This document shows positions 1 through 64,000 of a stretch of DNA of 64,000 nucleotides, one piece after another. The notes under the pieces are model-generated. The model was not told the origin of the DNA and did not search any database. It saw nothing but the letters and a program-made list of their open reading frames with translations. Within the stretch, counting starts at the first letter, position 1; every line of letters starts with the position of its first letter. Origin of the DNA: Haplodiscus bocki (Eukaryota); contig OZ296650.1 in NCBI GenBank assembly GCA_965655095.1, forward strand, positions 68,758,001 through 68,822,000, given 5' to 3'. Both the position numbers and the translations under genes were made by a program.

Positions 1-446
1 TGGAAACAGTGAGGTCTGATCTGAAATGATATTTTTGCTTGTTTATCCGCCGGAACTTTTTGACCAGAGGCCATTCTAACAGAATTGAAGAAAGGTTTTT
101 CTAAAGTTAAAGATTTAGGATTAGTTAAGTTAATGTCATTAAATAAAGATTCAGGTAAAGCATTAGCACAAGAGCCTGTATCGATCAGAGCTCTTCGTTT
201 AATTTGATTAGAAAACTTCAATCGAACATAAGAAAGGTTTTCTCCCTCTAATGGAAGAACAGCACACATCTCTGGCGGATCTATGTGAGAAAATTCATTA
301 CATGTGTCTGGCTTTTTTGACTGGACTTTCTTTACATGTTTGGCTTTTGTTGATCCTTGTGCTGCATAATTAGTTTTTTGGATTCTGATTAAAAGGATTT
401 TGTGCTCCACGACGCGGAGGATTTTTGCGTACTGTACAATTTGTCG
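1..446 (-). CDS. pol: pol N-terminus, retropepsin-like aspartic protease (partial)
   Basis: Manual translation MCAVLPLEGENLSYVRLKFSNQIKRRALIDTGSCANALPESLF contains the LIDTGS active-site motif. The frame is open from 446 to the window edge and overlaps the gag end. Confidence 0.85.
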
Positions 447-1697
447 CTAAGTGATTAGGATAGCCACATTTATGACAGGTGATCTGAGTTTGTTGCGTAT
501 AAGGCATGTAATTAGGATCTGGAGTAAATACTTCAAACGAGAGTTGCGGTTTGAAATTTGAACTCTGAGGCTGTGCGTTTTGATTTTCAAAATTTTGATT
601 TTGAAAGTTTTGATTTTGAGGTTGGAAACTGGAAGATTGCGGCTGAAAAAAAAAGAAATTTGATTTTTGCTGCGGAAAGTTTTGATAGGACTGTTGTCGT
701 GGCGTATATGAACTTTGGTTCTGATTCTGCCATTGATGTCTTTGATAATTTGGTCGAGGTCCTCTGAATTCTCTATTAGTACCGCGGAAGCGGCCTTTAG
801 ACTTTCCGCGATTATTACCTCTAAAGGAATTGGAGTTTTGACCACCGTTTTGCGAAAAAGAGCCCCTTTCGGGCTGTTGTGTTTGGTTTTTCTGAAAAGT
901 GTTGAATTGGTTCGTTAAAGTAGTATTTCGCTCCTCGATCTTTTTTGACAATTCGTTTAATCGATTGTCCATTGCTTCTTGACTCGTGCTCAATTTTGTA
1001 AGAGCAGTAACTAGTGTATCAATAACCGAATGTCCCATTTCGCAAAATGCGTCCATGACTGAATCGTCTGTTTTGCAAAGGTTATGAATTGACAATTATT
1101 TTCGCGCAAAAATACATAAATCTTCTACTGTAGTATTTTCCGGCTGCTCGAGCAACTTTGCACGTAGCCATCCAGGCATATTTTTGATAAATTGACGTCT
1201 AATTTGAACTGAACGTGCTTCTTGAGCAGAACGTATTATTTCCGCGCGACGCGCGCTGTATCTTGGTCAAACCGAGTTTGTTCAACAGCAGCATCTGCTG
1301 CATGTGGATCAATTGGAGCAACCGCTGGAGGATCTGGATCCGGATAGGCTTTCGTTGCTTTTGTTTGTAACGTGACCAAAAAAGTTTCAGGCGTGTCTGT
1401 TTCTGAATCAAATTTCATATTTTCGAGTTTGAGGACATGTAATTCTTGTAATTGAGGATTACAAAACCGGTCCCGAAGAGCTGTTATTGAAAGTTCCAAA
1501 TTTTGACGTGTTGCCAGAGGCAAAGTTTGAAAAAATCTTAAGGCAGCATCTCGGAGATGCAACTGTAAAAAGTTTGTTTGCTGATTGGCTGGAAGCGCAG
1601 CTACCGCCAAGACACTTCGAAGCAGGAGTTCAAATTCACGAAAATTTTCTTTTTCTGAACAAGAAAACGGAAAAAGCGTTAGTTGAGGTTGGGCCAT
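370..1697 (-). pseudogene. gag: Gypsy gag, broken by a frameshift near 1240
   Basis: ORF 1236..1697 is capsid-like (FLQLHLRDAALRFFQTL...LRDRF). ORF 370..1095 has a Q/N-rich region and the zinc knuckle CHKCGYPNHLATNC. Confidence 0.85.
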
Positions 1698-3092
1698 GAA
1701 TAAAGATTTAAAATAAAGGTTAAGCTAAGTTAAGATGTTTAAAGATTAGGTTAGTTTAGGTTGAAATAAATAAAAGAAAAACGAAAACTGAAAACTATGC
1801 GTTAAGAAATTATCGTGGAAGAAGAAAAACTACTTTATGATATAAATTTGTTAAGTTTCACAAAAAAATTTCTCGAATAAATGAGAAAAGGTTGCTGCAG
1901 AAAATTCTTTGAAAAGTCTTTTATTCAGTTTTTTGTAAAAACCGTGGAAAGATCAACAGATGAAGAAGAAACGAAGATGACAACTACAGTGTCACCTATC
2001 CAAGAAAACTATTTCAAAATTTCGGAGTTGTTTACAACTCAATTTTTATAAAAGGAAAATTCCAAAACCTTCAGATCAAGAAAATTACTTGAAACAATGT
2101 TAAAGTTAGTGTGATCGAAAGAAAAACAAGTTTGAAAGCGAAAAGTTGAAAGAAAAGGGCGTTGCAAGCTAAATGAAAGCAATTGAGTCGAATTGAAACG
2201 ATCAAAACATCATAAAATTTACTACATCAAAACTGGCTTTTAACTCACCAATACCACTGACTGTTCGTGATTGAATTGAAACTTCACGTCAAACATCTGA
2301 AAGAAAATTGAAATCCCAATGTCGTGTCGTGGTCTTGTCCAAACTGAACTTCAATTGAACATCAATGGAAGAAATTCGTAATAGCAGTGTTGAATTGCGA
2401 TTGTTTGCGACTCAATATTGCTATTCCACAATCAATGCAAATTTACTCCAGAAAAGTTTTTACAATCCAAGCATTGAAATGAAGTGTCCAATGTTTTTGA
2501 GACTTTTGTCCAAAACACACAGCAGATAATTTGGAAGTATTTAGCAAAAGTTCAATGATAATGCCGATCCTTCTCTTGTTTTAGTTTTGCAGTCTTGTGG
2601 ATGTGGAACTGGACTTCAGCTGGGAACTTGATCTGGACATGGATGATGTGGATGGGTTTGGTGGATGACGTGAAGGGATCGCAGCGGGTGGTTGGTAGGG
2701 AGCACAAGTTGACTTTTCAGCCCAAAAAGGATAGTTCTTCTCTGTATTGCATCTTGGATTGTTTCCGAACTGTCACCAAGTTTTAAAATCTTTTTTCAGG
2801 TGTTGTTGAATGTCCTTTCATTATTGGAGACAGCAGTTTATTGGCGAGCGGAAAAGAATCTTGGATGCATGGATCACAATCCTTTTGGGTTAGTTGAGAG
2901 AACCTTTTCAATATTTCAATTATTATTCTTCTGAGCTGTTGATTTTGAGATCAGCTCTCATCAATATTAAATAATCAAATATTTAAGATAGTTTAAAATG
3001 TTAAAATGGTTTACAGTTTATTAAAATGTCAAGGAATTCTGAGTGTAAGTTTCAAGTTCATCTGTCCTCAACTAAGGCAATGTTTCAGTACA

Positions 3093-3767
3093 TGACAGCC
3101 AATAAAGTGCTTTACCTGCTCCGCAGAAACGTTGCAGTGAAAGTACAGACACTTGTAAAACTAGGACTGAACAAGTCTTTGATCTTGCCAGTGCTGGTGT
3201 TCGGTTTCGCATGTGTCTTTCCATCAAGAGCAGATCTCCACCTACTAGAAAAATTCCAGAAGAAGGTAGTGAGATGGATAACGGGGATTAAGACAATGAG
3301 TTATCGAAGCCAACTGAACATCCTGAACATCCTGCCGCTACCAATGTTTCTACAGTTGAACGGTATGCTGCTCCTATCGAAACTCACAAACGAAGAAATG
3401 GGAACCAGCATCAGCCTACCCGAGAGACCCGAAATAAGAGGAAGAAGAAGCGAAATCGTCAAAGTTTGGAAGACACGAACAGAGAAAGGAAGAAGCGAGT
3501 TCGTCTTCAGACTTTGCAGACTCGTCAATCGATTGGACGACTATATCGACTTCATGAACCCGCAAGGACTAAAGAACAGACTTCTAAAATTAATGGGGGA
3601 ATTTGTTGATGAGAAATACTCGGAATCAAACGTGTGCACTTGGCAGCTCTCTTGAGACTGCCCCACGTGCCGCAACTAGTGGACATTATTTTAAAATGAC
3701 GACAGGGGCACTGAGCCCTGCAGCTAAGGCTGCGAATTCCCAAAAACAGCAACAACGCAACAACAAA
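3093..3767 (+). mobile_element. 5'-truncated non-LTR retrotransposon (CR1/L2-like ORF2 C-terminus) with (CAA)n-like tail
   Basis: ANKVLYLLRRN...KSLILPVL...LEKFQKKVVRWI...SYRSQL.ILNILPL...F.FR.CRLVNRL, then WQLS*DCPTCRN. Tail caaaaacagcaacaacgcaacaacaa at ~3741-3767. Confidence 0.8.
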
Positions 3768-4108
3768 TATCGAAGTGAGTTACTATTCAAAAGAGAATTT
3801 TGGAATTTTCGGACGGACGAGATGCTGATGCAAGGATTGAGACTAATAGCTTCCAATCGCATCTGCCTCAGACGTGAGAAACTTTCGGTTGCTCACTTAA
3901 TGGAAAAGGAAAATTTTTGTAGATTTTGACAGATATGAATTAGATTATGGAGACGAGACACCCTTCGATGGTTTGTTTGGAAATTCGGACCCACAAAAAC
4001 ATGATTCAAGCGTTGAAAAAAATACATTTATCAATGAAACTCTCCATTACAGAAGAAATATTTTTGATTGAGATCTTGTTGATGAAGAAAAAATCTATAA
4101 TCACGGGA

Positions 4109-4510
4109 ACTAGACTGAGTTATGGTTTCTAAAAACCAAAACAACAAAAATAATACCTACTTGACCGCTTCATTCAGCCTCTTACTCCGTTTTCTCACCT
4201 TCTTACATTTTTTTCTCCCTTTTCTGAATGATATGCATGAATTCAAACATGTTTTTGTGTAATTGTTCAAATAAAAAGTTGAAGTTGGGGAAAAACTTTA
4301 GGATATGTGGAAAAAAGTTTTTTTGTGTGTTATCTTTGACAGAGACAACAACGCAGGCTACTGATGCGGAAAAAATGGACACAACGACGTAATTTTAAGC
4401 TATCCATGACCAAGTATGGTAAAAATCTGGCTGTCGACGTCCACGAGAAAGTAAACGAATCTTCAAAATATCGAAACTTTTAAGCAATTTCGACTACAAA
4501 AACTTTATTT
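4109..4510 (+). repeat. Left terminal inverted repeat of the Polinton (degenerate)
   Basis: gcaggctactgat and ggtaaaaatctggctgtcgacgtcca (~4353-4443) match the reverse complement of ~23913-24006. Confidence 0.75.
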
Positions 4511-4619
4511 CCCTAATGTTTTGTTTAATTTAACAAAATAGATAAAGTGTCTTTAAATCTAAGGGAAAGAGGGCTCCTATAGAGATAGAAGAAGGTTCAT
4601 CCATGTCACCAGAGAGCAT

Positions 4620-5490
4620 GACTAATTTTGAAAAATACTGCTTTTCAAATGCTGAAACAAAGTATAATTGACAAAATGACTAAAAAAATTTGATCTTAGC
4701 CTGTTAAAAAAAATGAAATTAAAAAAACAGTAGCTGAACCAATTTATGATAGCCTGAGCCTAAAACTAGTGAAAATGATAGACTGTGGAGTAAAAAAACA
4801 TTAAAGGTTATAGATCCATTTTAATCGTAATTGACAGTTTTAATAAACAAGGATGGGGCCTTCCTTTGAAAAAAAACACTGCTCAAACTAAAACAATTGA
4901 GTTCTTTATCCTCACTCATATATTTTTTCGAAAGCTAAATCTGGTTGAAATTGATGTTGGAAGGGACTTTTTGTAAAAAAAATTGTCACTAGTTTACTAA
5001 TTAGCAAAAAAACGGTCAAAGTAGTTACAGATCTAAAGGAGCAGTTTTTTGCTAAAATTGTAAACGGAAAAACGCAAGCTACCTAAAGACTCAGTCCTTA
5101 GCAAAAAGAATGCAGATTGTTTTGATGATCAAAAAAAGTATTTGAATGAATTGATAACGATATCCATTCTTAAACAAAAAAGACCTAAATACAAGTATCC
5201 AAAAAACTTAATAAAATTATTCCATACATTGGCATAAGAATCAACCCTAAAGGAACCACAATTGAAAGTAGGAGTTTTGTAAGATCATCTAATTTACGGA
5301 AAAAAAATTTTAAACTGGTTTCTACAGAGTGGAGTTTTGACCTTCACACCAGAACAGAAATTCTTGAAAAAGCTGTACCAAGTTAATGTCTAGAACATTT
5401 TCTTAGAAAAATTAAAGAACTTTTCCTGAAAACGACATTTTTAACAGAGACACAGGGTAATCAAATGTTTGAAAAACTAAATGTAATTTG
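4620..5490 (+). pseudogene. Polinton rve-family integrase
   Basis: Fragments KGYRSILIVIDSFNKQGWGLPLKKNTAQT, NLVEIDVGRDF (TD.G.EF-like), SKGAVF, and a C-terminal WSFDLH.RTEIL...VPS segment typical of Polinton integrases. Confidence 0.8.
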
Positions 5491-7189
5491 AATAAAAATA
5501 ATAAAATTGACTACGAAACATTATTGTATTCCTGAAAGAGAAGAAGAACAACCAAAGTTTTATTGACATCTAAAATCAAATTAACTTCAACTCGAAACAG
5601 ATGCAAAACAAAAATTAACAAAGGTGAAAAATTTTATAACACAGAAGAGAAAAGTCACGATTGTCAATTCAATATCGTTTTTGAAAATGAATTGTGACTG
5701 TAATATATACATTGAAGAAAATGTTTTAGAAAAGCATAAAAAATCGAATTTTCTGATTGCTAACTATAGCAAAAATTGAACTATTTTTTTTCGTTTTTGT
5801 GATTGTGAAATATGTAAATTTGTTTTTTTAGAAAAAAGAATGAAGTAATTGATTTAAAACCACCAATTAAAAATAGTTGAAAGAACTTGTAAGTAAAGAC
5901 TGAAAACATCATCGTCAGACAATTTCATTGAAAAGGAAGAACGGGAACTGAGAGTTCAGGATATTTATAAACAACCTAATCAAAACTATTTGATATATTA
6001 TGACTAATGTTACTCTACAAAAAAACATTGAGGAAACTGTTAAGAAATTTCTGTTGTAAAAGTTGCGACAAAAGAGCATTAAAGATGAAAAGACAAGTTT
6101 ACAAGACTTAATAAAGACATAAAAAAATTCTTTTGTGATTTCAGTGAAACACATGTTATCAAAGAAGAAAACTATCGTAAACATTAAAGATGTCATACTA
6201 GAAATGTGAAAAACGAATTTTATATTTTTTAATTAGAAATGTCTTCTGAAATTTTTTGTTGATAGGTGTGAATCTTAAATCAAGGTAAATTGTTTTAGTA
6301 GTCCTTTTTTAACAACAGACCGTTTACTTGAACTATTATTTTTTCAAAAACAACATTCATCTGAGAAGAAGATGGACATAATATGAAAAGTTCAGATGTA
6401 AATGTGTTCAAAACAAAATGGTAGACGAAACTTTTAACAGCTTTTTCGTAAAAATTGTGATTGTGTCGAATGAGATAAGATTGATTATGAAAAAAGCGAC
6501 ACGCATGTTAGAGAAATCACAATATATTGTACCAAAAGTATGATTTGAACTTTTTACCATATTTGTTTGTTTCCGTTTGACTTTTTTAAGAGTCATGAAA
6601 AGCGATGGAGTATAAAAAAACTCCTGTAATGTCTGAAAATCTTCATCTTTTTGAACTTAACCACCGAGATTATATATATTTAGTTGAGAAATCTCATAAT
6701 AAAGAAGTTTGTGATGTTTGCTATAATACTGTTAGAAAATGCAGTGTCCATGAAAAAACTTGAAAACCTTTGAAAAATGTAATGAAAAAAAATAGTGAAT
6801 TATATTATTTTTGAGAGTTCTGTAGTGTCTATAATAAATTTTTTTTAACAGGCATACAGCAAGATCAACCTATTGTAATAGTTGTTGTTTTAACTGAAAA
6901 GAAAAATTCAAAGACCTTAAGACCTATTTTTTGTTCAAATTGGATGAAACATTAAAATTGAAAACTCAATCTGGCAACACTAAGCCTTTCAGAGCTTGTG
7001 CGGTTGCGTTACATAAAGATAGTTACCACAAAAATCTAAGATTTGAGGAACATTGTTTTACTGCAGGAAAAAAAAACGAAGTATGAGAAAAGTAAAATAT
7101 TGAACCTCAGGTGTAAGAACCTCATTTAATTTTTGATGAACATAAAAAAATTGAAAAAGAACAAAAAAGTGAAAAAGTGGAATCAAAAT

Positions 7190-10100
7190 GAAATGTAGTA
7201 CTTATGTTAAAAAAGTTTAATGAAAAGATTCGAAAAAAACAGTTAGGCATTAAAAAGACATACAGAACCAAAACCAACAATTAGCTGACAGCACGTTTTC
7301 CTTGAGAGTAAGAAACGATAACAATATTGGTTTTTCTGATATTTGTAATATGTTCGTTTTTAAATCAAATACATCACATGAAAATACCCAAACTCATAAT
7401 TAAATTGATGGGGAAAATGAACCGAATATTTTTTGCTTCAACACCTGAATTAGAAATCAAAATATTACCAATATCAGCTCAACCTTAGTAATGAATGCAA
7501 AAATGTCCGTCATTAAAGAAACTAGTGCCCAATATTTCACAACACCTAAATTTGATTTCTTCCAAAAAACGTTTCTGAGACCACCTTTGTTGAGATAAAA
7601 TGTCAGAAAACCTAACTGATAAAAAGAAGATTAAATACAAAGTCGCTTTTCATGCCTCCTTTGGATAAAAAGTTATTTGAAAAACATAAATTTTTTCAAC
7701 TTTCCCCATAAGTATTTATAACTGACGGAAATTTCAAATCTCAACATGGACTCAATTATGAAAACAGATGTTGAAAATATTGAACTAAGGGGATCAAGAT
7801 GGACGTTTCTTAGGTTTAAAACAGTGAAAGTAATTTTATTTGGAGGAAGAATAGCAAAAAGAGCATCAAATGTAAAGCTACCAAAAGAAATCAAACAACT
7901 GTAAACTTTAAAAGAAACAACTTATGTGGAATATAAGAAAACTCACCTTCCTCATCATCCTACAGGGTATTATCCAAGTATATTAAGTAACTATACAAAA
8001 TATTTTTATGAAATCGAAACAAATGGAATTCAATTTACTGATCGACTGAAAGTTTATGACATTGAAGTATTAGAAGAGTTGAAACGCCTAATTGTAATCG
8101 TTATTGAATTAAATGAAGACAAATCTCTAACTCACCTATATATTTCAAAAATCATTAACAAAGAAATCAATGAGGAAAATCATGAGGGCTAGCATGAGTA
8201 AATCCAGCAGGACAACCTTGAGGATAACCATGCGAAAATCCATGAAGTCAACCAAATGGACAGCCAGGAGGAAATCCAAAAAACTACTCAGAACCGTAGC
8301 TCGCAAAAACACGTTTCAGAAACAAGTGAAGGTTTTGAAATTGAGTCTGGAAAGTTTTTCCAAAATTGAGAAACGACAATTGTTTTAGATTCAAATGAAG
8401 TTCATTATTTCTTAATCGAAGAAATACATGTATTTTCAAAATGATAAGCAACATTACAATGCACATTTTTTATCTAGAAATTGAATGAATACTTCTCATC
8501 AGTAAAGTTTGTTTGAAACATGAAAAATTAAATTAAAAAACGCATCTTGTAAGATTAATTTTCCCAAAACGAAAACCTTTATTCACAAAACATCCGTTTT
8601 CGAAAAATGCCGTTATTACTTTGGTTTTCTTGTGATGTTGAACATAGGTGTGAACATAATATTGGAATCAAAGTTGCAAGTACTGAGAATCCACATCAAA
8701 AAAACCATTATCAAATGATTACTGAACAAAATCAGCTTTAGAACGTTTTCTCCCATTTGGCTGTTATCAGTACTTCAGAAATGATTGTAAAATTAGCTTT
8801 ATAAAACAAAAACAAAAACTAAAAAGAAAACTGTATATTTTTTCCAGCAAACGAATAGAGAACTAAAATTGGTTGGACGCGCAGAAAATGAACACAAAAG
8901 AGAAAAAGAAATTGTTTTCGTGCAGAATAAAATCAAAATAGATGATACTAAAACTTGAGATCAATGCCAACTAAAAGGAAGAAGTAGAGGAGCAGCACGT
9001 CAAATACGAAACTTATATATGTCAAAAAGAATCAATGTTCAGTTATCCGTTTCTTGAAATGTTTATTTCAGTGAATAATAGTTGACTAAGGTTTTTAGAC
9101 TTATAAAAGTTCTTAGATTTATTTTTAGATAAATTAAGAAGCCTATCAAAAGCAGATGCTCTCAAGATGCCAAGAAAGTAGTAATAAATGTAGTCCCCTA
9201 ACCAATAAAAACAGCATATCCCTATAAATACATTCAGGAGACAGAAATTTTTGACGAACCAATCAAAGAAAACAAAAAAGAATTTAACTTAAGTCTAGAT
9301 GGAAAAATACCAGATGAAGAAGAAATAGAACGAACAAACACAAAAATAGAAAAAATAAATCTTGAGGCTGGCACAGATCTAGCTCTGATTTATAATCACT
9401 CTGGTGTTACGTTGTTAAATGATGTTTTCGAAAAATTTACTCATACTTGTTACAAACAATTTAAAAACAACCATAATTTTTTGGACCTTTCATTGGTTCC
9501 AAAAAGGATACCGGATTGAAATACACAAAGAGAGACATAGAACATATCCTGGGAGCGAAGTTAACTTTAGATATTCAGAATGCTATTAGTGATGGAACAT
9601 CTAGATGCTAGATGTTTGTGAAAAAGAGAAATATTTTCTCTGAGCGTTATGAAAACACTTGATTATGAGTCTAACAACTGTGGGAATAACGAATGTCTCA
9701 ACTTCTACCTGATGCGGAAATAAAAAGCGATAAAATGGTCAATTGAAAAAATACAATCAACAGAAGATAGCTCTGATACGAGTTAGGTTTTGGAAGTTGA
9801 AATAAAAGATACAGTTAAAGACAAAGAAGTTTCTTTTATTTTCCCCGTCTGTCCAGAAAATGAAAAATATCAACACTTGAAGGTGCTGATTGCATGAGAA
9901 AAACAAAGTTAAAAGACTTTTAGCCAAAAAAGGAACTAATTTGTGACCACTCAAACAAAGAAAACTCTTTTATACCGGATAAATTTTTAAAACATCTAGT
10001 TTCTCAGCGAATGGAGGTGACAAAAGTACATCGAAAAATACGCTCGAAACAAAAACTATGGCTAAACCCATGTTTATCTAGAAAAACAAGAAAGGGCAGC

Positions 10101-10830
10101 GACAAATACAGAATTTTTGGAAGTATTTTTCAAAATTTATCAGTTTTCGCATTTCATGGGAGGACGATGGAAAATCTATGTTACAGACAACATATCAAAC
10201 GTGTTAAATCTGATGATACTGAAAGAATAAATAACCTACAAAGTAAACCAACATATACGGGAACTAAATCTTGTGCTAACTTTGGTTGTCTTGAATTTGA
10301 AAATCAGAGTGTGATCTTTAAAGGAACCAATCTTTCTAACGATTTTGTTTCATAATTTTCTCTAAATTATTATGATTAAAAGCTTATACAAAAGATTAAA
10401 ATCGAAGTTTTAGGAATCAAAATTAAGTTACCTGGATTGTGACTTAGCTCTTCTTAATTTTAAAACAAAAGGCGTAATCAAAGACCAAAGTGAATCAAAA
10501 GATTGTATTGATTTTGGTAACCTAAACAAAAGTCATGGACTATTCTCAAATTTAAAACAAAATTTGGTTTTCAAAAAATCGAAACTCTTGAAAGTCTATG
10601 GACTGATAGACATTATTGTTTATTAGAAGCAATGTCAAATTCAATTGTTTGTTCAAAGGAATAAAAAGAAGCAAGAAAACTAAAAACAAAAAAACTACTC
10701 GAGACCAAAGTGGATTCACAGTATATAACAAATTTTCAATGGGCAAAAGTGAATATCGAAACTATGTAAAATATTATCGCCACATAAAATTAGGGCATGA
10801 ACTCTCTTTGAAAAAGCTAACAAACTAGCC
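7190..10830 (+). pseudogene. Protein-primed family B DNA polymerase (pPolB)
   Basis: NIELRGSRWTF in the N-terminal region; ESNN..G..MSQLLP (motif A remnant, ~9660-9710); FPVCPE; KLICD; MEVTKVHRKIRSKQKLWL; FHGRTMENL (motif B region); LDCD remnant of the DTDS motif (~10432); KGIKRSK. Confidence 0.85.
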
Positions 10831-11019
10831 TGGAACTTGTTTGATGACAACACAAATTACATAAACATTTATGAATCAACTCCATCGACATAATTTTTTT
10901 GTAATCATATTGCTCAAAAATCTTTTTGCCAATTTCACAGATAATTTTTGTGTTCACCTTTTTAGAGACATGCCAACCAAATGTCGATTCACTTCTCCAA
11001 TAAGACATACAATTGTGTT

Positions 11020-11960
11020 TTAAACTAAATCGAATAGACATTGTCGATCACTATTAATTGATATTACGTTATTAGTCAGTAGAAGAGCATATCTACTACG
11101 TTAATTGTACTGCAGCCACAACAAGTGGTAGGAAATGTTTTCACTTTCTCAGGTTGAGGAGTTCTAAACTCTTCGTGATGTGGTATGTCAGAAACAAACA
11201 AGTTACACCCAAGTCTGTTTCTTGCTGTATAGGTCTTGGAAGTATTGAAACCTTCTGGTGTAATATATGGTCGAAGAGTATTGTTTTTAGACATATGTAT
11301 AAAATAACAGACCTTTTCATTACTTGTTTGAAAAAAATTGTGATGTTCATATACTCCCATTTCTGGATAATTTTCTGTAAGTAACATACATCGAACACTT
11401 GAGACACTTGATTAATAAAAAAAATCGTTGCTGTTTGTTTGCTTTCGAAATTGTTCTCATAGCATAAAACCTACTGAAACCTAGAATGAAACATCAAATC
11501 TCTTTCCCACTCCTAACTCCAAAACCCAGTTATTTTCAGTGGATACGTGTGTATTATGAACAAGTATTTTAGTATATACTAATTTTGTTGCTGATTTGGG
11601 CAAAAAATGCTCTAACATTACATTTTGCAGAGAAACAGTCTGTAGGTAAAGTTGCACAAAGCAACTAAAATCACCTAAAAAAATTCTTTCCTCTGTAGTT
11701 TCACTAGCACAGTTTGTACAGAAGCATCAGTAGCTTTAGCTCTAGGAGCATGACTGACATCATTTTTATGAATAAATCAAAGCGATGTTGATTTTTGTCC
11801 GATTAATTTTTCTAATCTTTTTCAGCGTTTTCTTGATGCTCATCAAAACAAAAAGCATCTTTCAAATAAACTCAAAGTTGATAAAAATTTCTTTTATTAT
11901 TTTTGAAATTAATTGAATGTTGTTGGCGAGTATCAATATTTCGAAGAAAATAGAAAAGTT
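11020..11960 (-). pseudogene. Second, N-terminally shorter major-capsid paralog
   Basis: VYLKDAFCFDEHQEN ... ENYPEMG ... NNTLRPYITPEGF ... GCNLFVSDI ... ISINSDRQCLFDLV*, collinear with the C-terminal part of the adjacent major capsid gene. Confidence 0.7.
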
Positions 11961-11975
11961 ATGAGAAATTTAAAA

Positions 11976-13297
11976 TTACAGTAGGTCAAATTGCCTCTCT
12001 CCATCACTACCAATTGACATGTTTTTTTGGTCAGTAAAATATCATATCCAGTTTATTGTACGGCAACCGCAACAGGTGGTGAAAATTCAAAAGTAAATTT
12101 TACTGAACGAATAGTTGCAAAAACCGCATTATATCGTATGTCAAAAACGTACAAGTTGTATCCAGGTCTAGCGTACTCTGGAAACCCACTGAAAGTGGCA
12201 AATTGTTTTCGTGTAATAAATGATTCAAGAGTTTTGTCTCTAGCTAAATGTCCAAAACAAGATTCAATCTCACCATAAGCTTGAGAAAAACTTCCATGTT
12301 CATAATCACACTACATTCCAACGTCTGGACAGTTTTCAGTACTTATGAAACATTGAGCATTTTTGACAACTGGTTGATGGAATGTATTTTTTTGTGTATG
12401 TTGATAAAATTGGTTTCATTGCATATATCCTATAACAACAAAAAATGGAGCATCATTTCCTTTTTTAACTGCTAAATCAAAAGTCCAATTTTTTTCAGTT
12501 GATACTTTTTTTATGAACAGATCATTTAACATATGTCATATCTTTTGCTGTTCTGGATACCGTTTTGTTCCTACCATAAACTTTGTTGAGAAATGTTTGG
12601 AGTGAAAAGTGGAACAAACCAAGTATTTTCACTAATATGATTTATTCCTCCTTTGGCCTAATATCAGTCACTCTATCAACATCAGTAGCTGCAATTGTAG
12701 GCTTATCGCTAAAATAAATACTATCAATTTTTTTTGGAAAGGGAATTTGCCTTTTAAACCCATTTGACATTTTCTTGATGCTCAACAAAACCAAAAAACG
12801 TGTTTCTTATAAGTTCTAACATGATGAATTCCTTTAGTTGTTGTTTCATCAGTTAATTCTCGTTCGCCGTTTGAACATCTCGATGAAAATCAATTGATTA
12901 ATCATCACTGTTTTCATTATTTTTTATTAGTTTGGACATTAAGCAAGCAATATGAGCATTTTTACAGGTTTTCTGTTTTTTTTTCACTACTATTTATGAA
13001 ATTGTATTCACTAAACGAAGGAATAGGTTCTATATTTAGTGATTTTATATGATCTATATTGACATTATATATCTATAAATGGAATATTAAGATATAAATC
13101 ACCTTATTATCTACTTCGAGATATCTATCCTTCAGAAATAGCAGTAGCTTCTATTGGTAAATCAATAAAAAATATAAAATTCATAATTTACAATGTTTAA
13201 TGGTTATGGAGTAAAACAAAAAAAAACACTTTTAGGGAGAGCTCTTTCTACAAAGTAATCAGTTGCTGATTTAAACCTTTTTAAGAGAAAAAACTCA
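11976..13297 (-). pseudogene. Polinton major capsid protein (copy 1)
   Basis: NAHIACLM...SDD.SIDFHRD...RELTD...GIHHVR...FGFVEHQEN...WFVP...WTFDL...FSQAYGEI...GYNLYVFDIRY...SIGSDGERQFDLL*. Assigned from remembered Polinton capsid motifs and position in the element. Confidence 0.75.
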
Positions 13298-26286: not shown

Positions 26287-27823
26287 TGTCACGACAATCT
26301 TTTGGGCCTAAGTTTTGTGTAGTCTGGCCGCGGAAGATGCCTGCTTCAGGATGAGGATCACTCTGGGAGTCGTCCTCATTCGTTCCCTGGTTTTCCACGT
26401 TTGTGTTCCGGAATGTTCCCGGAACGGTTTCGAAATGCGTATGTATTTGTTGGTTCGAGAGAAATTCGTCTAATTTAGACAGAGCACCCAAAATGCGGGA
26501 CTCTGTCCTGCTGAACTCCTGGGACAGTTTTTTACTGACTCTGCCTTCAATCTCCTCAGAAACTTGTGTAATATATTCCTCGTTAATTCTAGGAACGGAC
26601 GTGTTTCGTGACTGGCCGTTCCTAGGATTTTCCTCTTGTGTTTCTCTTGTAACGGCTGCCAACTTTCGTTTGTTTCTCAACGTTGCCATCTTCTTGAAGG
26701 GAAAATGCTACGCAGTTATGAAGACCGAATTATTTTGTATTTGTTAATAAAGTTGAGATTGTAACAAAAATGTTATTCCCTAAAATAAACAAATAGTCGC
26801 AATCCGTACAGTCAACCGATAATCAAAATGATATTAAGGATTTCTCTTTAGTACTTTCGTTTCTCCTATTTATACCTTTTCCTTGGCGGGAAACATAATT
26901 GTTTACACACCAAGTAAAGGTACAAAGTAGGGAAAAGTACTTTGATCACAATAATTACAAAGGAAAAATGCCGACTCTGGCGGGAAAAAAACAGCTTTAC
27001 CTCTATTTCTTCCTTTACAGACCGCGTCTTTTCCATCTTTCGACGGAAAATATACGGGTCTGATCAGTCAGAAGTGGATATCAAAGTGTTTTTTCCCGCG
27101 CCGACACAATGAATAAACAAATGATCAAAAAGATTTTCCATAAGAGGAAAGTATTATAAAATGCAACAAAATTAGGTAAAATACACTAAAATAATCATAT
27201 AAAATCATAATTACATGCTTGGTAATACTATTGCATCAATTTAATCCACTTTTGGAACGAAACTAGGCTTTTTCTTAACCCGTTCCACGTTTTTACTAGC
27301 TCACGCCTCAATTTGGCTGGAGCGTTCCGTGGCGACTACGTAGCCGCCTGTAGCACTGCCTTCCGCAGTACTACTGAGGAGAATGATTCTGGTGGCTACG
27401 TAGACGTCCCGTGTCCGTCCAAAGTGAAACAGCGCAAAAGCACAGCGGATTGGCTGAAGGTTTTGTGACGTCACCAGATCGGTAGCCACGTAACGCGTAC
27501 GTAACAAAATATTCATTCCTAGCTTAGAGTGGCTGCTAGGTAAGTACGTGTTCGTTACGTAAAAGTTGCTTCTCAATCTGGTTCAGTACACGGGAGTGCT
27601 ACGTATAAAATACGTAGAATTTGTATGAAAATATACTGGGGAGTGATACGTATTTGATACGTATCAACTACATGTAAAAGGAATGAAATAATACTGCAAT
27701 ATTATTATATGAATGGAAATGGAAAAGTCTAAAGTATTGATACAGTTTCTTGTAATTTTCAGGCACTTTGAGGATGTCCTTTCCTTTCTTTATGCTCGTA
27801 GGCTTCGCGGATATACTGCGACA
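26287..27823 (-). repeat. 3' LTR (1537 bp) carrying a duplicate gag N-terminal ORF (26273..26689)
   Basis: Preceded by the PPT; ends TGTCGTGACA. The ORF MATLRNKRK... runs into the flank and stops at 26273. Confidence 0.95.
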
Positions 27824-27835
27824 CTCCCCCTCTTT
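27824..27835 (-). promoter_or_regulatory. Polypurine tract
   Basis: AAAGAGGGGGAG immediately before the TG of the 3' LTR. Equivalent AAAGGAGGAG at 39022-39031. Confidence 0.9.
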
Positions 27836-30745
27836 GTGAAAGGACATTCCCATGGTCAACCTTCTTTTCTGTTTTCGATGCACTCTGCTCATCGATGATT
27901 GTTGCAGATAGAAATCACAATTGTCAGAGTTCACAAGATAACCAATCGCCGGTACCAATTTGAATCATAAATGAAGAACTATTCTCGCCGATCAGAGTTG
28001 ACGAATTCACCAAGAGTACTTTGTCAAGTGACGGAGTACATACGTAGATTCTCCGTAGTTTTCTTTTCGGCTGGGAAATTCTTTGCAGTTTCTGTATTGA
28101 AAGGTAAAATTGATGAAGTTAAGTAATAGTGAGTAGAATTTGATGGCGTTAGTGTTTAATTAAGTCAAGGAAAGCAAAATTTTGAAATGAGGAATCTTTT
28201 AGTTTCGTTCCTCAACGGTTCCTTGAAATATCATGCTGATGTCATTGCTGGCAGACAATTTCATCAAATTTATAATGAGTAAATGTTTAATGACTTAGGC
28301 TTGTAAATCCATCACTTGATAGTCAAGTGTTGCTGTTCCATGTAATGTCTGAGAAAAATGTGATCCTGCATGAGGAGATCACTTCATCCAAGAAGATACT
28401 GTGTCAGCTGTAGGTTCTGCCAGAACTCGTTTTGCCATTTCTATCAAACTCCATGTGCCCCCAAAGAGTATTTTCTTGTGGAGATGGGCGAGGAGAGTCC
28501 GGGAATCTGGTTGGATTTCTGGAATAGCTTGTTGTTGGAGATCATGGCGAAACTGATGAAGATGCGGGGAAGGAGACACACATCGAGGGTTAGGATGTCG
28601 ATGTTGTATGTGGTGCTCCCGCGTTGGCGATCTCCGGGTTTGAGTTGCAGTGTTTCATTTTCTCAGAAATTTTCCGGGAAAAGGACTGGAGGGACAGATT
28701 TTGTCTGAGTGTGTTTTTGGCACCGCTCGACCTCCGCAATGTGAATTTTCAAATCTTCATACCTCATTAGCTTTTGGTTTGCTGGAATAATATGGTGGCC
28801 ATCCATACTTTCCATAAGCTAGTAAACAGTGCGCACCTCTTCATGAAGATGACTTCGTGAGGCTTTTATGTTTTAGCTTAAAATTGTTCTGGGGAACCAT
28901 TTATTCGTCCGGATATCTCCGGGACCCTTCGGATTGACTCGGTTGTGATCCGAGTTTGAAGTTGTTGCTCCCACTTCGGAGGAGGATGTCCGGAAAGGGG
29001 TATTCTAGAAAAATATCTCTCACGGCTACTCTTGAGAATTAGATTCTCTCTAATCTACATTGTGGATTTGTTTTTGGGGCAGTGGTTTGTTATCATCGTT
29101 TTTGCAGGTGATGCCGAATTTGCTCCTAGAGTCCGGAAGAGATGACGTACCGACTGGAGTGGAGACTGATGGTCAGACGCCTAGTATCGCTAGTTGCGGG
29201 CTTCAGTCTGACGTCTCTGAAGTTGTTCACAGTCGTAGTCGAAGTTGGGAGCTAATGGAGCAGGCTTTTGATGATGGTAATATTCATGTTCAAAAGAGGA
29301 GTTTACCGGTATTGTTCCTCATTGGTTCCAGATATCACCTCATTTTTGCCTTTTAGATTAATTCGTCACCGAAACCTGCTGCCACTGTTGTGCATGCCAT
29401 TGGGCATTAGATTATTTGTTTTTGTCGCTCCGTCAGTGTGGTAGAAAAAGCTCAGTTGCCGAATCTTCTAATGAATAGTGGGCATTCCCGTCGGATTTGT
29501 GTTTGGGCAATCAGTTGTGTGTGTGTGAAGTATATTTTATGTTGACAGAATTGAATGAAGTACAGGATCAGCTGCGACAATTTTGTGGTACGTTCTGTAG
29601 AATTTCCGGAATTCTTCCGTATCACTCCGTGTTTTTTCCTGGGTGGAAGCAGTAATGTCGTTGATGTCACTCATACTGGGGTTATCTGGGGCTGTTCCTG
29701 GTTTTTTCTCATTCAGTCTCTTCATTGCCTGTATTGTTTTAGTTGCACACAATATCGTCGAATTGCAGTCTGATAGAGAATGAGTGGAAAATGAGTCTGT
29801 CGACAAGGATTATCCTCAGAAAGTGACATTAGAAATTCACTATTGCAATCACCAATATCCATTGAGAACTAGTAGTCAGAACATCGTTTTTGTTCCAAGA
29901 AAACTGTGAATAGCTTCCAGGAATAGGTACGTGTTTGCTCCATGTCAGTTCCATAACACGTTCCTAGGAATTCCGGAAAGTGTACGTGGGCGTTACGTGG
30001 AACATACTAGGACAGATTGAAAAATTCAATGTCTGTGATTTTCGTTGCAATTCGGCTTCAGGTGATGACGTAGATCATATTTTGTGCTGCGGGGCTTGGT
30101 AGAATTATGGTTTTGGTGCTTCCAATTCGTGTCCCGTTTATAGTTGAAAACATGGTCCGTATCCATTCCGTCATATGTCCCTTCTTTTTTGGAAACTTTG
30201 TGGGCAAACTTCTCGTATGGTGCATAGTATACTCCTAGTCAAATATGTGTGTAATTAGATAGTTTACGAAATCCAGAGGCAGATACACTTTTCAGGAACT
30301 ATGATCGAGGACACTGACATATACAGCTTGTCCATGTCTCATCTCTCACAAGCGTTTCCCAAACAGCGGTGAAGTTGTTTTGTGAGAAGGGAAATATTGT
30401 TATCTCCATTAAATTTCAGCTGTGATGCCGTTAGTCGTTTCTTGGATTTCGTTTTGACATTTCTGGGAGTTTTTGAGGCACAGAACTTGTTTGCTCCTAG
30501 TTTCATTTTCTCGGAACTGTTCCGTAGAGGTTCCGGATTTTGAAGTGAGGTTTCCTTTAATGACGTTGTTCGTCAATCTACATCATTTTTCTATTTTAGT
30601 TGGGGCGTATGCGTGCTTTCATTAGTTTCAGCAGTAGAGTCGTTTTGAATATTAGGTAACTTGAACTATCCACAAATATCTCCAGAGGTTGCTGCCAGAC
30701 AACACATGGGATTGGTGGAATATTCTTCTGTTGGTCTCCGGTCTG

Positions 30746-32337
30746 TCAGTCACTGTTCCGGAGTGAAAATGTGACATTTATAGTTAAGATGTTGGGCTGT
30801 AGCATGGACAGAACCAGATATACTGTCGTGTGCGTCCTGTTCTTGAGGTTTGTTCTTCCAGGGAAGTGGCCTGTTTGCTGCATTGGCTCCAACGTAACAT
30901 CTCTCTGTGGAGTGGTTGGTTTTGCCACATGTCGCACAGGGAGGGTAGAGAGTTCTAGATTTTCTGTCAATTTTGTGGTTGTTGATTTAGAGTCGTTTGT
31001 GTCACTGTTGATATTTCCAGCGTTATCTGGGTTGCCTTCAATTTGTTTTTTGTCCATCACAGTGTTCATCTGAGTCTCATCAGGATATTCCAAACTGTTT
31101 AGCTCCAATTCCCTTTTCAGGTGTGTCACAATCTGTTCATACGTGCCATTCTCCAAGTGGGCGTGGTTTATTGATTTCTTCAGGTGTGGAGGCATTTTGG
31201 CATATATGAATTGGTCAACGATTGCTTGGGCAGCAACTCCGAACGCATCTTTTGCCAATTTCTGGAGTTCGTCCAAAAAATCAATTAACTTCTGGTTCGT
31301 TGGATTGAAAATTAATTGTTGAAATTTTCGTTTTGCCGTAGCCATTGACTGGGGTTTCACGTATTTTCTACGGAACACAGTCGGAATTTCTGCTAGATTC
31401 TCTCGGTTCCGACTGCTGATGTTTCTGAACGTCTGCAGCGCATCACCACGCATGAGAGAAGGGAAGTAGTTCACTTTGTCTTCTTCTGTGAGCTGATTGT
31501 GGATTTTTAAACTCGTTTGGAATAGATCTTCAAACAGTTCAAATTTCTCTGATTTCCCGTCGAATGTTGGCATTGCTGTCGTGGGGGATTTAGGCAGTTT
31601 CGAGATTCTGTTACTGTTGTTATCGATATTGGCAGAATTACTGCTCGTCGCCAATTGCTGAAGGGCCAACAAAATCTGGTCTGCTTCAATTGTCGCAGGG
31701 ATGTTCTCACAGCGAAATTGTGGCTGACTTGTGGGCGCGCCTCCTTTTGTTTTCCTGAGGAAATTCCCGAGGATCAGTAGGGGATCTCTTCTTGAACTGC
31801 TGTCACCATGTCATGGCCATTGCGATTTTCTTCTGTAGCTGCTGTCACCATGTCGGGGCGATAGCGAATCTCTCTTTGAACTCCTATCACAATGTCACGA
31901 CAGTGACGAATTTCTCCTGTAGCTCCTGTCACCATGTCATGACAATCTTTTGGGCCTAAGTTTTGTGTAGTCTGGCCGCGGAAGATGCCTGCTTCAGGAT
32001 GAGGATCACTCTGGGAGTCGTCCTCATTCGTTCCCTGGTTTTCCACGTTTGTGTTCCGGAATGTTCCCGGAACGGTTTCGAAATGCGTATGTATTTGTTG
32101 GTTCGAGAGAAATTCGTCTAATTTAGACAGAGCACCCAAAATGCGGGACTCTGTCCTGCTGAACTCCTGGGACAGTTTTTTACTGACTCTGCCTTCAATC
32201 TCCTCAGAAACTTGTGTAATATATTCCTCGTTAATTCTAGGAACGGACGTGTTTCGTGACTGGCCGTTCCTAGGATTTTCCTCTTGTGTTTCTCTTGTAA
32301 CGGCTGCCAACTTTCGTTTGTTTCTCAACGTTGCCAT
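30746..32337 (-). pseudogene. gag: gag of subfamily A (stop at 31774, continues as ORF 30746..31672)
   Basis: MPTFDGKSEKFELFEDLF...LMRGDALQTF...FRRKY...KLIDFLDELQKLAKDAF capsid-like domain; frameshifted CCHC knuckle near 30900-30935. Confidence 0.88.
31777..31944 (-). repeat. Four in-frame 42-bp repeats, each an LTR-end motif plus a PBS
   Basis: tgtcaccatgtc-type cores at 31801, 31843, 31885 and 31927. Peptide CHDMVTGATGEIRH/CRDIVIGVQREIRY/RPDMVTAATEENRN/GHDMVTAVQEEIPY. Confidence 0.95.
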
Positions 32338-33479
32338 CTTCTTGAAGGGAAAATGCTACGCAGTTATGAAGACCGAATTATTTTGTATTTGTTAATAAAG
32401 TTGAGATTGTAACAAAAATGTTATTCCCTAAAATAAACAAATAGTCGCAATCCGTACAGTCAACCGATAATCAAAATGATATTAAGGATCTCTCTTTAGT
32501 ACTTTCGTTTCTCCTATTTATACCTTTTCCTTGGCGGGAAACATAATTGTTTACACACCAAGTAAAGGTACAAAGTAGGGAAAAGTACTTTGATCACAAT
32601 AATTACAAAGGAAAAATGCCGACTCTGGCGGGAAAAAAACAGCTTTACCTCTATTTCTTCCTTTACAGACCGCGTCTTTTCCATCTTTCGACGGAAAATA
32701 TACGGGTCTGATCAGTCAGAAGTGGATATCAAAGTGTTTTTTCCCGCGCCGACACAATGAATAATAACATAAACAAATGATCAAAAAGATTTTCCATAAG
32801 AGGAAAGTATTATAAAATGCACCAACACTAGGTAAAATACACTAAAATAATCATATAAAATCATAATTACACGCTTGGTAATACTATTGCATCAATTTAA
32901 TCCACTTTGGGAACGAAACTAGGCTTTTTCCTAACCCGTTCCACGTTTTTACTAGCTCACGCCTCAATTTGGCCGGAGCGTTCCGTGGCGACTACGTAGC
33001 CGCCTGTAGCACTGCCTTCCGCAGTACTACTGAGGAGAATGATTCTGTTGGCTACGTAGACGTCCCGTGTCCGTCCAAAGTGAAACAGCGCAAAAGCACA
33101 GCGAATTGGTTGAAAGTTTTGTGACGTCACCTGATCGGTAGCCACGTAACGCGTACGTAACAAAATATTCATTCCTAGCTTAGAGTAGCTGCTAGGTAGG
33201 TACGTGTTCGTTACGTAAAAGTTGCGTCCCAATCTGGTTCAGTACACGGGAGTGCTACGTATAAAATACGCAGACTTTGTATGAAAATATAGTGGGGAGT
33301 GATACGTATTTGATAGGTATCAACTACATGTAGAAGCAATGAAATATTACTGCAAAATTATTATATGAATGGAAATGGAAAAGTCTAAAGTATTGATACA
33401 GTTTCTTGTAATTTTCAGGCAATTTGGGGATGTCCTTTCCTTTCTTTATGCTCGTAGGCTTCGCGGATATACTGCGACA
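31935..33479 (-). repeat. 5' LTR (1545 bp) containing the first 403 nt of gag
   Basis: Direct repeat of 26287-27823. Starts TGTCGCAG and ends TGTCATGACA; gag ATG at 32337. Confidence 0.95.
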
Positions 33480-33891
33480 GTTGGGTTGAACACACTAGTG
33501 ACATGCTGACTGCACTCATGGAAGTTTTCGCGATTTCAGTTACTGTATCATCAAGTTCCAGGGGAATTTTAAGGAACACGGTTTGTTGCCGTCAATAGAA
33601 ATGTTATTCAAATACCTACTGCACATGAGATTCAGCTCTTGTACTTTTCGAGATCCCTTTGAAAGGCAATGTTCGGACAATTGTCGGATTTGCTTGCTGT
33701 TGTGCAATCAGAGAACGGTCGAAAACACTATCAACTTTAAAACTAGTTCAAGTGTAACTTCTGCCGAAATTTTTCGCAAAAACGCTTCATTACAGAACAT
33801 TGAACATGAAGACTACGCAGCCCCTTTTCACGGCCTAGCAACAAGGAAAAAGATGGGTGTGAACAAAAAGCGAAAGCACCGGAGTTCATTA

Positions 33892-34425
33892 CCCGGGTCG
33901 AACTTTTTTGGGAAAACGCCGCTATTTTTCAGGTATAATGGCGTAACGCCGCTAACGCCGTTAACTTACTAGCAAAACGCCGTTAACGCCTTTATACCGA
34001 CAAGGAACGCCGTTAACGCCGTTAACATTCATGTTCAACGCCGTTAACACCGCTATTTTTCCGGTTAAACGCTTTTAACGCCGCTATTTGTCCGGTTCAA
34101 CGCCGTTAACGCCGCTATTTTTCTCGTTAAACGCCGTTAACGCCGCTATTTTTCTGGTTAAACGCCGTTAACGCCGCTACTTTTCCGGTTCAACGCCATT
34201 AACGCCGCTATTTTTCCGGTTCGACGCCGTTAACGCCGCTGTTTTCCCGGTTCAACGCCCTTAACGCCGCTATTCTTTCGGTTAAACGTCGTTAAAGCCG
34301 CTCTTTTTCCGGTTCAACGCCGTTAACGCCGCTACTTTTCCGGTTAATAACGGCTTTTGTGACTAATTTTGACCACCGTTAACGCCCTTATACCTGAAAA
34401 ATGTCGGCCATTATTTCGACCCTGG
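33892..34425. mobile_element. Non-autonomous DNA transposon (MITE-like), TA-flanked, with internal minisatellite
   Basis: TA|CCCGGGTCGAA ... TTCGACCCTGG|TA (11-bp TIR, one mismatch). A related left end, also after TA, occurs at 56206 and in each array unit. Confidence 0.8.
34037..34346. repeat. 31-bp minisatellite, about 10 copies (AACGCCGTTAACGCCGCTATTTTTCCGGTTC/A)
   Basis: Unit starts at 34037, 34068, 34099, 34130 and onward. Confidence 0.95.
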
Positions 34426-34586
34426 TAGTAAAGGCAGTTTCAAAACATCTGTATGATGAGCGTGCTACAACCAGTCAAGTGAGCTAACTCTTTGGTTGGA
34501 AACACGCTTTTGAAAGCAAATGCCACCTAAGGGTTCATGTCATTAACGGAACAGTTTTGGTTTTCACACAAGAATTACTCGGAAGT

Positions 34587-37005
34587 TGTCGCAGCACAAC
34601 TGCGAGGCATGCGGCCAGCCCCTACCAGCCTAAAAGACACCCTAACGCTCAGGAAAAACTCAAACATTACACACTTTTAATCAAACTCTAACTATCATTC
34701 TCGTATGTACTTTTAACTGTTGTGCATATATACGGATACGTATTTATTACGTATCCTTAACAATGCACATATATATGGGTACGTATTTATACGGAACCAA
34801 ACTGATCCGGACTAGGGCGGAACCGTTACGGAACAAACAAATGTTCACAGAGTATTATTGACTTGAGAGGTGCTATTTTTATATTAATATAATTATACAA
34901 ATATTAAATATAAATCCACCTTTCTCTATGAATCCGACGGTTTGATTGATTGCAACGAGTGCAGTTTAATTAGAAATTACGACTAAACTGATGCTACAAG
35001 CCAAACAACTGATTTCAAGTGTATTGACTCTCGGAGTGAATATTTGTTCCGTAAGTGTTCCGTAGCTACTAGTCTGGTGATGTCACAAATACTACTTTTA
35101 CTATGCCGTGCTGTGGTGATTACGGATTGATTCCGGAATGACTCCTCATTTGAGCACAAACTACTACCACTGCTATTGAATAAGGAATTATCCGGAAACG
35201 ACTAGGTGCTACTCGTACAAATGAGGAGTAAACTAGTAGTGCTACTAGTTTATCCTCATTTCCAAAGAGTAAAGACTAATGAACTCTTATTAATAATGAT
35301 GAAGTGAACACGAAATTGGTGAGCATTTATGTTTTTCATGTTGTTCTGCTATTTAAAATCATGCATTTTGTATTTTTTATTTCACTTTTCCTAGCTTAGG
35401 GAATACTTTTCCTTTTTCCATTTCTGGAATATACATTTATAAACAATACGTTAAAAAAAACGTTGTAAACAATACGTCGGCGCAAGAATAGACACTTTGA
35501 TGTCCATCTCTGATGGATTAGGACCGTCCATTTTTCTGTCGAAATAAGAAAAAGGCGCGTCATATGAGGCAAGAGATGGATGGAAAAGTTGTGATTTTAA
35601 ACTTTGATGTTATGATTTATAAAGTACCTCTCCCCATTTGCATTTTGACTTGGCGTGTAAACAATTATGTTTCCCGCCAAGAAAAGGTATAAATAGGAGA
35701 GAAGAGAGTACAAATTTAGAACTTTTCAAAACATTGTAATCTTGACTAGCACTTTGTGGTACTGACGTTACTAACCAGTATCAATATCAGTATTTTTGTT
35801 TCGTTATGGAAAACTGTAAACAGCAATTTGACTTTCCTTTAAGAAGAGGGAATCAAATAATTATCACCGAAAAATACTTTTCTTGTAGAAATGGAAACTC
35901 TTGGAAACAAGAGCGAATTGGCATTAATAAACAAAGAAAATTGTGAGGAACATCATTGCAGCATTTTGGCACAAAACTCGAAAGTTACCAGACCAAAAGA
36001 AGACTACATAACTCAAGTTTCTGAGGAAATTAAGAGAGGAGTGACTAAAAAGTTGTCGCAAGAGTTTAGCAGAATAGAAAACCGCATACTAGGCGCATTA
36101 GCACGTCTTGATGAATTTTTCATGAACCCGTTAATTAAGGGCCATTACGGAATCGCTTCAGAGACGTCCCAGAACGCATATGGCAAAAACCAGATAACTA
36201 ATCGGGACGACTCCCAGATTGATCCTCATCCTGAAGCTGGCATCTTCCACAAACAGACGACGCCAAACTTTGGCCCAAAAGATGGCCATGACATGGTGAC
36301 AGGAAGTCACGAAGAAGTCACTTACTGCTCTCCTAGTACATCTTCAGTCAAGCAGAAAAAGAACCGCTCTACCAGTCAACCGCAATTCCGCAGTGAGAAT
36401 GCCCGTGCGACGATTGAAGCAGACCAAATCCTGTTGGCGCTTCAGCAGTTGGCAAACAACAACAATTCTGCAGTTTTCCATAACAATATTAACAGAATTT
36501 CAAAATTGCCAAGGTCGCTCACAACAACGATGCCCACGTTCGACGGGAAATCTGAAAAGTTCCAGCCGTTTGAAGATCGTTTCCAAACGAGCCTCAAAAT
36601 CCATAATGAGCTGACTGAAGAGGACAAAATCACTAAATTCCAATCTCTCATGAGGGGAGATGCATTACAAACGTTTAAAAACAATATTGGTTCAACCTCA
36701 TAAAATCTGGGAGAAATCCTGGCAGTTTTCCGAAACAAATATGTAGAAGCGCAATCGATGACGACAACAAAGCATATTTTCCAGAAACTTGTCTTCAATC
36801 CAGCAAATCAGTAGTTAGTATTTTTTTTGTTGAACTTCAAAAACTAGGCAAAGACGCATTCGGAAAAGCTGCGCACGCCATCATCGAACAATTCATATAC
36901 GCTAAAATGCCACCACACCTGACGAAATCAATAAATCAGGCTCAGTTGGAAAAAGATAAATTTGAACAGATTGCCACACACCTAGAAAGGGAAATAGAGT
37001 TTTTT
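34587..37005 (+). mobile_element. Diverged subfamily-A element: 5' LTR (34587-36293), PBS and truncated gag
   Basis: Starts TGTCGCAG; ends ATGGCCATGACA|TGGTGACAGGA. ATG at 35891 is again 403 nt inside the LTR end. Gag is homologous to 30746-32337. Confidence 0.88.
35891..37002 (+). pseudogene. gag: gag (ORF 35891..36703 plus disrupted continuation)
   Basis: DYITQVSEEI...KKLSQEFSR.ENRILGAL...GHDMVTG...MPTFDGKSEKF...LMRGDALQTF. Confidence 0.88.
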
Positions 37006-37371
37006 TGTGACACGGTTGGGGCAGCATGATAAATTTAGACAATGTGTCGGAGAAATATCGTCGATGTTTCTTTTTTACCTTTGGTGATCCGCTGTTGAAG
37101 TATCCGAATTAGGATGTTTCACGCTTCTTTTCGGGCCCACGAGCAGCGTTAGTTGTAAATATCCAACCATTCGTCTGTTTTGAGTGTTTTAAGGCCAGGA
37201 ACTTCGGCATTTGTTACTGTTGTATGATTGTCTTCAACTTGGATAACGTAAGAAACGGAACCTCAAACCTTTGATTGTGTGGAGGTGGTTCAAGGGGGTC
37301 GAATTGTTGGAGTCTAGTGAGCTGATACGTTTCCGCCGAAACTCCGGCGGCTACAAAATAACATTAGAAGA

Positions 37372-39900
37372 TGTCGTTGCAGTCTTCTGAGCCAGAGTTT
37401 TGTGTAGTCTGACTCTGAGAGATGCTTGCTTCAGGATGAGGATCACTCTGGGAGTCGTCCTCATTCGCTCCCTGAATTAGGCATTTAAGCCAAGTGTGTT
37501 CCGCGACGTCGCCAGAGTGGATCCGGAGTGGCGCTGAATTAGCGGGTTCAGAAAGACCTCGACAAGTTGGAAAAGAGCATCTCAAACGCAGCTTCCCGTC
37601 CCACTGAACTCCTTGGAAAACTTTCGTGTTACTCTACCATCAAATTTTTCAAAAACTCGAGTAATACAATCTCTTGTGACCTGGGAACATTTGCTTCGTG
37701 CCAAGTTGCAGCTAGTAAGTACTTCACAATTCCCCTTTTCAGGGCTGCAAGTTGTCGCGCAATTCTCAGAGTTACCATTTTCTACGGAAAAGTGATGAAC
37801 AGCGATTAACAATGAATTATCTCAGTTTAATAAGGAAATCAACTCGGTAACAGTTATAATGAATGTCGCATGAAAAAACGAAAATCGACTGGTTTTTATC
37901 GTTAGCATTATTAACTACAACTGCGTCTCGTTCTTTAATTTCCCCTGTTTTTTTACATAGCGGGAAACACAATTGTTTGCACACCAAGTCAACGTAAAAA
38001 CAGAAACAGGGAAAAATATTCCTACAGAATACAAGATCAAAAGCTGAAACTCTGGCGGGAGATGAACACTTTCCCATCCATTTTTTCCCTCGTAGAACTC
38101 GTCTTTTCTATCTTTCGCCGGCAAATTGACGGACCGAGTCCGTCAGAAATGGACATCAAAGTGCTTCATCCCACGCCGACATCTCAGTTTATAAAAACAG
38201 CTTCTTTCCTCAGAGGGAAAACAGAGAAAACAAAAGCTGGAAAAATTGAGGAGACTCAGGGAGCATATTTTTTTTATAAAAAGTGAGGAAAAAAATTAAA
38301 AGTAATTCTATTCTTTTCGTTCATGTACATTTCATCACCAGATATTTCGTTAGTCTCTGCTCTTTAGGAATGAGGAGAAACTAGTAGCGCTACTAGTTTA
38401 CCCCTCGTTCAAACAAGTAGCGACTAGTTGTTTCTGGACAAATCTGAGGCCATCTATGTAGCAGTTGAATGAAACAGGCTGTGTTCAAATGATGAATGAA
38501 TACGGAGTCACTCCGTAATCACCACAGCACTGCAGCAAGGGATAGTTAAAAGAGTGGAAGTGACGTTGCCAGGCCAGTAGCGACGGAACACGTATGGAAC
38601 AAATATTCAACCCGAGAGTCAAAACACTCTATTTCAGTCAACATACTTATAGCACCAAATTAGTTGAAAGCTCTGTTTTGAACGGCAGTCATTGCAATCA
38701 ATCAAATTAAGTACACTGAAAAGGTGAATTATTATTTAGTATTCAAATAAAAATAATATTATAGAAATAGCACCCTTCAGGTAAAAGTTTTTTTATGAAT
38801 ACTCGTTTGTTCCGTAACCGTTCCTTCCTCGTCTGGATCAGTTTAGTAAAGTCTTCCGTATAAGATACGTTTTAGTATGTATGTACAATAGTTACAAGTA
38901 TGTATGAACACTTTGATTTGATGTTTGATTGAAAGTAAGAAAATTTGAAAATACTTTGAGCATTGGGGTATGTTTCTTGCCGATAGAGGTTAACAACAGG
39001 CTTTGCAGATGTGCTTCGACACTCCTCCTTTGTGGAAAAGACATTCCCATGTTCAAGTTTTTGCTTTTGCCTGCTTGGGGGCGGCGGCGTGGAGGATGGG
39101 CTCGAAGCAGAAGCGATTCGCCGCGGTTCATCAAGGTACAATGTCTTGACATCCGAAGATGTCTCCCATTCATTTACTAAGCTAACCAGCATTGATGGTG
39201 TCGATATATCAGAAAAGTCAAGCACTTCCCGTGGTGTCGGGATGTCATCAATTTTGGGAGGGTCTGTTTGTTCCTCTGTGATGGATGCCGGAGGTTTTGG
39301 ATTGAAGGGTTCATAGGCGGATATAAATCGTTGAGGCTTGGAAGTATCAAGGGTTGCTGCCTGCCATAGCCGTAATGCATTGTCGGTTCATTGGAATTTT
39401 ATTCAATGGTCAAACTCTGTGGCTCCGGAGAAGTTACGGATGATATTGTGCTCACTTTTCTAGCTGAGGCATGGGGTTCCGTCGAGTTGAGGATGTCTGG
39501 TGTTATTTCTGGGTGGGCTGTTTTTTCACAACTGCTCTATATAGACGACAATTGAGTCTGTGGAAAGGGAATCTAAATAATTGACTCGAATCATTGCGCT
39601 GAAAATCAAAGTTTGATTCAAGCTACTGAAATTGATGGAGTGATTTTGAAAAGTGATGAACTAAACAAAATGCAGTTGGTACGGTTCATCAGGTGGGAAT
39701 AGCTTTGAAGTTCCTGTGGTAGCATTAGAAATGATGAAGTGGAGTAACTGACGGTATAAACGAAGTTGATGAGTTGTCTACAAATCACCGAACAGAAAAT
39801 GAGAATGAGGAAGTTTTGCATTACGTTCCTTGATGTTCGATGCTTTGCAGGTGTGCTGCGACAGAAGGCTGTAAAACAACTCATTCGTAGTGTTTTGTGA
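37372..39900 (-). mobile_element. Subfamily-A-related 3' LTR (37372-39021) with PPT and upstream 3' internal region
   Basis: PPT then TGTCGAAG at 39021; ends GCAACGACA at 37372. Decayed ORF from ATG 37778 (...EDDSQSDPHPEA). The pre-PPT sequence matches 27836-27860. Confidence 0.85.
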
Positions 39901-39959
39901 TTCTCGCTAACTTGGGATGAAAATAGATTTCAAGTCTTCTTGTTCTTAGTTGGTATCAA

Positions 39960-40150
39960 AAATTAACGTTCTACGAGCTGAAAGCGTGACTGCTGTTTTC
40001 AATATAGCTGTTTACAATGAAGACTGGTTCGCCAGTCTTAAGACTGCAAAAGGGTTCATGGAGCAAAAATACAAGTTGCTAAAAGTTTCACGGAATTGAT
40101 AGAATTCGGACGTTTTTCTCAAACAATTCCAGAAGAATACTAATAGGCAG
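39960..40150 (-). pseudogene. Possible DNA-transposase C-terminal (hAT dimerisation-like) remnant
   Basis: Weak pattern FW..L....EF..F.....NL; heavily eroded. Confidence 0.2.
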
Positions 40151-40935
40151 TCGTAGCGAAGTTCAATTATCGGGTCTTGTGCAATCATTCGGGAATCACA
40201 GAAAAAGATATTTGCAACATCTATCAGAGCCTTTTTAGCAACTTATCAGTTTATTGGTTCATTGACTACAAAATTTTTTGGTGTCGGTGATATTTTGTGG
40301 ATCATTAGTAGGTTTGGTCAGTTGTAGTTTTGAATTTACAAGCAGACAACTAGAGAAGCTACTTTCGATATTGAAAATTCCCGAATAAATTCCGTGAATT
40401 GATACGGTTACTTTCGGTTTGTTATCAGTGATGTTTCCTCGACTTCTTGTCTGAACAAAGGTAATCGGGATGTTCTTTGTACTGTTTAGTTTTGAAAGTG
40501 ACCTACTTTTTCTGAACCTGATTTAGCCCATTTTCAATTGAATCCATAATCATTCTTATGTTTGTTTCTGTTCAATTGTTGAAATTCACAACGCAATTGA
40601 TCGAACTTTTTAATCCATTGTCAATGACTCCAGTGTGCACAGACTAGGTTTTCAGCCGCGAATGGTCCTGTTCAACGACTCTCGATTTGTTTTTACGACA
40701 AGATTGGAAAAAAACTTCGAAAATAAACAAAAGCTATTTTTCAATCTTCAAAACGCTGTCCTTGCCTTCAGCATCATTAAGAATTCAACTACTATAACAG
40801 ATGGCTTTTGGGATTGTGCGTCTAATTCAGGCCGGCCTTTTCGGGAAGTGAAATGTTTTAACATTTTCGTTCAGATAGAACTAGCTTCAAATTTGATAGG
40901 TCTAAAACGGTTTATTGCTGTCGCAGGCTGCCGCC

Positions 40936-42851
40936 TGTGACGGCATGATCTACTCCGTCAATTACAACGGGTAGAACTCAGTCACACAGGGCTATGCTCT
41001 GCCCTTATTTGAAGACTAATATAATAGAACTATCCTTAATAAACCGCTGGATGAAAACCCCCACCATTTTGAAGTTATGTTCTTATATATACTTATATAC
41101 TAATATATAAATATATATATATATAATCTTACAAATATTTACGTACTCATGTGCAAAATCCATACAAATATCGAAGAAGCTTGTATCATGAAGGAAAGGT
41201 CATAGAAAAATGTTTAAAACACGCAACTTATCTGCAGTCTTATACTCAAATTTGATTGGTCAAAGACAAGCAAGCGTATCAACTGCTGACCAACCAAAAG
41301 CGCTGCTGGAACATGGTCAAAATTGGTCACTGGGACCTAATTTTGACCACTTTGCTCAAAGCGAGTGGTCGTTTTCAAACAAAAGGCGAAATACGGCCAA
41401 ATGAAATCAGAAAGCCATTGTATAAACAGACATAATTAAAAAATGTTGCTATGTACTTATATAAACATATAATTATGTGATTATGAGATATAAAATTATT
41501 TAGTGCTAATAATTATTAAATCCTGAGTGAGAAAAATCATCTGGTCAAAAGACGGTCATAGTGCCCACTTTTGACCACTACATATTAACCTACAGTTAAA
41601 ACCTGTGCATGAAGCTTAATACTAATATTCTTGCCATATTTATTACATTATAACTATATTTAACCATCCATTATATGAGATACGCATGTAAACATGATTT
41701 TATTATCCCTGAACATTTATCCAGTTCCCATGACCATATTTTTGGTGGTCATGGTTTTGCGGCATATATTCTTTGATGTTATTTATATTACTATTTTTAA
41801 AACTGACGTCATGATGATGAAATACATACTTCGGGTTGAACCCTCTTTGATGTTTAATATAAATAGAACCCGAGGACATGACGTCAAAGAAGTGATCCTC
41901 CCAATTGGCCGGCGAAGATGAAGGAAAAGAGACGAACCTAAAGGAAGAATCACCGCCAGAAGAGTTTTTGACTATCCTGAAAACAGTTCACTATAACAAT
42001 CATTTAAGCTGATACAATTTATTTGTGGGTTATCTGTACTGTAGGAGAGAAACTGTCCTCCTAAAAACAGTTGATATTATTAATTTTCGGAACCAACATT
42101 ATCCTTTGTGTCAGTTAAAATCCCTTACAAACTTTGTAGTTTGAAGTATTGATTCACTTTTGTGCTACTGTTAATTTTCACCGTTATTACAATTCAGTTA
42201 TTAAAACAAACATGGTTTCTACTCGTAAGAAGAGACAGTCAAACAAAAGGCTCCTCAGCCAATTAGATGACTTCGATCAAGATATGATTATCGGCAGCAC
42301 TGCAAGCGAGAGGCAAGAAAACGTTGTGGTCGATGAGGGTACTAATGTCCAGGATTTTACCGTTGGTACTTCTAACGTTAGTCCGGTTATCAATAAAAAT
42401 GCAATGAATGTGAAAACATTAGAAAGGTGTTTTAATGAGAGGATTGATAGAGAAATGAACAATATTGTTGATACGGTTGAAGATAGGATACAGAGTGCAA
42501 TTTTGGCCGCCATTGATAACATCGTTGCTCCAAAAATCGAATTAGCAATTAGGTCATTAAATGCATTTTCTGGACGGGACGTGACTAGCGTATCTGCAAA
42601 TTCAGAATGTAGGGAGCATGCGGGAATTGGTGCCTCTTTTGAAAACGCATCTGAAAACAACATCACAATAGGTGTAACAAGTATAAATGATGAGGCTCGA
42701 CGCAACTCCCAAGACGGGGTAAGTGAATTGTCGGTCCCGGGAACACAGTTTGACCGACAATCACACATTCATCACGTGATGACAGGAGGTTCAGAACAGA
42801 TTCACAACCCTCATCACAAGATGAAAGAACCTAGTAATGAGACTCATCACA
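40936..42851 (+). mobile_element. Subfamily-B long LTR (1916 bp) containing ORF MVSTRKKRQSNKRLLSQLDDFDQD (ATG 42212)
   Basis: TGTGA...TCACA termini. The ORF is open for 640 nt to the LTR end, with three CATCAC-ended units near the end. No matching TSD (ccgcc vs attgc). Confidence 0.8.
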
Positions 42852-44200
42852 ATTGCGAAGACTTTCTTGCAAGCGTGCTGATATCATCACCGTCTTCGAT
42901 GGCGTTTTTTCAAAAAGGTTGTAGCTGAGTTTAAGCTGGGAGCATCTTTTTTGGACGTACACTCAAACAGTCTAGGAAATTGATTGACACAATTCAGCAT
43001 TCGGTCGGTCTTTCAGGTGCTGAAAATCCAAATGCGATTGCACTTGACTGCCTTTTTCTCAATCATGACAATGCCACAGTGAGAAAAAAAGTTCCATCAA
43101 TGCTAATTCGATTACAGTTTGAATGTCTTTGTAAGTTTTCTCAATTTTAAGAGGAGTCTTTGCACGACGTCCTCCTTTCCAATGAATTGCTCCATGATGT
43201 AAATCTATTTCAAGTTTTGTTACCCTACACTTTCCCAAGTCAGTTTTTCCATTATAGAAAAGAGAAATTGGCTGAAGCTCTTTAAGTAATCTTTCAATAT
43301 CATCAAACAATTGGGGACTTAGTTCTGTATTTTAGTTCTCATTATGTTGTACGGTACGTTTCGCTTCTTTTCTCAAACGATCTGCTGGAAACTCAGACGC
43401 ATCAATTGGAACGTCGCCTGGAGAAAGTGTTAATCAGACAAAAAAATTCGTCATTGTTTCCAACTTTAAATTTTGCAAACTAAACTTTATGGTAGCTAAC
43501 ACAAAAGAATCATGAATGAGGTTGAAATTGATAGCTCAACAACAGGCCAGACTCTGTCCACTTTGAACCTGTAGTGTGCGCCTCTGGACATTTGAAGTCA
43601 GTTGCGCACTTTTAAATATCATTTCCAATGGTTGCTAGAGTCTTTACATTACAATGTTTTAACTCTATCAGACCAAGTCCTTAGGTCCACTTAACGTTTA
43701 ACAACAACTTTTGGGTTTCTGGACTTTGTTATACATGGAACAATCTGCGCTTATTGGATGGAAATTCTATAGGCCAGTGAAGTTCCAGCGAGCTCAAAGT
43801 CTTTCGGCAAAGTTGCCAGTGGAAAAAATTGGTTTTGTGACTTTGTGAATGGCTTTTCGGTGTTGTTTTTTTGTCCAAGGAAACATTGTGCATGCAAATG
43901 AAGCTTCACCCTAGAGTGAAAAAGTCATGGTAAAGTCCATCAACCGAAACTAATGGCGTTCACAGACCACTCCCAGCAACCATAAACGTTCGAAACTTGC
44001 CAGTCTATACGTGACGGTTGGTATTTCATTTACTGCAAATAAGACGCAGTGTGGTTCTCTGGTTGCACGTCAGTCTATTCAGAACTGCTCGCAGCAGAGT
44101 AAGTTTTTTTCCCGGGGCCAACAGTTGTCTCAGTTAAGCATTTCAACATTCAAGAACTAGTTCAAGGTAAAGCAACTGTTTAGTCATCCGCTAACCCTAA
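42852..44200 (-). pseudogene. Decayed Gypsy pol fragment (protease to RT start)
   Basis: DLGKCRVTKLEIDL..GAI.WK.G.R..TPLKIEK...DIQT.IELALME, then CGIVMIEKK...DFQHL, matching a Gypsy RT N-terminus. Confidence 0.6.
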
Positions 44201-45499
44201 AGTCTTTTTCGTAGCGAGAGATATTTTCAGTCCTTATTGGACGAAGTTTTTCTTACCTGTGACCAGTTTCGGAAACGTTGTATTCGGAACCACAAAGGTG
44301 AGAATATCTTCGCTATCGATGATTAAAGCATCATCTTGGTGTCCAGCAAGATATTAAACATGTTTCAATTTTTTTCACTTGCACTTCCATTCCCTAATGT
44401 AACTTCTGCAACCATGTTTTTCAAGTTTCTCCGTACTCGGACCAACTCAGTGACACTCAGATCAGATTGGGTCATTATTACGCTTTTGTAGCACAATGTT
44501 AGAAAGTTCCGAACACGTAGGCAATAACAAGTGGATATCGGCTTGCTTGTAGTTTTTTGTACAGTGATGAGGCAGTACTGAATTGATCAGACTCACAATT
44601 TTCTTTAGGCTATAGAGGTTAATATTCATGTGGTGTTGCATTGTTCAAAACTTCCACTACAAACACAGCGTTTTTGAAGATTTTTGCAAATGATTTCCCG
44701 CCTTGTCAGTTCTTGCTTATGTCGTCTTCCCCTTCAGAACAGTATTTTTTAAGTAGGTTTGATGTTTTTACTCAAGCGTCTTCAAACTTCCGTGGACTTC
44801 TTTTCAGCTTTGTAATACAATATAACATCTGAAGAACGTACGCTAAACAATTGAAATGTACTGTAGAGTCAATTTCCGTGCAATATGCTGGTTTGGTGAT
44901 GGATCAATTTGATGGTTTTTTGGTATCTGGGCTGCCTCCCTTTTACAAAGTTTTTTCAATCACTTTGCGAAGTTTTGTAATTGTGTCGGAAGATTTTCAA
45001 AATTTTGTTTTCTTTCCAAAACTCAATTTTGGAGACTGGTCTTACTCGCAAGGATCAATCAAGCAAGTAAGCGACTGGTCTTCACCACAAATGTCAACCA
45101 AGCAATTGTGAGATTGGCCTCAATACGACAGTTCCTTCAAAAACGTTAGTACCCGAACTGATAAGTAGCCGTATCTCTGAAATGGAAAATTGATGAAAGT
45201 ATCAAGCACAATAGTTTGGTAGCTTGTTAACAGTTTTTCTGGACGGAACGGCTAAAATTCGTTCTCGCCATTTCATTTTGTTATATCAAAAACAACAAAA
45301 AACGTTTTTTCAATATTTAATTTTCGAATGAAACTGATCATAGTTTTCGTGGAAATTCGGCGCAATTGATATGGAAACTGCCATAGGAGTAATTATTAGG
45401 CTGTATTTTTGAAAAAAAAACACAAACAAACGCGGGGATAATCATGGACAAAAAGGGAAGATACAAGTTCAACCTCAAGTTTTGTCTTCTTTCCAATTT

Positions 45500-47500
45500 C
45501 AAAGGTTTTTCTAGTGTTATACAAGTTCGTTGAACCAAAGAATATACGTCACGTTTTCCACAGCTTGCGGTGGCCAGGCAAACACCACAATAAGTTTTTG
45601 AAAAGCTCCGATGAAAAATTCAGTCTTTGAGTGAGCCAAAAATGATTTTCCTCAAGTGAGAAGGAATTCCATCGGCCATGTAAGAATCATCCACCATACC
45701 CTAAGAGTAAAAAAGTGCAGGTGAAAACATTTTAAATCTTTTATGGTTAATTCCTTGGTTGAGCTTTCTTATTCTTTGCAACTAGAGGTCATAAAAGAGT
45801 CCCAATTCAATTGGGGAGGTTATAGGGAATTATTGTCAAAATTAACAGACTGATGAGTACCTCGTTAGATCTTGTTGATCGCATACTCTCAACTGTAATT
45901 ACTGTTTTTATAAAATGAGAGGGGAAAGAGTTCTCATTCTTTCAAAGGTAGATCAAATTAACCACATGCAAACGTCAAAGATATTTTGGTTCGATCGAGT
46001 ATCATTCGTAGGAGATTTGAAAGTTTCATACAGAATTTTAAAAAGGCTTACGGGCAGTTTAAAAACAACAATAGTTTTTTATTTTTTGGTATGTTCGGTG
46101 CAAAATTTTTCAAAAAGTTCAAGTTGGATGTTTTTTCTCTTCATTATTTTAGTTCGCTAAATTTACCCAACATAACTAAAAAGCCTTTTCCTTCGATCGT
46201 ATCCATGATCAATCATAGCTATCGTAACGTAACAGAAAACTGTGCAGACAAGGAAACTAACTATCGTGGCAATAAAGAGTCAAAATATTTCGAATCAAGT
46301 CAAAAACAGTCAAGATCAGTTTTGTTGGAGACGAAGGTTGTGTATGAGTCGAGGATGCCTTTATTATCAACAGATACCAAATGTTTATTTAAAACTAACC
46401 GTAAACCTACTAGGAATTTTTTGATGTTCACAACTGACAAATAGTGTTTTGCAATTGACTGATGCTGTTTCGCTCTTCAGTTTAGCTGAACATCACTTGG
46501 AGAACTCCATAGATGCCAAAACTAACAATCTTATTTGATTCTGGGGATTGGTTCCTTACAGTGATTCAGACAAACAGTTAACCAAACTTCTAGGGAAGAA
46601 GGGAGGTGCGTAACGTCAAAAATAAAAAATTCTAGATCTGGCAATTGACAAGGTTTTTTTTCAGGAGACACGTCTTTTTAGTAACAACGAGAGGAAACAA
46701 AACCTGCCTGATCCAAGGGGACACCGTACTAAACAGTACGACCTTTGCAAGTGAGTTTATCAATCCATAAAAACATTTAGACGAAGTTTAGAAAAACATT
46801 CTTCTACCGATCGATTGCCTTTCTGAAAACCTCACACCGAAGTTTTTGACGAAAACTCTGCAAACACCCGACCATATGAGAATCCTGAACTTTCGCCCTG
46901 TAAATCTACCGACTACCTGATAACTCTCAAAAATTCCCTGGAAACCTTTGCAATCTTAAACACCTAAATATAACGAATTTCTTGTCTAGGAGTGAACATA
47001 ACAACCAGAATTATTACACTACAAAATGGAGATAAATTAACTTTAACCTTGTACACAAAGTGGCCTAAAAACGAATATGATCTGATTCCACTACAAATCA
47101 ACAGAGCGGAAGACATGAAGTGGATTGCGGTTGAATTGTTCTGGATTTGCGTCCCATACTAAACAATTTCCTGTATAACAGGAACCTAACATCAAACATC
47201 CCCGGAAAATCTTTGGAAAAGTTTCGGTTCCGTTCCAATTACTTTGATAAGCATATGATACCTTACACCTGAAGCTTATCAGCGGACACTTCCAACTTAT
47301 ACAGTTTTAAAGCCTCCCACGAAGTATTGAGATTTATACTACCAACCAAACGATTAGAACGATTCGAATTGACATTTGAATACACATCAGACTCTTGTAA
47401 CTGGAACAATAACTTGACCCTCAGAAAACCTTGGAACCTTTGAGAAATTTCATAAATGGTGCAACATGCAACCAGACAAATGAACTAATTCTGGAGTACT
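45500..47500 (+). pseudogene. Decayed Gypsy integrase and post-integrase region
   Basis: Eroded HHCC region (IIHHTL), LVDR, WFDRVS and HDQS/NHS.RN segments in integrase order; very degraded. Confidence 0.4.
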
Positions 47501-47934
47501 TTTTGGCTGCAATTTCTAAATGTTTTCGAGAAAAAGAAAATTAACACAAAATGGAGTAGCGTTAAATATGAGTGTTCTGTCTATGATTGACAAGAAATTC
47601 CCAGGCAAAAGTGCTGGAGGCACTTCGTTGTCAAAAACTTGAACAAAAATGCGTGAGATTTAAACTACGGGATCAAATTGAGACCTATTTAGTTTAATGG
47701 GACCCGTGTAGGTTTCAATAACTTCGGGGAAATGACTATTCAATGCGTCATAAAATATTGAATCCTCCGTCGTTGAAATAATTTAGACTATTTCAAGCAC
47801 CAACGTTTCAACAACTTACAAACATCTGTTCCAACAACTTCGATGATGCTATGAGTATCTTTGAGCATCTATCCAACTTGATGCAAATTTACCAAGTGAA
47901 ACAATACTTCTGGTATTGTCGCTAATTAGATAAT

Positions 47935-49100
47935 TGCGAAGAGTTTGAGTTTGCCGATCAAGGTTTCTTTGGTTTATTGAGAAGTCACCTACCTCAACGT
48001 TAACATTACCACTAGTCTCTTTGATCCCATTCAAGTCTGTGTTCGGATTTATTCAACTTGAGGCGGTCATTTCAAGGCTTTCGATTTTTACTGAGAAATC
48101 TCTTTGGTCAGGATCAGGCAAAACGCTCGCTGTATCCAGCGCAGAAGACGCATTGACTGATTTCAACCCTAACGCCAACCTAGGGTCTACTAAACTTTCC
48201 ATCGAAGTCAAGATTGCGTCATGTACTCTGGTTTCGGTCGTTGCCAATAAGTTGTTGACTTCACTGCCAGTACTGCTATTCTCAAGTGTATATATATATT
48301 TACTTGAGAGACGTTCACTGGAGCTCAGTGTAATGGATTTTTCGACGTCTCATCCTTTTCCCTTATGCTCGCTCTTTTTTCAGACTGAACAATATGGTTT
48401 TCTAGTTTATCATGAAATCAGCCTCGAAATCCTCTATTTGGCTGAAAATCCTTTTCTTCTGTTGTCTTTTTGTTCTCGTAGAAACCATAGTTAAGCCAAC
48501 AGATGAAATTAACCAAAGTTTTTCTACAAAAAAAATTCTACAAAGAAGTCGAGAGTAATATTAATTTCAAAAATAACAACAAATCAATTAAGATTTTTGG
48601 GAGCAACTTTTCGTTGATCTCCTTCAAACTGGAATGATTTCTTTTTTCGGTTTATTCGGTGGTCGCTTCTCCTTCATTGACTTTCAGTTCGGCATCCAAT
48701 GACAATATGTCGTTTCATGACGTCAAAACTGCCACTAACACTCTAACTATAACCAACATCGAAGGACATACACAACTTTTACATGACGTCATTGAATATT
48801 TATTAGAAAAAGGAACAAGGTGCGAAAATACTGTAAAAGTTTTTATATGGTTTTCCCCAAACTCAGTATGTATTCTTGAGAAAGTATGCGTAGGTTATTT
48901 GTCGGTCCAGTGTTGAGGGTGGAACATTGTGTTAGTGTGTGCTAATCGCTGTTCTGCAGCTCAATTTCCCCATTAGGTAAAATTACTTATTGTGACCTGT
49001 GTTTGACCATATGACTAGCTGAAACACTGGTCGCGAAGTTTATTTTGACCATTGTTTCCAGAATATTGTCGGAAAAGCAAGATGTCACCAAGTTTATGAT
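47935..49100 (-). mobile_element. Old subfamily-B LTR fragment with decayed LTR-internal ORF (ATG 48488)
   Basis: MVSTRTKRQQKKRIFSQIEDFEAD...ETRVHDAILTSMESLVDPRLALGLKSVNASS...RNLDRQTQ is homologous to 42212-42780. Upstream motifs are shared with 41310-41890. Confidence 0.75.
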
Positions 49101-51633
49101 TTATGGGCTTCTTTAGGGTTTTTTCATGTAGATAGCATGTGGTGTGAATATTTCACCAAATACGATTACTCATCTTGGTTCGCAATCCATATAACATTTG
49201 TACTAAGCGCTATTTTGATTATCGGTGGACAGCACTCAGACAACCTAGTCAAGACTTACTGGTTAGGTCACCGTTCGGTGTTTTGACCGTCGACTGCCTG
49301 CTTTTTTTCTTAGAGGTTGAGTTTTTTTTCTTTCATGGTTCCGCGGTCGCTGAGCAGGATGTTTTATTACTTGGACGTGTTAAATTCATATAAGAAAGAT
49401 TTGAATTCAGCACTGCACTGGCTATATAATTGCATTCTTCCGGTCATAAAATACAAGGAAGAATAATTGCGACGTATTTACCACTTTTACATACTGATGT
49501 AGCATCATGATCAATTGATTGCTTGGTTTAGTCACAGGCCAGTCAGAAGACTGATTGTTGACTTACTTCGCTGCACTGCTTTATTTTTGGCCAGTCAAAT
49601 AGCAGTCATAGATGATTGTTTTGACTTTACAAAATTTTAAAGCGCCTGGCACCGCCATTAGTGGATAAATTGACGTGATATTGAGTTATCAGCCAACAAG
49701 ATTATAGTGGCCCCTGGAAATAAGAGCTCACGGTCCAACGCTGTATCTGTAAGGAGGTTGGGTTTTTCAATGACACTTCTGTTCGTTACATGGATATATT
49801 ATACCGGACATGATCATTTATAGACAAATAGGCATAAATGGAGATCTTTACTTCGGTATAAATCTACTGAGTAGTACTGCATGTAAAAGTTTTAATAGCC
49901 GTTTCGAAGCTGGAATAGGGGCAAATATCCTCTGTTTGACCCGCTGCAAGGTTATTGATACGTGATGTCTTATGTCTGTCGGTCGCATGCGAGCCTGCAA
50001 CAATAATTGAAATTGAAAAATTGGCTCAAAAATAGGATAATTAATACCAATGTTGTGTTTGGAAACTCGTATTCTTCGTTCCTTACTACGGGTGTTTTTT
50101 GACAGGCTGTGTATGAATCTTGGAGCAATATTGCATCAATTCGACCCGTTTTTTCGAAGCATTTCTTTCTCAAAGTTCCTTGAAGTCCAACTTCACTGTT
50201 TCTGCCACTTAGTACTCTAGGGTGTTGCAGTCTCAAGTTATACTGTGTCTCAATTCTCAATACTGCTGAGCGTTCTGATACTGTTCTGATACCGTTGTTG
50301 ACAAAACAAATTGCATACCAAAAGCCCTGCTCGCATCTAAAATATAATCAAAATTTTTAATTAATATGGAAAATGGTAAACCTCATGGTTTTTCAGTTCT
50401 TCAGAGTTGATCGGCTTAAAGAGTTTCATTTTTTTCCTGAATGGTCGGAGAACGTTTTTTTAACTGGGAAATTAACATCTTCTTATTGTAAAGTCGTTTT
50501 CTTGTTTTACCATGGTCTGCCGTTGTTTCAGAAGGATTTAGACTGTTGGTTTCTGTCTTTTAATATAGCTCGCCGAAGTTTTTTTTTGCGGTCCGCTGAC
50601 CTGGACACCGAAGCTTTAGACCAAAAAGTTGCAGAAAAAATTATACTCTATGCACCAAAACAATCTGCTGGTTAAATTAGTTTTGTACCAAAAACTTCCG
50701 GAAAGTTACGATTCGGAAACATTTTGTTCAGCTTGTTCACATGTCTTATAGACCTTACAACCTATAGATCTTGTTCTTCTTTAAGATCTTAAAATTACTT
50801 CAATTAATGATCTCACGTTCTGATACCTGGGAATCAGCTTGTTTATCAACAGTTTGTTTTGTTTCTTTCCTCGGTGAACTTTCGAATTATATCAGTTTTT
50901 ACAATAGAACGGCCAGTTTTGTCAATTACTATTAAATTTGTATTTTTTTCAAATTTCCGTCCGAAGTTTTTTTAGAAAAGGATCAACGATTTGATGGACG
51001 ATTTGGTGCCAATCCGAAACTTTCCATCTTCCATTGCATCTGAAAGTACTACGCTTTTTTAGAACAGTTACCTTTCTCTGCAGTCTCCGTTCACATTGAA
51101 ACTAATCACAATAGTAACTGTTAAGTGTAGAATTTTCAACACAGGATTCTAACTCAAAGTTTGCATTCTGTGCAACTGTTGATTATCACATCCAATTTTT
51201 TTATTACCTTCACAGACCTAACCCAGATCAATATTCTCCAAAAGAGCTATTTGTTTCAACGAAAACCGCCTAATAACTTGAAGGCTCACACTAAAATGTT
51301 TCTGACTGAATGGTTGCGGACTTTTTGCTTAAAAATTGGATACTGACTCTATGGGAGTTTACTAACTAGATTTCAGCGTTTCTTATCTTTTGGTCCTTAG
51401 TATCAAGTTTGATCCAACGGAAAAATACATGAATTACCCCAAGTTTTCATAATTTGTCATTTCTGAACCCATGGTGAACGTTCTGGCCGCGAGCTGTGGA
51501 TTGGTTTTTGAAGAACAGGTGTCACTGGAAAATGGTGTTACAGCAATTTCTTCAGCGATTTCAAACGCCAAGGTGAACAATGACTGTCTAAGTTGTTGTT
51601 TTTTTTGAAAAAAAGTCCACTGAATTAAACATG

Positions 51634-53481
51634 TGTCATGCCCGCATGAGGGAAGCATGAGATATCTACATATCCTTAAACTTACGGTATGTCATATATG
51701 TATGAAGCCATTATCATTTTTAAGAACTTAATGAAATTTCTGTAGCCAAAATCGCATAGAACTATAAATGCCATTGTGTTCTACTACCCCCCCCCCCCCG
51801 ACATAAACGTGAATTATGGAATTATGTACCATGTAAGCAACATTTGTATTATGTAGAAAAAATTGCTGAGCATATAAAAGCATCTTTTTCCCATCTAAAA
51901 CCAGTTTTCTAGAACTACGAGATGAAAATGACAGATTCCGATGGAGGCTCAAAGTAACCGGAACTGACGTAAAAGACCCCGGAATGCTCCAGCCGGAACA
52001 ACATAAGCCAGTACAAGTACCCTCTGTAGCGGCCGGACTAATGGGATAAATAGAGAGGCGGAATACATTTTCATTGGGAAACATCGGTCTGATGTTTCCC
52101 TGTACTATTTCATTCCGAACAGACGCACAGTATAAAATTGTTGAGCAGAGAGTTTTTACTGACATTTAAAAGCCTCTTAGTCATGACGGAATGGATTAAT
52201 TACGGAAACAAATTTCATTGTTTCACATCCAACTGGTGTAAACTTCCGACAATGCTTTTACCATAGTTCTAAAATTCCATCAGTTTTCTTCCAAACGATG
52301 AAAACCTCTTGTACAGACTGCCAGATAATTTAAAATACATTTCTTTTCATCGATAGGATAACAATTGGTCAGAAAAAAAGTGCTATTGTCAAATCTCATC
52401 AATTGGTTGATAACACTTTTCTTTGATAAGTGTTATTTATCATTTTTTATCCACACTAAGCAATAATAACTCAACCGTCCCACTCATAAACTACAGCGGA
52501 ACACTGATGGGTGCCATCAGTAAAGTACATCGGAATTCATCCAATTTAGGCATGAAAAGCTACTAGACAAGAGAAAATAGGATTACAAATAGACGAAATG
52601 ATGAATCCAGTGGAAGCTAAAATAGCCTGAAAATGACGTAAAACATATTGAGAAAATTCAGGGCACAGAAAAAAAGCCATCATTTCCCTAAATTTAACCC
52701 CGTACAATGACTTTACGTATAATATTGATGTATTTAGATATAATCCACGATTTTGAATTTATGCAAACTTATTGCATCAAATGTGCATAATTAGCATGTT
52801 GTACGAAGCGTAACCGCCATTTTTGCGGTGGATATGCGTTCACACTTTAATTAGTTAGTGAGTGATATAACTAACACGCCAATGAGAAATCTCTGATGGT
52901 AAGAATTGAGTCTTACCATCGGTCATGTTACCACGCAAATCCACCGAAAACCACCGCAGTTTTGGTGCAATTAGTAGGGAAAAAAATTTTCACCTTTGCA
53001 AGAACGTACACGTCTTACCAACACAGATTGATCCTAGTTGATTTAGCTTACATGGAACCGCAACTGAAAATTCATCATTTTCCATCGACTTTTGTAAACT
53101 CGCTCGCATTCAGACCAACGCTTTTTTCAAATTCCAAAATACATCTAATTTCATCGTAAATTCAAGTCTTGAAATTTGAATGCTTGATTCTGACTCCTAC
53201 CGAAAACTGAGAAGCGAAAAAGGTATAACACAGACTCAGGCTGCACAATGAGTAAAAATGGTAGTGTTGAATGCAACAGACCCGTTAATTCATCGGAAGA
53301 TATTGAGGGAGAAGGTCCTGAAAGTCGTACTTTGACCCAAGAATTGGACAGCGAACAAATCAAAGTGTTCATCGCCTCACTAAGACTACAGCTAGACGAA
53401 TTGACTCGACTGGTTTAGGGGGCCATTACCCCAAGACTGATGACTGTACCACTTTTTTTACAGCCGCACATCACCCCGACA
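51634..53481 (+). mobile_element. Solo LTR (subfamily C, 1848 bp) with 5-bp TSD ACATG and a decayed internal ORF (53180-53481)
   Basis: TGTC...GACA termini; ACATG at 51629-51633 and 53482-53486. ORF MLDSDSYRKLRSEK...TLTQE...EQIKVFIASLRLQLDELTRLV runs toward the LTR end. Confidence 0.85.
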
Positions 53482-53899
53482 ACATGTAACTTCGCCATTT
53501 AGTTTGAGTTCTTCGATATTTCGCTCACTGAATACTAATTTAAAATTTACGCCTCTTTGACTTGTCAAGAATTAGCAACTGACTTATTGAAAGACAATTC
53601 TGGAAATTCAGCCCTAAAGTTACCCAGAAAAACTGGTTTGTTGTTGTGTACTTTCTGAAGGCAATCCAGTTTGGTCAACGCAAGCTTTGCTCTTCGTTGG
53701 CCTATCTGATCTACTCAAGAACTTTCCCTTCAATTCTTCGGAGAACAATTTCAGTTTCAGTTTCATCAATGAGATTTAGTTCTGCGGTAACTAACACATT
53801 CTTCTTTAAAACGTTTGTCCTGGCAACAAAATCGAATCAAGTTTTCCCGTTAACTTACAGTTTCTGAAAAAGATGCCACGTTAAAAAAATTCTGCTCGA

Positions 53900-56205
53900 A
53901 ATTATGCGATACACGAGGGTTAAAAGTAGATTTTCAGGTATATCAGAACGCGTGATTGAGGCTTCCTTTGCGCAGACCATTGATTGTCAAAGTAAATTTT
54001 CTGAGGCTGAAGTTTTACGGAAACGTAACTATATTTATTACGACACAGTAGCTAACAATGAGGAACACTGAATCTCGGAGCCGAATTACTCAATTGGTTT
54101 CCGTACTGCAGCAAACATCACTTTGGTTTAACTGTCGGCCTTAAATGACAGATACAAAGATTCATCTGAAAAAGCAGACCGTCTACAAGTTCATTTCAAA
54201 CTGTTTTTACAGGTACACTCAAGATACCAGAGCACGTTACGACGACATTCACAGGTTTTTATAGTGATTGTATGGGATTTTTTACTGAAGAGATTTCTGA
54301 TTTTTCCAATGCAAATGTTGATATCATTTCTGTTTTGTCCAACTCGCAAAAACCTATTGACTTGATAACATGCGTAAAAGTTGAAGCTGCCTGGTTAGTA
54401 AGCTCAAATATCTTCAGTACAGAAAGGGCATGGCATTGACACTTCTCTGTGACAGCTATGAAAACAAAACAATGTTGTTCATGCACATATGCAGGCATTT
54501 TTGTTAAAGGGACCAGTGGGACTTGGATCAGCAACCAGTGTAATGAAACTAGACCATATGGGAGCTTTGGTTGAACCAATCCAGTAAGTGGAGTACTGAG
54601 AGTCAGTTTTGGTCTTCTACTGTCTGACTACATGGATCCCGAGTCACGCAAGCAGTTTCAATTAGATCATCCGTTAGCTGACCAGTTCATTTGTAAAGAT
54701 CTCTCCAATTTAAAGGAAATTCGTAGCTTGGCGCCAGAAGTATGTGAATCTAAGGTGAAGCCATAACTAAGTGTAACGAGAAATATTCAACGCACTCAAA
54801 AATGGATAAAGAGATAATTTTCTTCAAGTGCTGAGATCTCAAGCGTATGTAGAGAAACCGGTGAACAAGACTCAAGGCTTGTCTACCGTTAACAACATTT
54901 TCCGTTGCTGATTGACATTGCTTCAATTGTCTCCTAACTGAGCACTTTTTTGAGGGCTCTCTTTTCTGACTGGCTTCACCTGAATGTAAACAAAAGCATC
55001 TCATCACAATGCATTGTTCAATGAATTGATCTTGGGTTGCATAAAACACCACAGATGACAAAACTATGGTCTCATTGACCAGCTCTCACATAAATCCGAC
55101 GGCAACGATCTCAAGCGGTGACAAGTATAATTTTGTGGCCAACAATTCACATCAACACATTATCTCTTTCAACGGCAGCTGTATCCTTGACAGAAAAGAC
55201 GGGGGTGACCCTCAAAAATAAAGCACTCCTAGATTCTTTATCTCAGGCCTGTTTTATTACAATCAAACGAACAAAATCTTCTTTGTTTACAAATAGATGA
55301 TATCACACAAGAGCCACAACACTGCACTCCTCATAAATTCAAAATGTTTTCTGTCTGTTGCCCATGAAATTGAATTATGAAAATGAAAAAAAAACAGGCA
55401 TTTGATTGCTGAATTTTCAAAAAATTTACTTTCAAAACAGAGTGATTTCTCACAAATTCGGAAGTTCCATAAATTTAACTTGAGAGAGCTTGTTTTCAAT
55501 ATTGCTTTCAAATTAGACAAGCCGTTGGGAGCCAACGTTTTCGAAGCCACATCACAGGGAAACAAAATCAGAGAAGATTGACTACACATTTGCGAATCCA
55601 TTTTTGGATTTCGTTTCATCGATTTTGGTCAGCTTGTGTCATCAGACACTGATGTTTTTCAATTCACAGGTCTCTACCGTCAAGCGATATTGCTAATTGT
55701 CTTGAGCAAAAACTCTGTAACTTTTGGGGAATCTCCACACTGTCTAAACTCTGTAAACCAGAGCAAAAAATCTTTTCCACTCAACAACACAAAAAAACAC
55801 AGAAAGAAAATTGATTTTGAAACGGATCTTCAAAAAAAGGACTTGCACAACTTGCGCAGAGCAAACATATTGCTTTGAAGAGATTTTTAAGCCTTGAAAG
55901 GGCTCTTTAACATCGTCCAAAAACTCCACAAATCCACAACAGAATTCAGCATTCATCAAAGAGTTCGCTGACCTGGAAAATTTTTAAAAAGTGCAAAATC
56001 TGAAGATTCAAAACTGTAAAAAAACATCACTTGATATATTTGGTTCATCAATGTGTGATGGCAGAAGACCCTACTTCAGGAAAATTCTGGGACGAAACTT
56101 ATGCTGCTGCGTAGGCAACATCTGCCCTTTCTTTGAACGGTTGCCTTCTCGTGGGAGAAAAATCCAAGAAAACCAATATGAAAACCCCGTCTGTTCCTCC
56201 AGATA
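53900..56205 (+). pseudogene. BEL/Pao gag-protease-RT N-terminal fragment (the part from 54155 is repeated in each array unit)
   Basis: DUF1759-like LKIP...TFTG...LSNSQK...VKVEAAWLVSS; knuckles CFNCLLTEH...CKQKH...MH; protease LSTAAVSL...KALLDSLSQACFIT; AFIKEFADL; HQCV..ED.TSGK; NGCLLVG.KIQE. Confidence 0.85.
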
Positions 56206-59200
56206 CCCAGGTCGAAGTTTTTTTGGGAAAACGCCGCTGTTTTTCCGGTATAGTGGTGTAAACGCCGCTAACGCCGCTAACTTACTAGCAAAACGCTGTT
56301 AACACCTTTATACCAACAAGGAACACCGTTAACGCCTTTAGCGTTCCGGTTGAGCGCCGTTAACGCTGTCATACCAGGAAAAACATGTGTCTACAAAATA
56401 TCTGAATTTCTCGCTCCATAAAGATTGAGAAATTCATGGTCAATTATTTTTTTGATAAAGCATTTGGAGGCTTTTAGAGCATATTTCCTCGAAAGTGTGG
56501 GAGAACTGCAGGGGACTGGAGTCCGGGCCTGAAAGTGGCGGCATTAGTAATGTCATTGAATTTGCCACGGTCAAACAAGTTTACAAAAAATTTGATCATT
56601 TTACGACTAGACTAGTTGAAGTCTTGCAAAAGTTTTGCAGAAATAAACAAAAATTATTTTAACCTAAAGGCCTCTCTCAAAATAATTTAAGTGTATTTCT
56701 TCCTGGTTACAAGGTCCATCTTCAGTTGTTGCCAAAGATTCATCTGAAAAAGCAGACCGTCTACAAGTTCATTTCAAACTGTTTTTACAGGTACACTCAA
56801 GATACCAGAGCACGTTACGACGACATTCACAGGTTTTTATAGTGATTGTATGGGATTTTTTACTGAAGAGATTTCTGATTTTTCCAATGCAAATGTTGAT
56901 ATCATTTCTGTTTTGTCCAACTCGCAAAAACCTATTGACTTGATAACATGCGTAAAAGTTGAAGCTGCCTGGTTAGTAAGCTCAAATATCTTCAGTACAG
57001 AAAGGGCATGGCATTGACACTTCTCTGTGACAGCTATGAAAACAAAACAATGTTGTTCATGCACATATGCAGGCATTTTTGTTAAAGGGACCAGTGGGAC
57101 TTGGATCAGCAACCAGTGTAATGAAACTAGACCATATGGGAGCTTTGGTTGAACCAATCCAGTAAGTGGAGTACTGAGAGTCAGTTTTGGTCTTCTACTG
57201 TCTGACTACATGGATCCCGAGTCACGCAAGCAGTTTCAATTAGATCATCCGTTAGCTGACCAGTTCATTTGTAAAGATCTCTCCAATTTAAAGGAAATTC
57301 GTAGCTTGGCGCCAGAAGTATGTGAATCTAAGGTGAAGCCATAACTAAGTGTAACGAGAAATATTCAACGCACTCAAAAATGGATAAAGAGATAATTTTC
57401 TTCAAGTGCTGAGATCTCAAGCGTATGTAGAGAAACCGGTGAACAAGACTCAAGGCTTGTCTACCGTTAACAACATTTTCCGTTGCTGATTGACATTGCT
57501 TCAATTGTCTCCTAACTGAGCACTTTTTTGAGGGCTCTCTTTTCTGACTGGCTTCACCTGAATGTAAACAAAAGCATCTCATCACAATGCATTGTTCAAT
57601 GAATTGATCTTGGGTTGCATAAAACACCACAGATGACAAAACTATGGTCTCATTGACCAGCTCTCACATAAATCCGACGGCAACGATCTCAAGCGGTGAC
57701 AAGTATAATTTTGTGGCCAACAATTCACATCAACACATTATTTCTTTCAACGGCAGCTGTATCCTTGACAGAAAAGACGGGGGTGACCCTCAAAAATAAA
57801 GCACTCCTAGATTCTTTATCTCAGGCCTGTTTTATTACAATCAAACGAACAAAATCTTCTTTGTTTACAAATAGATGATATCACACAAGAGCCACAACAC
57901 TGCACTCCTCATAAATTCAAAATGTTTTCTGTCTGTTGCCCATGAAATTGAATTATGAAAATGAAAAAAAACAGGCATTTGATTGCTGAATTTTCAAAAA
58001 ATTTACTTTCAAAACAGAGTGATTTCTCACAAATTCGGAAGTTCCATAAATTTAACTTGAGAGAGCTTGTTTTCAATATTGCTTTCAAATTAGACAAGCC
58101 GTTGGGAGCCAACGTTTTCGAAGCCACATCACAGGGAAACAAAATCAGAGAAGATTGACTACACATTTGCGAATCCGTTTTTGGATTTCGTTTCATCGAT
58201 TTTGGTCAGCTTGTGTCATCAGACACTGATGTTTTTCAATTCACAGGTCTCTACCGTCAAGCGATATTGCTAATTGTCTTGAGCAAAAACTCTGTAACTT
58301 TTGGGGAATCTCCACACTGTCTAAACTCTGTAAACCAGAGCAAAAAATCTTTTCCACTCAACAACACAAAAAAACACAGAAAGAAAATTGATTTTGAAAC
58401 GGATCTTCAAAAAAAGGACTTGCACAACTTGCGCAGAGCAAACATATTGCTTTGAAGAGATTTTTAAGCCTTGAAAGGGCTCTTTAACATCGTCCAAAAA
58501 CTCCACAAATCCACAACAGAATTCAGCATTCATCAAAGAGTTCGCTGACCTGGAAAATTTTTAAAAAGTGCAAAATCTGAAGATTCAAAACTGTAAAAAA
58601 ACATCACTTGATATATTTGGTTCATCAATGTGTGATGGCAGAAGACCCTACTTCAGGAAAATTCTGGGACGAAACTTATGCTGCTGCGTAGGCAACATCT
58701 GCCCTTTCTTTGAACGGTTGCCTTCTCGTGGGAGAAAAATCCAAGAAAACCAATATGAAAACCCCGTCTGTTCCTCCAGATACCCAGGTCGAAGTTTTTT
58801 TGGGAAAACGCCGCTGTTTTTCCGGTATAGTGGTGTAAACGCCGCTAACGCCGCTAACTTACTAGCAAAACGCTGTTAACACCTTTATACCAACAAGGAA
58901 CACCGTTAACGCCTTTAGCGTTCCGGTTGAGCGCCGTTAACGCTGTCATACCAGGAAAAACATGTGTCTACAAAATATCTGAATTTCTCGCTCCATAAAG
59001 ATTGAGAAATTCATGGTCAATTATTTTTTTGATAAAGCATTTGGAGGCTTTTAGAGCATATTTCCTCGAAAGTGTGGGAGAACTGCAGGGGACTGGAGTC
59101 CGGGCCTGAAAGTGGCGGCATTAGTAATGTCATTGAATTTGCCACGGTCAAACAAGTTTACAAAAAATTTGATCATTTTACGACTAGACTAGTTGAAGTC

Positions 59201-62200
59201 TTGCAAAAGTTTTGCAGAAATAAACAAAAATTATTTTAACCTAAAGGCCTCTCTCAAAATAATTTAAGTGTATTTCTTCCTGGTTACAAGGTCCATCTTC
59301 AGTTGTTGCCAAAGATTCATCTGAAAAAGCAGACCGTCTACAAGTTCATTTCAAACTGTTTTTACAGGTACACTCAAGATACCAGAGCACGTTACGACGA
59401 CATTCACAGGTTTTTATAGTGATTGTATGGGATTTTTTACTGAAGAGATTTCTGATTTTTCCAATGCAAATGTTGATATCATTTCTGTTTTGTCCAACTC
59501 GCAAAAACCTATTGACTTGATAACATGCGTAAAAGTTGAAGCTGCCTGGTTAGTAAGCTCAAATATCTTCAGTACAGAAAGGGCATGGCATTGACACTTC
59601 TCTGTGACAGCTATGAAAACAAAACAATGTTGTTCATGCACATATGCAGGCATTTTTGTTAAAGGGACCAGTGGGACTTGGATCAGCAACCAGTGTAATG
59701 AAACTAGACCATATGGGAGCTTTGGTTGAACCAATCCAGTAAGTGGAGTACTGAGAGTCAGTTTTGGTCTTCTACTGTCTGACTACATGGATCCCGAGTC
59801 ACGCAAGCAGTTTCAATTAGATCATCCGTTAGCTGACCAGTTCATTTGTAAAGATCTCTCCAATTTAAAGGAAATTCGTAGCTTGGCGCCAGAAGTATGT
59901 GAATCTAAGGTGAAGCCATAACTAAGTGTAACGAGAAATATTCAACGCACTCAAAAATGGATAAAGAGATAATTTTCTTCAAGTGCTGAGATCTCAAGCG
60001 TATGTAGAGAAACCGGTGAACAAGACTCAAGGCTTGTCTACCGTTAACAACATTTTCCGTTGCTGATTGACATTGCTTCAATTGTCTCCTAACTGAGCAC
60101 TTTTTTGAGGGCTCTCTTTTCTGACTGGCTTCACCTGAATGTAAACAAAAGCATCTCATCACAATGCATTGTTCAATGAATTGATCTTGGGTTGCATAAA
60201 ACACCACAGATGACAAAACTATGGTCTCATTGACCAGCTCTCACATAAATCCGACGGCAACGATCTCAAGCGGTGACAAGTATAATTTTGTGGCCAACAA
60301 TTCACATCAACACATTATTTCTTTCAACGGCAGCTGTATCCTTGACAGAAAAGACGGGGGTGACCCTCAAAAATAAAGCACTCCTAGATTCTTTATCTCA
60401 GGCCTGTTTTATTACAATCAAACGAACAAAATCTTCTTTGTTTACAAATAGATGATATCACACAAGAGCCACAACACTGCACTCCTCATAAATTCAAAAT
60501 GTTTTCTGTCTGTTGCCCATGAAATTGAATTATGAAAATGAAAAAAAAACAGGCATTTGATTGCTGAATTTTCAAAAAATTTACTTTCAAAACAGAGTGA
60601 TTTCTCACAAATTCGGAAGTTCCATAAATTTAACTTGAGAGAGCTTGTTTTCAATATTGCTTTCAAATTAGACAAGCCGTTGGGAGCCAACGTTTTCGAA
60701 GCCACATCACAGGGAAACAAAATCAGAGAAGATTGACTACACATTTGCGAATCCATTTTTGGATTTCGTTTCATCGATTTTGGTCAGCTTGTGTCATCAG
60801 ACACTGATGTTTTTCAATTCACAGGTCTCTACCGTCAAGCGATATTGCTAATTGTCTTGAGCAAAAACTCTGTAACTTTTGGGGAATCTCCACACTGTCT
60901 AAACTCTGTAAACCAGAGCAAAAAATCTTTTCCACTCAACAACACAAAAAAACACAGAAAGAAAATTGATTTTGAAACGGATCTTCAAAAAAAGGACTTG
61001 CACAACTTGCGCAGAGCAAACATATTGCTTTGAAGAGATTTTTAAGCCTTGAAAGGGCTCTTTAACATCGTCCAAAAACTCCACAAATCCACAAAAGAAT
61101 TCAGCATTCATCAAAGAGTTCGCTGACCTGGAAAATTTTTAAAAAGTGCAAAATCTGAAGATTCAAAACTGTAAAAAAACATCACTTGATATATTTGGTT
61201 CATCAATGTGTGATGGCAGAAGACCCTACTTCAGGAAAATTCTGGGACGAAACTTATGCTGCTGCGTAGGCAACATCTGCCCTTTCTTTGAACGGTTGCC
61301 TTCTCGTGGGAGAAAAATCCAAGAAAACCAATATGAAAACCCCGTCTGTTCCTCCAGATACCCAGGTCGAAGTTTTTTTGGGAAAACGCCGCTGTTTTTC
61401 CGGTATAGTGGCGTAAACGCCGCTAACGCCGCTAACTTACTAGCAAAACGCTGTTAACACCTTTATACCAACAAGGAACACCGTTAACGCCTTTAGCGTT
61501 CCGGTTGAGCGCCGTTAACGCTGTCATACCAGGAAAAACATGTGTCTACAAAATATCTGAATTTCTCGCTCCATAAAGATTGAGAAATTCATGGTCAATT
61601 ATTTTTTTGATAAAGCATTTGGAGGCTTTTAGAGCATATTTCCTCGAAAGTGTGGGAGAACTGCAGGGGACTGGAGTCCGGGCCTGAAAGTGGCGGCATT
61701 AGTAATGTCATTGAATTTGCCACGGTCAAACAAGTTTACAAAAAATTTGATCATTTTACGACTAGACTAGTTGAAGTCTTGCAAAAGTTTTGCAGAAATA
61801 AACAAAAATTATTTTAACCTAAAGGCCTCTCTCAAAATAATTTAAGTGTATTTCTTCCTGGTTACAAGGTCCATCTTCAGTTGTTGCCAAAGATTCATCT
61901 GAAAAAGCAGACCGTCTACAAGTTCATTTCAAACTGTTTTTACAGGTACACTCAAGATACCAGAGCACGTTACGACGACATTCACAGGTTTTTATAGTGA
62001 TTGTATGGGATTTTTTACTGAAGAGATTTCTGATTTTTCCAATGCAAATGTTGATATCATTTCTGTTTTGTCCAACTCGCAAAAACCTATTGACTTGATA
62101 ACATGCGTAAAAGTTGAAGCTGCCTGGTTAGTAAGCTCAAATATCTTCAGTACAGAAAGGGCATGGCATTGACACTTCTCTGTGACAGCTATGAAAACAA

Positions 62201-64000
62201 AACAATGTTGTTCATGCACATATGCAGGCATTTTTGTTAAAGGGACCAGTGGGACTTGGATCAGCAACCAGTGTAATGAAACTAGACCATATGGGAGCTT
62301 TGGTTGAACCAATCCAGTAAGTGGAGTACTGAGAGTCAGTTTTGGTCTTCTACTGTCTGACTACATGGATCCCGAGTCACGCAAGCAGTTTCAATTAGAT
62401 CATCCGTTAGCTGACCAGTTCATTTGTAAAGATCTCTCCAATTTAAAGGAAATTCGTAGCTTGGCGCCAGAAGTATGTGAATCTAAGGTGAAGCCATAAC
62501 TAAGTGTAACGAGAAATATTCAACGCACTCAAAAATGGATAAAGAGATAATTTTCTTCAAGTGCTGAGATCTCAAGCGTATGTAGAGAAACCGGTGAACA
62601 AGACTCAAGGCTTGTCTACCGTTAACAACATTTTCCGTTGCTGATTGACATTGCTTCAATTGTCTCCTAACTGAGCACTTTTTTGAGGGCTCTCTTTTCT
62701 GACTGGCTTCACCTGAATGTAAACAAAAGCATCTCATCACAATGCATTGTTCAATGAATTGATCTTGGGTTGCATAAAACACCACAGATGACAAAACTAT
62801 GGTCTCATTGACCAGCTCTCACATAAATCCGACGGCAACGATCTCAAGCGGTGACAAGTATAATTTTGTGGCCAACAATTCACATCAACACATTATTTCT
62901 TTCAACGGCAGCTGTATCCTTGACAGAAAAGACGGGGGTGACCCTCAAAAATAAAGCACTCCTAGATTCTTTATCTCAGGCCTGTTTTATTACAATCAAA
63001 CGAACAAAATCTTCTTTGTTTACAAATAGATGATATCACACAAGAGCCACAGACACTGATGTTTTTCAATTCACAGGTCTCTACCGTCAAGCGATATTGC
63101 TAATTGTCTTGAGCAAAAACTCTGTAACTTTTGGGGAATCTCCACACTGTCTAAACTCTGTAAACCAGAGCAAAAAATCTTTTCCACTCAACAACACAAA
63201 AAAACACAGAAAGAAAATTGATTTTGAAACGGATCTTCAAAAAAAGGACTTGCACAACTTGCGCAGAGCAAACATATTGCTTTGAAGAGATTTTTAAGCC
63301 TTGAAAGGGCTCTTTAACATCGTCCAAAAACTCCACAAATCCACAAAAGAATTCAGCATTCATCAAAGAGTTCGCTGACCTGGAAAATTTTTAAAAAGTG
63401 CAAAATCTGAAGATTCAAAACTGTAAAAAAACATCACTTGATATATTTGGTTCATCAATGTGTGATGGCAGAAGACCCTACTTCAGGAAAATTCTGGGAC
63501 GAAACTTATGCTGCTGCGTAGGCAACATCTGCCCTTTCTTTGAACGGTTGCCTTCTCGTGGGAGAAAAATCCAAGAAAACCAATATGAAAACCCCGTCTG
63601 TTCCTCCAGATACCCAGGTCGAAGTTTTTTTGGGAAAACGCCGCTGTTTTTCCGGTATAGTGGCGTAAACGCCGCTAACGCCGCTAACTTACTAGCAAAA
63701 CGCTGTTAACACCTTTATACCAACAAGGAACACCGTTAACGCCTTTAGCGTTCCGGTTGAGCGCCGTTAACGCTGTCATACCAGGAAAAACTTGTGTCTT
63801 CAAAAAATCTGATTTTCTCACTCCATGAAGAATGAGAAACTCATGGTCAATCATGTATTTGACAAAAGATTACGAAGCTTTTAGAGCATATTTCCTCCAA
63901 AATGTGGAAGAACTGCAGGAGACTGGAGTCTGGGCCTGAACGTGGCGGCATTGGTAGTGTCATTGATTTTGCCATGGCCAAGCAAGTTTACCAAAAAATT
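54155..64000. repeat. Tandem array of 2577-2578 bp units (starts 54155, 56733, 59310, 61888); the fourth unit has a 326-bp deletion
   Basis: Identical ORF-track entries at 2577/2578 offsets. The offset drops to 2252 after ~63050. Confidence 0.98.
56206..56385 (+). mobile_element. Truncated copy of the TA-MITE inserted in the BEL/Pao RT (also at ~58783, 61361, 63613)
   Basis: TA|CCCAGGTCGAAG...GGGAAAACGCCG matches 33892 onward. The minisatellite is largely deleted and the right TIR is absent. Confidence 0.8.

Follow-up and report, generated by a model that had tools for sequence, protein, structure and literature searches.

The 64,000-nucleotide stretch of Haplodiscus bocki DNA analysed here (contig OZ296650.1; referred to as the window) contains LTR retrotransposons that are most probably Ty3/gypsy-type elements, in which the Gag frame starts 100-213 codons before the 3' end of the LTR and is translated through the PBS, and in which the border between LTR and interior is mobile.

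Architecture of the elements in the window

Seven LTRs with an internal gag ATG were present, at 26689, 32337, 35891, 37778, 42212, 48488, and 53180 (window positions), as stated in the preliminary description, which had placed an ORF start 300-640 nt inside each of them. On remeasurement, the ATG was located 403 nt from the LTR end at the first three sites, 407 nt from it at the fourth, and 640, 554, and 302 nt from it at the remaining three, respectively. These LTRs belonged to four families (A, including A2 and A3; B; C, which is related to B; and D) instead of the three subfamilies initially proposed (Table 1). The internal ORF, which had been described as open to the LTR end, was indeed open at 26689, 32337, 35891, and 42212, but contained stops in A3, C, and D.

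Table 1. Positions of the retrotransposon features in the window
Feature	Position	Strand	Description
A 3' LTR	26287..27823	-	Second gag-start copy (ATG 26689) runs into flank; TSD CCAAC at 26286-26282
A interior remainder, non-coding	27824..30748	-	Ends in PPT AAAGAGGGGGAG; without pol
A Gag CA-like core and zinc knuckle	30749..31810	-	Pfam DUF1759, Retrotrans_gag
A junction array	31777..31944	-	Four in-frame 42-nt "LTR-end + PBS" units; LTR terminates at the first unit
A PBS TGGTGACAGGAG	31923..31934	-	Complement of host tRNA-Leu(CAG) 3' end; in-frame M-V-T-G
A LTR-embedded gag start	31935..32337	-	ATG 32337, then 134 codons to LTR end
A 5' LTR	31935..33479	-	1545 bp, TGT..ACA; TSD CCAAC at 33484-33480
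A2	35891..37002	+	Gag start 403 nt inside LTR; LTR end 36293, PBS at 36294
A3 3' LTR	37372..39021	-	Decayed gag start 37778, 407 nt from LTR end; LTR end 37372
B solo LTR	40919..42851	+	1933 bp, TSD ATTGC
B gag start in LTR	42212..42851	+	213 codons: basic tip, long helix, linker; open to LTR end
Relic LTR-end/PBS junction in B LTR	42770..42788	+	Two changes versus live junction; aligned with C LTR ends, 75 nt short of B end
C solo LTR	47935..50002	-	2068 bp, TSD ATTAT; old, B-related; decayed gag start 48488, 554 nt from end
D solo LTR	51634..53481	+	1848 bp, TSD ACATG; putative gag start 53180, 302 nt from end

The elements had the general organization of LTR retrotransposons: direct LTRs with TG..CA ends and a short TSD, a PBS after the 5' LTR, and a PPT before the 3' LTR. 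The two LTRs of A were 97.7% identical over 1545 nt, and its TSD (CCAAC, corresponding to GTTGG on the plus strand) was found on both sides. Since the interior is without pol, A was regarded as a gag-only, non-autonomous element. A2 was truncated and retained an open frame of 270 codons, reaching the DUF1759 core, while in A3 a PPT (AAAGGAGGAG) was located immediately upstream of the 3' LTR. The copies of C and D that we checked in the genome (13 of each family) were all solo or 3' LTRs, and none of them was a 5' LTR joined to gag; the putative gag-start frame of D, decayed in the window copy, was largely uninterrupted in several copies from the genome. No match was obtained when the window was scanned with Rfam and for tRNAs, nor in a Pfam search with the ORFs of the neighbouring tandem repeat and the inter-LTR DNA.

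Continuity with gag and purifying selection

Judged from its sequence, the ORF inside the LTR encodes the genuine N-terminus of Gag and is continuous with CA-NC in genome copies of A and B. Seven of the 30 A copies fetched contained a single unbroken ORF that began at the LTR ATG and extended through all of gag (517-519 aa), and three more had an ORF of 501-506 aa. Two genome copies of B with a PBS after the LTR carried a 595-aa ORF running from the LTR ATG through the PBS into gag. The order in these continuous ORFs of A and B was LTR ATG, LTR end, PBS (read as D/H-M-V-T-G), CA-like core, and zinc knuckles; the junction GAC ATG GTG ACA (D-M-V-T) was in frame in both A and A2, as previously noted. 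In the window, the N-terminal part of A was separated from the CA-like core by a break of frame close to 31777; this break was found only in this copy, and the frame was continuous across the site in other genome copies. Among the best 120 database relatives listed (76-100% identity), nearly all spanned the full length of Gag, including the N-terminus.

Using pairs picked among copies with intact ORFs, the omega value of the LTR-encoded part was 0.24 between A and A2 (p=2.6e-9; control frames, 0.81 and 1.05) and 0.25 between B and a 77%-identical variant (p=2.3e-9; control frames, 0.94 and 1.17). The dN/dS analysis that the preliminary description had called for thus revealed frame-specific purifying selection in both families, and its own ground for withdrawal, a lack of purifying selection on the LTR-internal ORF, did not apply.

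AlphaFold predicted a single long helix in the N-terminal pieces of both A and B (pLDDT > 90), in agreement with the basic start and coiled-coil-like segment first read from the sequence. According to these models, the N-terminal piece has a basic tip, followed by one long helix and a linker that is disordered; the helix probably functions in multimerisation or targeting. A look-up of the B piece in the ESM Atlas yielded no useful match. The Gag proteins of A and B shared 43% identity over CA-NC, whereas no homology was detectable between their N-terminal pieces (hhalign probability of 0.8%), and a common origin of the architecture in A and B is, therefore, not proven.

Alternatively, the LTR-internal frame may be untranslated, with Gag starting at the junction ATG (..CA + TGG..) or downstream and the open frame being a by-product of recent common ancestry. 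An in-frame ATG is always created at the junction, and the solo LTRs of D carried no frame-specific signal in either codon-position diversity or dN/dS, as expected from this explanation. However, the low omega values, against control frames near 1, were obtained in two family pairs in which 36-61% of synonymous sites differed (pS), and the ATG and gap-free frame were retained in variants down to 39% protein identity. The gag start codon also lies in a strong context (A at -3 and G at +4 in both gag start codons) with in-frame stops closely upstream, and the conserved helix is a high-confidence prediction. We consider it very unlikely that the frame is untranslated.

Equally improbable, in our estimation, is that the LTR frame is chiefly an independent accessory gene comparable to MMTV sag or HIV nef, with solo or 3' LTRs as the source of its expression and its continuity with gag in the 5' LTR as a secondary feature. 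In each LTR, a putative promoter block is indeed accompanied by an ATG with 100-213 open codons, and public protein sets include hundreds of short sequences that start in LTRs of this kind and continue into the flank, although these are gene-caller predictions and not expression evidence. On the other hand, the frame lacks a dedicated stop codon and ends at random in the flank of 3' and solo LTRs, whereas in-frame continuity with gag is held across families and across indel-rich junction arrays, the units of which are all multiples of three. In the established mechanism of retroviral reverse transcription, U5 is inherited from the 5' LTR copy only, and, thus, the copy translated as Gag is accessible to selection.

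LTR limits and mobility of the LTR/interior border

The LTR ends were fixed by TSD, PPT, PBS, the TG..CA ends, and genome-wide repeat limits; the preliminary description had also cited TSDs, the PPT, and the PBS as independent markers of the boundaries. Over 11-12 nt, the PBS was complementary to the 3' terminus of a tRNA-Leu(CAG) present in this genome. As several PBS-like motifs occur near the border, a single PBS is insufficient to define an LTR end. The recurrence of these motifs would also be compatible with misplaced limits (internal sequence included via segmental duplication or gene conversion, with the true U5 ends upstream of the ATG), an explanation that is hardly credible because four independent 5-bp TSDs (CCAAC in A, ATTGC in B, ATTAT in C, and ACATG in D) adjoin the proposed ends, thousands of genome copies end exactly there (all copies of B at 42851), and the B, C, and D solo LTRs terminate at these positions next to unrelated flanks.

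With the ends placed in this manner, the 3' ends of the LTRs differed among subfamilies by one to three decayed "LTR-end + PBS" units, from which it follows that the border moves by PBS turnover; on this comparison of sequences, the LTR/interior border shows itself to be mobile. The TSD-anchored ends of the C LTRs aligned at a relic junction inside the B LTR, and the homology of ORFs arising in solo or 3' LTRs stopped after the first, second, third, or fourth junction unit. Junction units that had been absorbed into the LTR carried mutated PBS codons.

Classification

Assigned from pol domains, the clade is Ty3/gypsy and not BEL/Pao. The pol of a B-type element elsewhere in the genome (locus L059) contained, in order, a weak match to gag-asp_proteas, RVT_1, RT_RNaseH, Integrase_H2C2, rve, and Integrase_p58_C, which is the PR-RT-RNase H-IN arrangement of Ty3/gypsy (Metaviridae); the RT of this single fetched copy was fragmented. 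BEL/Pao (Belpaoviridae) was first suggested by DUF1759 matches and was dropped because the B-type pol domains are gypsy-like: Peptidase_A17, DUF1758, and DUF5641 were not found in the pol ORFs of this element. Only the gag of A passed the threshold for DUF1759 (30 bits), that of B remaining below the cut-off.

Proposed expression and its implications

A block containing TATAAATA, approximately 185 nt upstream of the ATG, was conserved between A and A2, which otherwise differed by approximately 30% in this comparison, and in A no ATG was found between the TATA box and gag ATG. A motif scan of the LTRs placed no canonical poly(A) signal, and none was conserved. We infer that a TATA-type promoter upstream in the 5' LTR would produce a genomic RNA with the LTR ATG as its first AUG, the gag start being situated in what must be R/U5. 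Translation would then cross the LTR end and the PBS, read as Met-Val-Thr-Gly, and proceed to the capsid-like core and zinc knuckles. The LTR-encoded piece is a genuine, selected part of Gag. Owing to its location in the LTR, this N-terminal piece recurs in the 3' LTR, and each solo LTR retains a copy of it. Junction units (LTR end and PBS) are repeated in tandem and in frame; once an upstream PBS copy has decayed, the following one would take over priming and the unit thus bypassed would join the LTR. Junction arrays may be a simple route for LTR growth at the 3' end, the steps of which are datable.

A more far-reaching proposal, which we regard as speculative and rather improbable, is that in-frame duplication of the U5 end and PBS, followed by decay, repeatedly moves gag into the LTR, and that the thousands of solo LTRs act as promoter and start-codon cassettes for the N-terminal helix of Gag, which would be produced by itself or as a fusion with host sequence and would interfere with or regulate Gag assembly as a built-in copy-number control. 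The preliminary description had similarly suggested that each 3' or solo LTR might combine a promoter with a coding piece for a truncated, possibly regulatory Gag. If expressed, the solo LTRs would supply N-terminal Gag fragments and chimeric starts for host genes on a very large scale.

The usual assumption of a non-coding LTR, with gag beginning only downstream of the PBS, appears to fail for these elements. Searches for gag that mask LTRs or are confined to the interior would shorten Gag by 100-213 residues, and gene callers applied to solo LTRs will yield thousands of spurious short proteins; the LTR-encoded N-terminal piece alone matched 1140 clusters in a 50%-identity protein library. 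A translated PBS would, furthermore, make the identity of the tRNA primer and the protein sequence interdependent.

Comparison with known systems

A full-text literature search, which is weak evidence because its coverage did not extend to older subscription papers, returned no paper on a large gag segment inside an LTR, and a survey of BEL/Pao elements did not treat gag starts. In Ty1 and Ty2 of Saccharomyces cerevisiae (Pseudoviridae), the 5' LTR contains the ATG of Gag (TYA), preceded by the transcription start, and the translated gag frame includes the PBS. The elements of A and B are similar in that the gag ATG is upstream of the LTR 3' end and the PBS is part of the gag frame. Ty1, which had been cited from the outset, is, thus, a fair precedent for the overlap; however, its LTR contributes only about a dozen codons, against the 100-213 found here, which include a predicted helix. 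Ty1 also differs in being copia-type and primed by tRNA-iMet, whereas the present elements, of gypsy type, use tRNA-Leu(CAG) as primer, and we know of no junction arrays in Ty1.

Members of Ty3/gypsy with very long LTRs, such as Ulysses and Osvaldo of Drosophila, resemble these elements in LTR length (1.2-2.1 kb), PR-RT-RH-IN order, and a gag with zinc knuckles; to our knowledge, a gag start hundreds of nt inside the LTR has not been reported for any of them. The glyco-Gag of murine leukaemia virus similarly has an extra N-terminal segment upstream of the canonical capsid-forming part of Gag. That extension is encoded downstream of the PBS, in the leader, and starts at CUG as an alternative isoform, whereas the extension described here is located upstream of the PBS, inside the LTR, and is apparently part of the main frame. 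Protein-coding sequence within an LTR is also known from MMTV sag and the overlap of HIV nef; unlike the LTR-encoded piece of A and B, both of these are U3 ORFs that are read from the 3' LTR and contribute nothing to Gag.

Boundaries of the LTRs and position of the start codon

LTR-retrotransposon pieces were clustered in the part of the window with higher G+C (from ~0.30 to ~0.40 from ~24 kb onward); the assembly is eukaryotic and 1.5 Gb in size. The LTR of element A starts with TGTCGCAG and finishes with GTGACA, the two copies being 97.7% identical over 1545 nt, and a AAAGAGGGGGAG tract directly precedes the 3' LTR. Every genome match to the LTR of family B stops at 42851. An ATG had been placed 300-640 nt inside these LTRs in the preliminary description, and the distances agreed with the fixed ends (see table). 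The accompanying claim of an open frame up to the LTR end was borne out for A, A2, and B, and failed for the window copies of A3, C (related to B), and D, in which the frame is broken. Stop-free frames of 134 or 213 codons have a chance of ~1e-4 or ~5e-7, respectively (our own arithmetic, local base composition).

Positions of LTR elements, solo LTRs, and other repeats in the window
Feature	Position	Strand	Flanks (both sides)	ATG	ATG to LTR end (nt)	Frame to LTR end
Element A	26287-33479		CCAAC			
A, 5' LTR	33479..31935	minus		32337	403	open
A, 3' LTR	27823..26287	minus		26689	403	open
A2, LTR end followed by interior	36293			35891	403	open
A3, 3' LTR	39021..37372				407	broken
B, solo LTR	40919-42851		ATTGC	42212	640	open
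C, solo LTR	50002..47935	minus	ATTAT		554	broken
D, solo LTR	51634-53481		ACATG		302	broken
Tandem duplication	11754-16010					
Minisatellite	33944-34377					
Tandem repeat	54155-64000					

Other repeats were also observed. A 2.13-kb unit is duplicated in tandem (99.1% identity) in the AT-rich part, and a minisatellite of 31-bp units (~14 copies, 74-86% alike) lies just beyond the 5' end of A. The terminal tandem repeat (unit of 2577-2578 bp, ~3.8 copies up to the window end, 99.9% identity) contains a 160-bp part 88% like 33890-34048, and its ~100-aa ORFs had no match in Pfam. The B LTR carries a (TA)n-rich stretch near LTR positions 166-202 (within 40919-41140).

Continuity with gag and selection

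In the window, the reading frame of A is broken near 31777. Among 30 fetched LTR-to-interior junction copies of A, seven carried a single ORF of 517-519 aa from the LTR ATG to past the zinc knuckle, with Pfam matches to DUF1759 and Retrotrans_gag at residues 259-389, and another three carried an ORF of 501-506 aa. A2 of the window has 270 open codons that start at the LTR ATG, cross the LTR end, and reach the core also found in A. In B copies with TGGTGACAGGA after the LTR, the frame continues past the junction and encodes a Gag of 595 aa that contains two CCHC knuckles. A word-indexed protein search with Gag returned 2285 relatives, and nearly all of the best 120 (76-100% identity) covered 92-100% of the query, N-terminus included. 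The LTR-internal frame, previously described as part of ORF1, was supported as the start of gag, unbroken into the capsid-like core and zinc knuckles (CA-NC) in genome copies of A and B.

Selection was estimated by the Nei-Gojobori method on codon alignments, with the same estimate in two shifted frames as controls. For the LTR-encoded piece (from the LTR ATG to the LTR 3' end), A versus A2 gave an omega of 0.24 over 131 codons (pS and pN of 0.61 and 0.25; Fisher p = 2.6e-9; controls, 0.81 and 1.05), and B versus a 77%-identical variant on the ENA contig L059 gave 0.25 over 190 codons (p = 2.3e-9; controls, 0.94 and 1.17); the CA-NC part gave 0.09-0.10 in both pairs. Since these values were frame-specific, with controls near 1, the LTR-internal ORF of A and B has been under purifying selection, the absence of which had been proposed as evidence against a coding LTR. 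Only three parts of the A and A2 LTRs were alignable: a short block, a second block with a TATA box at its end, and the coding part. No frame-specific signal was found in the old D solo LTRs, as expected where copies decayed after insertion, and D is therefore regarded as consistent with, but not proof of, this architecture; in several D copies, the frame is still largely open, and its phase is the one that would lead into D|M-V-T.

Neither Pfam nor the ESM Atlas gave a named family for the LTR-encoded piece, and sequence homology between the A and B pieces was not detectable. AlphaFold predicted one long helix (pLDDT >90) in each, at 37-83 in A and 57-118 in B, and the predicted common plan is a disordered basic tip, a long helix, and a disordered tail toward the junction.

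Primer-binding site and transcription signals

The genome contains many tRNA-Leu(CAG) genes with the 3' end ..CACTCCTGTCA, the complement of which, with CCA added, is TGGTGACAGGAGTGGG. Because this complement was matched over 12 nt in A and 11 nt in A2 and B, the primer-binding site (PBS) is genuine, and would be read in the gag frame as M-V-T-G. The tRNA-Leu(CAG)-like 3' end had 1340 forward matches in the genome, and very large tandem arrays of it were found at G000:C1:161094516-161137553 (period of ~424 bp) and C11:13120318-13172453, the arrayed species being the same as the primer of these elements.

Some 185 nt upstream of the ATG, A carries a block with TATAAATA at its end, which A2 shares in near-identical form; conservation is lost between this block and the ATG. 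Downstream of the TATA box in A, the first ATG is that of gag, and the A and B start codons are each preceded by A at -3 and followed by G at +4. Transcription may therefore begin from a TATA-type promoter block upstream of the LTR ATG; no canonical poly(A) signal could be placed.

Moving border of the LTR

Near the junction, Gag proteins contain in-frame units (one to five of them, 11-14 codons long) that are each a copy of the LTR end plus PBS (..H-H/D-M-V-T-G..). The B N-terminal piece matched 1140 clusters in a representative protein library, most of which were short ORFs that open within a 3' or solo LTR and extend into unrelated flank. In the majority of clusters, the tails are homologous only as far as the end of unit 1; in others, homology persists to the end of unit 2, 3, or 4. 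MVTG is the reading at the live border, whereas the PBS codons of units within the LTR are altered (MPSG, VVSG, MASG, VMTG, and others). Ends of C-family LTRs anchored by target-site duplications align at 42775, 75 nt inside the similarly anchored B LTR, and a relic junction, two bases off the live one, sits exactly at this point. As U5 is established to end where the tRNA primes, priming that moved to a PBS copy further downstream would make the skipped unit part of both progeny LTRs. Such a shift explains why LTRs extended into gag in small steps; by itself, it leaves the presence of the helix in the LTR unaccounted for.

Class and autonomy of the elements

In the B-type copy on L059, gag is followed by a weak aspartic-protease match, RVT_1, RT_RNaseH, Integrase_H2C2, rve, and Integrase_p58_C, with no match to Pao-type families, a domain pattern that assigns this pol to Ty3/gypsy. 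A second, inverted gene of 640 aa lies ~2.5 kb beyond this pol (L059:14830-16752), and its length suggests another gag of a nested or adjacent element. A and B Gag were 43% identical over CA-NC. Since no pol of A was found in the window, and no long frame past gag in a second region with the same layout (L031/L032, G000:C4:34009000-34028999), A is a gag-only, non-autonomous element with an intact and selected gag; its interior includes ~2.9 kb of non-coding sequence. Genome candidates for A numbered in the thousands at first look (5326 for the junction query). LTR-to-gag junctions of A were also spaced regularly, 5641 bp apart in a run of three (G000:C5:108818673-108830855; loci L023, L028, and L029) and 7990 bp apart elsewhere (G000:C4:34012649-34021532), suggesting tandem LTR-interior-LTR-interior arrays with shared LTRs.

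Comparison with known systems

The start of gag inside the LTR is solid at the sequence level. Our literature search, the coverage of which did not extend to older papers on transposable elements, found no description of this architecture. The nearest precedent is Ty1, whose gag begins only a few codons before the LTR end and has a translated PBS; a gag start inside the LTR and a PBS in the gag frame are common to both systems. On the other hand, the LTR overlap in the H. bocki elements is ten-fold larger and includes a predicted folded element, and these elements are gypsy-type with junction arrays.

What the first reader, a model, noticed from the sequence alone, without database searches (positions are those of the whole stretch)
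31777..31944. In-frame array of LTR-end+PBS junctions whose end motifs match the termini of different LTR elements
Seen: at and after the 5' LTR end of the complete element there are four 42-bp units, each ending ...GACA and followed by a TGGTGACAG-type PBS (unit 2 degenerate: TTGTGATAG), in an alternating 84-bp higher-order pattern. The bases before each PBS differ. TGTCATGACA is this element's 5' LTR end. TGTCGTGACA is identical to its 3' LTR end (26287-26296). ATCGCCCCGACA matches 11/12 with the end of the subfamily-C solo LTR (53470-53481). ATGGCCATGACA matches 12/12 with the end of the LTR at 36282-36293. Established: the PBS position defines the cDNA U5 end, and integrase recognises the terminal ~10-15 bp. 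Inference: an element with no visible pol carries several alternative priming sites, each producing a different att end, which could let it borrow integrases from several helper families. Alternatively the array is a record of past junction captures. The 42-bp period keeps gag in frame.
Basis: partly seen in the sequence, partly recalled or inferred. Interest (0 to 1): 0.9.

Follow-up and report, generated by a model that had tools for sequence, protein, structure and literature searches.

The report
Repeated primer-site junction inside retrotransposon gag
A 42-base piece spanning the LTR end and the tRNA-Leu primer site of a gag-only BEL/Pao retrotransposon has been tandemly duplicated in frame inside Gag; almost always only the first copy primes, so this is an unstable coding repeat and not a device for borrowing several integrases.

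Summary
On the minus strand the 5' LTR end (31944-31935) is followed by 42-nt units, each starting TGGTGACAG and ending ..GACA.

The element is a gag-only BEL/Pao retrotransposon with 1.54-kb LTRs, TSD CCAAC and a PPT. Gag starts 134 codons inside the LTR and reads through the array. The PBS pairs 12-13 nt with tRNA-Leu.

The units are copies of one ancestral junction. A relative at 36293 has a single junction that lines up with the last one here.

About 936 LTR ends in three subfamilies stop at the first junction. Three TSD-flanked solo LTRs run exactly one unit further. None was found ending at junction 3 or 4 of this family. A sister subfamily has absorbed one unit whose PBS is dead.

Unit number ranges from 3 to 10, in steps of 14 codons, and often differs between closest relatives.

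So alternative priming exists but is rare (about 0.3%). The idea of several att ends for several integrases is not supported.

This is a new variant of a known kind, of moderate interest. First-stage notes record the same array on other pieces of this genome.

The parts
31935..33479 (-). 5' LTR (1545 bp, TGT...ACA). Its last 10 nt, TGTCATGACA (31944-31935), are junction tail T0.
   Evidence: Direct repeat with 26287-27823, 97.7% identical. LTR start is TGTCGCAG, preceded by CCAAC.
26287..27823 (-). 3' LTR (1537 bp), ending TGTCGTGACA and followed by the TSD copy CCAAC (26286-26282).
33480..33484 (-). Upstream copy of the 5-bp target-site duplication CCAAC.
27824..27835 (-). Polypurine tract AAAGAGGGGGAG, directly upstream of the 3' LTR.
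   Evidence: The same tract precedes 3' LTRs in L041, L053 and L070.
31893..31934 (-). Unit U1: working PBS TGGTGACAGGAG (12 nt complementary to tRNA-Leu plus CCA), a body, and tail T1 TGTCGTGACA.
31851..31892 (-). Unit U2. Its PBS copy is degenerate in this copy (TTGTGATAG) but intact in most copies. Tail T2 is CGCCCCGACA.
31809..31850 (-). Unit U3: PBS copy TGGTGACAGCAG and tail T3 GGCCATGACA, the ancestral LTR-end motif.
31767..31808 (-). U4: the ancestral PBS and the sequence after it, colinear with the single junction of the relative at 36294 onward. The private stop TGA lies at 31776-31774.
31774..32337 (-). N-terminal Gag ORF. It starts at ATG 32337, 403 nt inside the LTR, and reads through the LTR end and the array. 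It is cut short here by a private stop and a later frameshift.
   Evidence: Intact 519-aa versions exist in L004, L006, L018, L019 and L027.
30746..31672 (-). Rest of gag, with the DUF1759 / Retrotrans_gag domain of BEL/Pao Gag.
27836..30745 (-). Non-coding remainder of the internal region. No pol is present.
   Evidence: No minus-strand ORF of 90 aa or more between 27959 and 30745, and no pol Pfam family in ten ORF pieces.
35891..36703 (+). Related element with a single junction, GATGGCCATGACA|TGGTGACAGGAAG at 36293/36294, and an open Gag N-terminus.

Best explanation
What it is. The stretch is a coding minisatellite that straddles the U5/PBS boundary of a gag-only, non-autonomous BEL/Pao LTR retrotransposon. 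One 42-nt segment (14 codons) has been tandemly duplicated. It consists of the last ~10 nt of the LTR (..GACA), the tRNA-Leu primer-binding site (TGGTGACAGGAG) and about 20 nt after it. The LTR therefore ends on the first repeat. The later repeats are paralogous junction copies translated as ..D-MVTG.. units of Gag.

How priming behaves. Minus-strand synthesis is primed almost always at the first PBS. Each reverse-transcription cycle redefines the LTR end according to which PBS was used, so an occasional start at the second PBS gives LTRs exactly one unit longer. This outcome is not inherited, because the RNA is the same either way (inference). If the first PBS is lost by mutation, the next copy takes over and the old unit becomes part of the LTR, as in subfamily B (inference from the anatomy).

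How it changes. The identical block of LTR tail plus PBS (about 22 nt) lets units misalign, so the first-type unit is gained and lost often, always in whole units.

Open point. I could not separate misaligned strand transfer or template switching during reverse transcription from DNA-level slippage or unequal exchange as the source of these changes.
For: Element anatomy: LTRs, TSD CCAAC, PPT, DUF1759 gag, no pol. Gag is 519 aa and open in several copies, with 134 aa encoded in the LTR.

Primer: tRNA-Leu(CAG), confirmed by ARAGORN, and tRNA-Leu(CAA) both end ..CTCCTGTCA. In the intact copy L004 complementarity is 13, 11, 9 and 9 nt for PBS 1 to 4.

Duplication origin: the relative has one junction. 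Both T0 (through its left flank GGCCCAAAAGAT) and T3+U4 (through its right flank) align to that junction.

LTR-end census, counting an LTR tail followed by non-PBS flank: 501, 53 and 382 ends at the first junction in subfamilies A, A2 and D. Two real ends lie at T1 and one at a T2-like tail; none lies at T3.

TSD proof of the extended LTRs: L066 AACAC/AACAC, L067+L073 GGTCC/GGTCC, L068 GATGC/GATAC.

Subfamily B: the LTR carries ..CATGACA CGATGACAGGAG..CCTCACA, and solo LTRs have TSDs CCTAT, ACGCT and AAATC.

Instability: arrays of 3 and 5 units occur in genomic copies. Gag lengths are 519, 533, 547 and 561 aa; among 105 parsable proteins, arrays of 4 to 10 units number 45, 30, 20, 5, 3, 1 and 1, and growth is by the U1-type unit. 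One full element with TSD CTTGT has 10 units and both LTRs ending at T0. Unit number needs at least 27 changes on a 63-protein tree, against about 32 for shuffled labels, and 5 of 7 strongly supported sister pairs differ. 'Goes back 42' joints appear in four read sets. Spacing between junction cores is 42 nt in 87 of 90 cases.

Downstream PBS copies are dispensable: variants that break the PBS and recur in many copies (MLT 22, MVR 12, IVT 17) occur only at downstream positions, while the first unit shows only scattered changes.
Against: The junction core GACA+TGGTGACAG differs between paralogous units at 0.045 per site-pair, against 0.31 for the next 19 nt. This calls for selection or homogenisation on the downstream copies, which a purely passive repeat does not predict.

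The census uses strict patterns (22-29 nt, 1-2 mismatches, flank not resembling TGG). It covers three subfamilies only, so rarer or more diverged extended LTRs are missed.

Nothing was found that explains why the first of up to eight near-identical PBS copies is preferred. In L070 the copies are identical, yet the LTR ends at the first. Only a 7-nt complementarity to the tRNA, no better than chance, lies in U5.

No RNA or cDNA data were available, so priming is inferred from integrated copies only.
Confidence: 0.72

Rival explanations
1. The four junctions are alternative priming sites in regular use. Each gives cDNA with a different att end, so the pol-less element can be integrated by integrases of several helper families.
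For: Tails T0 to T3 differ. T3 equals the LTR end of a related element. One family-D LTR (L068) ends at a T2-like tail, CGTCCCGACA, that differs from its family's usual ..CATCACA and has a 4/5 TSD. So an end with another sequence was integrated at least once.
Against: About 936 LTR ends lie at the first junction and 3 at the second; none ends at T3 and none at T2 within this family. T0 and T1 share the same last 10 nt in most copies, so the only alternative seen in this family gives the same end. Subfamilies amplified with broken downstream PBS copies. The motif matches are explained by tandem duplication of one junction. No helper element or integrase was identified.
Confidence: 0.04
2. Adaptive back-up model. 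The extra junctions are kept by selection as spare PBS/att cassettes. When the working PBS mutates, the next copy rescues the lineage and the LTR grows by one unit.
For: The junction core is about 7 times better conserved between units than the unit body. Subfamily B primes one unit downstream of a dead PBS and went on to amplify. An LTR at 42765-42851 in the window also holds decayed junction-like units. The second PBS can prime.
Against: PBS-breaking changes in downstream units recur in many copies. Core conservation can also arise from homology-driven exchange centred on that block, or from the DMVT peptide. Lineage-level selection for redundancy is weak in principle. Only one or two take-overs are documented.
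Confidence: 0.14
3. Protein-function model. The 14-residue repeat is kept for what it does in Gag, for example as a spacer or an interaction motif, and its overlap with the PBS and LTR end is incidental.
For: The array is in frame and translated in intact 519- to 561-aa Gags. Changes come in whole 14-codon units, and the frame is kept in 28 of 32 genomic arrays.
Against: No Pfam family covers the N-terminal part. Unit number varies from 3 to 10 between close relatives, which argues against a tuned length. Unit bodies diverge freely, including by non-synonymous changes. In-frame change is expected anyway for any repeat tolerated inside an ORF.
Confidence: 0.1

Closest known systems
Engineered retroviral vectors with two primer-binding sites (Voronin & Pathak, J Virol 2004;78:5402, cited as ref. 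57 in PMC4227088 and ref. 39 in PMC3902901). The paper itself was not available to read.
   Same: There is more than one PBS on one genomic RNA. A start at the downstream PBS is possible and puts the intervening sequence into the LTRs. This is what the three extended solo LTRs show.
   Different: Here the arrangement is natural, with 3 to 10 copies 42 nt apart. It lies in frame inside gag, includes the LTR terminus in the repeat unit, and belongs to a BEL/Pao element. The downstream site is used in only about 0.3% of fixed LTR ends.
Ty1 of yeast (Pseudoviridae), from my own knowledge: the Gag ORF starts inside the 5' LTR and the PBS lies within the ORF.
   Same: Gag starts in the LTR, so the LTR end and the PBS are translated.
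   Different: Ty1 has one PBS, uses initiator tRNA-Met and is autonomous. No junction repeat is known to me.
BEL/Pao (Belpaoviridae) LTR retrotransposons
   Same: TGT..ACA LTR termini, 5-bp TSD, tRNA-complementary PBS, PPT, and Gag with DUF1759.
   Different: There is no protease, reverse transcriptase or integrase, so the element must be mobilised in trans. The LTRs are long (1.54 kb) and encode 134 codons of Gag. The junction is a minisatellite.
Non-autonomous LTR elements mobilised in trans (LARD, TRIM and BARE2-type elements; own knowledge; see also the abstract of PMC13570524)
   Same: The element lacks pol yet has hundreds to thousands of copies with TSDs.
   Different: It keeps a full, often intact Gag ORF.
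Coding minisatellites (VNTRs)
   Same: A short unit, gain and loss in whole units, reading frame kept, and closest relatives that differ in unit number.
   Different: The unit contains two cis-acting replication signals, the U5 end and the PBS. The repeat's first copy therefore sets the LTR boundary.

Membership tests
BEL/Pao LTR retrotransposon | Two LTRs in direct orientation with TG..CA termini, flanked by a short target-site duplication | tested here: met
   LTRs 26287-27823 and 31935-33479 are 97.7% identical and run TGT..ACA. The TSD is CCAAC.
BEL/Pao LTR retrotransposon | PBS complementary to the 3' end of a host tRNA immediately after the 5' LTR, and a PPT before the 3' LTR | tested here: met
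   TGGTGACAGGAG(T) is complementary over 12-13 nt to tRNA-Leu ..CTCCTGTCA plus CCA. The PPT is AAAGAGGGGGAG.
BEL/Pao LTR retrotransposon | Gag of the BEL/Pao type (Pfam DUF1759) | tested here: met
   PF03564, E = 1.5e-07, 31.9 bits against a cut-off of 25.4. The relatives carry PF03564 as well.
BEL/Pao LTR retrotransposon | pol with A17 protease, reverse transcriptase/RNase H and integrase | tested here: not met
   No minus-strand ORF of 90 aa or more between 27959 and 30745, and no pol family in ten ORF pieces. No window ORF of 180 aa or more is pol-like. It is therefore a non-autonomous derivative, not a complete member.
Multi-PBS element with alternative initiation (as in two-PBS vectors) | More than one tRNA-complementary site on the RNA | tested here: met
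   Four copies here and 3 to 10 in other copies.
Multi-PBS element with alternative initiation (as in two-PBS vectors) | Integrated copies whose LTRs include the stretch between the PBS copies, with a TSD | tested here: met
   L066 (TSD AACAC), L067+L073 (TSD GGTCC) and L068 (4/5 TSD). These are 3 of about 939 ends.
Multi-PBS element with alternative initiation (as in two-PBS vectors) | Direct observation of initiation at each site (cDNA 5' ends) | not testable with these tools
   No RNA or cDNA runs were available, only genomic contigs.
   First-junction ends number 501, 53 and 382. Two ends lie at T1, which has the same last 10 nt as T0. One lies at a T2-like tail in another family. None lies at T3.

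The most novel reading that the evidence does not exclude
The junction array may be a self-renewing, sliding priming cassette. Misregistered priming and strand transfer during reverse transcription would keep the LTR-end/PBS core homogenised among units. That process would generate the rapid gain and loss of units. It would also let the LTR boundary step downstream when a PBS dies. If so, this is a general route by which LTRs grow and U5 ends evolve, observable in a natural multi-PBS retroelement.
Probability: 0.2. Interest if true: 0.7.

Novelty: new variant of a known kind. Interest (0 to 1): 0.5.

Why it matters
The position of an LTR's end is set anew in every replication cycle by where the tRNA primer sits. 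This family carries 3 to 10 copies of the primer site, one after another, inside its own Gag.

It therefore gives a natural record of how strictly the primer site is chosen: about 99.7% of ends lie at the first copy. It also shows what a rare start at the next copy produces, namely solo LTRs one unit longer with perfect target duplications. And it shows how an LTR can grow permanently when the first site decays, as in subfamily B.

This makes primer-site choice and LTR-boundary drift countable in a genome with hundreds of insertions. For annotation it is also a warning. LTR boundaries and Gag lengths in this family differ by multiples of 42 nt for biological reasons, not through assembly error.

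Tried and rejected
- A first tRNA pattern with wrong T-arm spacing found nothing. So did a strict GACAGGA 5' end. The tRNA starts GGCAGGA, with a G-U pair.
- I first took the query to cover the PPT and read LTR+array pairs as tandem elements. One search showed the LTR is 1.54 kb, so most such pairs are ordinary 5' and 3' LTRs. True tandems do exist (L052/L053, L016/L017).
- The expected 3' LTR of the 5-unit copy L059 was not at the predicted place. The 3' LTR of L039 is truncated (L040). L050 and L051 have no matching TSD. So no 3- or 5-unit genomic copy could be paired with a clean 3' LTR.
- The 53470-53481 match is present at 11/12, with about 0.05 such hits expected per window. There is no flank similarity and no proof that it is an LTR end, so it carries no weight.
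- L068's LTR is not the same family as the LTR at about 42.8 kb in the window, although both contain GAGACTCATCACA.
- Co-variation of the T0 triplet with unit tails across proteins was not significant in a permutation test: 63 observed against 61.9 expected. The matches in the CPD lineage and in subfamily B amount to only two or three events.
- A search for a second tRNA-complementary signal in U5 that might explain the preference for the first PBS gave only 7-mers at chance level.
- No RNA run holds the stretch. The laid runs are contigs, so no transcript or cDNA ends could be read.
- Literature searches for natural PBS arrays found nothing relevant.
The majority line printed by the aligner was not used.

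Full report
OBSERVATION. On the minus strand the 5' LTR ends ...GATTGTCATGACA at 31935. It is followed by four 42-nt blocks that each begin with a TGGTGACAG-type motif: U1 31934-31893, U2 31892-31851, U3 31850-31809 and U4 31808-31767. The first three end in ..GACA. Tandem Repeats Finder reports period 42 (3.4 copies, score 147) and period 84 (1.8 copies, 81% matches, score 217). The 13-mer GACATGGTGACAG occurs three times exactly and once with two mismatches in 168 bp. Fewer than one hit with up to two mismatches is expected in the whole window.

THE ELEMENT. The LTRs are 26287-27823 and 31935-33479. They are 97.7% identical, about 1.54 kb long, and run TGTCGCAG...GTGACA. The element lies on the minus strand. 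It is flanked by the 5-bp duplication CCAAC (33484-33480 and 26286-26282). The polypurine tract AAAGAGGGGGAG sits directly before the 3' LTR. The internal 4.1 kb holds a gag ORF with the BEL/Pao Gag domain DUF1759 (30746-31672). It holds no pol: downstream of gag there is no minus-strand ORF of 90 aa or more up to 27959, and ten ORF pieces gave no pol family. An ORF starts at ATG 32337, 403 nt inside the LTR, and reads through the LTR end and the array. In this copy it stops at a TGA (31776-31774) and gag continues in another frame. In L004, L006, L018, L019 and L027 the same ORF is open for 519 aa: 134 aa encoded in the LTR, 56 aa from the array, then the rest of Gag. The array is therefore part of Gag. 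The LTR's last base is the A of each unit's ATG (GAC A|TG GTG ACA G = D M V T).

THE PRIMER. The genome holds tRNA-Leu genes whose 3' end is ...GGTTCGAATCCCACTCCTGTCA. One is an 82-nt tRNA-Leu(CAG), confirmed by ARAGORN. The other is an intron-bearing tRNA-Leu(CAA), present in a tandem cluster of more than a thousand copies. With CCA added, this end is complementary to TGGTGACAGGAG(T). In the intact copy L004 the match is 13, 11, 9 and 9 nt for PBS copies 1 to 4.

THE ARRAY IS A FAMILY FEATURE. The first genome search listed 40 matches that span the LTR end and the array at 92-96% identity, out of more than 3,400 candidates. In the 26 copies examined the LTR end is nearly always TGTCGTGACA, the second PBS is TGGTGACAG, and the codon after the array is TGC. 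Read sets of the same organism agree: the majority letters at 31940, 31891, 31886 and 31774 are the family's, not the window's. The window copy is thus a slightly decayed member. Its degenerate unit 2, its A in the 5' LTR end and its stop codon are private.

ORIGIN OF THE UNITS. A related element on the plus strand has one junction...GGCCCAAAAGATGGCCATGACA|TGGTGACAGGAAG..., and an open reading frame across it. Our T0 shares that junction's left flank (GGCCCAAAAGAT). Our T3+U4 is colinear with its LTR end, its PBS and the 700 nt after them. This is the signature of a tandem duplication of a 42-nt segment that begins about 10-12 nt before the LTR end. The 11/12 match at 53470 has no supporting flank similarity and no evidence of being an LTR end.

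WHICH JUNCTION ENDS THE LTR. I counted LTR tails followed by sequence that is not a PBS. The results were:
- Subfamily A (this element's): 501 ends at T0.
- Close variant A2 (...CCTAGAAGAATGTYGTGACA): 53 ends at T0.
- More distant family D (...GAGACTCATCACA): 382 ends at T0.
- The same test at T1: three hits, one of which is only a mutated PBS.
- At T2: two hits, one again a mutated PBS.
- At T3: none.

Both real T1 cases are solo LTRs of A2 that contain T0, an intact PBS1 and the whole of U1. Both are flanked by perfect 5-bp duplications: L066 AACAC, and L067+L073 GGTCC. The T2-like case, L068, is a family-D solo LTR extended by one unit, with a 4/5 duplication. Priming at the second PBS therefore does happen and gives integrated copies, but in about 3 of 939 ends. 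In this family the end it produces has the same last 10 nt as the normal one.

A BOUNDARY THAT MOVED. LTRs of sister subfamily B are 96-97% identical to ours over the 231-nt query near the LTR start. Their ends read ...GGCTCATGACA CGATGACAGGAGTTATAGAACAGACTACCAAGGATCCTCACA|. This is a former LTR end, a PBS with two changes that break the pairing with CCA, and 42 nt later the present end. Solo B LTRs carry duplications CCTAT, ACGCT and AAATC. B 5' LTRs are followed by fresh TGGTGACAGGAG arrays. My reading, which is an inference, is that the first PBS died, the next copy took over, and the LTR grew by one unit. The window's LTR near 42.8 kb shows similar decayed units.

INSTABILITY.
- Genomic copies with 3 units (U1 lost) and 5 units (U1 doubled) exist.
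- A protein search returned 1,362 relatives, with length peaks at 519, 533, 547 and 561 aa in the 120 listed.
- In 105 parsable sequences the arrays have 4 to 10 units, numbering 45, 30, 20, 5, 3, 1 and 1. Growth is by the first-type unit MVTGATGEIRHCRD.
- The 10-unit case is a complete element with TSD CTTGT. Both its LTRs end at the first junction, and its unit tails repeat its own LTR tail, TGCCCTGACA.
- On a tree built from the non-array residues of 63 full-length Gags, unit number needs at least 27 changes, against about 32 for shuffled labels. Five of seven strongly supported sister pairs differ.
- Spacing between junction cores is 42 nt in 87 of 90 cases. The frame between outside anchors is the same in 28 of 32 genomic arrays.
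- 'Goes back 42' joints appear in all four read sets.

ARE THE DOWNSTREAM COPIES FUNCTIONAL? Against function, changes that break the PBS recur in many copies at downstream positions (MLT 22, MVR 12, IVT 17). The first unit shows only scattered changes. For some constraint, the core GACA+TGGTGACAG differs between paralogous units at 0.045 per site-pair, against 0.31 in the next 19 nt. Homology-driven exchange centred on this block would have the same effect, so this does not prove selection.

MECHANISM: SHOWN AND INFERRED.
- Shown: the anatomy, the tRNA match, the census, the TSD-flanked extended LTRs, the absorbed unit in B, and the unit-number polymorphism.
- Inferred: an extended LTR is a one-generation outcome, because the transcript is the same whichever PBS primed. 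B arose by PBS loss and take-over. The ~22-nt block of LTR tail plus PBS drives the misalignment.
- Not resolved: whether misalignment happens during reverse transcription or in chromosomal DNA, and why the first PBS is preferred even among identical copies.

COMPARISON AND NOVELTY. The element is a pol-less derivative of a BEL/Pao retrotransposon. Gag starting inside the LTR with the PBS in frame recalls Ty1 (own knowledge). Initiation from a second PBS is known from engineered two-PBS vectors (Voronin & Pathak 2004, known here only through citations in PMC4227088 and PMC3902901). Literature searches found no natural, in-frame junction minisatellite of this kind. That is not proof that none has been described. 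I rate it a new variant of a known kind.

LIMITS. The pattern counts are strict samples. No expression or cDNA data exist here. Other first-stage notes describe the same array on other pieces of this genome. They are not independent evidence.

Noticed in passing
G000:C1:161,072,000-161,240,000 (outside the window): A very large tandem cluster of intron-bearing tRNA-Leu(CAA) genes and gene-like copies. The period is about 424 bp, and more than 1,000 matches to the T-arm plus acceptor end lie on one strand.
   Followed up: partly
window 34006-34345, also 56261-63771: A 31-bp tandem repeat of 11 copies (AACGCCGTTAACGCCGCTATTTTTCCGGTTC). Related stretches recur inside a 2,578-bp unit that is repeated four times at 54155-63349 with near-100% identity.
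   Followed up: no
window 11754-15594: Two direct copies of a roughly 2.1-kb segment, 98-99% identical and 2,127-2,128 bp apart.
   Followed up: no
L052/L053 (C9:48.59 Mb) and L016/L017 (C4:63.39 Mb): Head-to-tail element tandems that share an LTR (LTR-internal-LTR-internal). In L053 the middle LTR is preceded by a PPT and followed by a junction array.
   Followed up: partly
window 42700-42860 (+): Another LTR-borne ORF (42149-42928) ends with junction-like units whose PBS copies have decayed: TGATGACAGG and AGATGAAAG, each closing in ..CATCACA. It belongs to a different family from L068.
   Followed up: partly
L031-L060: LTRs that are 96-97% identical over the 231-nt query near their start carry at least four different last 70-110 nt (types A, A2, A', B). 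The U5 end evolves, or recombines, much faster than the rest of the LTR.
   Followed up: partly
window 53249-53481 (+): A short ORF (MSKNGSVECNRP...) ends just before ...CATCACCCCGACA. It may be the Gag start of an unrelated LTR family that also begins inside its LTR.
   Followed up: no
window 37371-37474 and 37930-38181 (-): Fragments of a third, more diverged LTR of the family (73-86% identical). It ends ...CTGCAACGACA and no PBS follows.
   Followed up: no
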